Source: Candidatus Latescibacterota bacterium
GTDB lineage: Bacteria > Latescibacterota > UBA2968 > UBA8231
Assembly: GCA_965248265.1 (NCBI GenBank)
Contig: CBDFJF010000001.1
Coordinates: forward strand, 704,001 to 768,000
Direction of reading: 5' to 3'
DNA: 64,000 bases
Of this stretch, positions 1 through 64,000 are shown piece by piece. The number at the start of each line of letters is the position of its first letter. Within the stretch, counting starts at the first letter, position 1. The notes below the pieces were generated by a model. The model was not told the origin of the DNA. It worked only from the letters and a program-made list of their open reading frames with translations, and searched no databases. A program made the translations under genes and the position numbers.

Positions 1-87
1 ACCGCGCCATGTATTAGGGCTCCAACCACCGAAATCGGTGCGAAATTCCGTGAGGAATTGGCCGAAAGTGCGATCCTGGCTGTTCAT
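1..87 (-). CDS. Tyrosine recombinase/integrase, N-terminus only (runs off the window edge)
   Basis: MNSQDRTFGQFLTEFRTDFGGWSPNTWRG is nearly identical to the integrase-like N-terminus at 27345. Confidence 0.6.
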   Translation of the reverse strand, partial: MNSQDRTFGQFLTEFRTDFGGWSPNTWRG

Positions 88-518
88 CAGGACCTCTGGG
101 CCCATGCGGGGTCTACGAGAACCCGCAAGGCGCGCCGCTGTTCAGTTGGCTCCTTCATGCCCAGGAGGTGACGCAGGCGGGCCTCTGTCAGGCGCGACAC
201 CCGTTCGTCTTCGTCGGGGATCTGAAGGGCTTCGGCCCTTACTTCCTCGTCAATCTCAAGGAGTCGCAGATAGGCAGCGATCGTGGACCGAGGAGTGTCG
301 ATCAGGCGGGCTAACTCTACCTGGGAATCAGCCTGTCCCGAGTCCAGAAGATCCTGGTAGTGTAGGGCTTGTTTGAGGGCGTTCGAATGTCTCTCGAACT
401 TGAGGCGGCCAGGTTTTCGGTCTTTTCGGCCGATCTGTATGTAGGGTCTATTTTGCCTATGCCCTTGAAAAACATGAAACTTATCCCATACCAGCCCAAA
501 GTTCGATGAATCCAACAC
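87..518 (-). CDS. Small HTH DNA-binding protein next to the integrase
   Basis: HTH-like segment SQVELARLIDTPRSTIAAYLRLL; frameshifted paralog at 27342-27772. Confidence 0.65.
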   Translation of the reverse strand: MLDSSNFGLVWDKFHVFQGHRQNRPYIQIGRKDRKPGRLKFERHSNALKQALHYQDLLDSGQADSQVELARLIDTPRSTIAAYLRLLEIDEEVRAEALQIPDEDERVSRLTEARLRHLLGMKEPTEQRRALRVLVDPAWAQRS

Positions 519-818
519 TTGGGCTACCAGTTAACGTGTCTCGCTGAACCTTTGACACGGCCATAGGGTCGTCAAAGAGGGCGAGGCGTATTGGGGTGGG
601 ATTCCAGACGAGGTGGTTGATCCGGAGCCTGAGTAGCTCCTGACGCTCCTCTGGGATGGCTGCCTGATATATCTCCCGGAAGGTCGTGAGCGAGGATCCC
701 AGCGATTCGGCGCTCACGACCTTTTTCTTTGTCTGGTCGATCTGGAGATCCAGTTCCAGGATCTCATCATCCAGCTGCTCACGCTGTTCCTCCAGCTCGA
801 CAATTTTCTGCCCGATGG
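481..818 (-). pseudogene. C-terminal fragment resembling a large serine recombinase (coiled coil plus tail)
   Basis: IGQKIVELEEQREQLDDEILELDLQIDQTKKK...EERQELLRLRINHLVW; 5' part missing, broken at TTAA ~819. Confidence 0.5.
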
Positions 819-823
819 ATTAA

Positions 824-1168
824 GACGAGGGTCTCGAAGCATTGCCATCGCCACCTGGATACGACGACGTCCGGCCAATAGCGATCAACAACAACGGCGA
901 CATCCTGTTCATGGCACGGAAAATACCGGAAGGAGAGCCGACGACCATATCGGTCAAATTCACCGGCTTCTTCCTGCTTGGCGACGAATTGTCCGAACTG
1001 CCGCAGTTGGAGGGCGCAGACCTCACACACTATTCGAGCATCAACGACAAGGGATACCTCGTCGGCAGGGCTATGTACCATGTGTTCGATGCTGATGGAG
1101 AGGTTGTCAGCAGATCCGCAAAGGCTTTCGTGGCGGTACCCACAGACACGGGTCCAAGCGGAGAGTGA
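824..1168 (+). pseudogene. C-terminal fragment of a HAF-like extracellular repeat protein
   Basis: AINNNGDI / SINDKGYLVG repeats; no convincing start. Confidence 0.5.
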
Positions 1169-1179
1169 ACGTGGGTCCG

Positions 1180-1208
1180 TGCCCATCGTTTGCCCACTCC
1201 GAAGGTCG
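1180..1208 (+). repeat. 29-bp 11-7-11 site #1
   Basis: tgc ccatcgtt-TGCCCAC-tccgaagg tcg. Confidence 0.7.
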
Positions 1209-1289
1209 CTTTCAATCCACTTGCCACTGTCCCGTTCACTTCTCAGATTCGCTGTCACACCGGCCCAACACTTTGGTAAGGAGGGCAAA

Positions 1290-1949
1290 ATGAGACGAGT
1301 TGCCTGTCTTGCATTTACCATGTGTGCGTTCTCTTGCCATGGCGAGAAACCCGAGACCGTACTCACAGTTGTTGAACACCACGAGCCGGATCGAGTTGTG
1401 GATACAGAACTGGGAACCTTGACGCTTGCGGATCAATCTTGGGGTTTCCAGAAGCATATCGAGGACGATGGGCAGCCTTTGGAGGTGTTCTACCGAGCCG
1501 AGGTGTCTATCGAACTTGACGAGAAGGCGGAGGGATTTGAGGTGGTCGTTCCCTATGAGATTTCTGTCCAAACCTCCTCGAGGGCACAGCAGAATTCGGA
1601 AACCAAGTCCCAGGGGGCGAGCCTTGAACCCGATGCTCCGCCTCGTGGTCTTGCATTAACGAACGCTACCTCGTTTCGGGATTCTCTCTCGCGAAACCCT
1701 CTGTGGCGCGGAATACCTCGTTTCAGCCCAAGGACGGGGCCGGGAGGCATGTCCGGAGGCATGGGCTTCGGGTCCCGAAGGGTGATCCTTAAGCTCGACG
1801 CGCCATGGGCTGAGGCGAGAACGACGATAGAGTTTGCAGGGTCGGTCAGTGATCCTGCGTTAGCTACGTTGCTTGATTCCCTCTCGATCGATTTTCACGA
1901 GCCCCTCTTGTTCCCTGCAGGAACCACGAACTGGGCTCGCAGCCAATAG
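1290..1949 (+). CDS. Hypothetical lipoprotein
   Basis: AGGAGG RBS; signal peptide ending in AFSC. Confidence 0.7.
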   Translation: MRRVACLAFTMCAFSCHGEKPETVLTVVEHHEPDRVVDTELGTLTLADQSWGFQKHIEDDGQPLEVFYRAEVSIELDEKAEGFEVVVPYEISVQTSSRAQQNSETKSQGASLEPDAPPRGLALTNATSFRDSLSRNPLWRGIPRFSPRTGPGGMSGGMGFGSRRVILKLDAPWAEARTTIEFAGSVSDPALATLLDSLSIDFHEPLLFPAGTTNWARSQ

Positions 1950-1995
1950 CATGCTCCCCCACGCCGCCTTTCACATCCGGCTAGGGGAGACACCC

Positions 1996-2024
1996 CGCCC
2001 GTCGTTCAGGTAATGCGATGACCG
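1996..2024 (+). repeat. 29-bp site #2
   Basis: cgc ccgtcgtt-CAGGTAA-tgcgatga ccg. Confidence 0.8.
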
Positions 2025-2034
2025 GGAATGGGCC

Positions 2035-2553
2035 ATGAACAGGTCGCAGCTGGCTGCACAGATCAGCGCCCGGTCCCGCCTGAACGGCGACTTCCTCCTT
2101 CGTTCCGGCGCTCGAGCCACCGAGTACTTCGACAAATACCTCTTCGAGTCGGAACCAACAATACTGCGGTGCATAGCCCAGCATATGACCAAGCTGGTGC
2201 CACCAGAGACAGACGTCCTCGCTGGCTTGGAGTTGGGAGGTGTGCCGATTGCGACAATGCTGAGCCAGGAAACCGGCCTGCCAGCCTACTTCGTGCGCAA
2301 GAGGGAGAAGCAGTATGGCACATGCCGTCTGGCTGAAGGTGGCGAAATCAAGGATCGTTCCGTGCTCGTGGTGGAGGACGTTGTGACCTCTGGCGGACAG
2401 ATCGTGTTGTCCGTCCATGACATGCGCGGTTTAGGGGCCATCGTTGATACCGCGATCTGCGTCATAGACAGGGAGAGCGGCGGAGTTGACACCCTCGCTG
2501 CTGAGGGAGTAAGTCTCACTTCCCTCTTCTCCATGAGCGAGTTACCTGCCTGA
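2035..2553 (+). CDS. pyrE: Orotate phosphoribosyltransferase (short type)
   Basis: GDFLLRSG..YFDKY, VRK..KQYG, PRPP motif VVEDVVTSGG. Confidence 0.85.
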   Translation: MNRSQLAAQISARSRLNGDFLLRSGARATEYFDKYLFESEPTILRCIAQHMTKLVPPETDVLAGLELGGVPIATMLSQETGLPAYFVRKREKQYGTCRLAEGGEIKDRSVLVVEDVVTSGGQIVLSVHDMRGLGAIVDTAICVIDRESGGVDTLAAEGVSLTSLFSMSELPA

Positions 2554-2587
2554 GACTAACAAATTCACAACTAGCTGAGGAATCCCG

Positions 2588-3079
2588 ATGGCTAGAAATC
2601 GTGTACCATTCGACGTTACTCGACTGACCAAGAAGGTTACGAACTGTTTCATTTGCGATTTTCTAGCGGGAAGTCCCCGTTACCCACATCACATCGTCGC
2701 TGAAACCGACTATGCCGTCGCCTTCCTGAATAGGTTTCCGACGCTCTTTGGGTATGTGTTAGTGGCACCCAAGGACCACCGCGAGCAGGTCACCGGTGAT
2801 TTCACAGAGGAGGAGTACGTCGAGCTGCAACGTTTCATCTTCCAGGTCGCCGAAGCCATGAGGCGATTGCTTCACCCAGAGCGTATCTATTTATTGAGTC
2901 TGGGCAGCCAGCAAAGAAACTCGCACGTTCATTGGCACATTGCGCCACTGCCAGAGGGCGTTCCTCTCGAAGAGCAACAATACCATGCGCTAATGCACGA
3001 AAATGGTATCGTGGAGACTACTCCGGAAGAAATGGCCCAATTAGCGGAAGACCTTCGGGATGCCCTCGAGAAAGCGTGA
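2588..3079 (+). CDS. HIT family protein
   Basis: CFIC, HVHWH. Confidence 0.85.
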   Translation: MARNRVPFDVTRLTKKVTNCFICDFLAGSPRYPHHIVAETDYAVAFLNRFPTLFGYVLVAPKDHREQVTGDFTEEEYVELQRFIFQVAEAMRRLLHPERIYLLSLGSQQRNSHVHWHIAPLPEGVPLEEQQYHALMHENGIVETTPEEMAQLAEDLRDALEKA

Positions 3080-3148
3080 ACGGGAGGTCAGATTTTGCGG
3101 GTCGTCTCTCATGTCCCTGAATAGAGACAGTGAATGGAGACAGATTGA

Positions 3149-4123
3149 ATGATCAACGCAGTTCTGGTCAATCACAACACATCCGCCTTTGCTGAGCTTA
3201 CAGCACGGTCGTTCTACGCCATGCACGGAAAACGGGAGGATGTCCGATTCACGATCATGGACAACAGTTCGCAGGACGGGACAGCTGAGCTGGAGGCGTA
3301 TGCCAAACCCGCTGGCATCGAGTTCAGGCAGAGTGGCTTTGTTGCCTCGGAACAGCAGGAAAATTCACACGGAGAGGTACTCCGACAGTTCGTCATGGAG
3401 AACCCGGAGTGCGACTACTATCTCCTGCTCGATGCGGATCTGTGTTTTATCATGCCGGACACCGTAGACACACTCGTCAACGAAATCACTGATTGCGATG
3501 ATGTCTGGGCGATTCATGCAAGATCCCGGCGAAGCACGACACATCTCTTCAAACCTCGACAACCTCGAAGGCAGGATTTGAGCGAGTACCGAAGCCAGAA
3601 GATGGTGGACCGAAGGACGATATATCTCCATTTGCTCCAGCCCAAGCTGGAGACTGAGCCATCGGGAAGACGGGTCGTACCACCCAAAATCAATTACGAC
3701 GAGCTCGACGACCAGCCGGTGAAAACCGTGGTAGGTAGCGTCAAGCCACGCTGCGAGCCATGTTGCACACTGGTACGCAACACAGCCGTGTTTCGGCGAG
3801 TCGCCGACCGCATCGGCTTCAGTCGTGCCTGGATACTCGAAAACGCCATCGAAGGTGCGGGTTGCTACGATACGATGGACTTGATGACGGCGGTGATGAC
3901 AACTCATGAGCAGGTGTACCTGGAGTCGTCCATCGGAGTGCTGCATTTCTGGCAGGTCTCCTACCACCTCGACACTCCCCAAATGAACACGAAGCGTGAC
4001 CAATGCCGACAGCTGCTGGAGCAATACCGTCGCAATGAGATCCCTGATTTCGATGGAGATGACTGGATGACACCTGAGTACGTGGAGTGGGTGGAACGCC
4101 GTGAGGGGCCTAAGCGCTGGTGA
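3149..4123 (+). CDS. GT2-like glycosyltransferase
   Basis: VLVNHNT, MDNSSQDGT, LLLDAD. Confidence 0.65.
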   Translation: MINAVLVNHNTSAFAELTARSFYAMHGKREDVRFTIMDNSSQDGTAELEAYAKPAGIEFRQSGFVASEQQENSHGEVLRQFVMENPECDYYLLLDADLCFIMPDTVDTLVNEITDCDDVWAIHARSRRSTTHLFKPRQPRRQDLSEYRSQKMVDRRTIYLHLLQPKLETEPSGRRVVPPKINYDELDDQPVKTVVGSVKPRCEPCCTLVRNTAVFRRVADRIGFSRAWILENAIEGAGCYDTMDLMTAVMTTHEQVYLESSIGVLHFWQVSYHLDTPQMNTKRDQCRQLLEQYRRNEIPDFDGDDWMTPEYVEWVERREGPKRW

Positions 4124-4145
4124 AGAGCTTTTCAGAGGCCATAAC

Positions 4146-4174
4146 GGTCCCACGGATTCACAAACTGATGGGCG
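4146..4174 (+). repeat. 29-bp site #3
   Basis: ggt cccacgga-TTCACAA-actgatgg gcg. Confidence 0.75.
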
Positions 4175-4181
4175 TCGGTTC

Positions 4182-4595
4182 ATGAAAACCATATACCGGT
4201 GTGATAAGGATGTCCCCCACGACGATCTCATTCAGTTCTACCGCGAGAGCGATTACAACCAGTGGTGGTCAGAGCGGAACGTCCGAGCATGCCTCGCCTA
4301 CTCGTATCTGTTTCTCACAGCTTGGGCAGACGATCGCCTGGTAGGCACTCTCGTTGTCAACTCAGATGAGGTGAACTTCGCCTTCAATGATGAGATCGTG
4401 GTCCATCCTGAATGCAGAGGTCGCGGAATCGGGTCGGCGCTTCTTCAACAAGCGCTTGAACAGATCAAAAAGCTCCATGTGGACTTCGTCCAATTGATTC
4501 CGATTCCTGGCAGAGAGGCGTTCTTTGCCCGCTCGGGCTTCAAAGTGATTCCAGATCACAAAGTCATGGAGCTCCCGGGACCGAAGCTGACCTAA
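4182..4595 (+). CDS. GNAT acetyltransferase
   Basis: VVHPECRGRGIGSALL. Confidence 0.85.
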   Translation: MKTIYRCDKDVPHDDLIQFYRESDYNQWWSERNVRACLAYSYLFLTAWADDRLVGTLVVNSDEVNFAFNDEIVVHPECRGRGIGSALLQQALEQIKKLHVDFVQLIPIPGREAFFARSGFKVIPDHKVMELPGPKLT

Positions 4596-4641
4596 TGTCG
4601 CGCTGCGGGTAGACAAGACGCACGCGCTTGAGTCATCACAC

Positions 4642-5235
4642 ATGAGCAAACCCAGACCATACGTCGTAGGCATCAGCTCGGTGTCGGGGGGCGGCAAGAC
4701 TACTATCGCGAAGGAGCTGTGCCGCGACCTACCTAACTCAGTCGGCCTGTTCTTTGATGACTTTGACGATACGACCGTGCATCCAGACGATTTCTATCAA
4801 TGGGTCGTTGACGGTGGCGATTACAACGCCTGGCAGACTCCCGGAATTGTTAAACAACTCGAGGTATTCAAGAGCGACCGAGAGCATGATTATGTCGTTT
4901 TCGATGCCCCTCTTGGGCGAGCGCACGAAGCAACTGGTCGATTCATCGACCTGATGGTGTACATCGACACTCCTTTAGACGTCGCCATGGCTCGTCGGCT
5001 GCTCCGCGATTATCAACCCGAGGGTGCCGACAGCCCAGAGCGACTCATAAGTGGCCTGAGAGATGACCTGTCTCATTATCTCGAAAAAGCGAGGTTGCCC
5101 TATCTGGAGATGGCGACGGGGGTCAAACCGAGGTGCGACATAGTCCTGGACGGCACCTTGGATCCGAAGGCATTGGTCGCCAAGATCGTCGACGCACTTC
5201 CCAGCGACCGCAGAACAACCGATGAGTCCGAATAA
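4642..5235 (+). CDS. Uridine kinase-like P-loop protein
   Basis: SVSGGGKT, YIDTPLDVAMARR. Confidence 0.75.
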   Translation: MSKPRPYVVGISSVSGGGKTTIAKELCRDLPNSVGLFFDDFDDTTVHPDDFYQWVVDGGDYNAWQTPGIVKQLEVFKSDREHDYVVFDAPLGRAHEATGRFIDLMVYIDTPLDVAMARRLLRDYQPEGADSPERLISGLRDDLSHYLEKARLPYLEMATGVKPRCDIVLDGTLDPKALVAKIVDALPSDRRTTDESE

Positions 5236-5277
5236 CGTCTGCACCCGGGTTCCCAATCCAATGACGGTGCCGCCACT

Positions 5278-6264
5278 TTGAGCCCCATTCCGGACAGCAA
5301 GAGGATTACCGCCAGCTCTATGGAAGCCTTCGACGCAACCGTGGTCGCTCAGGAGTTTGGTCTCGGCCAGCCACAAACTTGCAACGAGATCGGCGAGGAT
5401 GGTCGTGGAATCATGTCCATGACAACGACGGCTGAGGCCTACGTAATAAAGCCGACGCAGAATCCAGACTGGCTCACGTTGTACTCTGCCGTTGAGCAGA
5501 CGTTGAATACCGCCGGCGTCAGGCAGGCTCGTCTGTATTGCCGTCCTAGCGGTGACTTACTCTCGGACTCTGGACACGCCGTGTATGAACTGCTTCCCGG
5601 AGAGCCCACCGACCAGCTCAATCCCACGCAACTCCGCTCGACTATGCACTACCTGACCAAGTACAATGAGGCCCTTGCCTCGATCGCGGTCCCCCGATGG
5701 CTGCTTGCACTGGACGACCCCTGGCAGAGGGCGGCATCTCCGGAGTTCCTCGTTGAGGAGCTTCCCGCGAAGTTGGACGCCTTGGATCTCCCTCCTCAAG
5801 CTCAACGTTCCGCCAGTGACTGCTTGGATTTCCTGGCAACCCATCGTACCTCTATCGAACGCCCAAAAAAGCAGTTAATCCATGGAGACATCGGCCCCGA
5901 CAACATTCTCTTCGACGGCGACGAGATCGTTGCGGTCATCGACTTCACTCCCCAGCTGGGCTCTGAGCTGTACTCGCTGTGCCAGTTCTTCTATTGGCAT
6001 TCTGTGTTCCCCTGGGATTCTGACATCAATCTGGATCAGATTAGCGACTCGCTGGGAATCTATGAGCAAGAGAGCTCGTCCATTAGCGTGGATGAGGAGA
6101 CGCTGAAAGCGACGATGGTGCTGGCAGCAGCGTTCCGCCTTTTCGGTCCGACGATGGCTATGGAGGAAAAGCTCGTAGCATACCCTGAGGCTGCAATTGT
6201 GAAGAGAGCTGACCTGCTTGCTCAAGTTCTCTCTGCGTCTTTTGCTCCCGCAATCCCCAGCTGA
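5278..6264 (+). CDS. APH/choline kinase-like phosphotransferase
   Basis: HGDIGPDNILF...IDF. Confidence 0.8.
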   Translation: MSPIPDSKRITASSMEAFDATVVAQEFGLGQPQTCNEIGEDGRGIMSMTTTAEAYVIKPTQNPDWLTLYSAVEQTLNTAGVRQARLYCRPSGDLLSDSGHAVYELLPGEPTDQLNPTQLRSTMHYLTKYNEALASIAVPRWLLALDDPWQRAASPEFLVEELPAKLDALDLPPQAQRSASDCLDFLATHRTSIERPKKQLIHGDIGPDNILFDGDEIVAVIDFTPQLGSELYSLCQFFYWHSVFPWDSDINLDQISDSLGIYEQESSSISVDEETLKATMVLAAAFRLFGPTMAMEEKLVAYPEAAIVKRADLLAQVLSASFAPAIPS

Positions 6265-6287
6265 TACTCCATGCCGACAATTCGCGA

Positions 6288-6316
6288 TGTCCGTCAGACA
6301 CAGAGTCCGATGACCG
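6288..6316 (+). repeat. 29-bp site #4
   Basis: tgt ccgtcaga-CACAGAG-tccgatga ccg. Confidence 0.85.
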
Positions 6317-6485
6317 CCCTATCCGCCGGCTCGCCCGTTCCGCCAAACGATACCCGTGGAAAGCCGGGGCTTTGTTTCGTCTCCGAGCCTGATTACTTTG
6401 AAATAGAACCGCGACTTGCTACCGATATTATATATGTAGCCCCTTTCCGAACACGCATTCTCCCGCCGTATGAGGAACGACTCTC

Positions 6486-7529
6486 ATGGCTCAGTATGAA
6501 GACCGCAACGAAGACGGCCAGGACGAGGACGAAGAGGCCGGAATCCCAGCCATGCAGAAGATCGCCATTCTCTTCGTCGCTCTCGGGCAGGAGACCGCCG
6601 GTGAGGTGATGAAGTTCCTCACGGACTACGAGATCGAGGAGATCACTCAGTCCGTCGCCAATCTGAAGAACGTCAGCGTAGAGCAGCAGGACAGGGTGAT
6701 GGAGGAGTTCGAGCAGCACCTCCTCGCCGGAGAATGGGTGAGCACGGGGGGAATGGACTTCGCGCGCGGTGCGCTGGAACGTGCGGTGGGACCGCGCAAG
6801 GCACAGGAGATTCTGGATCGGGTCGCCAGCACCACCACCTCGGGTTTCTACATGCTCAAGAACGTCGCTCCTGAGCAGATAGCCCCCTTCATTTCCCACG
6901 AGCATCCGCAGACTATCGCCCTGATTCTCTCGCAGCTCGATCCGGCGCAGGGCGCCGGCATTCTTAGCAACCTGCCGGAGCGCATGCAGTCAGACGTGGC
7001 CTACCGCATCGCCACCATGGAGAACATCACACCGGCCATCCTCAAGGAGATCGAGGAGGCACTTGAAGCCTCGCTGCGCGACATCCTGGGCGGCAACCAG
7101 GATGTGGGTGGTCCCGGAGTGGTCGCCGACATGCTCAACCTGACCGGTTCGTCGGTGGAGAAGAACGTGCTGGACCAGATGGACGCCCAGGATCCCGAGG
7201 TGGCCGAGGCCGTGCGCAACCTCATGTTCACCTTCGCCGACATCTCCAAACTGACGGACCGTGAGTTGCAGGTACTGCTGCGGGAGGTGGATCAGAAGGA
7301 TCTCGTCGTCGCGCTCAAGGCGGCCGAGGAAGAGCTGAAGGACAAGATCCTCGGCAACATGTCCGAGCGTGTGCGCACGTTCATTACGGAGGAAATGGAA
7401 TTTCTCGGTCCGATGCGCCTCAGCGAGGTAGAGGAAGTTCAACTGCGCATCGTCCAACAGGTGCGGCAGCTCGAGGAGCAGGGCCAGGTGACGATCGTAC
7501 GCGGCGACGCTGACGACTCCTTCGTGTAG
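6486..7529 (+). CDS. fliG: Flagellar motor switch protein FliG (orphan)
   Basis: EHPQTIALILS, GGPG, MFTFAD, NMSER, VEEVQ..IV. Confidence 0.92.
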   Translation: MAQYEDRNEDGQDEDEEAGIPAMQKIAILFVALGQETAGEVMKFLTDYEIEEITQSVANLKNVSVEQQDRVMEEFEQHLLAGEWVSTGGMDFARGALERAVGPRKAQEILDRVASTTTSGFYMLKNVAPEQIAPFISHEHPQTIALILSQLDPAQGAGILSNLPERMQSDVAYRIATMENITPAILKEIEEALEASLRDILGGNQDVGGPGVVADMLNLTGSSVEKNVLDQMDAQDPEVAEAVRNLMFTFADISKLTDRELQVLLREVDQKDLVVALKAAEEELKDKILGNMSERVRTFITEEMEFLGPMRLSEVEEVQLRIVQQVRQLEEQGQVTIVRGDADDSFV

Positions 7530-7714
7530 CAGACCTGGCGCGGCACAGTCGATCAAATCAGACTCGAAAGATCGGATAGGAATAGGCAGCCAGCGCGTAC
7601 GACCTGGATCGGGTGCACCTCACGTTGAGCTTCTCTCCATAACTTCCTGCACGCATATAGCCGAGATCCAGATCTCGTGAGGAGATCCTCAACTTCTGAC
7701 TGGCGATCTTGGCA

Positions 7715-7743
7715 TGCCCATCGGAGACAGAATGCGATGGGCG
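7715..7743 (+). repeat. 29-bp site #5
   Basis: tgc ccatcgga-GACAGAA-tgcgatgg gcg; lies between convergent genes. Confidence 0.85.
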
Positions 7744-7897
7744 GGAGTGTAGGCCAGCTCTCCTGCAAGCCGCCCAGACCATGGCCAAGAGGACCTCTGA
7801 CTGTCGCCGCAGTCCGGAGGCCCTTTCCGGCACCAGCACGGGGACGATGGCTGGTTTTTGGTAGGAGAGCCCACCTCTGCGAGGGTGGGCGCCAATG

Positions 7898-9481
7898 TCA
7901 TTTTTCCATCAATCGGTAACGATCTACCTCACTACCCTGGGCATGCCAGATTTCGTTCGCTGTTCCGGGGGCAAAATCAAATCCTTCCAAATGCATCACT
8001 GGTTCGGCGATGTGCCAAACGCGCCTGGGATGTCGCCGTTGGTCGGTAAGTTTGTCAGGGATATCAAACTCGAAGAGACCATCCATGCTGCCAAACGTGT
8101 GAATCGAGTAGAGCTTTCGCCCAACGATCCGGATTCCCTGAGAGAAGTGCATTGCCTCTGGATATCGGAACACGCCATCGCGTTCGATCTTGTCGCCATC
8201 GATCCGATAACGATGGATGCCCAGATCGCTAAGGTCGCCGACCCAAACGTTGTCGCCATCGAAGCAAACAGGATCGATCCATGTGACGTCTTGCGTGATG
8301 TCCCAGGTGTTGACGACAATCAGATCGCTGGCGCGAATCTTGGCGATGATCGAGCGGTTCAGCTTCGGATCGTGCTTGCCGTTCTCTGGGCCCTGCAAAA
8401 GCCCTGCCCACAGGAAGCCGTCGTGATAGTCGATCGCGCCGATGTGGTTCACACCTTCGATGTGAATCTCCTTTTCTTCGAGCAAGTTCCATTTGTTGTC
8501 GTAGCGGAAAATCGAGCGCGCGGTGCTGGTGAAATAGTGCTTGTCGGTAAGAGCCATCCCTTGCTGAGCGGCGCCGTTGGCAAGTATGTGTTGCTCGAGC
8601 AAGACGGATTGCGGCCTTTCGAGGCCTAGCTGCTTCAATCGTGAGCGATAGGTCGGCTTCAATCGCGGAATGCTTTGTTTATCTGCAACCTTCAACATCG
8701 CGGCGACTCGATCGACCAGAGGGAACTCGACTCCCGCCTCGAACAGCGTGTTCACTTTGCCGGCTTCGTTCGCGCAACAGTAGTTGATGCGGATTCGATG
8801 CTGTTTGAGAACCGTCGAATGAGCCGGGTCGACCGACTTGGCACCGAGTAGTTGAATGAATTCCGCTTTCATGTCGATTGTTTCGTTGACATACTGCAGC
8901 GTGTTCGCCTGCCGTTCCAAATTGCAGATCATGACCCGGGGCTCAACACGCTTGGCGGCGCGAGCGGCAACGGTTCCGCACGCCAGAAACGCTTGATGCA
9001 ATCGATCATTGGCCATAATGCTCTTGGCGACTTCTGCAGCCAACTTCGCCTCGCCCTTGAGATGCACGTTGAGCCACACGTTGTCCGGCATGACCGCGAG
9101 CGCTTCATCGAACGTGGGAATGCGCTCACCCTGGAACTGGTCATCCTTCCACCCACCGGCATCCAGCTTCTTCAGCTCTTCCAAAGTCAATTGCGAGACC
9201 GCCCCTTCCCCGTTTGTCGTGCGGTCGACGGTCGCGTCGTGCATCAGCACCAGCTTGCCGTCTTTGCTCATCGCGACATTAAGCTCGATCATCTGTGCGC
9301 CCAGGCGAATTGCCTCATGGAACGCGGCAAGCGTGTTTTCCGGGTGAGTGTCGCTCGCGCCGCGATGGGCGCAGATACCGCGCGTTGGCATCTCGATCTC
9401 ACCTGATGCGCTTCGCCCCTGCATTATCGCCGCGGTGATTATTGCGAGAAGAATCGCAGGTGTTTGATGTGACTGTTTCAT
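7898..9481 (-). CDS. Secreted glycerophosphodiester phosphodiesterase fused to a beta-propeller
   Basis: AHRGAS..PENT, SKDGKLVLMHD; beta-rich C-terminal half. Confidence 0.8.
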   Translation of the reverse strand: MKQSHQTPAILLAIITAAIMQGRSASGEIEMPTRGICAHRGASDTHPENTLAAFHEAIRLGAQMIELNVAMSKDGKLVLMHDATVDRTTNGEGAVSQLTLEELKKLDAGGWKDDQFQGERIPTFDEALAVMPDNVWLNVHLKGEAKLAAEVAKSIMANDRLHQAFLACGTVAARAAKRVEPRVMICNLERQANTLQYVNETIDMKAEFIQLLGAKSVDPAHSTVLKQHRIRINYCCANEAGKVNTLFEAGVEFPLVDRVAAMLKVADKQSIPRLKPTYRSRLKQLGLERPQSVLLEQHILANGAAQQGMALTDKHYFTSTARSIFRYDNKWNLLEEKEIHIEGVNHIGAIDYHDGFLWAGLLQGPENGKHDPKLNRSIIAKIRASDLIVVNTWDITQDVTWIDPVCFDGDNVWVGDLSDLGIHRYRIDGDKIERDGVFRYPEAMHFSQGIRIVGRKLYSIHTFGSMDGLFEFDIPDKLTDQRRHPRRVWHIAEPVMHLEGFDFAPGTANEIWHAQGSEVDRYRLMEK

Positions 9482-9560
9482 ATCGAATTGACAATCTAAA
9501 TCAGCTGGCCTTAGTTGCCCACCTCCACTGGCGACAACCGCCAAATCTAGGAGGCACCAC

Positions 9561-10595
9561 ATGGCCCAGGTCCCATGGTTTCGCGAGATCGAGCTGTACA
9601 CCTTCGGGTTCGGTGGCTACGACACCTACCGCATACCTGCCCTGGTCACCACCACCTCGGGCTCCCTGCTCGCCTTCTGCGAGGGCCGCCGCGACGGCCC
9701 CGCCGACGACGGCAAAATCGACATCGTCCTCCGGCGCAGCACCGACGCCGGCGCCACCTGGGACGAACAACGCGTCGTCCAGGCCGATGGCGAGGAGACC
9801 ACCGGCAACCCCTGCCCCTTCGTCGACGTCGAGACCGGCGCCGTCTGGCTTTCGTACTGCCGCAACAGCGACCGCGTCTTCCTGACCAGAAGCGACGACG
9901 ACGGCCTCACTTGGTCTTCTCCCGAAGAGATCACGACGCTGGGGGCCAAAGCACCCGAGTGGACATGGTACGCCACCGGTCCCGGCCACGGTATTCAGCT
10001 CTCTACCGGCCGCCTGCTGATACCGTGCGACCACGGCATCGGCAGCCGCCAGGAGGCCCCCTACTCTTACTCGCACGCCCTTTACAGCGACGACCACGGC
10101 CGCAGCTGGCAGTACAGCGAGGAACTCCCCTACGGCAGCAATGAATGCCAGGTGGTCGAAGCACAGGGCGGCAAAGTGTACATGACCTCCCGCAACCCGG
10201 TGGCCGGCGGCCGCACCGAAGCCTGGAGCAGCGACGGAGGCCACAGCTGGTCCGAGCTCGTCGTCCGACACGACCTCCCCGACCCGGTCTGCCAGGCCAG
10301 CATCGTCCGTCTTACCGACGCGGACAGCGGCGATCGAAATCGGATCCTGTTCTGCAATCCGGCCAACGCCTCTCGCGATAACATGACCATCCGACTGAGC
10401 TATGACGAATGCCAGACCTGGCAGGTCTCCAAGCGCCTGTACCTGGGCCCCTCCGAATACTCCGACCTCGCGATCGCCGGGGATATGACCATCTGTTGCT
10501 CGTACGAGCGAAGTAGCGACGAGTATTACGAGAGCATCCGCCTGGCCCAGTTCAACCTCGAGTGGCTTACCGACGGCGCCGATTCATTGGGGTAG
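9561..10595 (+). CDS. Sialidase family protein (GH33/BNR)
   Basis: YRIP motif and five Asp-box-like S-x-D-x-G-x-T/S-W motifs. Confidence 0.9.
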   Translation: MAQVPWFREIELYTFGFGGYDTYRIPALVTTTSGSLLAFCEGRRDGPADDGKIDIVLRRSTDAGATWDEQRVVQADGEETTGNPCPFVDVETGAVWLSYCRNSDRVFLTRSDDDGLTWSSPEEITTLGAKAPEWTWYATGPGHGIQLSTGRLLIPCDHGIGSRQEAPYSYSHALYSDDHGRSWQYSEELPYGSNECQVVEAQGGKVYMTSRNPVAGGRTEAWSSDGGHSWSELVVRHDLPDPVCQASIVRLTDADSGDRNRILFCNPANASRDNMTIRLSYDECQTWQVSKRLYLGPSEYSDLAIAGDMTICCSYERSSDEYYESIRLAQFNLEWLTDGADSLG

Positions 10596-10744
10596 CTGTT
10601 TGGCCGCCTGGACGACGCTCTCGACAAGAACGTATTCGTTGGGCCCGTAGCAATGGTAGAGCATGCCGGGCCCGAACGGGGGGATGCAGGGAATGCCGGC
10701 CAACAGCTGAAAGGACGTCGCGTCGGTGGCCACCGGAAACGTCG

Positions 10745-11035
10745 ACAGCTCCGGCACCTGGCAGTGCAGCCTACAGTGCGTCAAAGGCAGCGCTAAGCAC
10801 CTTGAGTCTAACGATGGCCCGCGAGCGGACAACCACAAGCATCCTCGTAAACGCCATGAGCCCTGGTTTTCTCCAAACGGATATGAACCCACATGGCACC
10901 CAACCGCCGAGCGCTGCAGTGCCGACGGCCATCGAGCTCGCCACACAGCCTGATCACGGTCCGAGCGGACGATTCTACCGCTTTCAAGAAGAGGTCACCG
11001 TGATCCCTGCGTCGTCGAGGTCGTGGACGAAGTAG
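10745..11035 (+). pseudogene. SDR oxidoreductase C-terminal fragment
   Basis: YSASK, VNAMSPG..QTDM; Rossmann N-terminus absent. Confidence 0.65.
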
Positions 11036-11055
11036 CGTCAGCAGCGCGTCGTGGT

Positions 11056-11084
11056 TGTCCGTCGGCGACAGAAACTGATGGTCA
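11056..11084 (+). repeat. 29-bp site #6
   Basis: tgt ccgtcggc-GACAGAA-actgatgg tca. Confidence 0.85.
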
Positions 11085-11301
11085 TCTCTCTTGTGCCTGT
11101 TTTAGAACGCCTCGATCTTGGTGGGAAGCGGCCCGATTGGAGGATCGACATGAATCGTTTACGCGCCATAGGGCTGCGAAATCAATCTGTTCACGCAGGT
11201 GATATTACAATGCTGGAACTGCTCGAACGAGCACGGCGTGTAACCCGTTCGTGAGCATAGTCCTCGCCCAACTCCCTCCTGCGCCACGGCGGGGGCGTTG
11301 C

Positions 11302-11330
11302 CGTCCGTCAGGTCCTATGTCTGATGGGCG
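11302..11330 (+). repeat. 29-bp site #7
   Basis: cgt ccgtcagg-TCCTATG-tctgatgg gcg. Confidence 0.8.
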
Positions 11331-11482
11331 GTCGAAATGATGGTTTCGTCTACGGTCGGAACTTTGTGTCCGAACCAACGTCAATTCAGCGAGCCACATG
11401 ATCCTACACTCTGATTGGCTGACACCTTCCTTTTGGCCCAAGAGTTCCCCACACATATGCCTACCAAGCCTGGCGCTGATAG

Positions 11483-12865
11483 TTGACCCCGCATACACAT
11501 TGGGTTGAGCTGATTACGGCAGAATCGGCCGAATCGCGCTTTGTGCGTCATCGTCGGCTTATACGCTTTCCGCAACTTACCATGCCGCTCATCGCTGCCT
11601 ATACACCCGCTCACTGGCGAGTCACCCACACTGACGAGATAGTGCAGCGTGTCCGTTTCGACAGGCCCTTCTCACTGGTCGCCATAACGGCTAACACCGC
11701 AGCCGCTCCACATGCTTATGCCCTGGCAGCCGAATACCATGCCAGAGGCATTCCCGTCGTGATTGGAGGGCCACATGCGACGCTGATGCCGGAAGAGGCA
11801 ACCCAACATGCTGATGCTGTCGTTGTCGGAGAGGGAGAGCTTGTATGGCCCAGCCTGCTCCGTGATTGTGAACTGGGGCAGCTGTCATCGGTATACCGAT
11901 CTGAGGACCTGCCTGATCTGAGGAGTATGCCGGCACCCCGCTGGGATTTGATCAAGGGGCGCGTATACGGAAAAGGAGTCACCATCGCGACGAGGGGATG
12001 TCCGTTCGACTGCGACTACTGCTCAATTCCGGCCATGTATCAACGCCGCATGCGCTACCGACCAGTCAACGAGGTCGTGGATGAAGTTCGCCGCATGCCC
12101 GGCCGGGCACTGGTCTTGTGGGACGACAACATCGGCGCCAACCGCAAATACGCCAAAGAACTCTTCGAGGCACTCGCGCCACTAAACAGATGGTGGACCA
12201 GCCAGGCTACCCACGACGTCGCATTCGACGACGAATTCCTCACTCTAGCAGCCAGGAGCGGATGCAAAGCCCTGTTCCTCGGCCTCGAATCCACCTCCCA
12301 GGAGAGTCTGAACGCTGCCAACAAGCGTCACAACAAAGTTTCCGTCTACGAGGACGTAGTGCATAGATTCCACGAACACCGAATTGCGATTCAGGCAGGA
12401 ACAGTCTTTGGATTCGATCACGACGAGCGATCCATTTTCCGGAACACGGTGGATTTTTTCCGCGACATCGCCATCGACTCAGCGACCATCGGCATCCTGG
12501 TCCCCTACCCCAACACACCTCTGTTCCAGCGCCTCGAATCAGAGGGGCGCATCCTGACGCGGGATTGGTCGAAATACGACGGAAAGAAGCATGTAGTCTT
12601 CAAACCTGCCCGGATGTCTGCGGAAGAGTTGCGCATGGGCACGGAGTGGGCAGCTCGCCAATTCTATTCAGTCGGCTCAATTGCTGAGCGCATGTGGAAA
12701 TCGAGGACAGGCCTCTGGTGGAATATTGCCCGTAACGCTGGATACCACTTGGCTCTTCGCAATTTCGGTAGCGTGGGTTATGACCCGGCCGCAGCGAAGA
12801 GATGGAGCAACCAGACCGACAGATCAGGACGAAACAATCTGCCTGGGACGCCGGTTGACCTTTGA
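11483..12865 (+). CDS. B12-binding domain radical SAM protein
   Basis: GGPHAT, VVGEGE, RGCPFDCDYC; start uncertain. Confidence 0.88.
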   Translation: MTPHTHWVELITAESAESRFVRHRRLIRFPQLTMPLIAAYTPAHWRVTHTDEIVQRVRFDRPFSLVAITANTAAAPHAYALAAEYHARGIPVVIGGPHATLMPEEATQHADAVVVGEGELVWPSLLRDCELGQLSSVYRSEDLPDLRSMPAPRWDLIKGRVYGKGVTIATRGCPFDCDYCSIPAMYQRRMRYRPVNEVVDEVRRMPGRALVLWDDNIGANRKYAKELFEALAPLNRWWTSQATHDVAFDDEFLTLAARSGCKALFLGLESTSQESLNAANKRHNKVSVYEDVVHRFHEHRIAIQAGTVFGFDHDERSIFRNTVDFFRDIAIDSATIGILVPYPNTPLFQRLESEGRILTRDWSKYDGKKHVVFKPARMSAEELRMGTEWAARQFYSVGSIAERMWKSRTGLWWNIARNAGYHLALRNFGSVGYDPAAAKRWSNQTDRSGRNNLPGTPVDL

Positions 12866-12985
12866 GCAGCTCAGGAATATCACGGATACGGAAGATATCC
12901 CTGGTGGGGCTGACGCAGATTCAGGCAGGGTTGCAGAGTGCGTCGTGAAGCCAGCAGCGATTGGCTCATTGTTGCTGCGTCATAG

Positions 12986-13014
12986 CGACCATCACCTCCA
13001 TACTCCGAGGCGCG
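12986..13014 (+). repeat. 29-bp site #8
   Basis: cga ccatcacc-TCCATAC-tccgaggc gcg; lies between convergent genes. Confidence 0.8.
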
Positions 13015-13019
13015 CATCC

Positions 13020-13442
13020 TTAGCTGATCACTCGACTGTACAGCACAGCGCTCTCGTCTGGCCCATAGAAGTCCTTTAGGATCGCATCCACCAGGAACCC
13101 GCTGGCGTCGTAGAAACCGCGTCCTTCCTGATTCCTCTCTTCGCAGAGTAGGTATACTCGCCATAGGCGGTAACCCAGATTCAGACCGGTGATATAGGAC
13201 TTCATGTCCGCAAGGCCGGCTTCCCAGAGCATCGTTCCCAAGCCCTTGCGGCGATCCATCGTATTGTAGATTGCCATCTCCTTGATCTCGGCTGTAGCCG
13301 ACCAACGGCTGGCTAGTCTCCAGACTAACTCACCACGAATACTGTTCTCAGCATCCAGTAGACGGACAGCCCTTTGACCCTCGATATAGTCAGCGTTATC
13401 GGCTGGCTCATGCTCTCTCATATGCACAATATCGATTTTCAT
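13020..13442 (-). CDS. GNAT acetyltransferase (RimI-like)
   Basis: RRKGLGTML, N..GRGFY..SGF. Confidence 0.8.
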   Translation of the reverse strand: MKIDIVHMREHEPADNADYIEGQRAVRLLDAENSIRGELVWRLASRWSATAEIKEMAIYNTMDRRKGLGTMLWEAGLADMKSYITGLNLGYRLWRVYLLCEERNQEGRGFYDASGFLVDAILKDFYGPDESAVLYSRVIS

Positions 13443-13544
13443 TGCTCGCCCTCGTATGGTTTGTCTGATGTAACGGACAGCAATCGCTGCTTGCGGAGTG
13501 GCGTTAAGCGCCTGGTGACTCCCGCCTGCACGCACGTCATCCCC

Positions 13545-14130
13545 TCAGACTATTGACTCAAATCGGTCGAAGAGCTCAGAAACTGTCGTCGTGCGCTGCC
13601 CGACCTCGAGATACTCGAACACTTTTGTTCGCACGAGCATGCCGACGACGTCAGCCTTCTCGGCGTCGCCGAGGAAACCACCATGCTCACGATAGCCGGC
13701 AAGAAATGACTGAAAGAGCGTTACATATCGGCCGTCGTTGGCCCCAAGCCTGCTTCATCCATGTCGATCAGTGAGAACGACGTCCCGTCGGCCAACGTGT
13801 TCGCGCGCAACACAGGTCACCGTGAATAACGCTCCACCGCATCCGGCTTCTCCACTCGAGATCTCGCTCGCGATCGAGCAATCTCATCACTTTCGAAATA
13901 TCCTCCGACGAGAACAGACCAGAATCCCTGACATGCTGACGGAATTCCGCCTCCCGATTGAAGCCGGGTATGATGAAATCTTTGATGTACAGCGACTTGT
14001 TCAGCAGATGGGTATCGACTTCAAGGCCGGCCACGTGCAGTTTAGCCACCAACGTACCGGTGCGGTATGCTGTATCCCTCACATTGCGGTTCCACATGTG
14101 TTTCGCCAGTCTTTATGCATTTCAGTTTAA
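13545..14130 (-). pseudogene. Degraded phosphotransferase
   Basis: AKLH...VIHGDL, then frameshifted LIDMDEAG with an internal stop. Confidence 0.55.
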
Positions 14131-14167
14131 ATCACGACCAACCTGCTTGACGGAGTGCCACAGACCG

Positions 14168-15097
14168 ATGCAACATGGACAGACCACCAAACAGCTCGCG
14201 AAGAAGATCGCGGAAATGGATTATGCGCCATACACCCCGGAGGAGGTGCGCCAGCGGATGGGAATTTCTACGATGTCGCTGATGGCCGACAGCGATCCGA
14301 ACCTGGGGGTCGATGAGCAGGCATTACGTCGTGCGGTCGAGGTAGGAGCGTGCAAGATCGAGATCGGTGCCGACTACGGCCCAAGTCATTTTCCTTACCA
14401 TGACCCGGCAGCCATCAGGGAGCTGAAAAAGCTATATAAAGATTGTGGCGCAGAAATTTATTCTATCCACTCGCCGTACGGTCACGATCCGCTTCAGTGG
14501 GACCTGGAAGATTGCAAACGACTTATCGAAACGATGGCTGCCGTCGGCGCCAAGGTATTGCTGTTGCACTGCCTTGTCTGGGGCAAGAAGCAGTGGGGGC
14601 CGGCGGTAGAGGTGATGAACCACCTTGTGCGATTGTGTCGGCCGCACGACATCTGGCTTTCCATCGAGACGGATCTGGACATGACGCACGACGCCAATTT
14701 CGCCGATTGGTTTGAGTTCCCGCAAGTAGGTATCTGCTGTGATACCGGACACACGGGCGCGTTTTTCGGCGGGTTAAACATTCTGGAGATGCGATACAAT
14801 GCCCTGCGCTGCATGACAACGTCGGTCGGCAAACTGAACCATTTACACCTGTCGGACGTCTCGGTGGAGCCGCGTGCCCGTCCCCATGCGACCCAAGAGC
14901 TGAGGCCACGCCGCGACCACTGGCCTCCGGGTCAGGGCTCAAGCCACTGGCAGGGGTTTATGCTACCCATCAAGGCCATGAATTATCCTGGCGCATTTAT
15001 CTTTGAAATCTGGACAGAAGACCCGCAGCGCTTTGAAAAACTGGCGACATTCCCGGAACGCCTGGCTGTTGGAGAGCTTGGCAAGTATGAAGCGTAA
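14168..15097 (+). CDS. Sugar phosphate isomerase/epimerase (TIM barrel)
   Basis: SIHSPY, LSIE, CDTGH, HLHLSD, DHWPPGQG. Confidence 0.8.
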   Translation: MQHGQTTKQLAKKIAEMDYAPYTPEEVRQRMGISTMSLMADSDPNLGVDEQALRRAVEVGACKIEIGADYGPSHFPYHDPAAIRELKKLYKDCGAEIYSIHSPYGHDPLQWDLEDCKRLIETMAAVGAKVLLLHCLVWGKKQWGPAVEVMNHLVRLCRPHDIWLSIETDLDMTHDANFADWFEFPQVGICCDTGHTGAFFGGLNILEMRYNALRCMTTSVGKLNHLHLSDVSVEPRARPHATQELRPRRDHWPPGQGSSHWQGFMLPIKAMNYPGAFIFEIWTEDPQRFEKLATFPERLAVGELGKYEA

Positions 15098-15265
15098 TTT
15101 GCGGATGGGCATTGTCTTCTTCCTGTCATGGCGCTTCCGATGTTATGAGTGATCCGGTAAGATGGTCTCATCTCATCGGTGCATTATCCAGGTACCGCAC
15201 TGGCCGACTAGAAGCAAGCCCTTGTCAAGCGGGCAAGACTTAATCTGGAAAAATCCGGAGAAAGG

Positions 15266-16798
15266 ATGGGGACCATTCCGACAGCAAGTCTCTACAACTG
15301 GGCGATGAACGAGCAGTCGTTTCGACGGGGTACCCAGACGCTGCGCGGATCACACGACATTATCTCGACCGAGCCGGTGCAGGTTGGACACGACCGTCAG
15401 TTGCTCATGGACTTCCATGTCGTGGAGGACCTAAACAACGCTCGTCGCAGGGTGCACCCACCAGCCAGGCACCCAGAAAATCCCGTCATCACCATGGAAG
15501 CCCTGGAGGGCAAGGCCATGCCCTATGGCGGAACGGTCTTGCAGGACGGCGACACGGGCAGGTTGCGCATGTGGCTGAGCCTTGGGGATCTTCGCCAGAC
15601 CGGGGCCGCTCAGTACGGGTGTTGCTGCGAATCCGATGACGGACTTCTGTGGCATGCAGCCGACCAGGAGCCCAGCAGTCGCAGAGGCGTCAAAGCCGAT
15701 GCTGCCGCACTGGACAGCACCCGCACGACGCCGGGGTCGGTCCTGCTCTTGCCAGAGCGCATGCATGATCGAGGCCGGTATGGAATGTGCTATGCGAACT
15801 ACCTGACGAAAGAGCAGATTCCCCATCCGGAGACGATGCACCACATGCGGTACTTCACCGCCTTCAGCGAGGACGGTATCCACTGGACCGATGCGCCGGA
15901 AAATCCCGTCTGGGTCGGCCGCAACGACGGCACCAACTCCATAGTCTACAACGCAGAACGCGATGTATTCATGATCTACCGTCGGTCCACCATTAATGCA
16001 GGAGAAATCCGGCGGATCGCTTATTCAGAGAGCCGCGACCTGATCTCGTGGACCCAGCCGGTCACTGTGATCACGCGGGACGAGCTGGACCCTCTGTTTC
16101 TATACGCCATGCCTGTTTCGTATTATCACGGTGTCTATCTGGGCTTCCTGTACCGGTTGGACTGGCACCCCGACTACGAGCAGAATCGAATGCTGGACAA
16201 TGGCAAGGACTTCAAGATGGACACCGAACTGGTCTGGAGCCGAGATGGCGTAAATTGGCAGCGCCACTTGCAGCGACCGGCGTTCCTGCCGCTGTCTTCC
16301 CCGAGCATGGGGGCGTACGACTGGGCGTTTGCTACGGGCATGAACAACATCATCGAGAGGGACGATGAAATTTTAATCTACTACGGTGGGCGCGAGTATC
16401 TGCACAAGCCCGGCGCACGGATCGACGAAGACCCGTTGCGCAGTCACATCTGCTTGGCCACGCTGCGGCGCGACCGGTTCGTCTCGGTCGGCACCAGGCC
16501 TGACGGTGGATACATGCTCACCCGGCCGCTGGCCTATCCCGGCGGGAGGCTGCACATCAATGCCGAGACCGCCCCTGATGGGTTTATACGCGTCGCGGTG
16601 CGAGAAGCTCGCGGCGTCCGAGATGGCGAGTGGCCCGAAGACTGGCGATTTGACAAGTCAGTACCATTCTCCGGAGATAGCATTGACCACACTATGGCTT
16701 GGCAAGGCGACAATACACTCGAAGCCTTCCCCGACAAGATGCTGCGTCTGCACTTCTGGATAGAAAACGCAGACTTGTATTCCTTCTGGTTTGAGTGA
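15266..16798 (+). CDS. Five-bladed beta-propeller glycoside hydrolase-like protein
   Basis: SDDGLLW / SEDGIHW / SRDGVNW, LATLRRDRFVS; paralog at 41291. Confidence 0.75.
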   Translation: MGTIPTASLYNWAMNEQSFRRGTQTLRGSHDIISTEPVQVGHDRQLLMDFHVVEDLNNARRRVHPPARHPENPVITMEALEGKAMPYGGTVLQDGDTGRLRMWLSLGDLRQTGAAQYGCCCESDDGLLWHAADQEPSSRRGVKADAAALDSTRTTPGSVLLLPERMHDRGRYGMCYANYLTKEQIPHPETMHHMRYFTAFSEDGIHWTDAPENPVWVGRNDGTNSIVYNAERDVFMIYRRSTINAGEIRRIAYSESRDLISWTQPVTVITRDELDPLFLYAMPVSYYHGVYLGFLYRLDWHPDYEQNRMLDNGKDFKMDTELVWSRDGVNWQRHLQRPAFLPLSSPSMGAYDWAFATGMNNIIERDDEILIYYGGREYLHKPGARIDEDPLRSHICLATLRRDRFVSVGTRPDGGYMLTRPLAYPGGRLHINAETAPDGFIRVAVREARGVRDGEWPEDWRFDKSVPFSGDSIDHTMAWQGDNTLEAFPDKMLRLHFWIENADLYSFWFE

Positions 16799-16810
16799 TA
16801 CAAGCGGCTA

Positions 16811-16980
16811 CATATCACCCGGGTTCCCTGGGCCAAGCTGCTCGCCCGTGTGTTCGAGATCGATTTCGCCGCCTGACTAGCCCACCCTCGCGTGATCTGA
16901 ACGGATCGATGCGTTCGAAGGGGCCATTCCGAGGTCGAAATCGACACGAAAACCGATACCGTCAATAAACTTGCCTATCC
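16811..16980 (+). mobile_element. IS91/ISCR-family remnant: transposase tail plus oriIS-like end
   Basis: Translates RVPWAKLLARVFEID; ends in AAACTTGCCTATCC. Confidence 0.55.
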
Positions 16981-16985
16981 CCAAA

Positions 16986-18620
16986 TCAGAAAACGAACAC
17001 CTCCAACTCCTCCATGTATGGCGGCTGGGGCTTGGCGGTCAAATGTCCGGCGGTAATGCCCAGTTCGTTCGTGAACCGCAGCGGCGGGCAGTCGGCGAGT
17101 GCCAGTTCGAACCACGTCGCCGGCGGATCGCTGTCGGGCCGGTGGTCGCGCCGCACCCGGTCCGGCGGCACCTCCTGTCCGTTGATGTCCAGCGAGATCT
17201 CGTCGCCCGGATCGATGAAGAAGACCTGAAACCGCATCTTCCCGTCCAGTCGTTCGCCATCGCGGCCATCGGCCATGCGGAAGCTGTACACCTGCCGCGA
17301 CCCGATACGATCGGGGCCGAACGTGAGGATCTGGCAGTTCGTGTTCCCGGTGGGGCCGTGATACTGGCGATTGACCGCGTAGTTGCGCCAGGGCGTTTCG
17401 ACCCACTTCCACATCGGCAGAAAATGATAGTGCCGCGGGCCGGCGAGCGCCGACTGCGGGCTACTGACCGCATTCATCCAGCTCAGCATCCGGGCCCGGT
17501 GCTCGGGGCCGGACCACTTGCTGCTGTCGGTCATGTTGCAGCAGGTGTTCCAGAATGACACGCCCTCGGCGCCCCCGGCGTAGGCGTTCAGGGCCGCGGC
17601 CCGGGCTTCGGCGTCGGTGTTGAGCAGGCCGTGGTAGTTGTCCATGGTGATGGCCAGGCCCCGTTCTCGGCCGACCAGAGAGGGCTTGCCCTGCCAGACG
17701 CCGCCGATCATGTCGCCCATCTGTGCTAACAGCGAACAGTTCGTCGCCTTCGTGAAAGATGCGAAAGGCTCCATCGCGATCTGGGGGTCGCTGTAGTTGT
17801 AGTCGCTGACCGCCAGGTAGTCCGCCCAACCGCGTTCGACCCAGGTTTGCGGTTCGAGACCGGCGTCGCGGCACTCGGTCAACGTAGAGGGCACGCGCAC
17901 GCCCAGTGTCAGATGTTCGCGACCTTGGGTTCGGGCGGCCTGATTAAGGATCGCTCTCACTTCACCTACGAACTCGGTCATGATCGGCGCCTTTTGCGGC
18001 GCTTCTTCCCGCACGAAATGCTTGCCCCAGCGGATAAAGTTGAGTTCGATGCCGTCGACCTCCTTCCGGTTGGCCAACTCACGGAGAATCGCCAGCCGGT
18101 GCTGCCGCACCTCGGGAAAGGAGTAGTCCAGCGCGGTCTCCTCGACGCCATCCGGAAGCGTGTCGCTGCGCCGGATGACCCACTCGGGATGATCGATGGT
18201 GATCTGCGGGCAGAAGGCGTCCGCGGGATCGATCTTGACCACATGTGTGTCGCCCATGCGCATTTCGGCGAGGAACTCGACACCGTGCTCATGCACGTAG
18301 TCGGCGAACACGGTCAGTGAATCGCTGCCGCTCTGCTCGAGCCTGCGAATGGTCGTGGCGATGTGGCGCATATGCGGGACACCAATATCCTCGAGGTTGG
18401 CGAACCTGCGCCCGACGGTCTCACCGGCCTCACTGAGGCAGAACATGATGTCCGGTTCGGCCACCGAGAGCGCGAAGCTGTCGAGGCGGATGTGGTCGAA
18501 CACACGATCCAGATATCCCCGCAGGCGTTCGACCGGGTCGCCGCTGGCGCCCATGCCGATGGCGCCACCGTCATCGTTGAAAATGACCCTGTGCCGTTTT
18601 TTCACGGATGGCTCCGTCAT
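16986..18620 (-). CDS. GH-like TIM barrel protein (GHL10/DUF187-like)
   Basis: IFNDDG, MRMGDTH, LDYSFPEVR, DGIELNF. Confidence 0.75.
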   Translation of the reverse strand: MTEPSVKKRHRVIFNDDGGAIGMGASGDPVERLRGYLDRVFDHIRLDSFALSVAEPDIMFCLSEAGETVGRRFANLEDIGVPHMRHIATTIRRLEQSGSDSLTVFADYVHEHGVEFLAEMRMGDTHVVKIDPADAFCPQITIDHPEWVIRRSDTLPDGVEETALDYSFPEVRQHRLAILRELANRKEVDGIELNFIRWGKHFVREEAPQKAPIMTEFVGEVRAILNQAARTQGREHLTLGVRVPSTLTECRDAGLEPQTWVERGWADYLAVSDYNYSDPQIAMEPFASFTKATNCSLLAQMGDMIGGVWQGKPSLVGRERGLAITMDNYHGLLNTDAEARAAALNAYAGGAEGVSFWNTCCNMTDSSKWSGPEHRARMLSWMNAVSSPQSALAGPRHYHFLPMWKWVETPWRNYAVNRQYHGPTGNTNCQILTFGPDRIGSRQVYSFRMADGRDGERLDGKMRFQVFFIDPGDEISLDINGQEVPPDRVRRDHRPDSDPPATWFELALADCPPLRFTNELGITAGHLTAKPQPPYMEELEVFVF

Positions 18621-18878
18621 GATCCTCGCCTTTCATGCTCACTGCGCCGCAGCAAACCCCCATGTCCCGAACCGGTGGAACTCCACGCCGTAGTCGAATC
18701 CCGAGCCTCTCATCCGGCATCTCCGTCGAGGGTGGGCTCAAACCCTTGAGGGAATTGCACCGCTCGAAAGACCGTGCCCGCTGGCTTGTGGCCTGCGGCG
18801 GCGGACGCCAGAGCCATCAGGATTGCGGTGCGGATGCGTATAGTTGTCATAAGCGAATTCCATCAGTGCGGGGAAACC

Positions 18879-18907
18879 CGATCATCGGTTGCTCAGTCTG
18901 ACGTTCA
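18879..18907 (+). repeat. 29-bp site #9
   Basis: cga tcatcggt-TGCTCAG-tctgacgt tca. Confidence 0.8.
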
Positions 18908-18973
18908 CCGATTCTGCCATGTCCGACGACTTCGACAAGGCGGTTGTCACAACCGGCCCGATTGGCGGGCGGA

Positions 18974-20725
18974 TCACTTCTCCGCTATCAGTTTCACTGG
19001 CTTCCAGATACCACCGCCCCAGGTGCCGTAGTCCACGACCCGGACGGCTATCATATTCTTCGTCTCGGACCGTAGGCGGCCGGTCGCCTCGATGAGGAAT
19101 CGCCGCTGCCAGGGATCGCCCGCGGTATAGGCCCACCCATCCATATTGTGTTGTCCGGCGAGTTCACCGTTGATGTACACTTCGGCGCCATGAGCGACAG
19201 CGCCGAAGGCGAGGTACACTCTCTTGCCCTCCGGAATCATCGGCGAACGAAACTCCTGACGGTACCATCCGTACCCGTCATAGAGGCGATAACCGTGGTT
19301 GTCCCAGGGCAGGTCGCTGGTGATCCAGAACCAGTCGCGCTCGTCCACCTGCCCCCTGAACCACTCTTCCCTTACCCCCTGGTTCAGCGGGTCGATGCGG
19401 AATCGCCACAGATTCGACAGCTCTGTCAGCTCCCGATACTGATCCCACAGATCGCCGAACGTCTCCTCCTCCTCGTACCCTACCTGCCGGTCGTAGCCGT
19501 GTACCGGCCAGCCCAGTTTGCGCGGCGGCTTGGCACTGCCCGGTTTCGGCGCGGCGTGCGCATCGAGATTGCGCAGCACTGGAGCATCGGGATGTGGCAG
19601 GCGGACCCTCGCCAGCGCTTCGTGATAGGCCGGGGGAACCAGGATGCCCGGTTTCGACCCCATTTTCCACCAGTAACACTTCTGTGCATACAGCCAGACG
19701 TACTCGTCGGTGTGTTTCAGGGCATGATGCAGGGCATATTCGAATTCCTCGGGTGTGTAGTAGTTGCTGCTGACGTCTTCGGTGAATGGCATACTGCCGT
19801 ACGGACCAAAGAAAAAGGAGAATGCCGCGCGAAAATGGTCATCGTACTTCGCGGCTGCGCGACTGTGTTGGCGGGATTCCTCCTTCATCGCGCGGAGCGC
19901 GGTGGCGTAAGTCACCGGATATCGATAGCCGTAGGCCACCTCATGGCCGTCGATGATTCGTGCCTTCCCCTTGGATTCTGAGAGCAACCCGTCGAAGAAA
20001 GCGGATATCAGCGCATAGCGGACAGCCGGGTCACCGGGTGGTCTTACATGGCTGGGGCCATGCAGCGAAAGGAAGTGGATGTCAGGATAGACCGTATTGA
20101 TGGCCCGCATGATCTGTGCGCCTCTCAGGAAAGCCTGGTCGGCGTACTGCCTGGGAGTCTTGCTCTCGTGCTGCAGGCGTTCATAGGTCCACAGATACTT
20201 TCCGTAGTACACCTCGTCGTCGAACATGACACCGACGAGTCCGGCTCGTTTGCAGAAATCGGCGATTACTCGCCAATTGTGCACGACCGCGTCGAACTCG
20301 GGATCGAACCAATCTGGCACGGCCACCTCCGGATCACCAGTGGTCAGATAGGTGTACAGGAAGTTGTGCTTGTACCGCGTCGGCTTGGCCGCCCGCAGAT
20401 CGGCGATGAACGGCTCGAAGTCCTCGATGCGAAGCCGGTCGCCGCGGAAGGGCCGGCCGAGCCGGATCCTCTTGCCGTCTCTCTCGATGCTCGGGGGATA
20501 GAACGCGACGCCGTCCACGGGCACGCGCTGCTCCATCTCGGCCACGTCCTTGGCAAACGTCTCGACCCGGGCGAAATTGCTGCCGCCCGCCATGATGAGC
20601 TTCTTCTCAGGCCCGATCGGCTGGGCCGTGACCCCGGCCGCAGCGATCAGTAGAACGAGAGCGATCGAACCAGAAACGATCCGTGCTCTGGGGGGTTGTT
20701 TCCTGACGGTGATTCTTCCAGTCAT
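18974..20725 (-). CDS. Secreted GH-like protein with C-terminal GH2-type sugar-binding domain
   Basis: Signal peptide; WRFRIDP..G..E.W, YDGYGWY, FGAV..AEVYING. Confidence 0.75.
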   Translation of the reverse strand: MTGRITVRKQPPRARIVSGSIALVLLIAAAGVTAQPIGPEKKLIMAGGSNFARVETFAKDVAEMEQRVPVDGVAFYPPSIERDGKRIRLGRPFRGDRLRIEDFEPFIADLRAAKPTRYKHNFLYTYLTTGDPEVAVPDWFDPEFDAVVHNWRVIADFCKRAGLVGVMFDDEVYYGKYLWTYERLQHESKTPRQYADQAFLRGAQIMRAINTVYPDIHFLSLHGPSHVRPPGDPAVRYALISAFFDGLLSESKGKARIIDGHEVAYGYRYPVTYATALRAMKEESRQHSRAAAKYDDHFRAAFSFFFGPYGSMPFTEDVSSNYYTPEEFEYALHHALKHTDEYVWLYAQKCYWWKMGSKPGILVPPAYHEALARVRLPHPDAPVLRNLDAHAAPKPGSAKPPRKLGWPVHGYDRQVGYEEEETFGDLWDQYRELTELSNLWRFRIDPLNQGVREEWFRGQVDERDWFWITSDLPWDNHGYRLYDGYGWYRQEFRSPMIPEGKRVYLAFGAVAHGAEVYINGELAGQHNMDGWAYTAGDPWQRRFLIEATGRLRSETKNMIAVRVVDYGTWGGGIWKPVKLIAEK

Positions 20726-20925
20726 TTCTCTCTGTCCTTGCGAACTGCGGAGTCCTGATCTGATTCCCTCTTGGTCGGTCTTCTTCGACCCTGCCTTCAA
20801 CGTACCTCTCTGACAATGCCTTACGCAACAACAAATGGGCCTCAGCCCGTACTTCTACGGATGTCACAGCGGCCACGAACATGATATATTGGGCTGAAAT
20901 GCGGATGGTTTCAGCCTTTGATTCT

Positions 20926-21099
20926 ATGCAGAGAATTGACCGCGAATCAGTTGAAAGAGCAGCGAGGCTCTACAAGACGAACATAGAGGCCAGCCAGGCC
21001 TTGGGGATGCATCCAACTGCATTTGGCAGAGCGTGCAGGAAGTATGGGATCGAAACGCCTGGTGCGAGGAAGATCAGATTGCGAAAGCGGGCATGTTGA
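20926..21099 (+). CDS. Small basic HTH-like protein whose 3' end abuts the intron
   Basis: ERAARLYKTNIEASQALG...FGRACRKYGIETP. Confidence 0.6.
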   Translation: MQRIDRESVERAARLYKTNIEASQALGMHPTAFGRACRKYGIETPGARKIRLRKRAC

Positions 21100-23133
21100 G
21101 TAGCCGGGGCTAGTCACCTAGCCCCAGCCCTCACCAGAGCCCAGCGAGCAGATTTCCCGCACTGGGCTCCTCCGTTAACACGTCTCGCGGTTAAGAAAAC
21201 CAGATCGATACGACAATTCGAGGTTGCGGTAGCGGATACTGCCGAAGTAAGCCTCGATAGTATCTCGCCCATGTGAGGCGCGATCGCTGGCTACGGCGAT
21301 TGAGCCACTTGTACCACGCCATCACTGCTGCGGATGTGAATAGGCTTACGCTGCGCCCATTCCCACTAATACCGAAGTAGTTGATGTGGCCCCGGATGCG
21401 TCGTACGAGGTCAGCGTGTTGCTCGGGGATCGGCCAATGGCGGTGTCGACGACAGAGTCGATATAGCGCCTGTACTGATCGCCTGAGCCGATCACGCCGC
21501 GTCTTGCTCGTCAGCACCCATCGCCCCGTCCGGGCCCGTTGCCAATACCACGTGAAGCCCAGAAAGTCGAAGGTACCTGGCCCCTTGCCCTTGATCTGCG
21601 CCTGTGATGGCCGCTCAAAAGGGATGAGCCGGGTCTTGTCCGGCTGCAGGGTCAGTCCGTATTTGTTCAGCCGCTTGCTCAGCACTTCCATCACCCGCTC
21701 TGCATCCTCCGGCAGTTCGAAACCAATGATGAAATCATCGGCGTATCGGACCAACGTTGCTCTACGACGCAACCGCGGTCTGATCTCGACTTCAAACCAC
21801 TCATCAAGGACATGATGCAGGTAAAGGTTGCCAAGCAGCGGCGACAAACAGGAGCCCTGTGCGGTGCCACGGTCCGGCGTCGAAAATTCCGCACCGTCCA
21901 GCACCCCAACGTGCAAGCACTTCCCTACGAGTCGGGTGATCGACCCATCGGGAATCCGCTCCTGGAGAAACTCCATCAGCTTGGATCGATCCAAACTGTC
22001 GAAGTAGGATTGGATATCCGCCTCCAGAATGACCTTCGCCTCCCCGTTCATCACCACCCGATTCAACACCTTCAGGGCGTCATGGGCACTCCGTCCCGGC
22101 CGGAAGCCATATGAGCAGTCACGAAAATCCTGCTCGTAGACCGCCGCCAACACCTCGCGTAACGCTTCCTGGACAATCTTGTCCTCGAAGCACGAGATGC
22201 CGATGGGACGGGTCTTCTTACCCTTACCGTCCTTGGGGATGTGGACTCTGCGAATGGGCTGGTGGCGCCACCGCTTACTGCGAAGCCGCTGGTGCAGATC
22301 CTGCAGATTGCTCTCCAGATCCTGCCCATACTGCTCCTTGGTCACGCCATCCACCCCCACTGCGGCGCTCGGCTTTTGATGGTCGAACGCCCTCCGCAGC
22401 GCATCTACATCGATCAGGTGTGCGAGCGAGTGAAACTTGGCCTGCGGCTCTCGTCTCGCTCTTTCCGCTACTTCCAAAAGTCCCGGTGACATGGACTCCG
22501 AAGTCAATGCATCGGTCATGGTGCCCTCCTGAAGTTCGTATCAACACGGACCGCCTTGGCTCCGCCGGGTCCGGTGCCAACCGTTCCCCGACTTCACAGC
22601 TACTACACGGTCCTCCGACTCCCTTACTCCGTCGGCCGCCGCTCCGGTTCCCCTCGCAAGCGACCTACCACGGTGCCCACGCTTGTTCTTGTTCGGCCAC
22701 GCATGCGTGTGCTGACGCGCGGCGCGTCGGAGACTTCATCACCGGCTCTCCCGATCACCGGAATCTCCCGTGGAGAGACAAGGGCCTCCCAGGTTGCTGG
22801 ATCATCCTCTGCGAGCGTGCCCTGGTCGTATCACACCCCGCCGGGGTGTCATCGCCTCGCCCAATAGCGCCGACAACACTGCTGCCTTCAGGTACAACGG
22901 CACCCTCGGCTATCCCGGAACGTTCTGCATTTCAGGGCCGCCAATCGCACGGCCCGCTCGCTCGCTGCCCTACTGCTTCGCCCGTCCCGTTACCGGGACG
23001 CACGCAAGGGCTCGCTTCTGGCCTGCTGGGCTCAGCTCTAGCCAGGCGGGCTTTGCACCCGCGGGACGACTAACCGTATTTCAAGAAGTATCACCTCCTT
23101 CTATTCCAACAGACCAGCCTAGCCTGGTCGCAT
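21095..23133 (-). mobile_element. Group II intron (~2.04 kb)
   Basis: 5' end ATGCGACCAGG; domain V GAGCCCAGTGCGGGAAATCTGCTCGCTGGGCTC; domain VI hairpin; 3' end ...CTCAAC. Confidence 0.9.
21191..22519 (-). CDS. ltrA: Group II intron reverse transcriptase/maturase without endonuclease domain
   Basis: AVGVDG, RPIGI..EDKIVQ, SYGFRPGRS, GTAQG..LSPLL, RYADD, FDFLGF. Confidence 0.95.
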   Translation of the reverse strand: MTDALTSESMSPGLLEVAERARREPQAKFHSLAHLIDVDALRRAFDHQKPSAAVGVDGVTKEQYGQDLESNLQDLHQRLRSKRWRHQPIRRVHIPKDGKGKKTRPIGISCFEDKIVQEALREVLAAVYEQDFRDCSYGFRPGRSAHDALKVLNRVVMNGEAKVILEADIQSYFDSLDRSKLMEFLQERIPDGSITRLVGKCLHVGVLDGAEFSTPDRGTAQGSCLSPLLGNLYLHHVLDEWFEVEIRPRLRRRATLVRYADDFIIGFELPEDAERVMEVLSKRLNKYGLTLQPDKTRLIPFERPSQAQIKGKGPGTFDFLGFTWYWQRARTGRWVLTSKTRRDRLRRSVQALYRLCRRHRHWPIPEQHADLVRRIRGHINYFGISGNGRSVSLFTSAAVMAWYKWLNRRSQRSRLTWARYYRGLLRQYPLPQPRIVVSIWFS

Positions 23134-23287
23134 CCGTTGTAGCAGGACGACGGTCGACAACAGTGGCAAGCTATCAATGGTCAGGTTTCTCGTACCAATA
23201 GGATAGTGCTAAGAAGTATTCGCCTGCGTAACCGGATATCATGACACACAATTCCGCTCATGATTTTCTTATGTGGATTAGAGTCCG

Positions 23288-24025
23288 GTGACAAGCAAAT
23301 TCTTGACAGCAAAGTGGCGTCTCTTGACGATGCTGAACTTTCCGATTGACCGGGAAGTCCTAATTCCTCACGCACCACGGGGGACAGAGGTTGACGCCTG
23401 GAACGGGACAGCATTCGTAAGCCTGGTGGGTTTCCGCTTTTCGGATACCCGCGTCAAGGGTCTCCCTATTCCATTTCATCGAAACTTCGATGAAATCAAT
23501 CTGCGCTTCTACGTACGTTATCGAGGTTCCGAGGGCTGGCGTCGGGGCGTAGTGTTTGTTCGGGAGGTAGTTCCGCGGCCTGCAATTGCCCTTATGGCGC
23601 GATGGATGTACAACGAGAACTACGTCGCCTGCCCCACCCGCTCCGAGATCCAGGAGCCAACCGTCGATCGAACGGGGTCCGCGGAGTACAAGTGGAAATA
23701 CCGCGGCGACTGGCTGACCATCGGCGCGGAATACCGTGGAGAGTCGGCGTTTCCAGCAGCCGGATCGGAAGAGGAATTCATTACAGAGCACTACTGGGGG
23801 TATTCCTCGCAACGTGATGGAAGCTCGGTGGAGTATCGTGTTGAGCATCCACAGTGGCGAGTGTGGTCAGCGACAGCCGTGTCGTTCAATGGGGACATCT
23901 CTAGCTTCTGCGGTGCCGAGTTTGCAGCATCGCTTGGTACGAAGCCTAGTTCAGTATTCGTTGCGGATGGATCACCCATCGTCGTTAGGCATGGGGCTCG
24001 GCTTGGCGATGGGGACACCACATAG
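23288..24025 (+). CDS. DUF2071/YqjF family protein
   Basis: FLTAKWR.L.MLNF, FDEINLRFYV, FITEHYWGY. Confidence 0.85.
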   Translation: MTSKFLTAKWRLLTMLNFPIDREVLIPHAPRGTEVDAWNGTAFVSLVGFRFSDTRVKGLPIPFHRNFDEINLRFYVRYRGSEGWRRGVVFVREVVPRPAIALMARWMYNENYVACPTRSEIQEPTVDRTGSAEYKWKYRGDWLTIGAEYRGESAFPAAGSEEEFITEHYWGYSSQRDGSSVEYRVEHPQWRVWSATAVSFNGDISSFCGAEFAASLGTKPSSVFVADGSPIVVRHGARLGDGDTT

Positions 24026-24400
24026 CACAGTTTGAAGCCTTGTCGGTTCGATCGCCTTACTCATGAGCAACAAATTTTCCAAGTGCGCATGGATAGTGTC
24101 AACCGCGGGCCGTGAACTCCGGGGACGATTGCTCTCGGCAGCAGGCAGCCAAACAAGGTCATAATGGTGCTTTATCGGTCCTATGCGTCTTGGACGGCCG
24201 GGATGATGGGGGACGAGTATTGGCGTCTGGCGTGTACCGCGAAATTTGCTGCGGAGAGGCTGCCGCTGTATAAAGGTTCTGGATCCGGCGGGCAAAATCG
24301 AATCCCGGCTAAAACCATGAATGAAAAACGGACCATCATTCAAGAGAGAAAAATAGTGACCAGATTACTTCCACGACGAAGCCATATTGAGGCAGCATTA

Positions 24401-26437
24401 ATGCCATTATTCCTGGTTGCCTTTATTCAATCTGCATCACCTTCGTGGGCAGCCCCTGTCTTTTTCGCCGACGCCAACCTGAAAACAGCGGTTGAGAACC
24501 GCCTGGGGGTCACGGATCCGGAGCCAACCGACATGCTGGCTTTGACCTCTTTGTCCGCGAACTCTAGTGGCATCATGGATTTGACGGGTCTGGAAGCGGC
24601 AACGAATCTCACCGTTCTGTCGTTGTCGAATAATCAGATCAGTGATGTTTCCGCCCTGTCGGGCCTCTCTGCTTTGCTTGATCTCAGACTGGCGAAAAAC
24701 CAGATCGGTGACATCTCCGCGCTGACTGGCCTGGCCAACCTGGGCCTGTTGCTCGTTAATGACAACCAGATCAGCAGTGTTCCCTCGTTGTCTGCTTTGA
24801 CCAGCCTGAACTTTCTGTCGCTCAACAATAACCAAGTGCCTGATATTACCGGGCTTTCGGGATTAATCAGTCTGCGAACATTGCTCCTCGCAAATAACCA
24901 GATCAGCGATATATCAACGTTGTCAGGCCTGACGACTTTGGTCACCCTCTACCTCACTTCAAATCAGATCGGTGACGTTTCCGCCCTCTCGGGCCTCTCT
25001 GCTTTGCTTGATCTCAGACTGGGGAAGAACCAGATCAGTGACATCTCCGCGCTGGCTGGCCTGACCAACCTGGGCCTGTTGCTCGTTAATGACAACCAGA
25101 TCAGCAGTGTTCCCTCGTTGTCTGCTTTGAGCAGCCTGAACTTTCTGTCGCTCAACAATAACCAAGTGCCTGATATTACCGGGCTTTCGGGATTAATCAG
25201 TCTGCGAACATTGCTCCTCGCAAATAACCAGATCAGCGATATATCAACGTTGTCAGGCCTGACGACTTTGGTCACCCTCTACCTCACTTCAAATCAGATC
25301 AGTGATGTTTCCGCCCTCTCGGGCCACTCTGCCTTGCTTGATCTCAGACTTCAGAGTAATCCTTTGGGCATCTTGGCCTACTGCAGAGATCTACCCACTA
25401 TCGAAGGCAATAATCCTGGCATCTTCCTGCTCGTTGACCTTAATCCATTTTCGTCGTGCAATACCGCACCGACCGCTGCTGCCGGAGTGGATCAGACCGT
25501 GGAGTGCGTATTTTCTACGGGCACATCGGTAACGTTGAATGGCACCGGATCGAGTGATCCGGATGAGGATCCTCTGACCTTCTCGTGGTCGGCCCCGGGG
25601 ATCACCTTCGACGATCCGTTGAGCGCCACTCCCACAGCGGCCTTCCCCCTGGGGATGACGACGGTCACACTGATAGTTACCGATCCCAGCGACGAAAGCG
25701 ACACCGACCAGGTTGTGATCACGGTCGAGGACACCACCCCGCCGACCGTGTCGGTCACGGCCAGTCCGGAGTCCCTGTGGCCGCCCAACCACAAGTACAA
25801 GGGGATCACACTGACGGTCTCGGTCAGCGATGCCTGCGACGCCTCGCCCGTGGTTTCGGCCACGGTCATCAGCAGCGAAGCCGACGATGCCAACGGCAAG
25901 GGCGATGGGAAGAGCACCGGCGACATCAAGGTGACGACGGCCGCTGGGGCCATTTTGCTCAGTTCCAACACCGCCCCGGAGGTCGCTTTTGACCCGGTGA
26001 ACGACCAGCTCGAGCTGCGGGCGGAACGGAGCGGCAGCGGCGATGGGCGCGTCTACACCGTCACAGTGACGGCCGCGGATGGGTCGGGCAAAACCGCGTC
26101 GAGCACGGCGACGGTGGCGGTCGCCCACGATCAGGGAACTGCCAAAGTTGTTGCGGCGAACCTGGACTTCGATACGGCGAACTATCCCAACCCCTTTAAC
26201 CCGTCCACGACCATCCGCTACAGCCTGCCCGAGGCGGCCACTGTACGGTTGACCATCTACAGTGTCCTGGGACAGCAGGTGCGGGAACTGGTCGATGCCG
26301 TGCAGGGAGCAGGCGTGTACCAGGTGGCATGGGATGGTCGAGATCGTGCCGGACAGTCCCTGGCCCCAGGAGTGTACCTGTACAGGCTCGAAGCCGGGCA
26401 GCAGGTGATGGTGCGGAAGATGGTCTTGGCCAAGTAG
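24401..26437 (+). CDS. Secreted internalin-like LRR protein with PKD/Ig domains and C-terminal FlgD-Ig domain
   Basis: 22-aa L..NQISD.S.LSGL repeats; NGTGSSDPD; LWPPNHK; NYPNPFNPSTTIRYSLP; start uncertain. Confidence 0.9.
   Translation: MPLFLVAFIQSASPSWAAPVFFADANLKTAVENRLGVTDPEPTDMLALTSLSANSSGIMDLTGLEAATNLTVLSLSNNQISDVSALSGLSALLDLRLAKNQIGDISALTGLANLGLLLVNDNQISSVPSLSALTSLNFLSLNNNQVPDITGLSGLISLRTLLLANNQISDISTLSGLTTLVTLYLTSNQIGDVSALSGLSALLDLRLGKNQISDISALAGLTNLGLLLVNDNQISSVPSLSALSSLNFLSLNNNQVPDITGLSGLISLRTLLLANNQISDISTLSGLTTLVTLYLTSNQISDVSALSGHSALLDLRLQSNPLGILAYCRDLPTIEGNNPGIFLLVDLNPFSSCNTAPTAAAGVDQTVECVFSTGTSVTLNGTGSSDPDEDPLTFSWSAPGITFDDPLSATPTAAFPLGMTTVTLIVTDPSDESDTDQVVITVEDTTPPTVSVTASPESLWPPNHKYKGITLTVSVSDACDASPVVSATVISSEADDANGKGDGKSTGDIKVTTAAGAILLSSNTAPEVAFDPVNDQLELRAERSGSGDGRVYTVTVTAADGSGKTASSTATVAVAHDQGTAKVVAANLDFDTANYPNPFNPSTTIRYSLPEAATVRLTIYSVLGQQVRELVDAVQGAGVYQVAWDGRDRAGQSLAPGVYLYRLEAGQQVMVRKMVLAK
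24632..25350 (+). repeat. 330-bp near-identical tandem duplication, ~2.2 copies (5 LRRs per unit)
   Basis: Units start at 24632, 24962 and 25292. Confidence 0.95.
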
Positions 26438-26619
26438 GTGACTGCAGAAAATCCCAATCGCAACAGCAGCTGCCACAGCGAACTTGGAAACTTTATCTCA
26501 TAGGGGTAGACGTTTTAGTCGTATCCCTTGCGGAATAGATGCCGCCCGAGACAGATACCGACTCCGCGTACACGTTCCGTTTCGTGACCGTTGTCAGCGA
26601 GATTCGGTTGATCCCACAA

Positions 26620-26765
26620 CGTTTCCCCTCCAGAGGACGATCTTACCCAGGGGCCTTCGCCATGTGTCAGGCTTTGCCGACCTCGGACTACTATGCCCCT
26701 TCTGACTTCCTGACCCCCGTTTTCGACTCCCTCGCTATTACGCTTGTCGGTCGGTACTTCCGTCC
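26620..26765 (-). mobile_element. Probable fragment of a second group II intron RNA (DII-DIII region)
   Basis: Minus strand GGAAGTCAGAAGGGGCATAGTAG...GGCGAAGGCCCC resembles the DII/DIII junction. Confidence 0.45.
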
Positions 26766-26821
26766 ATGGAAGAGCGGTCTACAAGGGAAAACAGCGACGG
26801 CTCTGACTGGCCCCGAGCGAC

Positions 26822-26850
26822 CGGGAATCGTTGTGATATAATGATGGTCA
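26822..26850 (+). repeat. 29-bp site #10
   Basis: cgg gaatcgtt-GTGATAT-aatgatgg tca. Confidence 0.6.
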
Positions 26851-27071
26851 CCCGCCTACCTCTTCAAGGTATGGGAGAATGCATTTCGGGGGGAAGTCTT
26901 TCCCACGATGGAGATGCTCATCGACGAATCGTTGCAAATGCTGCAACGCTAAGGCCAAATCTTCTCTACTGATTATCCTAAGAAGCCACGGCGTCTGCCA
27001 GGGGGTCTGCAAGATCGATTACCCGGTGTGTGGGCCCACTCCCTTTATCACAACGTCCACGTACAGATGCG

Positions 27072-27345
27072 CGTCTGTGATGTAGTCCCAATTGCGCGCC
27101 GTTTTGAACAGCGTTTTCAACGTCGCCAGGTAGCGGTTGGTTGTGGACACGGTGACCCCGTCGAGATTCCGACGTCGGGTCAGATACCGATCTATCTGGC
27201 GGGTAGTGATGGACTCCAAGGGCTGGTCGCCAAATTCCTCATCGAGCTTCCGGAGCATTCCGGACAGACCGCGCCACGTATTGGGACTCCAACCGCCGAA
27301 ATCCGTGCGAAACTCCCCGAGGAATTGGCCGAAGGTAGGGTTCAT
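27072..27345 (-). pseudogene. Truncated tyrosine recombinase (core-binding domain only)
   Basis: LESITTRQIDRYL..R..DGVTVSTTNRYLATLKTLF..A..W; catalytic domain missing. Confidence 0.75.
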
Positions 27346-27772
27346 GATCCTCCTCCAGCTTTAATCAAGCGTTTGAAGCCCTGTTTCTGTGCTCGCTTGT
27401 CTTTGCCGACGAGCGCCCGAAGACGAGGTTCGGTGATAACTCCAAGGAGCTCATCTGAGTCGTCCAGGTGCAGAGCGAAGTCTTGGATTTCATCGTCGAG
27501 TCTGAGCAGCCTCAGATAGGCCGAGATCGTCGTATGCGGAGTATCAGGCAAGCGAGCTTACCCTGAGAATCAGCCTGTCCCGAGTCCAGAAGATCCTGGT
27601 AGTGCAGGGCTTGTTTGAGGGCGTTCGAATGCCTCTCGAACTTGAGGCGGCCAGGTTTTCGGTCTTTTCGGCCGATCTGGATATAGGGAGTGTTTCGCTT
27701 ATGCCCTTGAAAAACATGGAACTTATCCCACACGATCCCATGGTTAGTTGAATCCAACGTACGGGCTACCAA
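27342..27772 (-). pseudogene. Frameshifted paralog of the HTH protein at 87-518
   Basis: 4-bp deletion near 27543 relative to copy 1. Confidence 0.75.
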
Positions 27773-27779
27773 TACTGAG

Positions 27780-27813
27780 GGGGATCTGAGTTTTAGAGCT
27801 CAGATCCCCTTTG
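27780..27813 (+). terminator. 11-bp stem hairpin followed by Ts, right after the tRNA-like 3' end
   Basis: GGGGATCTGAG-N8-CTCAGATCCCC-TTT. Confidence 0.55.
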
Positions 27814-27881
27814 TCGTTCGGTTCAGCAGGCTCGCTTCCTGGGTTGCCACCGGGGTTCCCATAAGGTATACTTTCTATACC

Positions 27882-28142
27882 ATGCAATTCGAGTACGACC
27901 AGCGCAAGAGTGCGGCCAACAGGGAAAAGCACGGTGTCGATTTTTCAGAGGCCGAGGCGCTTTGGGACGATCCGGATCTGCTGGAAATCCCTGCACGGAC
28001 CACGGACGAAGCCAGATTCTTGGTAGTGGGCCGCATTACTGGCGTTCACTGGTCTGCGGTCATTACCTACCGGACAGATCGTGTTCGGATCATCTCTGTG
28101 CGTCGATCGCGAGAGGAGGAGATTGCCATTTATGAAAGCTGA
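27882..28142 (+). CDS. BrnT family toxin
   Basis: FEYD..KSAANREKHGVDF...RIISVRRS. Confidence 0.9.
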   Translation: MQFEYDQRKSAANREKHGVDFSEAEALWDDPDLLEIPARTTDEARFLVVGRITGVHWSAVITYRTDRVRIISVRRSREEEIAIYES

Positions 28143-28359
28143 AACCTTCGATCGGAAGTTCGAAAGCGGTTTGGACATCACGGAGTATCTCGAACTCAAG
28201 GGCCTCCGTCGGCCCGGTCACGAACAGAAGCGGGTGAACGTCGATTTCCCTATCTGGATGATCCAGTCTCTCGACAGGGAAGCGGGACGACTCGGAGTAC
28301 CACGCCAGTCTCTCATCAAGGTGCTGGTGGCAGAACATCTCGACAAGCAAGGCGGGTGA
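28132..28359 (+). CDS. BrnA/CopG-type antitoxin
   Basis: KRVNVDFP.WM..SLD.EA.RLGV.RQSLIK; overlaps the toxin stop. Confidence 0.85.
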   Translation: MKAETFDRKFESGLDITEYLELKGLRRPGHEQKRVNVDFPIWMIQSLDREAGRLGVPRQSLIKVLVAEHLDKQGG

Positions 28360-28570
28360 CTCACGCTTGCCGTCTATGAAACCGAACCCAGCGTAGCCGA
28401 GATGCCCTTCGGACCGATGGTCGGAACACACCATGCGTTGCTCGGCCCAGAAACTGACCTAACTGATTGAAGAACAGCGAGATGGCCTTCGAATCGATCT
28501 GATTCGGGGGCCCTATGTTCAGTGTGGGGCCGCCAGCAGGAATCCCGCGTAACCTTGTTGTGTCTAGAAC

Positions 28571-28685
28571 GAGGAAGTACAAGAGCCCTTTTTCGTGATC
28601 TTCGAGTCCGGACGTGAGTAATTGGCACCGTTGGTGGGTAGGATCGGATACATCAAGTGGCCGGCACTCGGTAGGCCCGTGCATG
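28571..28685 (+). repeat. ~115-bp dispersed repeat with IS91 oriIS-like end (copy A)
   Basis: AGGAAGTACAAGAGCCCTTTTTCGTGATC...GGTAGGATCGGATACATCA. Confidence 0.8.
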
Positions 28686-29068
28686 CCAGTTGCGCCATCA
28701 ATATGAACGGATTGGACACCGGGTCCATGTCGTGCTGAGAGGGTGGAACAATCAGAGATCCAGCTCCTCCCGTGGGCCTGCCCCCGTCAGGGGTGACAGG
28801 CGATGTTACCGTGGTCCACAGCAGCTCGAACTGCATGTGCGGCTGGCTGGGTGCCGGGTGTGATGGGCAGGTGGTTTTAGGACATGTGAGCTGGTCAACT
28901 GAGGCTTTTGTGCCGATTTCGACCTCGGAACGGCCCTTCCGGGCGCACCGAACCGTTCGACATAGATGGCGAGACGAATCGGACGCCGGTTCCGCAGGCG
29001 AGCCGCGTTGACATCAAGCCCATCAAACACCCCGAGTGAGGCCAAGAGACTGTCACGCGATACTACAT

Positions 29069-29156
29069 CCTGTGATGTGTCTGATCCTACTCACCAGGGT
29101 GCCAATTGCTCGCACAGACTCGTGGATCACGAAAAAAGGGCCCTTGTACTTCCTAC
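29069..29156 (-). repeat. Same repeat, inverted (copy B)
   Basis: Reverse complement TAGGAAGTACAAGGGCCCTTTTTTCGTGATCCACGAG. Confidence 0.8.
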
Positions 29157-29158
29157 AC

Positions 29159-29480
29159 ATGGCCGCCGATTTTTCCACCGGCGCGGCGCTCTTCCTGTTC
29201 TTTCTCATCGTCCTGCTGCTCAACCCCCTCGCCAGGCTGTTGACCGGCTCCAGCTTGCGCCCGGGCGAGTTGGCGACGGTCTATATCATGATGATCGTCG
29301 CCTGCGCGATCCCCTCCTGGGGTTTCGCAATGAATTTGATTCCGTTGATGGCGGGTTTCTTTTACTACGCCACCCCGGAGAACAACTGGTCACAGCTGAT
29401 TCACCCCCATTTGCCCGAGTGGATGGTGGTCAAAGAACCCAATGCCATATGGAATCTCTTCGAGGGGGCAGGCCGCGAGG
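29159..29480 (+). pseudogene. Internal fragment of an OPT-like (DUF6785-type) membrane protein
   Basis: ELATVYIMM, FYYATPENNW, LPEW; both ends missing. Confidence 0.6.
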
Positions 29481-29551
29481 ATTCCGTCGCGTACTCCCTA
29501 TATTTCTCAAGGTTATAACCTGAGACCTTGGATCAATCCTCTGGAGATCAT

Positions 29552-31459
29552 ATGACCGATACGACATATGGTACTGTCATTTATAAGAATATCATGGTAC
29601 CCATGCGGGATGGTGTGCGGCTTGCCACTGATATCTACAGGCCATCACATGATGGAGAGGTCGTGTCGGACCCGCTACCCGTGATTTTGTGCCGGACGCC
29701 TTACGTTAAAGATAGCACACGGTATGTGGAGATCGCCGACTATTTCGTGCCATACGGGTATGTTGTCGTCCTTCAGGACTTAAGAGGGCGCGGGTATTCG
29801 GAAGGCACTGGACAATACCATCATGTCGTCAACGAAGCCGACGGTCCGGATGGTTATGATACGGTCGAATGGATTGCCGCTCAGCCCTGGTCTGACGGTA
29901 AGATCGGTACGGTAGGCAGTTCATTCGCGGCGGTGGTGCAAGTCCGTCTGGCGTTGGAACGGCCACCGCACCTGACGGCAATCTGGCCGGATGTTACGCC
30001 AACAAACAGCTATCATCATCAGGCCAGAGAAGGTGGTGCCATGGGACTGCATATGTTCTGGGCGTTGTTTCTGCATGCCCAGGATGCACAGGAGATAAGA
30101 GACGATCCGGCGGCACAGCAGGTGATCTGGGATGGTCTGCGGGATCTTCGTGCCTGGTTGCGAAATACACCATTCGAATCGGGCAAGACGCCGTTGGCCG
30201 TCGTCCCCAATCTGGAAAACATCCTGATGGACTACTATACCCGCGGTTGTTACGACGGCTTCTGGGCGCAAGTGGCCAACGACTTTGAACGGTACTTCCA
30301 CCGGCATGCAGACATACCCGGTACATTCTCAGGTGGCTGGTTCGATCCGTTTGCGCCTGCCATGACCGGTTATTTCGTGGCCATGCATGCGCAAAACGAA
30401 ACACCGCAGCGACTGATCATGGGACCATGGACGCACACAGGCATGCGCGGTGATGCCACGTATCAGAGCGATGTGGAATTCGGCCCGGATAGCGTCTGGG
30501 GCGCGCAGTACTACTTCCACGAACAACAACGATATTTCGACCGATGGCTAAAAGGACAACCCACGGGCGTAGACGATGAGCCGCCGGTACGTATCTTCGT
30601 GATGGGCGGCGGCAGCGGCTGTAAAACCACAGCAGGGAAACTGGATCACGGCGGCAAGTGGCGTGCAGAACATGAATGGCCTCTGGCACGCACACAAAAT
30701 ACCACACTTTACTTTCATGGTAATGGAGATTTGAACGCGACCATACCCGTTGAAGATGCCCCATCGCTCGAATATACATACGACTCGAAACACCCTGTGC
30801 CGACCATCGGCGGCAGCTTGGCCGGTATGATGGAACTAACAGCCGAAGATGCCGGCCCGGACCCCTTGTGGCGGCGCTATCTACACCCGCTGACCCGATT
30901 GCGGGAAATCGTGACCAGTGGTCCTGCACATCAATGCGAAGCGCCCGAGGTCTATGGCGCTCAGCCCCCCTACCCGCTTCTTGCGGACCGTGACGATGTG
31001 CTGGTCTTCCAGACACAACCACTGCCTGAAGCGGTTGAAACAACCGGTGTGTGTATCGTTGAACTCTGGATATCGTCCTCAGCGCCGGATACCGATTTTA
31101 CCGCCAAACTGATTGACGTACATCCCTCCAATGAAGACTATCCGGACGGCTACCACATGAACCTGGTGGACTCTATCATCCGCACCCGGTATCGAGACAG
31201 TTGGGAACATGAGGTCTTCATGGAACAGGCGCAGATCTACAAAGTTCGGATTCAGCTACCACCAACCAGCAACTTGTTCGAATCCGGTCACCGTATTCGA
31301 GTAGACATCTCAAGCAGTAACTTTCCGCGATTTGATTTAAACCCCAACACTGGTGAGCCGATGGGCCGCCATACCGGCATGGTCAAAGCAAATAATACGG
31401 TGTATGCGGATAAGCACCGACCGTCTCATATAATTCTGCCGATCATTCCGAGAGATTGA
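29552..31459 (+). CDS. CocE/NonD family hydrolase
   Basis: MRDGVRLATDIYRP, DGYDTVEW, GSSF, GPWTH, SSNFPRFD. Confidence 0.92.
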   Translation: MTDTTYGTVIYKNIMVPMRDGVRLATDIYRPSHDGEVVSDPLPVILCRTPYVKDSTRYVEIADYFVPYGYVVVLQDLRGRGYSEGTGQYHHVVNEADGPDGYDTVEWIAAQPWSDGKIGTVGSSFAAVVQVRLALERPPHLTAIWPDVTPTNSYHHQAREGGAMGLHMFWALFLHAQDAQEIRDDPAAQQVIWDGLRDLRAWLRNTPFESGKTPLAVVPNLENILMDYYTRGCYDGFWAQVANDFERYFHRHADIPGTFSGGWFDPFAPAMTGYFVAMHAQNETPQRLIMGPWTHTGMRGDATYQSDVEFGPDSVWGAQYYFHEQQRYFDRWLKGQPTGVDDEPPVRIFVMGGGSGCKTTAGKLDHGGKWRAEHEWPLARTQNTTLYFHGNGDLNATIPVEDAPSLEYTYDSKHPVPTIGGSLAGMMELTAEDAGPDPLWRRYLHPLTRLREIVTSGPAHQCEAPEVYGAQPPYPLLADRDDVLVFQTQPLPEAVETTGVCIVELWISSSAPDTDFTAKLIDVHPSNEDYPDGYHMNLVDSIIRTRYRDSWEHEVFMEQAQIYKVRIQLPPTSNLFESGHRIRVDISSSNFPRFDLNPNTGEPMGRHTGMVKANNTVYADKHRPSHIILPIIPRD

Positions 31460-31465
31460 CTCTCA

Positions 31466-32512
31466 GTGCGCGTCGTCGATCTTCGATCGGACTTAGTTGC
31501 CCGACCAACTCAGGCCATGGTTGATGCGATGCTGCGTGCCGCTAAGCAGCCTTGCGGCTTCGGGCTACGCGAAGACACGATCGTTTCTGACCTCGAAAAT
31601 CGCGCGGCAGAAGTCATCGGTAAGGAGGACGCCCTTTTTGTGCCGACTTGCACGATGGCCAACCAAATTGCCCTCCATATTCATTGTAGACCAGGTGAGT
31701 TGTTCGTAACGGAAGCCAACGCTCACGTGGTGACGTCGGAGTCGGCTGCCACCGCCGCGCTGACCGGCGCCATGCCGAAGATGATCCCAGCCCAGGGCGG
31801 CACGCTTGACCTAGACGCGTTGCGTGATTCCCTCCGACACAGCGATGCACAGCGCCCGCGCCCCGCCGCAGTCGTCCAGGAAAACACGCACGTGCGTTCC
31901 GGAGGCCGTGTCGTGCCCTCGGCACACATGACGGCTGTTTACGACGTGGCCAGCAGTCAGGAGGTACCGGTTCACCTTGACGGCGCGCGGATCTTCAATG
32001 CGGCCGTCGCCTTGGGAATCTCGGCGCGTGACATCGCCAAGACGTGCGATACCCTTTCCTTCAATCTCAACAAGGGACTTGGTGCGCCAGTCGGCGCGAT
32101 CCTTGCCGGAACCCGTGGGGTCATCGCCGAGGCAGTGCGCATCAGGCAAATGTTCGGCGGCGGCTGGCGACCGGCCGGCATTGTGGCCGCGGCAGGAATC
32201 GTTGCGCTCGATACGATGATCGAACGACTGCACATAGATCACACCCATGCGCAACAACTGGCAGATGGTCTGTCTTCCTTTTCCGGCCTTAGAATTGACA
32301 AGTCCCAAGTGAAGTCGAACATCGTGCTCGTACATCCAGACACAATGGATCCCGAAACCCTTGCCGCCGCGCTCGCACATGAGGGCGTGCTGGTTTTGCC
32401 ATTCCGCGATGACGTGCGTCTCGTGACCCATCACGAAATCACTGAGAGCGCCGTTGAGATCACACTGAGGGCGTTTCACTCAGTTCTCAGTGGAGCACCC
32501 TATGGCCCATAG
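31466..32512 (+). CDS. Low-specificity threonine aldolase family PLP enzyme
   Basis: DLRSD, TMANQ, HLDGARIFNA, NKGLGAPVG. Confidence 0.88.
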   Translation: MRVVDLRSDLVARPTQAMVDAMLRAAKQPCGFGLREDTIVSDLENRAAEVIGKEDALFVPTCTMANQIALHIHCRPGELFVTEANAHVVTSESAATAALTGAMPKMIPAQGGTLDLDALRDSLRHSDAQRPRPAAVVQENTHVRSGGRVVPSAHMTAVYDVASSQEVPVHLDGARIFNAAVALGISARDIAKTCDTLSFNLNKGLGAPVGAILAGTRGVIAEAVRIRQMFGGGWRPAGIVAAAGIVALDTMIERLHIDHTHAQQLADGLSSFSGLRIDKSQVKSNIVLVHPDTMDPETLAAALAHEGVLVLPFRDDVRLVTHHEITESAVEITLRAFHSVLSGAPYGP

Positions 32513-34592
32513 GCTTGGCGTCGATATTGGCGGCACCTTTACCGATTTCGCCCTGGTCGATAACGACTCCGGCGAACTCTCAACACACAAGCAACTGACG
32601 ACACCTTCCGATCCGTCGCTCAGCGTTCTGACCGGGATCGAAGCACTACTCAGCCGAACCGGCGTCGATATCACCGACGTCACGGTCCTCTCACATGGCA
32701 CAACCCTCGTCACGAACGCCATCATCGAACGCCGCGGCGCGGTGACCGGCATGTTGGTCACTAAGGGCTTTCGCGATGTCCTGGATATCGCCATGGAGCG
32801 TCGCTATGATTTGTTCGACCTGCGACTGGGCTTCGCAGAGCCCGTCGTCCCGCGGGATCTGCGCGCCGAGCTTTCCGAACGCGTCCTGTTTGACGGGCAG
32901 GTTGAGTCACCCCTGAACGAGAAAGAGGTCGAGGCGGCCGTCGAACACCTGGTTTCAGCGCATGGGATAGAGGCTCTGGCCATCTGTTTCTTACACGCCT
33001 ATGTCAACCCGGATCACGAAAAGCAGGCCCGAGATACTGTCGCGAAGGCATTCCCCGACCTGCGTGTCAGCACCTCTTCCGACGTACTGCCCTTCATGCG
33101 GGAATACGAACGCTGGTCCACCACCACGGTCAATGCCTATGTGCGCCCGCTGACGGATCGTTATCTCGAACACCTGGAGACCGGATTGTCTTCTATGGGC
33201 TTTGATGGTCGTGTTCTGGTGATGACATCGTCTGGCGGCATGGTCACGCCGGCAATCGCACGGCGTTATCCGGTGCGGCTCATCGAGTCGGGGCCAGCAG
33301 CCGGCGCCCTGATGTCCGCCAATCTGGGACAGCGAATTGGCGAACCCGATCTACTGTCATTTGACATGGGTGGGACGACGGCAAAGGGCGCCCTCATCCG
33401 CGATGGCCGCCCCCTGCGCCGCTACGAGTTCGAGGTGGCGCGAGAGCACGACTTCAAGCAAGGCAGCGGTCTCCCACTCCGCATCCCAGTGATCGACATG
33501 ATTGAGATTGGTGCCGGTGGCGGGTCGATCGCCAATGTCGACGAACGCAATCTTCTGGCCGTTGGACCGAAAAGCGCCGGCGCGGAGCCGGGTCCAGCCT
33601 GTTATAGTCAAGGCGGCGAGAATGCAACGTTGACCGATGCCAACCTAACCCTGGGCTATCTGGTTCCAGAGGCATTTCTTGGTGGGAGTATGGTCCTGGA
33701 CAGCGAAGCCGCACGTCGTGCAATTGACCGGAATGTCACCACACCACTTCGGGTCGACACGCTCCGAGCTGCCTGGGGGGTCCACGAGGTCATCAACGAG
33801 GACATCGCGCGCGCATTCCGCACCCATGCTGCGGAAATCGGCTTCGACTACCGCCGCTGCACAATGATCGCGTTTGGCGGATCCGGTCCGGCACACGCCA
33901 TTCGTGTTGCCCGAAAGCTGCGCATCCCCAAGGTGGTTTTCCCCGTCGGTGCCGGCGTGTTGTCGGCCATCGGACTCTTGATGACTCCGATCTCCTACGC
34001 AACCCTTCGCTCCTGGCGGGTCAATCTCAAGAGTTTGGATGCAGATGGTCTCGAGGCCGGTTTCAATCTGGTCGAGCGCGAAACACGTCGCCTCCTCGCA
34101 GAGGCCGGCGTTGCCGACGAGCAGATTCAAATCGACAGGCGGCTTGACATGCGGTACTGCGGCCAGGGCCACGAGGTGGAGGTGCCGCTTCCGTCGGACA
34201 TTGACCGCAATGGCATCGCCGATCTCTTCCGCGAAACCTACGCCAAGATCTTTGCCGCCACGCCAATCGATACCGGAATTGAGATCGTCAATTGGAAGGT
34301 GGAAGCGAGCGGACCTAGACCGGAGTTCGCAGATCGCTATCGTCCATTCAGCGGTGCTATGACTTCACAAGAACAGATTGGGGATGTGGGTATCTTCTGC
34401 GACGACGCAACGGGACTTGCCAATTGTCCTGTCTATGATCGTTACGCCCTGGCTCAAGGCCAGCGGATAACGGGTCCTGCCGTCGTCCAGGAGAATGAGG
34501 CAACAACCGTGTTGGGCGTTGGCGACACGATCGAAGTTGATGAAATGGGCAATCTGATTGCGACATTGGCGCCGAGTGGAGAGAAGCCATGA
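32502..34592 (+). CDS. Hydantoinase/oxoprolinase subunit A
   Basis: DIGGTFTD, HGTT, ESGPAAG, DMGGTT. Confidence 0.92.
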   Translation: MAHRLGVDIGGTFTDFALVDNDSGELSTHKQLTTPSDPSLSVLTGIEALLSRTGVDITDVTVLSHGTTLVTNAIIERRGAVTGMLVTKGFRDVLDIAMERRYDLFDLRLGFAEPVVPRDLRAELSERVLFDGQVESPLNEKEVEAAVEHLVSAHGIEALAICFLHAYVNPDHEKQARDTVAKAFPDLRVSTSSDVLPFMREYERWSTTTVNAYVRPLTDRYLEHLETGLSSMGFDGRVLVMTSSGGMVTPAIARRYPVRLIESGPAAGALMSANLGQRIGEPDLLSFDMGGTTAKGALIRDGRPLRRYEFEVAREHDFKQGSGLPLRIPVIDMIEIGAGGGSIANVDERNLLAVGPKSAGAEPGPACYSQGGENATLTDANLTLGYLVPEAFLGGSMVLDSEAARRAIDRNVTTPLRVDTLRAAWGVHEVINEDIARAFRTHAAEIGFDYRRCTMIAFGGSGPAHAIRVARKLRIPKVVFPVGAGVLSAIGLLMTPISYATLRSWRVNLKSLDADGLEAGFNLVERETRRLLAEAGVADEQIQIDRRLDMRYCGQGHEVEVPLPSDIDRNGIADLFRETYAKIFAATPIDTGIEIVNWKVEASGPRPEFADRYRPFSGAMTSQEQIGDVGIFCDDATGLANCPVYDRYALAQGQRITGPAVVQENEATTVLGVGDTIEVDEMGNLIATLAPSGEKP

Positions 34593-36145
34593 CCCAGTAC
34601 GATCCCGTCAGTCTCAAGATCCTATGGGACCGCCTGGTCTCGATTGCAGACGAACTCGTCCTGTCGCTCGTCCGCACATCGTTCTCCATGAATGTTCGAG
34701 AGGGCTACGACCTGTCATGCATGATCTTCGACGCCAGGGCACGCCTCGTGGCGCAGGGCAGCTACTCGGTGCCATCCTTCACGGGAACGGCACCGCAGAC
34801 CATCGCTCACATGCTGCGTGCGTTCCCGTCAAACACGTTGAAGCCTGGCGATGTCATCGCCACCAACGATCCGTGGATGGGCACCGGTCACCTGTTCGAC
34901 ATCAATGTTATGCGCCCGCTGTTTCGTGGCGATCGACTGGCAGCGTTTACCATGAGTGTCACGCATCTGCCGGATGTTGGCGGCAAAGGCATGGCGTCTG
35001 ACTGCACGGAAGTGTACCACGAGGGCCTGCGCCTTCCCGTATGCAAACTGAGCGACGGTGGACAGTTGAATGAACTCCTCCTCGATATCGTTCGCGCCAA
35101 CGTCCGCGTTCCGGAACAAACGATTGGCGATCTGATGGCGAACGTCGCTTGCAACGAAGTCGGCGGGCGGGCCTTGCTGGAGTTCATGGACGAGTACGGT
35201 CTCGATGAGCTCGAAACACTCTCCGACGCCATCAACGATCACGCCGAGGCCGCAATGCGCGAACGCATCGCGGAGATTCCCGACGGCTCATATGCCAACT
35301 CCATTGCAATTGAGGGACCGGGCCGGCCGGTTCAACTTGCCGCCAATGTCAGAGTGGACGGCAGTCAGGTCGCCATAGATTTCACCGGCACTGAAGGCCC
35401 TGTGCGAGCCTCGATCAACGTGCCGTTCTGTTACACTCGCGCCCAGGTCAACTACGTGATCAAGTGCCTGACGATCCCCAACCTGCCGAACAATGCCGGC
35501 GCGGCCCGTCCGATCGATATCTCGGCACCCGATCACTGCATCCTCAACGCGCAACCGCCGTGGGCGACCGGTGGTCGACATTCGGTCGGTCACTTCGTTG
35601 TCCCGCTCTTGATGGGCGCAATGGCGCCGGCCCTGCCGGACCGTGTCCAAGCCGACGCAGCAATGATGAGTGTCTTCAGCGTCCAGGGACGACACCGTGA
35701 CGGCGAGGACGTCTCCTCGCTCTTCTTTCTCGCCGGCGGGCTCGGCGCCATGCTCGGGAAGGATGGCCGCGCCGTCACACCGGCGCCATCCAACATGACT
35801 GTGGTCCCTACGGAGGTCTGGGAAAACCGCACGTCCATTACCATCGAAAGGCGTGAGATCCTACCCGACACAGGCGGCGACGGGAAGTGGCGCGGCGGCG
35901 ACGGCCAGGAAGTGTTCTTTCGTAATGACACCGGCCATCTTCTCGAGATTGCCCTGATGGGTCAGCGAACCGAATTTGCAGCCAAAGGGCTACAAGGTGG
36001 CGGCGACGGGGCACTTCGGCGGTACGAAGTCAATGGCCAACCGGTCGACCCCAAATCGCGTGTCGAGCTGTCGCCCGGTGATCGGATTTCGATGCGCGAG
36101 GCCGGCGGCGGCGGCTTTGGCCCAGCCGCGGAACACATGTGTTGA
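34589..36145 (+). CDS. Hydantoinase B/oxoprolinase
   Basis: NDPW..TGHLFD, HLPDVGG, GGGGFG. Confidence 0.92.
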   Translation: MTQYDPVSLKILWDRLVSIADELVLSLVRTSFSMNVREGYDLSCMIFDARARLVAQGSYSVPSFTGTAPQTIAHMLRAFPSNTLKPGDVIATNDPWMGTGHLFDINVMRPLFRGDRLAAFTMSVTHLPDVGGKGMASDCTEVYHEGLRLPVCKLSDGGQLNELLLDIVRANVRVPEQTIGDLMANVACNEVGGRALLEFMDEYGLDELETLSDAINDHAEAAMRERIAEIPDGSYANSIAIEGPGRPVQLAANVRVDGSQVAIDFTGTEGPVRASINVPFCYTRAQVNYVIKCLTIPNLPNNAGAARPIDISAPDHCILNAQPPWATGGRHSVGHFVVPLLMGAMAPALPDRVQADAAMMSVFSVQGRHRDGEDVSSLFFLAGGLGAMLGKDGRAVTPAPSNMTVVPTEVWENRTSITIERREILPDTGGDGKWRGGDGQEVFFRNDTGHLLEIALMGQRTEFAAKGLQGGGDGALRRYEVNGQPVDPKSRVELSPGDRISMREAGGGGFGPAAEHMC

Positions 36146-36245
36146 CGTCTCAGGCGGTAGCCATGGCCTTCCGTGGCCCCTATGATGGCCAAGTTCGCCG
36201 GTCGCTGAGCCCGACCGCTGACCGTCTTGAAAACGCGTTTGCTCG

Positions 36246-36330
36246 TATAGGACGTACAAGGGCCCTTTTTTCCTGACGGAGGTATGTGGCAGGTCGGGCT
36301 TGAAAACGACAGTGGGTAGGATTGGTTACA
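36246..36330 (+). repeat. Divergent copy of the oriIS-like repeat
   Basis: TATAGGACGTACAAGGGCCCTTTTTT...GTGGGTAGGATTGGTTACA. Confidence 0.65.
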
Positions 36331-36480
36331 CTGCATTGCGTAATCGGCCGGTCTGTTGCTGATTTCGTTTCAAGGCCCTTCTCGTCGCGAGTGTGGTGTT
36401 CGGCGTACGGTTCGACCGAGGATCTCCTGCTCTCAGCTGCGGTCTCGGCAGGTGCAGTCGTCCGATAATGCCTCTTGGTC

Positions 36481-36603
36481 TTGCAGGTGACGGGCGTGGA
36501 TCCAAGCGTGTGCCCTGCGTGCGGCCAAGGACGTATGCACACTGTGCAGATTCTCAGCCCATCGGAACAGCGCGCACCACCTGAATGGCGTCAATCGGCA
36601 TGA
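36481..36603 (+). mobile_element. IS91-family transposase C-terminal remnant
   Basis: VTGVDPSVCPACGQGRM...RAPP. Confidence 0.65.
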
Positions 36604-36674
36604 GCACGCAGAATTCAATGGAACATCTCCACGCGACGGACAGACCTTGATCAGGGTTCCCGCCTGATGGCGGG

Positions 36675-36963
36675 GGGCCTACCGGAATTCTTGAAAGCGG
36701 CCAGTTTCATTCACCTCCATTTGCCATCCAAGTTCTTCATAGATGTGCACACCGACTCGGAGGGTGATGTGCGTTCGAACAAGGAGCTGTCGCTGAAACG
36801 GGCAAGAGCCATTGAGATGATTCTGGAAGAAGACTACGAATTCATCACGCCAAGCATGGTCGAGGCACGCGGTTACGGCGCGGAGCGTCCGATCGCCAGC
36901 AACGACACGCCCGAGAACAGGGCTCTCAACCGCCGTATCGAAGTCGTCGTGGAATGGAAATGA
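36675..36963 (+). pseudogene. OmpA/MotB-type peptidoglycan-binding domain fragment
   Basis: HTDSEG..N..LS.KRA, GYGAERPIASN..NRRIE. Confidence 0.7.
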
Positions 36964-37030
36964 TAACGGCGTGGGTGATCGACGCTTAGGTATTCCCGCG
37001 CCATCTGGCGCCATTGGATAACCTCTAGCG

Positions 37031-37059
37031 CGGTAATCACCTCTACAGAGTGATGCTCG
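37031..37059 (+). repeat. 29-bp site #11
   Basis: cgg taatcacc-TCTACAG-agtgatgc tcg. Confidence 0.75.
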
Positions 37060-37159
37060 TGCATGAGTCTGTCATGAGGAATTCTGCTGCTCGCTCTCGG
37101 CTGTTTCACCCGAGCCGATGCAGAAATCCTTCGAGGAGGCCGCAACTGAGGAGCAGAAA

Positions 37160-38986
37160 ATGCAACGTCCGTTTGTCTCTGTAGTCACCGTCCCCTTGTT
37201 CCTGTTCGCGACCGCGCCGGCGTTCGCCGATGACGATGAGCCCCGCATCGCGATCGCAGAGGTGAATCCCTGGACTCATCTCGATCTGGCCAACGACCCC
37301 GATGCTTTTCAGTTCGCCATCGTCACCGACCGCACAGGCGGCGAGCGCCCCGGCGTCTTCACAGATGCCATACGCAAACTGAACCTGCTGCAGCCGGAAT
37401 TTGTCATGAGCGTCGGCGACTTGATCGAGGGCAGCGCAGACCGCGACATCGTCGATGCGGAATGGGATGAGTTCGTCCGCTTCGTCGAAGCGCTGGAGAT
37501 GCCTTTCTTCTACGTGCCGGGTAATCACGACATCGGCAACCAGGTGATGGCCGACGTCTGGCGGGAACGGTTCGGTCGCACTTACTACTCATTCGTGTAT
37601 CGGGACGTACTGTTCGTGTGCCTCGACACGGAGTGGCCAATACCTACTCGTGTCACCACAGCTCAAATCGCCTGGCTGAAAGACGAGCTTGCTGCGCACA
37701 AAGACGTGCGCTGGACGTTGGTGTTTATGCACAAGCCTTTGTGGGCGTACGTCGACTTTGAAACGGATAAGCTTCGCGACACCGGCTGGAGGCAGGTCGA
37801 ACAGGCGTTACACGGCCGCAAGCACACGGTGTTCGCCGGGCACTGGCACTCTTATACGAAGTACATCCGCAACGACAGTCGTTATTTCATTCTCGCCACG
37901 ACCGGTGGCGGTAGCTCGCTTCGCGGCCCGATGTACGGCCAGTTCGATCACGTAGTCTGGGTGACGATGACCGACTCCGGGCCACGGATCGCCAATCTCC
38001 TCCTCGACGGCATCTGGGACGAGGATATTCGAACCGAGTCCGTCGCTCGCAAGCTCGAACAGCTGATCCACGACCGTGTCGTCAGAGTCGGCACGATCAT
38101 GCACGACACCCAGCGGTTTGAGGAGGGCAAGACCGAGATTCGGCTCACCAACGATGCCGACGTGCCCCTTGAGATTGTCGGCCGCTTCGACGAGACGGAC
38201 CTGCTTGCTGCCTCGCCCGACTCGTTCGGAGTTGTGATCCCCCCCAATTCGGCCGAGCTGATTGCAGTCGAGGTGTCTGCCGATGAGATGCTGAACGTCG
38301 ACGACCTGCCACTGATGACGCTGCGGTGGCGGGGCCGCTACACGGAGACGGAAGGGAAGTTTCCCACAGGCGAAGGCAGCTCGTCTCTGGTTGTCTCTCG
38401 CATCTACGATCTGCCTCGCCGGTCGCAGGCAGCTGTCGTGGACGGCGACCTGTCCGATTGGGCTGAGCTGCCGTTCGACATAAGAGTCCCAGCCGAGATC
38501 GACATTGCTGCCAAATCCTGGATGGGCCCCGAAGACTGTTCGTGGCGATTCGCCGTCGATGTTACAGATGATCGCAAGATCTACCAGCGTGCTGTCGCCT
38601 GGAGCCAGGACGGCATCGAAGTGCGTCTCGACGGCCGTCCAGACCCGATGCGTTCGCGCAATCGCGATCGCGGCGAGGAGCGAATCATTATCGCCATCGG
38701 CCCTGACGAAAAGCTCGAGAGCATGTCGCTCTACCGTCCGAGCGACCTGGATTCGCTTGGCGTCGAGGCGATCGGCATTCCCAGTGCAAAAGGCCACGTG
38801 TACGAAATGTCGATTCCGATCAGCTATGTCGAGGAGCGGCAGGGCAAAGACTGGAAGCGCATTCGCATCAGCATCGCTGTCGACGACTACGATGACCCGG
38901 CGGGACCGCTCGCACAGCTGTGGTGGCTGCCTGCCTGGCGCAATCGTACCAACTTCCAGGGCTCTGGTACGTTCGAGCGGGAGTAG
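37160..38986 (+). CDS. Secreted calcineurin-like metallophosphoesterase with CBM9-like C-terminus
   Basis: VGDLIEG, PGNHD, AGHWH; VDGDLSDW. Confidence 0.85.
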   Translation: MQRPFVSVVTVPLFLFATAPAFADDDEPRIAIAEVNPWTHLDLANDPDAFQFAIVTDRTGGERPGVFTDAIRKLNLLQPEFVMSVGDLIEGSADRDIVDAEWDEFVRFVEALEMPFFYVPGNHDIGNQVMADVWRERFGRTYYSFVYRDVLFVCLDTEWPIPTRVTTAQIAWLKDELAAHKDVRWTLVFMHKPLWAYVDFETDKLRDTGWRQVEQALHGRKHTVFAGHWHSYTKYIRNDSRYFILATTGGGSSLRGPMYGQFDHVVWVTMTDSGPRIANLLLDGIWDEDIRTESVARKLEQLIHDRVVRVGTIMHDTQRFEEGKTEIRLTNDADVPLEIVGRFDETDLLAASPDSFGVVIPPNSAELIAVEVSADEMLNVDDLPLMTLRWRGRYTETEGKFPTGEGSSSLVVSRIYDLPRRSQAAVVDGDLSDWAELPFDIRVPAEIDIAAKSWMGPEDCSWRFAVDVTDDRKIYQRAVAWSQDGIEVRLDGRPDPMRSRNRDRGEERIIIAIGPDEKLESMSLYRPSDLDSLGVEAIGIPSAKGHVYEMSIPISYVEERQGKDWKRIRISIAVDDYDDPAGPLAQLWWLPAWRNRTNFQGSGTFERE

Positions 38987-39112
38987 CACGCTACGTCGCC
39001 GGCCGGCCCTGACGCAGGCCGGCTGCGCATCTTCGACGCAGACCAGCTTGCTTCGCCTCTAGGCGCGTTGGTCTGACGGCAACACCAACCTCGTGCTTTC
39101 AACGAGCGTTGA

Positions 39113-39141
39113 TGACCGTCAGTTCCTAAATGTGATGGACG
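39113..39141 (+). repeat. 29-bp site #12
   Basis: tga ccgtcagt-TCCTAAA-tgtgatgg acg. Confidence 0.85.
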
Positions 39142-39153
39142 GTAACCACTGCC

Positions 39154-39852
39154 ATGAGTGCGCCTGAGAATACAGCGATGGTGATCCCAAGGCATGTAGG
39201 ACTGATTATGGACGGTAACCGTCGCTGGGCGACCGACCATGGATTGACCCCGATGGACGGTCACCGGGCCGGCCTGGAGAATCTGCGTACGATTCTGCAG
39301 GTGTGCTTTGAGTCTGGAGTCGAGATCGTGTCGGCGTACGGACTTTCGATCGAGAACAAGCTTCGTAGGCGCATGGGAGAGGTCCGATTCCTGATGAATT
39401 TGCTCGTGAGCAAGGGGACCGAGTTGATCGATGAATTGGATGCTCAAGGCGTCAGGTTCATACATACGGGAAGCCGCGAGGGATTGCCTACTGGCGTAGC
39501 CGACGTACTGGATAATGGCACCCGACGAACGCAGCGAAACGGTCCCAAGGTGATGAATCTGGTGTTCAACTACGGTGGAAGACAGGAATTGGTTGACGCC
39601 GTTCGGAGGATCGTCTCGGAGAGGCCAAATCCCCAGTACATCTCAGAGGGATTGATCCAGAACCACCTGGTCTCTGGCGATTTGCCGGATGTGGATCTAC
39701 TCATACGGAGCGGCGGAGAGAGTAGACTCAGTAACTTCCTGCCATGGCAGTGCGGGCGCTCTCAGATTCACGTCTTACAGGCCTACTGGCCGGACGTAGA
39801 TGGCAGCGAGATAAGGCACGCCATCGGCACCTACTCTCAGTCGCGCTTATAG
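39154..39852 (+). CDS. uppS: cis-prenyltransferase (UppS family paralog)
   Basis: PRHVGLIMDGNRRWA, NYGGR, IRSGGESRLSNFLPWQ. Confidence 0.85.
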   Translation: MSAPENTAMVIPRHVGLIMDGNRRWATDHGLTPMDGHRAGLENLRTILQVCFESGVEIVSAYGLSIENKLRRRMGEVRFLMNLLVSKGTELIDELDAQGVRFIHTGSREGLPTGVADVLDNGTRRTQRNGPKVMNLVFNYGGRQELVDAVRRIVSERPNPQYISEGLIQNHLVSGDLPDVDLLIRSGGESRLSNFLPWQCGRSQIHVLQAYWPDVDGSEIRHAIGTYSQSRL

Positions 39853-39933
39853 CCAAGCGCTGGAAAGCCAGTTTCAGGGAGCAGAGCCTGCAGTCCGATG
39901 AACGGGCTGCTTTGCCCGCATGTGAGCTGAGGG

Positions 39934-40320
39934 GTGACAGAGCCGAAGGATCTATCTCAAAACGACCTCGACCACTTCGAGACACACGGCTACGTTATGT
40001 TTCGTGGTGCGTTTGACCCGGATGACTGTCGCCAGATGGAGGACATGGTCTGGCGCTGGTTCGAACGACATGGCATCATGCGGACCGATCGCTCAACCTG
40101 GGCTCGGAACAGGCCAGGCGGGCTGAGCCGCTACGTCAGATCGACCCGCGTATTCCGTAATGCAGTGGCGGAGTCCTATGTTGCGGCAATCAATCAGTTG
40201 TTGGGAAAGGACAGTTGGCAGAAGCCCAAGGACTGGGGCAGTCTTGTATTTTCCTTTCCCGAAGGACCCGATGGAGCGTGGGATGTCTCGTTCCGAAATT
40301 GGCACTGGCACAATTCAGGT
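39934..40320 (+). pseudogene. PhyH-like dioxygenase N-terminal fragment
   Basis: LSQNDLDHFETHGYV...WHWH, then similarity stops. Confidence 0.6.
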
Positions 40321-40324
40321 CTCC

Positions 40325-41153
40325 GAAATCTCTGTGGGGATCGAGATCGGCGCGTGGACCGACGAGCGTCGGGATAGGGCGGAGTCGTCTCGGGAGGAGC
40401 TGTTGAAGACCACAGGCGACCACCTGGTGCGGGGCAATCTTGTATACGATTGCGGCACGAATGGCATTCAGGGAGCCGTTGTGGCACGGAGTCTGGTGGC
40501 TGACAACCACATCCACAACTGCGGCTGGCAGGAAGTGGAGCGCTACTGGGAACGACATCGCGGTGACCTCCGGGGCGATCTTCTTCGAGGCGTCGAATGT
40601 CCCCAACCTGATCGACCACAATATCGTCTACAACGTGGAGGCGGGCAGCGGCATCTATCAGCAGGACTGCGATCAGCTCTTGATCGCCCACAATCTGGTA
40701 CTGAATTGCGATCATGCCGGGGTCCACATGCGGAAGAATCCGACCCGCGACCGGAGGGGCCTCTGCAAAGACAACCGCATCGTCAACAACATCATCGTGC
40801 AGTGCGCGGTGGCATTCGACTATCAAGTCATGGAGAATGTCTCGGATTACAACATCCTCTCCGGTATAGACCAGGGCTTCAGCCTGGGCGACTGGCAGGC
40901 GTCGGGTCTGGATGCCCACACCACCGAGATCGGGCTGGACATTGCGATCGATCCCGAGGCTCAATGTTTGGAATGGTCGTCACAGACCGATGCGGTCATG
41001 ATGGTGCCCGGCGACGGGCTGTTGAGCCTCGACTACTTCGGCCGTCCGTATCTCGGAGATGAGGTTACGGTGGGTCCGTTCACCGAAGGTTGGAGCCCGG
41101 TATGCCGCCGGTTGAGACTCGCTCCTGGTGATGGATGCGCCAACGTACGCTGA
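40325..41153 (+). pseudogene. Right-handed beta-helix protein, 3' fragment with internal deletion/frameshift near 40550
   Basis: GNLVYDCGTNGI...ERYWE, then a new frame AIFFEASN..IDHNIVYN. Confidence 0.65.
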
Positions 41154-41198
41154 CACCCAGTTGCCGCTGCTGTCGGATTGCGACCCGAGCGACGCCGC

Positions 41199-41227
41199 CG
41201 ACCCACGGATCCATACAGTGACGCCCG
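41199..41227 (+). repeat. 29-bp site #13
   Basis: cga cccacgga-TCCATAC-agtgacgc ccg. Confidence 0.8.
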
Positions 41228-41290
41228 GGCGCTGCGTGCGAAACGGCGCGATGTGGTTTGACTAGGAAGTCCCGGGAGAAGGAGACGACG

Positions 41291-42817
41291 ATGGCAGAAG
41301 CAACTCAGAAATGGTCTGTCGGGACGCGCAAACAGCTGCTGTTTGACCATCGCTTCGTCGAGTCGTCCGCGGGTCTGCAGTTCACGGTCAATCCCCCCCT
41401 TCAGCGGACACCCATCAATCTGCCCTCTCTCAGCGCTTTTCACCCCGGCTGTTTCCCCACGGTACTGGATGTCGACCAACGTCTGTGGATGTACTACCAC
41501 ATGACTCCCAAGGAAACGCGTGAGCCTGATGTCCTAGCACACATGTACTGCCTGGCCTACTCGGACGATGGCATCGACTGGGAGCTGGCGCAGGTGGATA
41601 GGTTCGAGGTGGCGGGGTTGGCTCGGAACAACGTGGTCATGCCCGGTGCGAGCGGCACGGTGTTCCTCGATCCCAGGGAGACGTGCGGCTGCAGATTCTG
41701 GTTCGCGGGATCGATGAGCGAGCGCACCGAGCCGCCCTTCTGGGACGAGGCCCGGGATACGTACTTCGGCTATTACGACCAGGGCCGCGGAGTTCACGGC
41801 GCGGTGTACCTGCTTCATTCAGAGGATGGCATGTCGTGGCGCCGACTGCGCAGCGGAGTCGTGGTGCCATTCCGCTCCGACACGAATAACCAGGTCCTCT
41901 ACGATGCCGGCGCCGGCGCCTACGCTGCGTATCTGCGCGGCGCGTCGCCTGAGCCAGGGAGAAGGCGGACGGTCGTCCGTGTGACCTCGCCCGCGCTGAC
42001 GCAGTTGCCCTTCGATTTTGTTGAAGACACTACGTTACCGAGAAGCCCGATGGGGTTATACGACCGGATACCGCCGCAGTGCGCCCCGGAGGTCATGACG
42101 GGTGACGAACGTGATCCGTCAGCCACTGACGTGTACACGCCCTGCGTCAACCCCTACGAATGGGCGAGCGACGCCACCTTTGCCTTCCCGGCTGTGTACC
42201 GGCATTACGACGGGCAGGACAGCCATGGTCGAGACCATCGAGGGCAGCACAGGAACGACGGCCCAGTGGAGGTGCAGCTCGCCGTGAGCCGTGACGGCGT
42301 CACGTTCGATCGGTTCCGCACGCCTTACGTGGGCCCCGGGTTGATGGAGGAGCCGCAGCTCGGGGGAACTGTCTACATGGGCGTAGGGCTGGTCCGGCGG
42401 GGGAGCTTTATCTACCAGTACTACACCGAGAGAGCGTGCACGCACGGCTTCGCGGACCCGGAGATGCGCATTTGGCAAGCGAAACAGCGTCTGGATGGTT
42501 TTGTATCGGTGGATGCGGGTTCGGAGGGCGGACATCTCGTCACGCCGCCGATCGAGTTCGAAGGCAACCGCCTGCAGCTGAACATCGACTGCGGCGCCAT
42601 GGGCGAAGCTTGGGTCGAGCTCCAGGATGAAACCGGCAAGCCGTTACCCGGGTACACGTTCGATGACGCGGTGTCGGTCGACCGGAACGGTGTCGCGCAG
42701 GAGGTCTGGTGGCGGAGAGGCCCGGATGTCGACTCACTGAGTGGTAGGCCTGTCCGGTTGAAGATCAAGATGCGTTCGGCGAAGCTCTACGCGTTCCAGT
42801 TCGTGGAGGCCAGCTGA
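41291..42817 (+). CDS. Beta-propeller glycoside hydrolase-like protein
   Basis: SDDGIDW, SEDGMSW, LAVSRDG, RLDGFVS, KLYAFQF. Confidence 0.78.
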   Translation: MAEATQKWSVGTRKQLLFDHRFVESSAGLQFTVNPPLQRTPINLPSLSAFHPGCFPTVLDVDQRLWMYYHMTPKETREPDVLAHMYCLAYSDDGIDWELAQVDRFEVAGLARNNVVMPGASGTVFLDPRETCGCRFWFAGSMSERTEPPFWDEARDTYFGYYDQGRGVHGAVYLLHSEDGMSWRRLRSGVVVPFRSDTNNQVLYDAGAGAYAAYLRGASPEPGRRRTVVRVTSPALTQLPFDFVEDTTLPRSPMGLYDRIPPQCAPEVMTGDERDPSATDVYTPCVNPYEWASDATFAFPAVYRHYDGQDSHGRDHRGQHRNDGPVEVQLAVSRDGVTFDRFRTPYVGPGLMEEPQLGGTVYMGVGLVRRGSFIYQYYTERACTHGFADPEMRIWQAKQRLDGFVSVDAGSEGGHLVTPPIEFEGNRLQLNIDCGAMGEAWVELQDETGKPLPGYTFDDAVSVDRNGVAQEVWWRRGPDVDSLSGRPVRLKIKMRSAKLYAFQFVEAS

Positions 42818-42910
42818 TTAATGGGCGCGACCGGGAGTGACGGCTCGGCTCTCGCTTGTGATGTGTGGGAGGTACGGACGGCCTTGCCGGGAGGGATAGG
42901 GCCGGCGTGG

Positions 42911-42939
42911 CGACCATCGGACTATCAGTGAGATGCTCG
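42911..42939 (+). repeat. 29-bp site #14
   Basis: cga ccatcgga-CTATCAG-tgagatgc tcg. Confidence 0.85.
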
Positions 42940-43230
42940 GTTCGTGTCGCATACCGTATCCGTACGTAGTCAAGAACCTCGTGACGAATAGGAGGTACAA
43001 AAGCCCTTTTTCGATGGATCAGGGGCTGCGCGCTGGGGTTTTGAGGGGATTGGTATACACCCTAGGCGAGGGCGGCGAGATATTCTCCTCCCTATCGATC
43101 TGGCAACCTGGGGAACGACGAGCCACGCGTTTCGATCGAACAGGCACATTACCTATTTTTCTTGTGACGGCTGCTTGGGCGAGAGCAGCTTGAACCCTTC
43201 GAGCCGCATTAGGCCATGCTCGCGGGGTTT

Positions 43231-43350
43231 TTAGGAAATACAAGAGCCCTTTTTTTCGTGATCCACGAGTCCGGACGTGAGTATTTGGCGCCATTGGTGG
43301 GTAGGATCGGATACATCACAGGTGGCCGGCCTACCGGAGGTCCGTGCATG
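43231..43350 (+). repeat. oriIS-like repeat copy C (short related end at 42988-43012)
   Basis: Closely matches 28571-28685 over its length. Confidence 0.8.
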
Positions 43351-43389
43351 ATGACCGGCGTGGCCGACACGCGGAGGTTTGTTGAACCG

Positions 43390-44025
43390 ATGCACAAAAC
43401 ATGGAGATGGTCCGCCTCGGGGTCGGATTTCGTCCTGCCTCACGAGGAGATACAGAAGATCTGCCTGCACGCGGGTCTGGCGGGAATCGAGGGCATGGGC
43501 AGGCTGTTCCCCGATCAGTCGCACGGAGTGCTCGAGGAAATCGCCGCCGGGTACCGCGCCTGCGGACTCGAATTGGACAGCTTCCACCTACCGGCGGCGA
43601 TCGAGAACGACATCGCCTGCTTTTACGAGACACAACGACGTGAAGCCGTCGACGTATCGCGACACTGGATGGAGTGTGCGGCGGCACTGGGCTGCCGAGT
43701 CGTCATCCAACACTCGACCACCAACCGCAACAACGCCGAGGTCGAGGGGTTGGATCGCTACGTCGCGCAGATGGGCAAGAGTCTGGAGGTGCTGCTGCCG
43801 GCAGCGGCCGAACTCAATCTCACCGTCGCGATCGAGAGCTTGCCTCCGGGTGAGCGCGGCGGTAGCTTCAGCGCCCGTCCCGAACATTTCGAGCGCATTA
43901 TCGCCGAGTTCGCCCACCCGAACCTCGGATTCTGCGTGGACACGGGGCATGCCCTGATGGCCGGTGGGCCAGATCGCGCCCACGATTTCCTCGATGTGAT
44001 GGCCCCCCACATGGCGGCCTTCCGC
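43390..44025 (+). pseudogene. Sugar phosphate isomerase/epimerase, C-terminally truncated
   Basis: SFHLP, VAIE, CVDTGHA; breaks at HMAAF before the H-x-x-D motif. Confidence 0.7.
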
Positions 44026-44317
44026 CCCTCCGTGAGACCCGAGAGAAGACAGAGGGAACCGACTTTGAGATCTCCTGGCGTGGGGATGAGATAATAGGCA
44101 TCTGCCCAAACAGCGATTTTTTGGTTCTACCCAACGGCTCAGGCGTGCGGGTAGAGTCAGGCCCGCCTTGAACGTCACTTGTAGCAGCAATGTGGACAAG
44201 ACCGGGAGTAGCTCGGCCCCAGGCGATGTGAGATGCACTGGCGGATAGCTTGCACATAGGGACGGGGCGAGTTTCAACACGCAGAACCCGCGTCGCGTTT
44301 GTAAGGAGGAGGACCGA

Positions 44318-45931
44318 ATGCAAGACCCTGTAGCTCATAACATCTCAGACGAGCATCGAGAGTCGCCGCCGTCCTACAAGATCATCTACAACTGGGATGG
44401 CGGCACCTTCTGGAGGTCCGAGTACCCCCAATCGTTGGAGCGCTGGCTAGAGAAGACCTACGCCCCAATCAAGGACACCCAGGTGGGCGCCCTCTTCTGG
44501 TGCGTCGGCGCCGACCATGCCGACTGGCCGTCGCCGACCATGGAGATGGTGGGAGACTCGGTGGGTCGGGTCTACCCGTCCGTCATCGCCATGCGCACGG
44601 CCGAGAACATCCGCGTCAAGTTCGAGGGCGATCAGGAACCCTACAACGCCCTTGTCGAGCGCGGACACGAGCTCGGCGTGGACGTCTTCGCGTCCGTTCG
44701 CATGAACGACAACCACTTTTACGGCCTGACTCCATCCCAGGTGAAGGGCGGGAAGACGTATGGGCTGACCCAGATTCGCAGGGACCACCCCGAGTGGCTG
44801 CTCGGTGGCGACCACGAGTTCGCCGCATGCTGGAACTACGCCATACACGGCGTCAGGAAGTACCGGCTCCAGCACATCACCGAGGCGTGCAACCTGGCGG
44901 ACTGGGACGGCCTCGAGCTGGACTGGCAGCGCCACGGCTACCACCTTCGGTACGACATGGCTTACCGCCTCCGCTACACCATGACCGACATGGTCCGTGC
45001 CGCCCGTAAAGTCACGGACCGGATCCAGGAGCAGCGTGGTCGCCCGTTCTACCTGGCCGTGAGGGTCGCGGCCACCATCGAGGCCTGCCGCAATATCGGC
45101 TACGACATTCGCGCCTGGGTCGATGAGCGCCTCTGCGACTACGTAATAGCAGGAGGCGTCTCCGGAACCGACCCCGGGGTCGAGGTTGAGGCCTTCGCGG
45201 AGATGCTCGATGGTGCTGGGGCCAGGTTTTACGGTGGATTCGACAGCGACGGAAGACAGCAGACACGGCGGCTGGTCACACGCAGCACGTTCCGCCACGG
45301 CTTCTTTCGCGCCACCGCCCAAGCATACTGGGACCGCGGCGTCGACGGGATATACACCTTCAACTGGGGCGCCAACGAGACCACTCGGCGAGACCTGCTC
45401 ACTACCATCGGCTCACCCGAGACTCTGTCGGGACTCGACAAGATATACGCCTCGCTGCGCCGGGGAGGTGGGACGGGCGGCCGCGCCACCAACGACCGCA
45501 TCTACGGTGAGACGCCCGTGACGCTACACGAAACCCTGACCGGCATCGGCCCCACCTTCGAAGTGCCTGTCCACGACGACGTCGTCCGGGAGGCCAATGC
45601 GGGCAGGCTGGCGAGCGTCGAGCTGCACGTCGAGATGGGACACTTCTCCCCTACTGGGGACGAGGTAGAGATTGCGCTCGACGGGACAACGCTGACCGAC
45701 GTCCAGGTCCGTAGCGTGGCGGGCCCCGATCCCGACCGCCCCTCCGAGGACAAGGTCGGAGTCACCGACGTGGATGAAAATAGCTGGCTGGTATGCCCAC
45801 TGGAACCCGTCCAGGCCGGCCGAGGCCTCCATCAGGTGGATGTGCGTCTGGTCAAGCGTGACGCTCGAATCGAGCCGCCTCTGTCGGTGGAGAATGTGGA
45901 GGTCTACGTCACATACAGGGCGAAAGGCTGA
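44318..45931 (+). CDS. GH-like TIM barrel protein (paralog of 16986-18620)
   Basis: IYNWDG, SVRMNDNH, DGLELDWQR, GIYTFN. Confidence 0.78.
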   Translation: MQDPVAHNISDEHRESPPSYKIIYNWDGGTFWRSEYPQSLERWLEKTYAPIKDTQVGALFWCVGADHADWPSPTMEMVGDSVGRVYPSVIAMRTAENIRVKFEGDQEPYNALVERGHELGVDVFASVRMNDNHFYGLTPSQVKGGKTYGLTQIRRDHPEWLLGGDHEFAACWNYAIHGVRKYRLQHITEACNLADWDGLELDWQRHGYHLRYDMAYRLRYTMTDMVRAARKVTDRIQEQRGRPFYLAVRVAATIEACRNIGYDIRAWVDERLCDYVIAGGVSGTDPGVEVEAFAEMLDGAGARFYGGFDSDGRQQTRRLVTRSTFRHGFFRATAQAYWDRGVDGIYTFNWGANETTRRDLLTTIGSPETLSGLDKIYASLRRGGGTGGRATNDRIYGETPVTLHETLTGIGPTFEVPVHDDVVREANAGRLASVELHVEMGHFSPTGDEVEIALDGTTLTDVQVRSVAGPDPDRPSEDKVGVTDVDENSWLVCPLEPVQAGRGLHQVDVRLVKRDARIEPPLSVENVEVYVTYRAKG

Positions 45932-46255
45932 TGTGGTGATGGCCTCGATCGCGTTTTGAGTAGGTGCATGAAGACCTGGTTCAGCTGTCCGGGAGAGCAG
46001 TAGATTGGCCTGATATCTCCGTAGTTCTTGGGGTCCAAGAAACACAATATTTACGGTCAGCTGAACTGTCGCGTTACAAAGAAGGACAATAGAAGGAGGC
46101 CCACCAGCATAGGGGCAGGGCTCTGGCGGTTATGCTATCATGCGAGGCTGAACGGTGTCAAGCAACACGCAGCCGACTCGGGGGCACGCGAAACAGTGGG
46201 GAACGCACGATAATTTCCGTTAAACGGAGTCTCTAATGCGAAACCGCGATGGTCA

Positions 46256-46654
46256 GCCCAGGGTGGGATGACGGCATTGGAGTCTGAGCCACCTCTGGAG
46301 ATCAATGCATATCAGTACGACATCGTTTGCAACGGCCTTGAGCTCTCCAGTGGTGCCATACGCAACCATCGGCCCGATATCATGTACAAGGCTTTCGAGC
46401 TCGCTGGGTATCCACCCGAAGAAGTAAATCGCAGGTTCGGCGGCATGATTCGTGCATTCCGCTACGGTGCCCCTCCGCACGGCGGTATCGCGCCTGGGAT
46501 TGACCGGATTGTCATGTTACTGGCCGACGAGCCCAACATCAGGGAGGTTATCGCGTTCCCGATGAACCAGAACGCACAGGATCTGCTCATGGGAGCACCC
46601 GGTGAGGTATCCGATGAGCAGTTGCGAGAGCTTCACATTGCGGTCAAAGGATAG
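46256..46654 (+). pseudogene. aspS: Aspartyl-tRNA synthetase, 3' fragment only
   Basis: [40 protein letters not shown]. Confidence 0.88.
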
Positions 46655-46744
46655 TGGACCTTGCCATCGTACACGGACTGTCAGTAGTGTCGGACTAATC
46701 ACTTTCGCCCATTTTCGATGGTAACCCGGTGATCGGAGTGATCT

Positions 46745-47497
46745 ATGTCGATAGAGTCAGACAAAGACCTTGAGGGCATGCAGCGAGTGGGCGCGTTTGT
46801 CGCTATGGTCCTCGATGCGGTTGGCCAGGCTGTAGATGAAGGCATATCCACACTGGAGCTTGACCAGCTTGCCAAACAGCTGTTCCTCGACGCGGACGCC
46901 CGATCCGCGCCAGCGGTCGTCTACGGCTTTCCAGGCACGATTCTGATCAGCGTCAATGACGAAATCGTACATGGTATCCCGGGCCCGAGACGCCTGATGC
47001 CTGGTGATGTCGTCAAATTGGACGTCACCGCTGAATTGGACGGCTATGTCGCCGACGCGGCGCGGACAATTCTCATACCCCCAGTCACACCGCAGCATCG
47101 ACATCTCGCCGAGTGTGCAGAATCGGCTCTTGAGAGTGCCTTGCCGGAAGCCCGAAGCGGCAGACCCGTATCTGTCATCGGCAAAGCTGTTGAGACCGAA
47201 GTGCGCCACAAAGGTTTCTCCATCATCCGGGATTTGTTCGGTCACGGCACAGGACGAACTATTCACGAGGATCCGATGGTGCTCAACTACTTCGATCCCC
47301 GAGACAAGCAGCGCCTGACGGACGGCCTGGTCCTGACCATCGAACCACTGATCACGACTGGCAGCGGACAGATGATCGAAGATGCGGATGGCTGGACAGT
47401 TCGAACGAAGGACGCGCACATGGCCGCCCACCATGAGCAGACAATTGTGATCACCAACGGCGATCCAATCGTGTTGACGAAAACTACCAATTGCTGA
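46745..47497 (+). CDS. map: Type I methionyl aminopeptidase
   Basis: SVNDEIVHGIP, GHGTG..IHEDP, TIEP, HEQT. Confidence 0.92.
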   Translation: MSIESDKDLEGMQRVGAFVAMVLDAVGQAVDEGISTLELDQLAKQLFLDADARSAPAVVYGFPGTILISVNDEIVHGIPGPRRLMPGDVVKLDVTAELDGYVADAARTILIPPVTPQHRHLAECAESALESALPEARSGRPVSVIGKAVETEVRHKGFSIIRDLFGHGTGRTIHEDPMVLNYFDPRDKQRLTDGLVLTIEPLITTGSGQMIEDADGWTVRTKDAHMAAHHEQTIVITNGDPIVLTKTTNC

Positions 47498-47539
47498 CTT
47501 GGTGATCGCATGGTCGCAAGGTGGATCGTTGCCAGCCTA

Positions 47540-47568
47540 CGCCCATCACCTTCACAATCCGATGATCG
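47540..47568 (+). repeat. 29-bp site #15
   Basis: cgc ccatcacc-TTCACAA-tccgatga tcg. Confidence 0.85.
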
Positions 47569-47640
47569 GCATTTCATCTTCATAGAGCGCGATCCTCTTT
47601 GCCGCGCACTGCAGCGCCTCGGCAACCGAACTGGGAATCG

Positions 47641-48849
47641 ATGAGCCCCGGTAGCTTCATACAGAACCGATGGATCATACTGGCTATCGTCATCACTGCT
47701 CGAACCGGTGTGGGATTCCAGTTCATCGCCATGGCAGCTCTGATGCCACAGCTCAGGACCGAGCTTGACCTGAGCTATTCGCAGGTCGGACTCCTGCTCG
47801 GACTCTTCATGATCATGGGCGTATTCCTGTCACTGCCGAGCGGGATGATCGCTGCACGCCTCGGTGACCGACGTACCCTGCAAGCGGGTTTGCTGGCGTT
47901 GGTCGTGGGCGGCGCAGTAACAGCTATGAGTCATTCGTTCCCCGTCGCTCTTGTCGGCCGTCTGATGGGGGGTGTCGGCGCCGTGTTCATCACTGTGACG
48001 GGCGCCAAAGTCCTGACCGACTGGTTCATAGGCAAGGAAATAACCACAGCAATGAGTATGCTGGGCGTCACTTGGCCGGTAGGTATCGCTCTCGGCATGT
48101 CGTTGCTCCCCTTCCTGTCTGCTTGGGACGGTTGGCGTGTGGCCGTGATCGCCACCTGCGCTTTGCCCGCGGTGGCATTGCTGCTCGCCGCGCTCCTGCC
48201 GCCAGCTGCTCCTGGCACGACAGTCGACACTTCGAAAACCCACCCTACCCTATGGGCCATCAAGAGGCGAGAACTCCGGTTGATCATCGTCGCAGGCGCA
48301 GCTTGGCCATTGATGAGCTCAGGTGGATATGTAGTGTTCACCAGCTACGCTCCCGGTTTGCTCGTCGAGCGGGGTGCATCTCAGGCAGCGGCCGCCCTGT
48401 CTGTCAGCCTGCTGTCCTGGTTGGTCATCGTGTCAATCCCGATTGGCGGTTACATCTCAGACCGAACGGGCAGGAGTGATCTGTTGTTCTGGGGAGGTTG
48501 CCTTGTATCGGCGGCAGCCATTGCGATGGTGCCCATCGGGGGACCGTTTGCTGTGTGGATAACCGTGTCAGCGGTGCTTGGCCTTACGGTAGGACCCGTA
48601 ATGGCGTTGCCTGGACACGTCTTGTCAGCGCAAAGCCGCGGGACTGGACTCGGTGTGTTCTACACTCTCTACTACCTGGGCACCGGTTGTCTACCCGCCC
48701 TCGCCGGTTGGTTGCAGGATATAACGGGTTCAGCAGCGGCCGTCGTCTGGTTTAGCGCCTTATGCCTGTTGATCGCACCCATTCCCCTGATGTGTTTCAG
48801 GCTGTTGCAACGAAGATGGGCAGTTGGGCATGTCTCACTTAGCAGCTGA
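47641..48849 (+). CDS. MFS transporter
   Basis: ~12 TM; G.IAARLGDR, GYISDRTGR. Confidence 0.88.
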   Translation: MSPGSFIQNRWIILAIVITARTGVGFQFIAMAALMPQLRTELDLSYSQVGLLLGLFMIMGVFLSLPSGMIAARLGDRRTLQAGLLALVVGGAVTAMSHSFPVALVGRLMGGVGAVFITVTGAKVLTDWFIGKEITTAMSMLGVTWPVGIALGMSLLPFLSAWDGWRVAVIATCALPAVALLLAALLPPAAPGTTVDTSKTHPTLWAIKRRELRLIIVAGAAWPLMSSGGYVVFTSYAPGLLVERGASQAAAALSVSLLSWLVIVSIPIGGYISDRTGRSDLLFWGGCLVSAAAIAMVPIGGPFAVWITVSAVLGLTVGPVMALPGHVLSAQSRGTGLGVFYTLYYLGTGCLPALAGWLQDITGSAAAVVWFSALCLLIAPIPLMCFRLLQRRWAVGHVSLSS

Positions 48850-48870
48850 GCGCTCGAGTCCAGATCACGC

Positions 48871-48899
48871 TGCCCATCACACACAGAGTGCGATGCTCA
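48871..48899 (+). repeat. 29-bp site #16
   Basis: tgc ccatcaca-CACAGAG-tgcgatgc tca; fills most of the 52-bp gap between convergent genes. Confidence 0.85.
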
Positions 48900-48901
48900 G
48901 A

Positions 48902-50761
48902 TTATTGGTGTAGTGCCCCCGTTTCCAACCTGAAGGCCTGCAGCTCCTTATTGCGCAGGATGAAAACCGTTCCGTCCGAGATGGCCAGCTCAATTGGACT
49001 CGCATAGTTGCGCTTCAGCTGTATGACCTGACTTGGAGTATCGCCTGGATCCACGCGGTCATAGAGTTCCACACCTCGGTAGCCCCAGGTCACCAGATTC
49101 TCGCCCACCCATTTCGCCCTATTGTAAATGGTGTATCTACCGAGCCATCCGAGTATCGCCGGATGCTCGCGATCGCTCACATCCAGTACAACCTCCTCCT
49201 TGGGCCACTGCCTGGTGACAACGACGCTGTCCCCCTTCACCACAACATTTCTCAGCGAGCCGGATCGTCTGTCAGGAGCTTCAAGCTGGTAGGTTGAGAG
49301 TAATCTCAAGTCACGGGGATCTTGAACGTCCAGGATGGCTAATCCGTTTCGCATCCCGAGGAAAACATGGTGGCCGTCTATCCCCATTCCGCCATTCGGA
49401 TGGATGTGGTAGCGGACATTCTTGCCCTCATAGACTCTTCCACTCGAACTCACCCACCCGGGCTCTCGATCGACATGCAATTCATCCAGGATTTCCGCGC
49501 CCTCTCCGTCAATCCTTAGTGAGACCAACCAGGTTCCCTCGGGTTCGAAAACGCGCAACAGAGCAGTGTGCTCACCGATAGACTCGAAGCTGTAGTCTCT
49601 CACTTCCTGGGTATACGGCCACACATTGGCTGTGTAGAGAACACGTGGTGCAGTGGACATATCCGCGTCGACTACCGCAACGCCTAGACTATCCATGCGC
49701 CGTCCTCCGGCGATGGCAACGAACCGGCCTGCCGGCACCAACTCACGTCCTGGCCATCCGTTCAGTGGCACAGAACCACGCTCGAACATGCTGTCGGCAC
49801 GTGAGATGTCGATAGTCAGGAAGTCGTCTTTCTTGAGGACGAAGGCAGACCTCCCTACGACCAGCAGATCTTTCGTGGCCTTACCCACAGCAAGCGTCCC
49901 ATATGGCGTGGTGGTAGGTCGAACTTCGGGATACTCGTTGAGGTACGCAGAGGTCGCGATCGGTACAGCCACCGCAACGGCTGCGACTGCGAGTATCGGT
50001 CGCCACTGCAGAGTGTATTCCCGGAACCTGGTTATCTTGAGCAGCGCTGCTGCAAGCAGCCCCCCGCACACGATCATCGTGATCCAGACACTCCTGATGC
50101 GGATCCATCCATCGTCGGCGATCCGCACCAGCCCGCCGCTCCCATCGAACTCGAGGCCCTCGGTCAGTTGGACAAACCACGGCGCCGCCGCGGAATCGAC
50201 ATTGACGATTAGCAACGCCAGCAGCCCCACTGCGTACAGGACCAGGGCCCCCGACGCGATGGCTTTGACGGGATCGCTTGTGAATGCCGAACCCAGGAAC
50301 ACCATGGTGTAGGCGATCAACGTTGGCAGGAACCATATCTGTACCATCGCAGGAAGACCTACGTCTTCCATGATCTTGGTGGCGGTCGAGGGCAGGTGAG
50401 GAGCGCCATCCAGAACTGGTCCGTAGGATGTCGCGTACACCATGGCCCAGAAACCGGTCATCACCACCAACAATCCGGTAGCACCGACGACGAACTTCAC
50501 GGCGAGCATGCGCACGGGGGCGAGTGGACGAGCCATCAGAAAGTCCATCGTTCCACGGCTCTTCTCGCCGGCTATCATTTCCATGCCGAAGACTACGGCC
50601 GCGACCAGTCCGAAACCCCACGCCCACTCGTCGGAATCATTCGAGAACTCGGCGTTGAAGCGCTCGTTCATCCGCAGGAAGTGAACGGCAAGACAGGCCG
50701 CCAAGCCCAGCAGGACCTTGTAGAGATTCTCTCGACACTCTTTCCACAGTAGAGTTTTCAT
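48902..50761 (-). CDS. ABC-2 type permease fused to an LVIVD-like repeat domain
   Basis: LLWKE.R, EKSRGTMDFLMARP; LTIDIS, LAILDVQDP, VLDVSD. Confidence 0.8.
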   Translation of the reverse strand: MKTLLWKECRENLYKVLLGLAACLAVHFLRMNERFNAEFSNDSDEWAWGFGLVAAVVFGMEMIAGEKSRGTMDFLMARPLAPVRMLAVKFVVGATGLLVVMTGFWAMVYATSYGPVLDGAPHLPSTATKIMEDVGLPAMVQIWFLPTLIAYTMVFLGSAFTSDPVKAIASGALVLYAVGLLALLIVNVDSAAAPWFVQLTEGLEFDGSGGLVRIADDGWIRIRSVWITMIVCGGLLAAALLKITRFREYTLQWRPILAVAAVAVAVPIATSAYLNEYPEVRPTTTPYGTLAVGKATKDLLVVGRSAFVLKKDDFLTIDISRADSMFERGSVPLNGWPGRELVPAGRFVAIAGGRRMDSLGVAVVDADMSTAPRVLYTANVWPYTQEVRDYSFESIGEHTALLRVFEPEGTWLVSLRIDGEGAEILDELHVDREPGWVSSSGRVYEGKNVRYHIHPNGGMGIDGHHVFLGMRNGLAILDVQDPRDLRLLSTYQLEAPDRRSGSLRNVVVKGDSVVVTRQWPKEEVVLDVSDREHPAILGWLGRYTIYNRAKWVGENLVTWGYRGVELYDRVDPGDTPSQVIQLKRNYASPIELAISDGTVFILRNKELQAFRLETGALHQ

Positions 50762-51669
50762 AGCGCGGCTCCTCCGTCATCGAGGCCCGGACGCACGTAC
50801 TCAATGAAGCACTCCTCGAGACTCAAGCCCATCACCTCCACAATCTGACACCCTGCATCTGTGATCGCTTTCGCTTTCTCGTCGTCAAACCCAATGACCG
50901 TTAGCATGCGCTGCTCACCGTCACCCTGCACCGCTGTCACACCCTGCATACCGCTCAGGTTCGAAACGCCATTGTGAGTCTTTACCAGGACTTTCTTGAT
51001 CGTCTGCTTGATTGCATCCACTTCGTCACACACCAATAGCTTGCCGCCATCCAGAATCGCCACCCGGTCTGCCACCCTTTCCACCTCGTCCACCATGTGC
51101 GAAGACAGGAACACGGTGCGGCCCTCACCCTGGATGATCTCGATGATGCTCTCGAGGAAGTCGCGTCGGACGAGCACGTCGAGTCCGGTGGCAGGCTCGT
51201 CGAGTATCAAAAGAGGCGGCCGGTGCCCCATCGCCAGGGTGAGTGCCAGCTGCGCGTTCATGCCCCTGGAAAGGTTCTTGACCTTGGCCTCCGGATCGAG
51301 TCCAAACCTGGCCAACAGGTCATCGATGAGTTTCCCATCCCAGTTATCGTAGAACCCCCCGGTGAACCAGGCGATTTCCCGGACTTTCATCCATCCGTAT
51401 AGCGTCGGGACCTCACCGACGTAGCCTACCGCGCGCTTGATGGCGACGTCGTCCGAGTGCGGCTCCTTTCCGAGCACGCGGCAGTGACCATCCGATGGCG
51501 AAATCAGATTCAGCAGCATCTTGATCGTCGTCGTTTTACCAGCGCCGTTGCGCCCGAGAAAACCGAACACCGTCCCTGCATCGACGTTCAGAGTCAGGTC
51601 ATCGACCGCGGTATGACTGCCGAACCTCTTGCTGAGATGCTCTATTGCGATTGCCGTGTTCGCACTCAT
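50758..51669 (-). CDS. ABC transporter ATP-binding protein
   Basis: GRNGAGKTT, LSRG, LILDEP. Confidence 0.93.
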   Translation of the reverse strand: MSANTAIAIEHLSKRFGSHTAVDDLTLNVDAGTVFGFLGRNGAGKTTTIKMLLNLISPSDGHCRVLGKEPHSDDVAIKRAVGYVGEVPTLYGWMKVREIAWFTGGFYDNWDGKLIDDLLARFGLDPEAKVKNLSRGMNAQLALTLAMGHRPPLLILDEPATGLDVLVRRDFLESIIEIIQGEGRTVFLSSHMVDEVERVADRVAILDGGKLLVCDEVDAIKQTIKKVLVKTHNGVSNLSGMQGVTAVQGDGEQRMLTVIGFDDEKAKAITDAGCQIVEVMGLSLEECFIEYVRPGLDDGGAAL

Positions 51670-52097
51670 GCCTGGTTCTCCCGGGTTGCTGATGTTGGTT
51701 GAAATGCCTGGAGGTGGCGTTTGAACACCCGCTCGAGCTGGTTGTGCGTCATGCCGACCTGAGTAGCCAGCACCAGTGCCTTGTCCAGCACCTCACCGAC
51801 GAGCCTGTCCCTCTCCTCTTCACTAATCTTCAGCGCCGACTGGCCGACGTAGGTCCCCATGCCACGACGCTTGTAGAGCACCCCTTCGCGCTCGAGGTCC
51901 AAGTAGGCTCTGACGACCGTATTCGGGTTGATGACATGTTCGGTCGCAAGCGCGCGCACTGAGGGCATCTCCGCATCGGGCTTGAGAACGCCCGTTGCCA
52001 CGTGGTACTTCACCTGCGCGACGATCTGTTGGTAGATCGGAACGCCGTCCGATGGATCGATCTTGAGGTGCAGGATGACTCGCCTCCGTTGTGGCAA
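51666..52097 (-). CDS. GntR family regulator, YtrA subfamily
   Basis: PIYQQI, PSVRALA..INPNTV.RAY..LE.EG; start uncertain. Confidence 0.9.
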   Translation of the reverse strand: MPQRRRVILHLKIDPSDGVPIYQQIVAQVKYHVATGVLKPDAEMPSVRALATEHVINPNTVVRAYLDLEREGVLYKRRGMGTYVGQSALKISEEERDRLVGEVLDKALVLATQVGMTHNQLERVFKRHLQAFQPTSATRENQA

Positions 52098-52119
52098 CTG
52101 TCGATTCCAGCTGCAGTGT

Positions 52120-52139
52120 TGTATTAGTCAACCGATACA
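52120..52139. promoter_or_regulatory. Probable YtrA operator
   Basis: TGTATTAG-TCAA-CCGATACA near-palindrome just upstream of the regulator. Confidence 0.6.
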
Positions 52140-52316
52140 GTAACTCAGCAAATGGCCGATGTCAACACTTAACTTCAAGACCCGGGCAATTTGACGCGCT
52201 AGGCCGAGCTCACGTATGTGCTCAAGCACCATCATGGCACGGGTCCAGAGTCCTCGCCGGATCGAACGATCAGCTGTCGTCGCTGCCGAACGAGCAGGCG
52301 CTACCACAGTCCAGGA

Positions 52317-52345
52317 TGCCCGTCAGTGACAGAGTCCGATGACCG
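52317..52345 (+). repeat. 29-bp site #17
   Basis: tgc ccgtcagt-GACAGAG-tccgatga ccg (26/29 identical to site #4). Confidence 0.85.
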
Positions 52346-52409
52346 GTCAGCGCAGCCGAAACGGAGTGACACTCCTGAGGCTCTGCCATTGTTCGCTCAA
52401 AAGGTTGAA

Positions 52410-52880
52410 ATGAATAACAAGATTCGGCTTGCAACGCGCGAAGACGCAATGGACATCCACCTCCTTCACACGAGATCAGTTCGTGGCCTATGTAGAGCAG
52501 ACTACACACCCGAGGTAATCGAGGGTTGGCTGCAGGACCGATCGCCCGAAGGATACAGAGGCATCGCCAAGAACGAGATGTATGTATACGAGGAAGAGAA
52601 TGAGATTGTCGGGTGGTCGCATGTACGACCCAAGGCAATTGTCGGATTGTTTGTCGATGCGGAGCATGCACGAAAAGGCATCGGCCGCGCTCTGTTTGAG
52701 CACGGTCTGGGAATCATCAGGCAGAGCACCAGTGAACACCTTGAATTTGCGTCGACACTCACAGCCGTGCCGTTTTACGAGAAGTGCGGATGTAAGCAGG
52801 TGAGTTCGTCAACTATTCGGAAGAACGAAGTTGACGTTTCAACGGTGATAATGACGCTGCCAGAGGTGGATGAACAATAG
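52410..52880 (+). CDS. GNAT acetyltransferase
   Basis: LFV..EHARKGIGRAL, STLTAVPFYEKCG. Confidence 0.85.
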   Translation: MNNKIRLATREDAMDIHLLHTRSVRGLCRADYTPEVIEGWLQDRSPEGYRGIAKNEMYVYEEENEIVGWSHVRPKAIVGLFVDAEHARKGIGRALFEHGLGIIRQSTSEHLEFASTLTAVPFYEKCGCKQVSSSTIRKNEVDVSTVIMTLPEVDEQ

Positions 52881-53013
52881 CAATTCTGGGTGCTGTGTTA
52901 TCTGCTCACAGAGTCCCACTCTGCGGGCTGCAAGCTGCAAGACGAATGGCCCCCGACCAGGCTGATCAGGGGGCCATTCGATTGTCACTCAGTCAGTTAT
53001 CTCCGACAACATG

Positions 53014-53994
53014 TCAATCAGACACCCGCAGCCAATTTCCACGCAGTGTTCCACCCCAATGCTGCGGGAGTTGCCAGTAGTGCGCAGCAGTCCGATCGCA
53101 GATGAGCACCGGTCGGTAGGGAGTCCCCGGGGAAAGAGGATTGGCGATCTGGAAGACAGTGGACTCGTCGCAAGCCGGAGGGAATAGCAGCGGCTGGCCC
53201 TGTTTAGCCAATACGGGTGAGGTTCCTCGGATCGGCATAATCGGACTTTCACGGTCTTCGAACTCCAGACCGAGCCAGCCGGCCATCGTTAGAGGCATTT
53301 GCATCGCTCCGGTGGCTGTCCCTCGAAGCTCGTACCTGTCTCTGCGAAGATTCTTCAACGTCCATAACCCTGATTCCATGAAATTTGCGTTCCGAATCGA
53401 TTGGTCGAGCTCCCGATTCATGATCCGCTCGACATCGGTGACCGGCCGCACAAGAAGATCTCTCTGTATGACGACGCCTCCCTGAAGAACGATTTCTGGA
53501 GACTCCTTCTGTGGCGTCGAGCGCCAGTACTTGCGAGATCTCTCTGATATTTTCTCAAGCGTTTCGCCGTCGTTGACATAACTGATCAGGTTCATGTCCC
53601 CCGCCCAAATCCTGTCAATTTGCCTCACCTCTGCCTCGTAGAGGCCAACCTTGACCTCTTCAGAAGAGGTGTGAATGACATGTTGCCGGTAATGCCACGC
53701 CCGCGCCTCCGCTTCGTCGTGCCAGAGGAAGAGCGAGTCGAAGCGGCTCGGTCGCTCTGAGAATTCGCGGGCGCGAACTACCTCCCAGATCAGTTCCAGC
53801 AAGGCCTGGACTCCGTGCGTCCCCAGCAGCGCGGAACTGTAGGGCACACAGGTTGCTGACGTTTCTCGGACCAGCCTTTTTCCAAATTCACCCCCAACGA
53901 GCTCGTCTCCTACTGTGAGATTCGGCGCGGCCGTCAAAAAAAGAGTCGATCCGACTCCGATGCTCACTCCGTCGAAATCCGTTCTGTCTCGCAT
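53014..53994 (-). CDS. DUF2441-like domain protein with C-terminal extension
   Basis: ELIWEVVR..EF..RPSR..SLF...KYW...PEIVL.G. Confidence 0.55.
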   Translation of the reverse strand: MRDRTDFDGVSIGVGSTLFLTAAPNLTVGDELVGGEFGKRLVRETSATCVPYSSALLGTHGVQALLELIWEVVRAREFSERPSRFDSLFLWHDEAEARAWHYRQHVIHTSSEEVKVGLYEAEVRQIDRIWAGDMNLISYVNDGETLEKISERSRKYWRSTPQKESPEIVLQGGVVIQRDLLVRPVTDVERIMNRELDQSIRNANFMESGLWTLKNLRRDRYELRGTATGAMQMPLTMAGWLGLEFEDRESPIMPIRGTSPVLAKQGQPLLFPPACDESTVFQIANPLSPGTPYRPVLICDRTAAHYWQLPQHWGGTLRGNWLRVSD

Positions 53995-54328
53995 GTCACG
54001 CTCCTTAGTTTGAGAGAATACGAGGACATGCGGCGGAGACCCGTCGGTACGATTAGTACACAAAAAAGCCGCCCGGTCAGGACGGCCTGTATTTCAACGA
54101 CTTAGGCTTCTGAGCCTAGTGCTCTCCTATCCCGGTGTCACTCGTACTGTGTATGTGTTGTCGCATGTCTTGGACATAACTCACCTCCTCCCTCGGCCGA
54201 GGGTGCTGTCACATTCGGGTCTATCTTATGGTACTTCAGGCGTGATAGTCCGGCAAGAAAAACTTTCATCTGCACTCGTAGCGTTCGTCGGTGACTGCTG
54301 CTCGGATTCTCACAGGGCACAAGCTGTA

Positions 54329-54357
54329 CGACCCACGTTGACAGAATCCGATGGTCA
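54329..54357 (+). repeat. 29-bp site #18
   Basis: cga cccacgtt-GACAGAA-tccgatgg tca. Confidence 0.85.
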
Positions 54358-54461
54358 TTCTCGCGGCAAGAGGCGCGGTTCATGCTTGTTATTGTTCAAA
54401 CGGGACATATTTTGAACTGGCAGCGTGTTGACCGTTCAGATTCGTGCTCGGGGAAACCATA

Positions 54462-55061
54462 ATGTCAGATGAGAGTAATCCTCACGATTCAGATTACTGG
54501 TCCAAATCTATGTTGCGAAATGCTGATGTGGTGATTGGTAGTCCTCTCGGCGAAATCGAAATAGTGAAGTACGATGAGGCGTGGTCAAGAGAGTATCTTC
54601 ATGAGAAACACGCGATTTTGGGGGTATTGAGGGATGATGTGGTCAGCATCGAGCTCGTGGGAAGCACGGCTATCGAGGGCATGGAGGCCAAACCAACAAT
54701 CGATATTGTCGCGGGTATGAAGACCTTGCTGCAATTAAATGCTTATCTAGAATGCCTAGCGAATATCGGCTACACGTTCAGACCCAACCATCCGGTCCCC
54801 GGCAGGCTTCACTTCGCAAAAATTACAAATGGACTTAGGACGCATAACCTGTCGTTGACTGAATATCTCAGCTCCTTTTGGCATGATCATGTCGTGTTTC
54901 GCGATTTTCTGAACGAAAACCCGAATGTTGCAGCCGAATACTTGAACCTCAAGCGCGAACTTGCCACGAATCACCCCAATGATCCGACGAGCTATACGGA
55001 TGGGAAGGATGAGTTCATCAAGCCGACGCTAGAGAACGTTAGGCTCGGGCGCAACAAGTGA
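54462..55061 (+). CDS. GrpB family nucleotidyltransferase-like protein
   Basis: GSTAI.G..AKP.IDI, FRDFL, Y..LK..LA, YTDGK..FI. Confidence 0.88.
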   Translation: MSDESNPHDSDYWSKSMLRNADVVIGSPLGEIEIVKYDEAWSREYLHEKHAILGVLRDDVVSIELVGSTAIEGMEAKPTIDIVAGMKTLLQLNAYLECLANIGYTFRPNHPVPGRLHFAKITNGLRTHNLSLTEYLSSFWHDHVVFRDFLNENPNVAAEYLNLKRELATNHPNDPTSYTDGKDEFIKPTLENVRLGRNK

Positions 55062-55210
55062 AATGGCGCTACGGCGTTGTCCCTGGGCAACCTGCTTCCC
55101 GGGTTCGGCAACCGTGAAAATGAGCAGGCGATGGCGGTCCTGTTCGAGATCACAGCCGCTGGCGGTTGGTCAGCGTAGAGGTATCGCAGAGCGTGGAGCA
55201 TTGACCTGAT

Positions 55211-55582
55211 ATGGAAAGCGATTTCGTTGATGCACGCACGTTCATTGGCAAGACCGTGGAGGTCACAATAGACCGCCCCCTCGGATCGAAGCATCCTAAA
55301 TCCGGGCATTTTTACCCTGTAAATTACGGGTTTTTGCCCAATGTCCCTGCACCCGACGGGGAGGACATGGATGCCTACGTTCTTGGTGTATTCGCACCGT
55401 TAGATACCTTTACGGGGCATTGCATAGCCGTCATCCAGCGAAATGATGACAATGATGACAAAGTTATTGTCGTACCAGAAGGGAAGTCATATTCCGATGA
55501 TCAAATTTTGTCTCTTACGGAGTTTCAAGAGAGATTCTTTCAGCCCACTGTAACGCGCGAAGCTGTTTCTGCCACAGATTGA
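55211..55582 (+). CDS. Short inorganic pyrophosphatase-like protein
   Basis: IDRPLGSKHP..YPVNYG..DGEDMDAY..DDK. Confidence 0.8.
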   Translation: MESDFVDARTFIGKTVEVTIDRPLGSKHPKSGHFYPVNYGFLPNVPAPDGEDMDAYVLGVFAPLDTFTGHCIAVIQRNDDNDDKVIVVPEGKSYSDDQILSLTEFQERFFQPTVTREAVSATD

Positions 55583-55674
55583 TAAGGTGAGGCTTCCTCT
55601 CTAGCAGCACGGGTTGCACGTAGTCGTCGTCGAACTACACGCCGCCTGGGGCTCCGGCTGTTGGCAGGTCTGAG

Positions 55675-55703
55675 CGACCCACGGATCTACAGTCTGATAC
55701 TCG
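55675..55703 (+). repeat. 29-bp site #19
   Basis: cga cccacgga-TCTACAG-tctgatac tcg. Confidence 0.8.
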
Positions 55704-55952
55704 CTTCGTCTTCCCGTAAATCTTGCCCACTGGCAGTTACGTACAATCAGCTCCCCGTCGCCCCTTCATACCGAAAAGATGATCTTATAGGGATTCAGAT
55801 ATCGTTTTGCATTGTCATGAGCGGCTACTAGCTTGGGTATAGAGGCTGGGGGTCTTGAGGTGACAGTGTCGACCAGTTCGCTGGGCTCACGGCCCAGGAT
55901 CCTCAGTCTCGCTTTAATTACAGATCTTGTCGATACAAGGCACGAGGATACA

Positions 55953-56585
55953 GTGACGGACCAAGCTGATTATCTATTGCCCACGTGGGCACCCCGAGTT
56001 CGCAAAGCAAAGATCGCTCAACTCTATAAGACGGCTGGGCTAGGCATCATCGACTCTGATATCGTCAATGAGGTGGGGTATGCGTTCTATGAGCGATGTT
56101 GCAGTATTCTCGAAGCGAGTTCGGCGGTTAGGGGGAAAGTGCATTGCCCAAACTGCAACTTCATTATTGAGCACGTTCCGTGGGAGAGCGAGGTGGTAGC
56201 ATGTGCGAAGTGCGATTGGGAGTGCCCTTGGGAGGTGTACCAGAAGACCTACCAGAGGAAGAACCTGACTGTGGGCGGTCTGAGGCCCTTTATTGAAGAA
56301 TACGTCGATAAGTTTCCCAAAGAGCGGTCTCCTTCGAACCGGCTGGTTCTCATTGACACGCTAATTCACTGTTTCCACTGGGGTGGTGGTCGGCCAGGCA
56401 GCGCGAACCTCATTGAGGGGAAACTGAAAGACATCATGCCGTTTCTCGACAAGCTGAGTTACGGAGACCAGATACCTGGAGGCGTCGAGGCGACCCGCGA
56501 TGAATGGCGACAAAAGTGGCAACAGAACAAGTGGAAGACGCGCGTGGAGCAGATGACTGCTCGGAAGAGGAGCAAGCCGAAATAG
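55953..56585 (+). CDS. Hypothetical Zn-ribbon protein
   Basis: CPNC..CAKC; GAGG RBS before GTG. Confidence 0.7.
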   Translation: MTDQADYLLPTWAPRVRKAKIAQLYKTAGLGIIDSDIVNEVGYAFYERCCSILEASSAVRGKVHCPNCNFIIEHVPWESEVVACAKCDWECPWEVYQKTYQRKNLTVGGLRPFIEEYVDKFPKERSPSNRLVLIDTLIHCFHWGGGRPGSANLIEGKLKDIMPFLDKLSYGDQIPGGVEATRDEWRQKWQQNKWKTRVEQMTARKRSKPK

Positions 56586-56640
56586 ATCCGCCAACGACGT
56601 ACGAAGGGGCACCCCTTCGTTCTGGTAAAAGACATTACGC

Positions 56641-57396
56641 ATGGAATCGCACATCGACGCAGACTACTTAGACGCTGAGAAATACGATCAGTACTACGGA
56701 ACGTACGCCGAGCCCCACGCTTGGCTGGTCGATCTACTACGAGACCGGGACACCATCATGGAATTGGCATGTGGTACGGGTCGAATTGCGATTCCTCTGG
56801 CCCAGCGCGGATTGTCTGTGACCGGCATAGATTATTCCAAACCCATGTTGGACCTCGCCCGCAAGAAAGCGACAGAGACCCATGTGGAGATCCAGCTGGC
56901 GCTGTGCGATATTCGCAACTTTGATCTTGGGAAGAAATTCGGATCCATTCTCCTTCTTTCGAATGCACTCTGGCACGTCCATGAGCGCTCAGACTTCCAA
57001 GCGTTAATGCAATGCGTACAGCGTCATTTGGAGCCCGATGGTCTCTTTGTCCTCGATGTTTTCGTTCCCAATTTGGACATCCTCAATCGTGATCCACAAC
57101 AACGCTATCCATTTAGTACCTACACGGAACAGGAAACGCGTGAGCAGGTCGAAGTGACCCAAACTCATATCTATGAACCGGACACTCAAATATCTAGAGT
57201 CGTGCAATACAAAGGTATGACAGACGAAATAATCGGCGGCCTCAACCTTCGCATGTACTTCCCACAGGAATTGGATGCCCTTTTGGCGCACAACGGAATG
57301 ATGATTGACGAAAAGTTCGGGAGTTGGGACCGAGCGCCCTTCGATGCGAATTCTAGACACCAGCTATACTTTTGCTCTTCTCGTGGCTCTATATAG
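56641..57396 (+). CDS. Class I SAM-dependent methyltransferase
   Basis: ELACGTGR, GIDYS..ML, HLEPDG. Confidence 0.9.
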   Translation: MESHIDADYLDAEKYDQYYGTYAEPHAWLVDLLRDRDTIMELACGTGRIAIPLAQRGLSVTGIDYSKPMLDLARKKATETHVEIQLALCDIRNFDLGKKFGSILLLSNALWHVHERSDFQALMQCVQRHLEPDGLFVLDVFVPNLDILNRDPQQRYPFSTYTEQETREQVEVTQTHIYEPDTQISRVVQYKGMTDEIIGGLNLRMYFPQELDALLAHNGMMIDEKFGSWDRAPFDANSRHQLYFCSSRGSI

Positions 57397-57448
57397 CAAT
57401 TTTTGAAGGTGCCGCCGATGGCGATACCGACGCCGACCAAATCTCTAG

Positions 57449-58252
57449 CTAACCCCGCGGCAGGTGGCCTTCGAGAAAGGCGATGACGAGCCGTTCGAAC
57501 GCCTCCGGCTGCTCCTCGGGCACGGTGTGGGAGGCGTCCTCCACTTCGACCAGCTCGGCGGCGGCAACCCGTTCGGCGATGAGCTCATGGTCCTTCGTGG
57601 GCGTGGACCAGTCCTCGGTGCCGCTGACCAGCAGCGTCGGACACCGGATGAGGTGCAGCTGGTCCCGGATGTCGTACTCGAAGATACCCCGAGCGTTGGC
57701 AGCGTATCCGAGGGACGGGTTGGCGGCGAACATCCTCCGGTAGAGCTCGACGGCGTCGGGATTCGCGGCGCGGAACGAATCGCTCAACCAGCGCTCCAAC
57801 CCCGGTTCGACGAGAGGCCCCATTCCGACGCTCTCCGCGGTCTCGATCCAGTGAGGGATGATTTCCCGCGTGCGATCTTCCATGTGGGCGGAGGTGCAGC
57901 ACATCACCAGCGCGCCGATGCGCTCGGGCTCGTCGATGGCCAGCTGCATGGCGGGGAAGCCGCCGAAGGCGTGGGCGACTATGGCGGCCTGGCCGATGTC
58001 GAGTGCATCCAGAATCGCATGCAGGTCGTCGGCGTGGTCCTGCACTGTGATCTTGGAGCCCGGCGTGTCGACGGACTCGGACCGTCCCATCCCACGCAGC
58101 TCGTAGACGACGGTGCGGTAGTCTCTGGCGAGCACGGGAGCCAGGTGGCGCCACAGGTCGCGGTTGAGTCCGTTACCGTGAATGCAGACTACGGGGTAGC
58201 CGCTGCCGGACTCGAATACCTGGAAGCGGGCGTCGTTGGCGATGATCTCCAT
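57449..58252 (-). CDS. Alpha/beta hydrolase (PcaD-like) with AHAFG at the nucleophile elbow
   Basis: IHGNG, LRGMGRS, PTLLVSGTED, ASH. Confidence 0.82.
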   Translation of the reverse strand: MEIIANDARFQVFESGSGYPVVCIHGNGLNRDLWRHLAPVLARDYRTVVYELRGMGRSESVDTPGSKITVQDHADDLHAILDALDIGQAAIVAHAFGGFPAMQLAIDEPERIGALVMCCTSAHMEDRTREIIPHWIETAESVGMGPLVEPGLERWLSDSFRAANPDAVELYRRMFAANPSLGYAANARGIFEYDIRDQLHLIRCPTLLVSGTEDWSTPTKDHELIAERVAAAELVEVEDASHTVPEEQPEAFERLVIAFLEGHLPRG

Positions 58253-58396
58253 TGGGTCTGTTCCCCCTTCCGTCCCGGCACGCCTGGTAGATCTTGGAGG
58301 ACGCTCTCGAGAAGAGAGCACCAGGTCAAGGCGCGGGCGTCACGACATCTCCTTTCACCGGTTAACCGGAGAGGTGTCTGATAAGGTAGCCGTCAC

Positions 58397-58425
58397 CGAG
58401 CATCGCATCCATACTGCGATTCCCG
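58397..58425 (+). repeat. 29-bp site #20
   Basis: cga gcatcgca-TCCATAC-tgcgattc ccg. Confidence 0.75.
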
Positions 58426-58444
58426 CGTGCAGGCCAGCGGGGAA

Positions 58445-59767
58445 TCAGTCGGTCCCGCCGATGCAGTACAGGTGGGTCCCGGTGCGGATGAACAGCTGGT
58501 CTCCGGCCACCGCCATCGACGACAGGGTGAGGCTGCCGTCGAGTTCGTTGACGTCCAGCTGCTGCAGCTTCGGTCCGGCGGCGAGGACCGTGGTGACGCC
58601 GTCCTCATTGGTGACGTACAGCTTGCCGTCCGCGAGCACGGGAGAGGCGCTGACTGAGCCTTCGGATGTGCGGTGAGGTCCCCACGTGAGGCGGCCAGTG
58701 GCGGCGTCAAGGCAGGTCACCTTCCCGCGGTCATCGACCATGTAGAAGTAACCCTTGTCCGCGACCGGTGTAGGCACGTCAGGGGCGCCGGCGCCGGTCC
58801 AGCTCCAGGCCAAATCGTCGCTCGATACCGCCCCCGAGGCGCCGAGACGGAAGGCCTGCAACGGTTTCTCCACGGTCGGCACGAACAGCATGTCGCCGGC
58901 CACGACGGGCGAACCGACGATCCGGCAGGCGCCCCACTTCTCCGGATTGAGGCCACCGACGCGCCACACCTCCACACCGGTCGCCGGGTCGTGGGCGGTC
59001 ACGTAATCGGCCCCGGACACCACGATCTCGCGTCGACCGTCACGCTCGATGAGCACGGGCGTGCTGTAGGCGTCCGGCGACTCGGCGACCGCATCCGTAG
59101 GACGCTCTCGACGCCACAGCACCTCCCCCGTGGCCGTGTCCAGGGCGATGACGTAAGAAGGGTTGCCCGCCTGCTCCCCGTGGAGGACTGCGAGGATGAG
59201 CCTGCCGTCCGTGAGCAAGGGCGACGATGCATACCCGAACTGCATCCCGAACCGGCCGTATTGCTCCTGCAAGTCCCGTCGCCAGACCACGTTTCCACCC
59301 ATGTCCAGGGCGGTCACGAGTCCGGCGCCGGTGACCGCCCATACGTGCCTGCCATCGGTGACCGGAGACGGCGAGGTGTTGTCGTGCTTCCTGTGCATCT
59401 GGTTGCCGGTATCGAGTGATCGGCGCCAGAGCTCCGCGCCATCCGCTCTGGCGAGACACAAGAGCAACAGCGCATCCTCACCCGGGTCGTGCCCGGTCTT
59501 CGACGACTGAGTTCCGTCCACGGGCCTGCTCGCGGAGGTGACGAACACCCGATCTCCCCACACCACCGGCGAGCCGCCGCTCCACGACGGCAGCGGTGCC
59601 GACCAGGCGATGTTCTCGGCGGCGCTCCAGCTTGTGGGCAAGCCCGTCGACGCACTGACGCCATTTCCGTGCGGGCCGCGCCACTGCGGCCAGTTCACAT
59701 CGGCTTCGGTGTGCACGCTCCAGATCAGTGCGATAAGTACCGCAGCGTTTGTGCCACGCATAACCAT
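58445..59767 (-). CDS. PQQ-like (BamB-type) beta-propeller protein
   Basis: NWPQWRGP, SSP/STP repeats, HLYCIG. Confidence 0.88.
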   Translation of the reverse strand: MVMRGTNAAVLIALIWSVHTEADVNWPQWRGPHGNGVSASTGLPTSWSAAENIAWSAPLPSWSGGSPVVWGDRVFVTSASRPVDGTQSSKTGHDPGEDALLLLCLARADGAELWRRSLDTGNQMHRKHDNTSPSPVTDGRHVWAVTGAGLVTALDMGGNVVWRRDLQEQYGRFGMQFGYASSPLLTDGRLILAVLHGEQAGNPSYVIALDTATGEVLWRRERPTDAVAESPDAYSTPVLIERDGRREIVVSGADYVTAHDPATGVEVWRVGGLNPEKWGACRIVGSPVVAGDMLFVPTVEKPLQAFRLGASGAVSSDDLAWSWTGAGAPDVPTPVADKGYFYMVDDRGKVTCLDAATGRLTWGPHRTSEGSVSASPVLADGKLYVTNEDGVTTVLAAGPKLQQLDVNELDGSLTLSSMAVAGDQLFIRTGTHLYCIGGTD

Positions 59768-59890
59768 GGACTCCCGTGTTTTCTGGAGAATTCGGTTGAC
59801 GACCACTCAGTGTCGCCAGGGTTGCCATGGGGTCGGGCGCCCGTTCCCGGACCGTGAGTACGGCAGCCAGTCATGAATATCTCGCAAGGA

Positions 59891-59920
59891 CGCCCATCAG
59901 TCTATCAGGACGGACGCCCG
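59891..59920 (+). repeat. Degenerate 29-bp site (1-nt insertion)
   Basis: cgc ccatcagt-CTATCAG(g)-acggacgc ccg; same spacer as site #14. Confidence 0.55.
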
Positions 59921-59942
59921 GATGGCTTTGAATGATGGTCCA

Positions 59943-61652
59943 TTACGTTCTTGGAATGAGCGGCAGCGTCAGGTGAGAAGGATATTGATCGCTGTGCAAA
60001 ATGGTCTGTTGGGCAATGCGCATTTCGGTGTCGGTGGCGGAATCGTTGCCAGTGTTGAGGTTGCGGTCGAAGCGCGGGAAGTTGCTGCTGGAGATCTCCA
60101 GGCGGATGCGATGGCCAACCTTGAAGAGGTTGCTCGTCTCCCACAGGGTGATCCTGTATTCGTAAACCCGACCGGGCTCGATGAGGGTGGGCTCTTCGTA
60201 GGAGTTGCGGAAGCGGGCGCGGACGATGCCATCGCAGATTATGATGGCTGCGCCGCGCGGATGCACGTCGATCAGGGCGGCAGTGAAATCGGTGTCCGGT
60301 GCGTCGGAGATGGCGTAGAGCGTCAGCTCGATGGGCCCGGTGACTTCCACGGCTTCTTCCAGGGGCGGCGTTGAATAGACGAGCACGTCATCGCGGCGCT
60401 CCACCGAACGGCGATCGCGGGGCCCGGTGTTTTCGCTGAACATGCTCTGGCCGCCCACAGTGGGCACCGGATCGTCCGGATCGTAAGCATAGGAATCCGG
60501 CGATTCGTCGCCGGGTTGCCCGCAGGTAAGGGTCCCGTCCCCGATGGCGGAGTTGGCGCGGCCCCGGCTGTGCAAGTAGAAGGGGGTATACTGGGTGCGC
60601 GCTAGGGGCCATTCGTTTTCAAAGCGCCAGACGTTTTCTCCCATGACAAAGAGGTGCACAGGTGGCTCGTCGTCGATACCGGTGTTTATGTTGCGCTGAC
60701 GCTGGTCGTACCAGCGCAGGTGTTGGGCGGGAATGTCCATGGCCGCCTGGGGGCCAAAGTCGATGTCGCCGAAGGGCACTGGGCTGCCGATGCCCCTATG
60801 GTCCCAGGGGCCTACCAGCAGGCGGCTGAGGCGACGGCATGCCTCGGTGCGTGCCTGATTTTTCCAACCGGCGAAACATTTGAATTCTTCATGTACTAAG
60901 TTGTCGTACCAGCCGGTGATGAAGTAGGCCGGCGTTTCGACCTGAGCATACTTATCCTTCATGCTGTACGACTTCCAGAAGTCGTCGAAGTGAGTATGGC
61001 GGATCACATCGCGATAGAAGGGCCGGTCGCCGATATGGTCGAGGGCGGTCACCAAGGGCAGCCCTCGATAGACCTCGTCCCAGTCGATGAGGTCGCGCGG
61101 CGCATTTTGATTGGTGCGGTCGCCGAGCCAGATGAAATTCATGGCGTTTTGCAATTGCAGTACGCCGTTGTAGCGCATGTGGCCGTAATTGTCTTCCTGG
61201 TTGGCGACGGGCACCAGGGCTAGGACGTAGGGGCTGCGCAGGGGGGCCGGCAGGATCTGAGTAAAGCCGGGATAAGAGACACCAAAGGTGCCGATGGTGC
61301 CATCGCACCAGTCCTGTTGTCCAAGCCATTGCTGTGTATCGTAGCCGTCGTTGGTCTCGTCAACATAGGGGTGCCACTTGCCCGGGGATTCGAAGCGGCC
61401 ACGGCTGTCTTGCATGACGACGGCGTAGCCGTGTTGGGCGAAGCGGATGGACCAGTCGACGTAGCGAGGGTGTTGGGTGCTGTAGGGGGAACGGATGAGC
61501 AGCACGGGGAAGCGGTCGCCTTCGGTGGGGCGGTAGAGGGCGGCGTAGAGCTGGATGCCGTCGCGCATAGGGATGTGGAGATCGAGTTGGATTTGGACGT
61601 CGTGTTGGGGCATGAGGGGCTGGGTTCCTTGGGGGGTGCTCTCGTTCGTCAT
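59943..61652 (-). CDS. CocE/NonD family hydrolase
   Basis: MRDG, GVSY, GPWDH, SSNFPRFDRN. Confidence 0.92.
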   Translation of the reverse strand: MTNESTPQGTQPLMPQHDVQIQLDLHIPMRDGIQLYAALYRPTEGDRFPVLLIRSPYSTQHPRYVDWSIRFAQHGYAVVMQDSRGRFESPGKWHPYVDETNDGYDTQQWLGQQDWCDGTIGTFGVSYPGFTQILPAPLRSPYVLALVPVANQEDNYGHMRYNGVLQLQNAMNFIWLGDRTNQNAPRDLIDWDEVYRGLPLVTALDHIGDRPFYRDVIRHTHFDDFWKSYSMKDKYAQVETPAYFITGWYDNLVHEEFKCFAGWKNQARTEACRRLSRLLVGPWDHRGIGSPVPFGDIDFGPQAAMDIPAQHLRWYDQRQRNINTGIDDEPPVHLFVMGENVWRFENEWPLARTQYTPFYLHSRGRANSAIGDGTLTCGQPGDESPDSYAYDPDDPVPTVGGQSMFSENTGPRDRRSVERRDDVLVYSTPPLEEAVEVTGPIELTLYAISDAPDTDFTAALIDVHPRGAAIIICDGIVRARFRNSYEEPTLIEPGRVYEYRITLWETSNLFKVGHRIRLEISSSNFPRFDRNLNTGNDSATDTEMRIAQQTILHSDQYPSHLTLPLIPRT

Positions 61653-61698
61653 GGCATTCCCTCAATGCCTCGGGGGAGAAATTCACGCGCGACAGTCC

Positions 61699-62874
61699 CT
61701 ACTCAATAGAGATCTCCACCTTCTGGTAGTTGAAACAGTAGTAAGGGCGCCTTGCGGGGCTCGTTCCGGGGATGGACTGATAGTCGGTGAAGGCGAGCCA
61801 GAACGACCTGCCATCCGCACCGATCCATTTCGGGATTATCTGAGGTTGGTAGGCGCGCGCCGCCGAATCCCCTTCCGGCATCCAGGCGGTATCCTCATAC
61901 ACCTGATCCCACGGACCCCATGGATGCGGCGCGACCCAAAAACCCAGGTAACTGGGTTTTCCGAACCACATCCCGGCGTCGGTACACCCCATACCCCAAT
62001 TGGCCATCATGTAAACCCCCAGAGGTGCGTTGTAGACTACACTGGGATGCCATGCGTAAGGATGGATCTTCTCGTTCACCCAACCGGAGGGAAAGGTGTG
62101 AACGACTCCTCTGGCGTGAATATTTGCGCTCCATTCGGCTCCTCCGTCCCTATTTCGCGAGACGAAGTACTCGTATGCAGATCGCGAGAGGATTTTCTCC
62201 GTCGGAACCCGAAACATCACCAACTGATTCATGGTTTCTCTGCCGTTGCCATTGGGCGCATAGGCGTAGACGTAGCCATCCTGGTTATGCTCGTAGTTCC
62301 GACCCATCTGCAGCAGGGTCAGCAACGAAAACGCCTCCTCCGGCTCGTGGTAGAAGGCCATATTGTCGCGACTCCGTTCCTCCCAACCTTCCCACTTGAG
62401 TGGGGAAGAGTCCTGGTTTCTCCAGCTCGCGCCATAGTCGGGGGAATAGATGAGCTTGGCACCGACGAAACGGAGAAGGGTCACAAGGTCCGGGTCGCTG
62501 AACGGATGGCTCGGCGTGCTGAGGAAGTGATAGATGCATCGATCGAGAGCGAAGATTCCAAAACCGTAGAACGTCGCCACCGAGTTGCAGTCAGAATCGA
62601 CAATGATGAATCGCTTCTGATCCGGGAGCATCTGCCTGTTCAGATCGGGATACCCGGGCAAGTATTCGTAGTCGTGATTCGGCGCGTTGCCGAGGATGGC
62701 AAATACTCTCGTGTTGAAGAGTCTCTCGTCATCGCCGATTATGTGCGGCCAGCCGGTGCCATCGCACAAGGCCGTGTACTGCTTGTCGTTGTCGGCCCAC
62801 GTCGTATGCCAATTGTCACCGTGGCCGGATCGGTAGGTGGGTCCCTGAACCCTCACACCTGTGATGCGCGTCAA
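61699..62874 (-). CDS. DUF4185-like beta-propeller protein
   Basis: GDNWHTTWAD, YSPDYGASW, APHPWGPW, IPKWI. Confidence 0.65.
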   Translation of the reverse strand: MTRITGVRVQGPTYRSGHGDNWHTTWADNDKQYTALCDGTGWPHIIGDDERLFNTRVFAILGNAPNHDYEYLPGYPDLNRQMLPDQKRFIIVDSDCNSVATFYGFGIFALDRCIYHFLSTPSHPFSDPDLVTLLRFVGAKLIYSPDYGASWRNQDSSPLKWEGWEERSRDNMAFYHEPEEAFSLLTLLQMGRNYEHNQDGYVYAYAPNGNGRETMNQLVMFRVPTEKILSRSAYEYFVSRNRDGGAEWSANIHARGVVHTFPSGWVNEKIHPYAWHPSVVYNAPLGVYMMANWGMGCTDAGMWFGKPSYLGFWVAPHPWGPWDQVYEDTAWMPEGDSAARAYQPQIIPKWIGADGRSFWLAFTDYQSIPGTSPARRPYYCFNYQKVEISIE

Positions 62875-63007
62875 ATGGCTGTTCCTCCGTCGTCGATAAT
62901 CATCGGCATCCGGTTGACCTTATGCCAGCGGCACCACTTGAGGCCTCAACGACGGTGTGGCCCATGATGCAGTCCGATCTCAACTCGTCGATAGCGGGGC
63001 AACGACA

Positions 63008-63248
63008 ATGAAAGCGACAATCGGTGTGGTCATTCACGAGACACTCCTGCACTCCGTATTCAGCGCCAAAGACCGTGCCCGTCTCGAAGCGCTCGGTAAG
63101 GTGCGGTGGACGTCTTCTGAAGAACCACTCGAAGAGAGCGTGGCGATCGAATTGCTGCAGGGCTGCAGCGTCGGCGTCGGCTCGTGGCACACGCCCTTTC
63201 CCAGTGCCCCGCTGGTGCAGGAATGTCCGGACCTGCGGCTCTGGGAGC
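63008..63248 (+). pseudogene. 2-hydroxyacid dehydrogenase-like N-terminal fragment cut by an oriIS-like end
   Basis: RLEALGKV...GSWHTP..CPDLRLWE, followed by GGATAGGCAAAATAC. Confidence 0.55.
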
Positions 63249-63423
63249 AAAGGATAGGCAAAATACAGCTTCTGAAGAAGCGGCAATCGACGGTGCTGGA
63301 GGCAATGACGCAAAGGCGGCTGCGGCCAGCGCCACGGCCAGGAACTGACAGGGATTGTGCCTTCGTACTGACATTGAGGTGCACCTATGCCTTTCGTTGT
63401 CTCAATCCGAGGCGCGTGATTCG

Positions 63424-63717
63424 CTAACCGTATTGCTGTCGCAGAACCCCCGCCCACACAAGGTGGACCATCGACAGCGCCAGGGCTGCAGTACCAAGAG
63501 CGGTGGGTTTTTGCGTCAGGATTCTGATCGCTGAGACGTACCGGCCATCCGTGTCGATGCCAGCTTGCGCGGCCAGACGAACAACATCTCCCAACACGAG
63601 TAAAATGAGTAATCCGGAAACCGCGGCCGATGTCGCCATTTGCAGGTACCTGTAAAGTTGCTGCACCTCACCGAGAGTCAACCCCCACAACAATGGCGGA
63701 ACGGCTATGGCAGCCAT
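63424..63717 (-). CDS. Small membrane protein or fragment
   Basis: Hydrophobic 97-aa ORF. Confidence 0.4.
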   Translation of the reverse strand: MAAIAVPPLLWGLTLGEVQQLYRYLQMATSAAVSGLLILLVLGDVVRLAAQAGIDTDGRYVSAIRILTQKPTALGTAALALSMVHLVWAGVLRQQYG

Positions 63718-64000
63718 CGTGCCGTTGTTTATCCAGCCTGCGACCAGCTGCGGTCGCCAAGTTGCCGGACACGCGCCGCGACCTCAACCAGTTGCTCCAA
63801 CGGTTGTCAGCAGACTCTTCACCCTTGAAATTCGCGGCTTGACAATACGTCATCGTACTTATGAAACGCTGTACTTAGTGCTCCAGCGAGAAGCCGGTCA
63901 CCGAGTCAAACATCGGTCACTCTCGCTGGCTGACCCCCAGATAATGAGCGATTGCCGGTCTGCCAACACGCATAGCGCCGCCCAAGTGATGGTCGGCGAT

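Follow-up and report, generated by a model that had tools for sequence, protein, structure and literature searches.

About 90 short palindromic sites lie between the genes of a marine bacterium, and the question they raise is what acts on them. The stretch analysed here, 64,000 nucleotides long (the window), holds 20 that an earlier note had listed, and all are confirmed (20/20). The note's two summary descriptions fit them poorly: its IUPAC consensus was too strict, matching only 2/20 sites without a mismatch, and its idealised palindrome matched 1/20 even with up to 3 mismatches. A position matrix built from the 20 window sites defines a motif of 29 bp, YG.CC.TCR..-N7-..YGATG..CR, whose edges are sharp and whose flanks show no conservation. 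The layout is 11-7-11, two 11-bp arms around a 7-bp spacer, the right arm being better conserved than the left. With a symmetric matrix for the arms only, ignoring the spacer, 22 window positions score 8 bits or more: the 20 listed sites, a further one at 63388, and a weak, probably false match at 36196. Three degenerate copies had also been proposed; that at 59891 is upheld by a good left arm, a CTATCAG spacer and homology to an intact site at C2:3909141, whereas those at 5239 and 28403 have negative arm scores and are dropped. Arms are no more complementary within sites than between sites (6.82 versus 6.78 of 11; 2028/5000 permutations reach the observed value), and this permutation test shows no hairpin covariation between them; they vary independently, as independent protein half-sites do, and no hairpin is selected. 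An Rfam scan reports no family at the sites.

Genome-wide, 92 sites score 16 bits or more, where a first-order Markov control yields 3 per 2 Mb, so chance is excluded. In this whole-genome matrix scan the motif is clustered and rare elsewhere, with 75/92 strong sites confined to 6.7% of the genome. The earlier description of the sites as intergenic also holds, with 67/80 cluster sites outside ORFs in a region that is 83% coding by heuristic gene calls; for the window sites 4146, 7715 and 52317, the overlapping ORF call is no more than a doubtful 5' extension or an ORF of 93 aa. Flanking genes occur in all configurations (++ 21, -+ 18, +- 14, -- 11), and some sites follow stop codons closely, by 3-20 bp. 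The motif is thus neither evenly spread, nor placed inside coding sequences, nor tied to promoters.

The spacers fall into 18 recurrent discrete classes among the 92 sites, as found by a scan blind to the spacer. Each recurrent class reads one way within an array, and it is by virtue of the spacers that the sites are co-oriented, as had been claimed; they form direct repeats in intergenic DNA across 365 kb. Class order is conserved and cyclic: classes 1 to 17 are followed by a recombinase gene, after which class 1 recurs. There are 31 recurring pairs of ordered neighbours, compared to 13.0 ± 4.2 in permuted data (1/10000 permutations reaches 31). When the order is learned from two arrays and used to predict the others, 14 descents occur in 57 steps, compared to 26.4 ± 2.2 after permutation (0/20000 as low as 14), and this order also accommodates the half-sites revealed by introns (classes 18, 4, 14, 14 and 4) and a degenerate class 13 site.

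In the window, with all sites read on the + strand, the series begins with class 1 (spacer TGCCCAC, 1180-1208), class 2 (CAGGTAA, 1996-2024), class 3 with a weak left arm (TTCACAA, 4146-4174), class 4 (CACAGAG, 6288-6316), and a direct pair of class 5 (GACAGAA, 7715-7743 and 11056-11084). There follow a class 7 variant (TCCTATG, 11302-11330), class 8 (TCCATAC, 12986-13014), class 10 (TGCTCAG, 18879-18907) and the degenerate class 13 site (GTCCTGA, 20741-20769), whose left arm has decayed and which we place by homology to the array 1 slot between sites 13 and 14. The class 14 site (GTAGCAG, 21089-23156) is split by a group II intron on the - strand (21092-23136, RT ORF 21191-22519; identified by Rfam RF02005 and RF00029, RVT_1, and genome copies and their flanks), which leaves left-arm bases CGGGCAT at 21089-21095 and the spacer and right arm at 23139-23156. 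Class 17 (GTGATAT) lies at 26822-26850. Further right are class 6 (TCTACAG, 37031-37059), a second class 7 variant (TCCTAAA, 39113-39141), class 8 (TCCATAC, 41199-41227) and class 9 (CTATCAG, 42911-42939), then class 3 (TTCACAA, 47540-47568), class 4 (CACAGAG, 48871-48899), a site whose spacer GACAGAG differs by one step from class 4 and likewise from class 5 (52317-52345), class 5 (GACAGAA, 54329-54357), class 6 (TCTACAG, 55675-55703), class 8 (TCCATAC, 58397-58425), class 9 with a damaged right arm (CTATCAG, 59891-59919) and, beyond the range of the earlier note, class 12 (GTCTCAA, 63388-63416).

The 11-7-11 layout had been read as that of a tyrosine recombinase site, and the gene content of the clusters bears this out. 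A genome search with PF00589 retrieves four full-length Xer-like tyrosine recombinase paralogues, ∼80% mutually identical, plus one truncated copy; all five are in or beside the site clusters, at the ends of cycles, and a class 17 site precedes the 3' end of every copy. One of them enters the window on the - strand with its first 35 codons (1-105; full gene G000:C1:703263-704105, 280 aa), as determined from that search, ORF extraction, Pfam and NCBIfam scans of a paralogue, and paralogue identities. The scanned paralogue contains PF00589 and PF02899; its best NCBIfam matches are XerA, XerC and XerD, all under their cut-offs, and among solved structures the archaeal XerC-like protein 4a8e comes nearest. 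In an alignment of 25 homologues, which includes a single paralogue of this genome (P0003), R137, H218, R221 and Y253 are invariant and K162 nearly so; these we take to be the catalytic residues. Directly upstream, with a 19-bp overlap in the one operon examined, is the gene for a 143-aa ParB-HTH domain protein (87-518, - strand; PF17762 HTH_ParB, E 2.7e-08), probably co-transcribed with the recombinase; paralogues lie at C1:688591 and C1:731760. The class 1 site is ∼1 kb upstream of this divergently placed operon. The truncated recombinase gene (27019-27345, - strand, 108 aa) is 84-95% identical to residues 2-89 of its paralogues, and beside it is a fragment of the ParB-HTH partner gene (27512-27772, - strand; 86% identity to a paralogue, family 11 cluster), in which Pfam finds no match. 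The earlier note mentions neither the spacer classes and their order nor the genome-level clustering, the recombinase gene ending at 105 or the truncated copy at 27019-27345.

The same association recurs in another organism. On metagenome contigs L011 and L012, which encode a recombinase 53% identical to those described here, sites with class 6, class 4 and class 1 spacers follow one another in the same order and polarity with respect to the recombinase gene, and each of them brackets one gene. No motif enrichment occurs in 167 other genomes of the phylum (0/167). Near more distant recombinase homologues (36-60% identity) there are no sites at 79/80 metagenome loci besides L011 and L012, the other locus, L006, having a weak match, and none were found at the homologous loci of 8 phylum genomes. 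Because these distant homologues lack sites, the link between recombinase and site is drawn from one genome and one contig pair.

With moderate confidence, we interpret the 29-bp elements as core recombination sites whose heterospecific overlaps allow colinear exchange of gene modules. They would be core-type substrates of the co-located Xer-like recombinase family, each comprising two 11-bp recombinase-binding arms that flank a 7-bp overlap (crossover) region; presumably these recombinases bind and cut these sites, and the spacer is the overlap. Given ∼18 heterospecific overlap classes, a site would recombine only with its own class. Because the classes follow a conserved cyclic order with a single polarity (1 to 17, the ParB-HTH/recombinase operon, 1 again), exchange at like sites, whether the partner of an array is a second array or related DNA from outside, would preserve colinearity. 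One crossover would integrate or excise a circle, two at different classes would swap the interval between them, and the cargo of a slot would therefore be free to differ. Some control of the reaction must be postulated, because free recombination of same-class direct repeats tens of kilobases apart would delete cargo. Ordered site classes beside dedicated recombinases appear to be a natural addressing system for gene-module swapping, and we found no precedent for such ordered arrays in the literature searched.

The contents of the slots are consistent with this interpretation. Among pairs of slots with the same two bounding classes, 43/45 have no homologous protein at E ≤ 1e-3 (background rate for slot-homology comparison, 97/3534). 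Direct same-class pairs bracket inserts, as do the class 5 sites at 7715 and 11056 around 3.3 kb with GDPD and BNR genes, which fits integration of a circle. A gene fragment (family 22; 842-1168, + strand) precedes the class 1 site in two arrays: C1:651604-651989 and C1:704824-705208 are 82% identical, and the homology stops at the right edge of site 1, so that the fragment may be part of a conserved “platform”. Two blocks are nearly identical between arrays. The first, C1:762434-763929 and C2:3907684-3909178 (98.4% identity), stops within site 9 (59891), where both arrays have the left arm and spacer in common but not the right arm. The second, C1:767386-767747 and C2:3913195-3913556 (98.3%), begins within site 12 (63388); here the spacer and right arm are common and the left arms differ at 3 positions. 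Between these two sites the DNA is unrelated in the two arrays. Only 2/4 block boundaries are in spacers; one of the others is 9 bp to the right of site 8 (58397), where C2 has no partner site, and one is inside a gene. Presumably modules are captured at the sites and exchange is ongoing. The read data comprised Logan unitigs of the source run only, and no direct recombination event was observed in them; one unitig breaks at site 18879, and unitig depth is halved, for reasons unexplained, over 7469-18919, the left edge of which is off any site.

An unlikely alternative is that the palindromes are operators for a global regulator or silencer, and that the host carries several copies of one large mobile element integrated in tandem, whose backbone order would give the order of the sites; operators of KorB are similarly scattered over IncP plasmids. 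The ParB-HTH protein could bind the palindromes in place of the recombinase, its gene being in an operon with the examined recombinase; the sites are intergenic palindromes with independent half-sites, and recombinase genes mark the cycle ends, as integrated elements would. Yet a dimeric binder should conserve arms and free the spacer, whereas here the spacer is identical within each class while arm positions 3, 4, 6 and 9-11 vary, and the identical 7-mers recur on a contig whose recombinase is only 53% identical. Moreover, positions 3-20 bp past stops and between convergent genes are as frequent as positions near starts, shared blocks break within spacers, and there is no conserved backbone, since equivalent slots carry unrelated genes.

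It is also improbable that the arrays are relics that arose long ago, when one ancestral array or integrated element was duplicated segmentally or in tandem, and that their sites are inactive and their order merely inherited. The order is indeed cyclic and repeated, several sites have decayed or been split by introns, the recombinase has one truncated copy, and neighbouring classes resemble each other slightly more than classes paired at random (mean Hamming distance 4.06 versus 4.51; 395/10000 permutations as low). But 7-mers evolving neutrally would have diverged by the time that arm positions and every gene between the sites had been replaced; four recombinase frames remain open, with conservation of catalytic residues seen for the one aligned paralogue, P0003; the 98%-identical blocks with breakpoints in spacers indicate recent events; and L011 keeps the classes and their order. 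Very improbable, finally, is that the sites are REP-, terminator- or attC-like hairpins acting as single-stranded DNA or RNA, or mere homing targets spread by the group II intron: arms average 6.8 of 11 complementary, some sites closely follow stop codons, the intron targets sites, and introns of this kind recognise stem-loops, but the arms do not covary, Rfam reports no family, the motif does not occur throughout the genome and is missing from the 167 other phylum genomes, and discrete ordered spacers are foreign to such repeats.

Among known systems, those engineered in the laboratory for cassette exchange have the logic proposed here for colinear exchange of modules at classed sites. In recombinase-mediated cassette exchange and in SCRaMbLE, the heterospecific lox or FRT sites have identical arms and different overlaps, which restricts recombination to like sites, and two crossovers exchange an interval with its order unchanged; these designs use 2-4 site variants, whereas the arrays would be a natural system, with ∼18 variants over hundreds of kilobases. 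In shufflons, the tyrosine recombinase Rci acts on many sfx sites that have 7-bp spacers and one better conserved arm, as the right arm is here; the sfx sites, however, are inverted repeats within one gene region that cause inversions, unlike our direct, intergenic sites of many spacer classes over 365 kb. Sites of pdif type are recombined by the host XerC and XerD; their spacers are 6 bp long, and their orientation alternates between C/D and D/C. The pdif-like array proposed earlier is thus not what we find: spacers are 7 bp, all sites are direct repeats in ∼18 spacer classes of fixed order, and the arrays themselves code for dedicated recombinase paralogues. The two do have in common Xer-type sites with 11-bp arms around accessory modules, which, in the available parts of the sources on pdif/dif modules of Acinetobacter plasmids and Xer-dependent IMEX arrays, are thought to be Xer-mobilised (PMC6449649, PMC7399989, PMC13141974). 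The integrative and conjugative element PAISt of Streptomyces turgidiscabies likewise has several palindromic att cores that permit excision by module; as described in the available part of its source, these are three copies of a single 8-bp core, with no classes and no order (PMC4057263).

Nor are the arrays integrons, the other mechanism that had been proposed. Here too a tyrosine recombinase gene heads an array of co-oriented sites, its operon divergently placed ∼1 kb from the first site, and the modules between sites are single genes or short operons with unrelated functions. Integron attC sites, however, are folded and 57-141 bp long, whereas ours are 29-bp double-strand-type 11-7-11 cores lacking hairpin covariation and any Rfam family. 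The arrays further differ from integrons in carrying cargo in both orientations, overlap regions in discrete ordered classes, and several recombinase copies per genome; none of the latter is IntI, as integron-integrase models score the scanned paralogue at 74 bits (cut-off 265) and 32 bits (cut-off 435). One further likeness concerns the group II intron, of which 5/6 genome copies are inserted into sites of the 29-bp family, at the same arm position in sites with different spacers. This parallels the group IIC-attC introns that target integron attC sites, as the available part of that source describes them (PMC3001079).

In a scan that was blind to the spacer, the spacers of the 29-bp palindromic sites (each with two 11-bp arms around the spacer) fell into 18 recurrent 7-mers with 2–8 occurrences each. 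No site departs from a spacer length of 7 bp; members of a class have identical spacers but arms that vary at positions 3, 4, 6, and 9–11. Each class has one reading direction along an array, the sites being direct repeats; the sole inverted array (C2:3.03–3.06 Mb, on one of the two contigs, C1 and C2, of the 7.32-Mb, 59.6% G+C host genome; the window is C1:704001–768000, and unprefixed coordinates are window positions) has its recombinase gene inverted along with it. The classes, which we number 1–17 accordingly, succeed one another in a cyclic order: TGCCCAC, CAGGTAA, TTCACAA, CACAGAG, GACAGAA, TCTACAG, TCCTATA, TCCATAC, CTATCAG, TGCTCAG/TAATGAG, GTCTCAA, GTCCTGA, GTAGCAG, TTGGAAG, TTGATGG, and GTGATAT, followed by the recombinase gene and by TGCCCAC again. 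Recurring ordered neighbor pairs number 31, as compared to 13.0 ± 4.2 after permutation, a value of 31 being reached in 1 of 10 000 permutations in this label-free test. When the order was learned solely from C1:651–686 kb and C2:3.889–3.931 Mb and applied to the 58 remaining sites, it gave 14 descents in 57 steps, compared to 26.4 ± 2.2 for permutations, none of 20 000 being as low. The window itself reads 1, 2, 3, 4, 5, 5, 7, 8, 10, (13), (14), 17, truncated recombinase, 6, 7, 8, 9, 3, 4, 4′, 5, 6, 8, (9), 12, where the bracketed sites were detected afterwards and agree with the order.

All 20 window sites listed in the earlier note are present at their positions, and the list was complete: at a threshold of at least 8 bits, an arms-only matrix adds to them 63388 and the weak 36196. 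The sharply bounded 11-7-11 form of the consensus held up, but its written version was too strict, fitting 2 of the 20 sites (1 of 20 for the idealized palindrome), and was therefore replaced by matrices. Across the 20 sites there is hardly any variation at G2, C5, T7, C8, and their mirror positions; the flanks show no conservation, and the right arm is nearer consensus than the left. Of three copies noted as degenerate, that at 59891 is a site and the other two are not supported; we add a decayed class-13 site at 20741 and a class-14 site into which a group II intron has inserted (21089–21095 and 23139–23156). Directly after each of three class-17 sites (C1:177643, C2:1145240, and C2:3040653) comes a further, incomplete site whose TGATTCCCG-type arm is good, whose left arm is shifted, and whose spacer may be 6 bp; the two of the three that lie outside arrays could be empty attachment sites.

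Across the genome, a symmetric arms-only matrix finds 92 sites of at least 16 bits, compared to 3 sites per 2 Mb in a Markov control. Three clusters hold 75 of the 92, namely C1:650–1050 kb (62 sites), C2:3.85–3.95 Mb (9 sites), and C2:3.00–3.10 Mb (4 sites), and the 17 elsewhere are near chance level, so that an even spread through the genome does not apply. The strict pattern YGNNCRTCR-N11-YGATGNNCR has 31 matches within the clusters and 2 outside (33 forward and 20 reverse over the whole genome), while other genomes, 75 of the order and 167 of the phylum, have at most 7 per strand. The intergenic location that had been claimed is borne out, with 67 of 80 cluster sites outside heuristically called ORFs in sequence that is 83% coding. 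A relation between array orientation and replication is possible: at three loci only, arrays run + with negative GC skew and − with positive skew. GC skew is near zero across C1:500–1100 kb (−1.4 to +0.5%) and mostly −2 to −5% over the rest of C1, which fits a mosaic or recently assembled region. In many genomes of related genera (G045–G054 and others of genus g14), a conserved single-copy 29-mer, CGCCCATCAGG GACAGGG CGCGATGATCG with close variants, fits the strict pattern (e.g. G045:C105:121573–121601) and may be coding sequence.

Among the 18 PF00589 matches in the genome, four are recombinase paralogues of 280–312 aa with ~80% mutual identity (C1:685700–686638, − strand; C1:703263–704105, − strand, ending at window position 105; C2:3033502–3034371, + strand; and C2:3930247–3931098, − strand), and a truncated fifth copy lies at window 27019–27345. 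All five copies stand at cycle ends, with a class-17 site 0.17–6 kb past each 3′ end; a class-1 site ~1 kb upstream of the C1:703263–704105 operon is the only one mapped beside a recombinase. This operon reaches into the window, where a 143-aa ParB-HTH gene (87–518) precedes and overlaps the recombinase gene; a ParB-HTH paralogue lies ~1.5 kb upstream of the C1:685700–686638 copy, and a fragment of another adjoins the truncated copy. The paralogue that we scanned has a PF00589 integrase catalytic domain and a PF02899 SAM-like N domain, and its best NCBIfam matches are XerA, XerC, and XerD, all far under their cut-offs (94 bits, compared to 335 and 330 for XerC and XerD). It is not an integron integrase (TIGR02249, 74.3 bits against a cut-off of 265; PRK15417, 31.9 against 435), and the nearest solved structure is the XerC-like protein 4a8e (E = 4e-15). 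Across 25 recombinase homologues R137, K162, H218, R221, and Y253 are conserved, which we take to be the catalytic residues. Such core sites have two inverted binding arms of ~11 bp on either side of a 6–8-bp overlap, and a cognate tyrosine recombinase with catalytic R-K-H-R-H/W-Y residues. Motif anatomy, domains, and conserved residues together point to Xer-like tyrosine recombinase core sites, and we infer that the recombinases would bind and cleave them and may be active today.

The scaffold of sites carries differing cargo. When slots flanked by the same pair of classes were compared between arrays, their genes were unrelated in 43 of 45 cases; in the class 4–5 slot, for example, one cycle has fliG and the following one a GntR-ABC operon. 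Over a 365-kb region the cargo includes glycosidases, transporters, extra FliG copies, and gene fragments. Two blocks common to arrays on different contigs have breakpoints in spacers: one, 98.4% identical, ends inside a class-9 site, with left arm and spacer common and right arms differing, and the other, 98.3% identical, starts in a class-12 site, with spacer and right arm common and left arms differing at 3 positions. The S9–S12 interval between them (3.4–4 kb) is unrelated in the two arrays, and the outer boundaries of both blocks are not in sites. Such a pattern is as expected of two crossovers in the putative overlap regions. Same-class direct pairs surround inserts at 7715/11056, at C2:3913736/3917552, and at several class-7 pairs.

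We propose that the sites would serve the co-located Xer-like recombinases as core recombination sites whose overlap region is the 7-bp spacer. With heterospecific classes in a fixed order, all permitted exchanges would be colinear: a single crossover would integrate or excise a circle, and a double crossover would swap an interval. Extending this, we tentatively suggest, at somewhat short of an even chance, a natural positional addressing system in which ~18 heterospecific overlaps in fixed cyclic order serve as numbered docking points for gene modules. The dedicated recombinase could then swap any stretch between related arrays or elements, whether in one genome or throughout a marine population, with no need for cargo homology and no scrambling of order, and new addresses could arise when a duplicated site mutates and a cassette is thereby locked in. 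The main rival would make the sites an operator network of the ParB-HTH protein, regulating neighboring promoters in tandemly integrated elements; it accounts for the palindromes and the recombinase genes, and the required ParB-HTH gene is present, but it leaves unexplained why spacers are discrete and conserved, why cargo in equivalent slots is unrelated, and why breakpoints fall in spacers. Serial integration of separate elements, each bringing its own core, was rejected, since most modules have two different classes at their ends rather than a like pair, and diverged segmental duplication was rejected as the whole story because equivalent slots lack a common homologue in the 43 unrelated comparisons.

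Complementarity between the two arms is 6.82/11 within a site and 6.78/11 between sites; since an arm is no more complementary to its own partner than to the arms of other sites, each arm is an independent half-site, with no selection for a hairpin. The hairpin/REP reading was rejected for this want of covariation; REP/BIME elements are moreover genome-wide extragenic hairpins with compensatory stems and a RAYT link, whereas the present sites are clustered. A promoter or terminator reading was rejected because all four flanking-gene configurations occur at cluster sites (++ 21, −+ 18, +− 14, and −− 11). The same counts agree with the earlier observation that cargo lies in both orientations, unlike the cassettes of integrons, which are co-oriented and expressed from a platform promoter. 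Integrons are further defined by an IntI-type integrase (a subfamily with an extra domain), which is lacking here, and by attC sites, which are folded imperfect hairpins read by structure; that our sites are not attC was confirmed, as they show no arm covariation and the only Rfam family found in the window at the gathering threshold is the group II intron, with none at the sites. Nor do they fit the dif consensus, as had been recognized: pdif/Xer modules have alternating 11-6-11 XerC/XerD sites served by host XerCD, whereas here the spacer is always 7 bp, the sites are direct, and the recombinases are dedicated. Chromosomal dif is a single site near the terminus, in contrast to 92 strong sites, and shufflons invert segments within a gene through inverted sfx repeats, in contrast to the direct intergenic repeats of each array. 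The general idea of an integron/pdif-like array is thus shared, but not the defining features. Engineered cassette exchange through heterospecific lox or FRT sites seems to us the nearest parallel to the logic of the arrays. Full-text literature searches, largely of sources other than subscription journals, returned no description of ordered heterospecific site arrays. We rate the system as known in kind, among the tyrosine-recombinase cassette systems, and new in its array-level organization. If the addressing reading is right, bacteria would possess recombinase-mediated cassette exchange built on numerous orthogonal sites, a natural equivalent of heterospecific-lox exchange whose design synthetic biologists reached independently. 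It would explain unrelated cargo in a conserved scaffold across the 365-kb region, stand as a third kind of cassette system or gene-exchange platform beside integrons and dif modules, and offer genome engineering a ready set of ~18 mutually orthogonal sites with a small recombinase (about 283 aa).

A second organism has sites of this kind. An alignment of 25 homologues, used to scan JGI metagenome contigs, gave 80 loci, among which sites occur only on L011 and L012, two near-identical marine contigs, plus one weak match on L006. The L011/L012 recombinase is 53% identical to that of our genome, and its three sites have the same arm motif and belong to classes 6, 4, and 1 (ctgtaga, ctctgtg, and gtgggca with the recombinase on the + strand), in the same order and polarity relative to the recombinase, with one gene per site pair. 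That these 7-mers are identical at 53% recombinase identity, and with differing arm sequences and cargo, argues for constraint on the spacers themselves, as a need to match partner sites would predict. The cargo of L011 is 70–74% identical in DNA to ordinary chromosomal genes of our genome outside arrays. Beside chromosomal genes with homologues in that cargo lie two site-like 11-7-11 sequences (C2:2431927 and C2:2432202) with unclassified spacers, TTGGTCA and TTCCGCC. When L011:3–59 is compared to C1:893336–893392, the flank of the class-6 site matches that of a CTGTCAG site (C1:893316) at 88% identity over 48 bp, and a short conserved flank therefore accompanies some sites. Among other searches for relatives, de novo palindrome search at 16 metagenome loci found no other site family, 13 loci scanned around homologues of the recombinase, from 8 further genomes of the phylum, were free of sites, a 14-mer of spacer and arm core gave 120 chance matches and none two-armed among viral contigs, and spacer strings near close recombinase homologues on short contigs gave doubtful matches only. 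Homologues 86–91% identical to the recombinase are on long contigs (P0002 on one of 337 kb, P0006 on one of 1.55 Mb, and P0007 and P0008 on one of 4.13 Mb), and P0010, P0017, and P0019 are 59–60% identical. Scanning genome contigs with the recombinase found distant integrases only.

Read data comprised Logan unitigs only, from source runs X10–X13 and from seawater metagenomes with 0.06–0.16 of the words. The source-run unitigs break at 18890–18919, and depth is 7.3–7.7 over 7469–18919 compared to 12–16 on both sides; the right edge of this stretch is at site 18879, but its left edge (7025–7469) is in the 3′ part of fliG, not at a site, and the one unitig joint, 6335 to 18540, has only 24 letters on one side. 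The break, depth drop, and joint do not bear a recombination reading and weigh neither for nor against it. A link between gene family and site class was weak and set aside: 3/245 versus 16/4218 (p = 0.08) for the class of the right neighbor site, and 7/245 versus 26/4215 (p = 0.002) for the left, the latter partly from intron copies.

Some details of the cargo merit record. For the FliG gene at 6486–7529, tblastn finds 8 further genome copies, unusual for a flagellar switch protein, including C1:1502207 (97% identical), C1:265586 (92%), C1:385402 (75%), and C2:750855 (74%). Cargo fragments occur at 46268–46654 and 55211–55582; one fragment, of 128 aa, corresponds to a class II aminoacyl-tRNA synthetase over the C-terminal third of that enzyme only, and another, of 123 aa, is a partial inorganic pyrophosphatase. 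A ~330-bp tandem repeat, 96.7% identical, lies within an LRR/PKD/Por-secretion-tail gene (24632–25350; C1:728632–729350). IS-like repeats of ~1.16 and ~1.31 kb have at least 10 copies of 98–100% identity over the whole genome, some inside arrays (e.g. C2:3917612–3918926 and C2:3899639–3900954).

The group II intron (~21092–23136, − strand; Rfam RF02005 and RF00029, with an RT domain) is one of six genome copies of 90–100% identity, the others being at C1:647273–649343, C1:655002–657077, C1:695938–697986, C2:3891536–3893611, and C2:783713–785763. The last has no recognizable site, while the other five all sit in one orientation at the same left-arm position of sites with the spacers CCCTGAA, CACAGAG (twice), and GTAGCAG (twice). 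From this shared insertion position in sites with different spacers, we conclude that the intron recognizes the arms whatever the spacer. The IIC-attC introns of integrons are a known parallel to such site targeting (PMC3001079).

Follow-up and report, generated by a model that had tools for sequence, protein, structure and literature searches.

A marine bacterium (Candidatus Latescibacterota) carries a 365-kb gene island studded with recombinase-type target sites, the 7-bp spacers of which fall into ~19 exact classes (0 to 18) with an ascending order conserved in tandem units (P<5e-5). Judging from the sequence, these are probably heterospecific crossover sites, allowing gene blocks to be integrated, deleted and exchanged among co-linear islands. 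Positions without a prefix refer to the window, i.e., the whole 64,000-nt stretch of DNA that was analysed.

The sites span ~31 bp and consist of two inverted arms around the spacer (consensus nYGnCCRTCRnn, 7 bp, nnYGATGGnCRn). If a single mismatch at most is allowed across the 12 fixed positions of the arms, seven matches occur in the window versus 0.4 in five shuffles. An orientation-blind, symmetric arms-only PWM detected 120 sites genome-wide at >=16 bits and 150 at >=14 bits, compared to 12 and 47, respectively, in the reversed genome. Genome-wide tabulation bears out, and strengthens, the small reused spacer vocabulary proposed by an earlier, sequence-only reading of the window: 77 of the 120 spacers have an exact twin, compared to 1.6 expected from random 7-mer sets, and only 11 have their nearest neighbour at one mismatch. 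For the 363 same-class pairs among 118 sites, flank identity is 0.26-0.29 versus 0.25-0.26 between classes, and left flanks are >=60% identical in 1.1% of same-class pairs. The spacer is the sole sequence common to same-class sites; spacers stay exact while arms and flanks drift. Neutral decay would be expected if the sites were accretion scars, i.e., leftover and unused att cores of integrative elements piled up beside tRNA genes, the order being due to segmental duplication of an ancestral array. We regard this explanation as improbable, since the spacers show many exact twins and few one-mismatch neighbours, the arms and flanks around them have diverged to background, and segmental duplication predicts a flank homology that is confined to the 1.1% given above.

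All window sites are located on the + strand. Sites of class 1 (TGCCCAC, 1179-1209), class 2 (CAGGTAA, 1995-2025), class 3 (TTCACAA, 4145-4175), class 4 (CACAGAG, 6287-6317) and class 5 (GACAGAA, 7714-7744) are followed by a same-class neighbour of the latter (GACAGAA, 11055-11085) and by sites of class 7 (TCCTATG, 11301-11331), class 8 (TCCATAC, 12985-13015) and class 11 (TGCTCAG, 18878-18908). Next to these, a weak class-13 site (GTCCTGA, 20740-20770, arms 9.3 bits) has a flank homologous to C1:680027-680398. The class-14 site is split between CAT and CG of its left arm by a group II intron on the minus strand (21095-23134, RT ORF 21191-22519), with the outer left-arm half GCGGGCAT at 21087-21094 and the inner left arm CGTT, the spacer GTAGCAG (23139-23145) and the right arm at 23135-23157. 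The arrays in general are littered with IS elements and introns. A class-17 site (GTGATAT, 26821-26851) is adjacent to a truncated recombinase gene on the minus strand (27019-27345), whose remaining N-terminal 108 aa are 89-95% identical to those of the intact copies, and to the remnant of a ParB-HTH-like gene with its upstream region (27342-27772, minus strand). Further downstream, sites of class 6 (TCTACAG, 37030-37060), class 8 (TCCATAC, 41198-41228) and class 9 (CTATCAG, 42910-42940) occur together with an unclassified site two mismatches from class 7 (TCCTAAA, 39112-39142). The remaining sites belong to class 3 (TTCACAA, 47539-47569), class 4 (CACAGAG, 48870-48900), class 5 (GACAGAA, 54328-54358), class 6 (TCTACAG, 55674-55704), class 8 (TCCATAC, 58396-58426), class 9 (CTATCAG, 59890-59920, with an unrelated right arm) and class 12 (GTCTCAA, 63387-63417), and GACAGAG at 52316-52346 is one mismatch from class 5. 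Window sites are intergenic, except for a degenerate site (TCCACAA, 50825-50855), possibly relic or fortuitous, that falls within the 3' portion of an ABC ATPase ORF. The window list comprises 23 sites, and those at 50837 and 59902 score below the arms-only cut. Intervals between sites average ~4 kb and often contain several genes on both strands.

Every spacer named in the sequence-only reading is present at its position: GACAGAA (7726, 11067, 54340) and TCCATAC (12997, 41210, 58408) occur three times each, CACAGAG (6299, 48882), TTCACAA (4157, 47551) and TCTACAG (37042, 55686) twice, as does CTATCAG (42922 and, with a degenerate right arm, 59902), and GACAGAG is found at 52328. The polarity that it described also holds: 22 of 23 window sites carry A at spacer position 6 (19 of 20 earlier), and 6 of 23 carry T at position 2 (4 of 20 earlier). 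The arm variant CCCACG is restricted to the left arm (4157, 41210, 54340, 55686), without any CGTGGG on the right, and genome-wide 9 left versus 0 right occurrences were counted for the 118 oriented sites. Site orientation is the same whatever the gene direction, e.g., the sites at 48882/52328 and 58408/59902 flank minus-strand genes.

The reference for the class order was C1 645-704 kb, and the order was tested on C1 704-1020 kb and on the cluster C2a. The 62 sites of C1 704-1020 kb yield 39 ascents, 8 ties and 14 descents, and the 12 sites of C2a yield no descent; in either case 0 of 20000 permutations match. The cluster C2b is without the order (3 descents for 8 sites, P=0.68), most of its sites being weak or one-mismatch calls. 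Many runs are partial, many classes are missing within runs, and most resets of the order occur without a recombinase gene, a class-18 site or a class-0 site. Same-class recombination alone cannot yield 14 descents together with many missing classes. Accretion scars are in agreement with the many partial runs, most of them devoid of a recombinase gene, with the truncated recombinase copy, and with the occurrence of IS elements and introns throughout the arrays.

The sites cluster in a main array (C1 645-1020 kb) and four small clusters, and of the 118 classified sites of the genome, all but some isolated ones belong to these five clusters. Of the 150 arms-only sites (>=14 bits), 75 are located within the main array; outside all clusters 56 matches remain, not far above the 47 of the control. 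Since the motif is found in only ~5% of the genome, with half of the arms-only sites in this portion and outside-cluster counts at control level, a KOPS/Ter-like genome-wide signal was rejected. In case of the main array, class-0 sites (CCCTGAA) in direct orientation form the boundaries at ~649.3 kb and 1014.36 kb, beside tRNA-Glu, and the tRNA-Glu gene (C1:646463-646538) marks the left edge. Genes for tRNA-Thr are situated at C2:3940225 and C2:3940370, 9 kb from C2a, and a tRNA-Asp gene at C1:374334 abuts an array; within the window, ARAGORN finds zero tRNA genes or fragments. The proximity of arrays to tRNA-Glu, tRNA-Thr and tRNA-Asp genes is a further point in favour of accretion scars.

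An orientation-blind test of 69 main-array spacers revealed another same-strand copy for 56 and a reverse-complement copy for none, and all classified main-array sites (80/80) read '+'. A scan for reverse-oriented sites, which the sequence-only reading had suggested as a check on the shared direction, found zero in the arrays. A shufflon or other invertible-segment system was rejected, as 0/69 spacers recur as the reverse complement. In C2b, both the sites and the recombinase gene are in reverse orientation. Cluster orientation agrees with the sign of the local GC skew in 5/5 clusters, and thus replication may also constrain the direction of the arrays. The skew maximum (terminus) is found at C2 3.49 Mb and the main array at C1 0.65-1.02 Mb; the scattered C2 single sites (4 '+' versus 2 '-') are without replichore agreement. 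Polarity that simply follows the replichore genome-wide, the other refuting outcome named in the sequence-only reading, was not found either, as the motif is confined to ~5% of the genome; the agreement of cluster orientation and GC skew (5/5) stands as a caveat.

This agreement would also suit binding without recombination, i.e., operators or partition/silencing sites of the ParB-HTH-like or another dimeric protein, or replication-polar signals of the island. Likewise, the sites are intergenic, their arms form a degenerate palindrome without hairpin covariation, and the ParB-HTH-like gene is co-transcribed with the recombinase gene. Nevertheless, we consider this explanation very unlikely, since a dimeric binder accounts neither for 19 exact 7-bp centres, nor for their fixed order, nor for the polarity of a symmetric site, and leaves the homology breaks at spacer edges unexplained. 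In addition, the scattered C2 single sites ignore the replichore and 95% of the genome lacks the motif.

With respect to crossover sites, the enzyme candidates are given by a group of paralogs. Among 18 Phage_integrase matches in the genome, four constitute one group with 82-83% identity, all located at cluster ends and intact (C1:685721-686527, C1:703266-704105, C2:3930292-3931098, C2:3033502-3034308). The copy at C1:703266-704105 (280 aa), whose 5' end occupies positions 1-105 of the window on the minus strand, matches Pfam Phage_integrase with 103 bits. Its best NCBIfam match is XerA_Arch (122.4 bits, cut-off 220), and it scores 99.1 bits against XerC (cut-off 335) and 87.3 bits against XerD (cut-off 330); the recombinase is Xer-like and outside the XerC, XerD, XerA, XerH and XerS equivalogs. 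Xer/dif dimer resolution was rejected, considering 118 sites instead of one per replicon at the terminus and the lack of an Xer equivalog. Of the catalytic residues, R148, K173, H229, R232 and Y264 are invariant and H255 is nearly invariant in 21 family members. Four intact genes with catalytic residues are not expected for accretion scars. For 3 of the 4 intact copies, a class-18 site is situated 72-480 nt beyond the stop codon. The ParB-HTH-like gene (143 aa, 87-518, minus strand, PF17762 34.3 bits) overlaps the recombinase start and is kept beside two other recombinase copies, with 70-86% aa identity to its counterparts at C1:688151-688588 and C1:731512-731772. Recombinase homologs at 37-59% identity reside in loci without an array under this PWM, and the GACAGAA-site pattern is prominent in this genome only, among 168 genomes of the phylum searched; both observations count against the crossover-site reading.

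Homology breaks at spacers were observed between the window and C2a. Positions 58434-59929 match C2:3907684-3909179 at 98.4% and positions 63386-63747 match C2:3913195-3913556 at 98-99% (98.3%), with zero match in C2a for the 3.5 kb in between. The first homology, with the class-9 site 59890-59920 at its right end, extends to 4 nt past the CTATCAG spacer, and homology resumes 5 nt left of the GTCTCAA spacer of the class-12 site 63387-63417. These two ~98%-identical segments bracket a block replaced at two spacers, which accretion scars would not explain. Unique intragenomic HSP endpoints lie <=20 nt from a spacer centre in 12 of 276 cases, versus 0.96% of random positions. The left end of the 98.4% duplicate is located 20 nt past the TCCATAC spacer, its C2 partner having no site there, and the right end of the second duplicate (63747) coincides with no site; several homology boundaries away from sites count against the crossover-site reading.

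The sites show the inverted arms, the asymmetric overlap (6-8 bp type) and the adjoining, catalytically complete recombinase of a tyrosine recombinase core-type site, and binding and cleavage are predicted. The earlier proposal of tyrosine-recombinase sites whose spacer class decides on partners, with direct orientation leading to excision and integration, is supported by concordant, though indirect, evidence: recombinase genes at cluster ends, exact spacers, arms without hairpin covariation, and homology breaks at spacer edges. We presume double-stranded core sites of the dif/lox type, each ~11 bp arm binding one monomer and the 7-bp centre serving for strand exchange. A dedicated Xer-like tyrosine recombinase from the unit ends, represented by the four intact paralogs, would bind and cut them. 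Due to the arm consensus common to all sites, a single enzyme could bind every one of them; as strand exchange needs matching centres, the ~19 exact spacers would act as orthogonal addresses, spacer identity gating the reaction and each site recombining solely within its class. The basic unit would span ~40-55 kb, carry classes 0 to 18 in a single order and direction, and end in a class-18 site, the recombinase gene and the ParB-HTH-like gene. A circular unit integrating into a resident unit at any class would regenerate the same order in tandem, and thus the conserved order may be an emergent property. Same-class recombination between neighbouring units would delete the intervening DNA, and a unit that integrates at class i and is then excised at class j would swap the i-j block. 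The outcome of this putative cycle would be a tandem co-linear array with gene cargo replaced slot by slot. It is tempting to speculate, at somewhat less than even confidence, on a natural multi-address platform of one Xer-like recombinase and ~19 mutually orthogonal 7-bp overlaps in fixed order. If so, co-linear islands, in one cell or transferred, could exchange any numbered interval without cargo homology.

Similar to integrons, a tyrosine recombinase gene ends a long one-orientation array of sites that separate promiscuous cargo genes. Single-stranded attC-like hairpins, with the array as a divergent integron, would match this cassette-like arrangement beside the recombinase as well as the homing of the group II intron into sites, observed on the bottom strand for 5 of 6 copies. 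The latter resembles the IIC-attC introns of integrons. We nonetheless judge folded sites to be hardly credible. Within-site arm complementarity is 6.62/12 versus 6.60 with shuffled partners (P=0.45); the arms thus lack covariation, which indicates double-stranded protein-binding sites in contrast to folded attC. The sites are ~31 bp duplex palindromes, while attC sites comprise 57-141 bp. The recombinase is no IntI (TIGR02249 75.9 bits, integron-integrase cut-off 265; PRK15417 36.7 bits, cut-off 435). Moreover, 19 exact centre classes in fixed order distinguish the arrays from integrons, and such class-specific centres would be loops that integron recombination leaves unread. Intervals of ~4 kb, often multigene on both strands, and several recombinase copies are further differences.

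Xer/dif and pdif likewise pair a Xer-like two-domain enzyme with arm-centre-arm sites of ~28-31 bp, many of them flanking gene modules. Sites of the pdif type alternate in orientation and use the host XerC/XerD, whereas 80/80 classified main-array sites have one orientation and dedicated recombinase genes lie in the arrays. Island paralogs instead of housekeeping XerC/XerD, the 7-bp centre and an ordered spacer vocabulary without counterpart set the present sites apart, and their near-symmetric arms suggest a homodimer. The pdif (Xer-site-flanked) modules of Acinetobacter plasmids are described in PMC12907356 and PMC11705084.

Tycheposons are tandem integrative islands at tRNA genes (10.1101/2020.12.28.424599). 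The arrays resemble islands of this type by their tRNA gene neighbourhood, tandem tyrosine-recombinase elements and flexible cargo. Unlike in tRNA-targeting islands, the palindromic arms enclose 19 different 7-mers as cores instead of tRNA 3' ends, ~19 cores occur per unit versus one att per element, and order is conserved. A literature search returned no description of such a system and no natural counterpart of heterospecific site sets. Engineered heterospecific lox, FRT and att sets, as used in recombinase-mediated cassette exchange and MultiSite Gateway, are laboratory designs. The system proposed here would share with these sets identical arms, self-pairing orthogonal spacers and directional, position-specific block exchange, and might thus represent a biological analogue of MultiSite Gateway or of cassette exchange with heterospecific lox sites.

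The source genome is assembled into 7.32 Mb on two contigs (C1 and C2) with 59.6% G+C. Every site cited in the sequence-only reading is present in the window. Alignment of 19 window sites extended the motif beyond the previous description: nYG nCC RTC Rnn and nnY GAT GGn CRn enclose a 7-bp spacer, with G at -9, C at -3, G at +11, and C at +17 invariant in 19 of 19 sites. Palindromic symmetry, of a degenerate kind, is seen in the arms but not in the spacer. Allowing at most one mismatch, the 12 fixed arm positions gave 7 matches in the window versus 0.4 in shuffles. For the genome-wide scan, a PWM of the arms only was used, in which each site was entered both ways round, so that it is symmetric and blind to polarity. 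It returned 120 sites at ≥16 bits versus 12 in the reversed (not complemented) genome, and 150 at ≥14 bits versus 47. At the lower threshold, 75 of the 150 sites are located in the main array (C1 645-1020 kb). Smaller clusters occur at C2 3.889-3.931 Mb (C2a), C2 3.034-3.061 Mb (C2b), C1 175-178 kb, and C1 365-369 kb; the 56 matches remaining outside the clusters are at about control level, and the distribution is thus not genome-wide.

Left and right arms are no more complementary within a site (6.62 of 12 positions) than to arms of other sites (6.60 of 12, P = 0.45), which indicates that each arm fits a protein consensus independently, as in dif, lox, and FRT. By this test, the site is of the duplex type and a stem is not under selection. 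Reading the site as an anticodon loop or another RNA loop was dropped, since loop position 2 lacks U and the arms lack covariation. The CAnAnT pattern of the spacers also raised a promoter (-10-like) reading, which was set aside since it cannot account for exact spacer classes or for their order.

The proposal that spacers are drawn from a small reused vocabulary is confirmed by genome-wide tabulation: 77 of 120 sites have an exact twin (7/7) versus 1.6 for random genomic 7-mers, and for only 11 of 120 sites is the nearest relative at one mismatch. The single orientation claimed for the sites holds as well, as 56 of 69 main-array spacers recur on the same strand and none of the 69 as reverse complement; all 80 classified main-array sites read "+". 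Likewise, the arm variant CCCACG occurs on the left only (9 left, 0 right). Spacer position 6 is A in 15 of 19 classes (counted by eye from the class list) and in 87 of 118 oriented sites. Flank identity at 13-72 nt is 26-29% within and 25-26% between classes, and arm similarity is only slightly higher within a class (outer left arm identity 0.59 versus 0.52 between classes), leaving the spacer as the sole part common to same-class sites. Because same-class flanks are at background, the classes are not copies of duplicated segments.

A fixed class order is a feature beyond the sequence-only reading. Along C1 651972-702807 the classes follow each other as TGCCCAC, CAGGTAA, TTCACAA, CACAGAG, GACAGAA, TCTACAG, TCCTATG/A, TCCATAC, CTATCAG, TAATGAG, TGCTCAG, GTCTCAA, GTCCTGA, GTAGCAG, (TTGGAAG), TTGATGG, GTGATAT, and GTCTTGC, after which a recombinase gene is situated. 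The window opens a second unit with the same series. This order was taken as given and tested on the remaining sites. C1 704-1020 kb holds the other 62 classified sites of the main array, along which the order ascends 39 times, ties 8 times, and descends 14 times; along C2a (12 sites) it never descends. Both results were reached in 0 of 20000 permutations. Read in reverse, C2b does not fit the order (3 descents among 8 sites, P = 0.68), its class calls being mostly weak or at one mismatch. Same-class neighbours exist, e.g., GACAGAA at window positions 7726 and 11067. C2a begins with a class-0 (CCCTGAA) site, and two more sites of this class delimit the main array, one at about 649.3 kb, interrupted by an intron, and the other at 1014358. 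Between units, the cargo in corresponding slots is unrelated; conservation is restricted to the recombinase, the ParB-HTH-like gene, a small ORF upstream of the latter, and short stretches adjoining class-1 and class-14 sites.

Eighteen Phage_integrase matches were found in the genome, four of which form one paralog group (approximately 280 aa, 82-83% identity), each located at a cluster end. The copy at C1:703266-704105 overlaps the window with its 5' end (window positions 1-105), and a truncated copy lies at window positions 27019-27345. The protein is a two-domain Xer-like recombinase (XerA_Arch, 122 bits with a cut-off of 220) whose nearest solved structure is 4a8e, an archaeal XerC-like protein; an integron integrase identity was rejected (75.9 bits with a cut-off of 265). 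Catalytic residues are kept across 21 family members. A gene encoding the 143-aa ParB-HTH-like protein is situated immediately upstream and overlaps the recombinase start. C2b and its recombinase gene are inverted together as one block. All but one of the four copies have a GTCTTGC-class site 72-480 nt past the stop codon. These sites (C1:702780-702830, C2:3930160-3930215, and C2:3034400-3034460, all outside the window) adjoin, by alignment reading, a second full site with the spacer TGTTYGR in gene orientation, and the pairs have a common palindromic junction, GATGCTCGSYGAGCATC. Such pairs may be double sites with a special role where a unit ends.

Strand exchange by tyrosine recombinases needs a matching centre (overlap). 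We propose that one recombinase would bind the arms common to all sites and would exchange strands only between matching 7-bp centres, so that the classes would act as orthogonal addresses. A circular unit could then integrate at any class of a co-linear resident unit, which would repeat the order in tandem; tandem units recombining at sites of the same class would lose the intervening DNA, and integration at class i followed by excision at class j would swap a block. Such a scheme would explain the exact spacers, drifting arms, uniform polarity, and class order with resets, as well as the same-class neighbours, the class-0 sites at both island ends, and block replacement. Part of the missing classes and boundaries lying off sites fall outside it and need ordinary deletions, site decay, IS elements, and introns.

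Candidate traces of exchange were found between the window and C2a. Window 58434-59929 is 98.4% identical to C2:3907684-3909179 and window 63386-63747 is 98.3% identical to C2:3913195-3913556, and the DNA between the duplicates (3.5 kb in the window, 4 kb on C2) is unrelated. The first duplicate stops 4 nt past the CTATCAG spacer, with unrelated right arms, and the second starts 5 nt ahead of the GTCTCAA spacer, with 3 mismatches between the 12-position left arms. This is the pattern expected if the interval from class 9 to class 12 was exchanged at two spacers. Counting against exchange at spacers, the other ends of these C2a-matching duplicates lie away from sites. Among unique intragenomic HSP endpoints, 12 of 276 fall within 20 nt of a spacer centre versus 0.96% of random positions. 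Among the joints listed for Logan contigs, the shorter side has 20-57 letters and none links two same-class sites; these joints say nothing on excision. Contigs from two seawater metagenome runs of another study cover window 43361-46182 at >99% and diverge thereafter, with no site visible at that point.

Altogether, the interpretation of the elements as recombination sites, put forward in the sequence-only reading, is well supported but indirect. That they serve as heterospecific crossover sites for block integration, deletion, and exchange appears probable to us, and the full ordered-exchange model is put forward tentatively, as falling slightly short of probable. For integrons, Xer/dif, pdif modules, tRNA-island accretion, shufflons, and KOPS alike, one or more of the defining features tested are lacking here.

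A genome-wide replichore signal had been named as the competing explanation of the polarity; it does not apply, as the sites are confined to clusters. By cumulative GC skew, the origin maps close to C1 2.96 Mb and the terminus close to C2 3.49 Mb. At the main array, at C1 175-178 kb, and at C2a the + strand skew is negative and sites read "+", C2b is reversed on the other replichore, and the reversed pair at C1 365-369 kb lies inside a block of locally inverted skew (C1 300-500 kb). Cluster orientation thus agrees with the skew sign in 5 of 5 cases, a statistically weak result confounded with recombinase gene direction, and single vocabulary sites on C2 show no agreement (4 "+" versus 2 "-", read by eye). 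A replication-linked constraint on array direction is possible. The skew of the C1 300-500 kb block (approximately 200 kb), opposite to that of its replichore, suggests a large inversion; the block also holds a tRNA-Asp gene.

Around distant recombinase homologs, the arms-only PWM found 6 matches versus 5 in the control for loci L014-L104 (588 kb) and single weak matches only for L105-L110; two de novo palindrome screens and a gapped-5-mer screen of such loci yielded nothing usable, the latter also missing the window's own motif and hence being uninformative. Among five relatives, a degenerate arm pattern was in excess in G019 (89 + 91 matches versus 31 + 33 in the control); this was treated as a composition effect, the matches listed (first 100 of 180) being scattered and without vocabulary spacers. 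Across 168 genomes of the phylum, the GACAGAA-site pattern has a background of about one match per genome, above which only the source genome rises (7 forward, 0 reverse), and the arm-and-spacer set was found there only. Viral contigs gave 22 single matches, treated as chance since none reaches ≥12 bits on the arms PWM, and an ESM Atlas search returned generic integrase clusters only. At E ≤ 1e-20 the recombinase family itself numbers 277 proteins, and marine metagenomes contribute many of them. In other public assemblies with RpoB at 96-98% identity, recombinases are 82-88% identical; the nearest one in the genomes searched is 59% identical. A near-identical site-like 31-mer with the spacer CTCATAA occurs outside the arrays at C1:2258249-2258279 and at L018 2749-2779 in G021 (other genus, same family), there approximately 470 nt upstream of a 38%-identical recombinase homolog.

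A natural array with ordered heterospecific sites did not turn up in the parts of the literature searched. If true, the scheme would give bacteria a third route, in addition to integrons and Xer-site modules, for assembling large gene arrays and rearranging them through site-specific recombination, with positional addressing by orthogonal overlap sequences as a principle lacking a natural description in that literature. It would account for a 365-kb flexible island that swaps cargo on a kept scaffold in an uncultured marine lineage, and a small recombinase that comes with about 19 orthogonal sites would be directly useful in genome engineering.

A group II intron is located on the minus strand at window 21095-23134 (Rfam RF02005 and RF00029; RT ORF of 442 aa), with further full-length copies at C1:647276-649331, C1:655008-657063, C1:695941-697995, C2:3891536-3893611, and C2:783713-785763. 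Five of the six full-length copies are inserted in array sites, always on the bottom strand. Three site-inserted copies have left the target arm (nnCG^ATGG, bottom strand) intact to both sides of the insertion, and the copy in the window interrupts a class-14 site cleanly without target duplication. IIC introns home into integron attC sites, and the present intron resembles them.

A FliG gene, complete with its N, M, and C domains (window 6486-7529, + strand), is carried as cargo between two sites and has seven paralogous loci elsewhere in the genome (65-84% nucleotide identity). An LRR/PKD/Por_Secre_tail ORF of 757 aa (window 24164-26437) ends in a T9SS-type C-terminal sorting domain and contains an internal tandem repeat of approximately 330 bp with 97% identity (24632-25350, + strand). 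A 519-aa ORF without Pfam match (window 41258-42817, + strand) has seven paralogs (79-83% nucleotide identity), and two members of this family are located directly right of TCCATAC-class sites (C1:745210 and C1:825041). Two IS-like elements of 1.3 kb each, with many copies 89-100% identical, occur at C2:3917613-3918925 and 12 other places and at C2:3899639-3900955 and 7 other places, respectively; one such element is inserted approximately 40 nt right of a GTCCTGA-class site.
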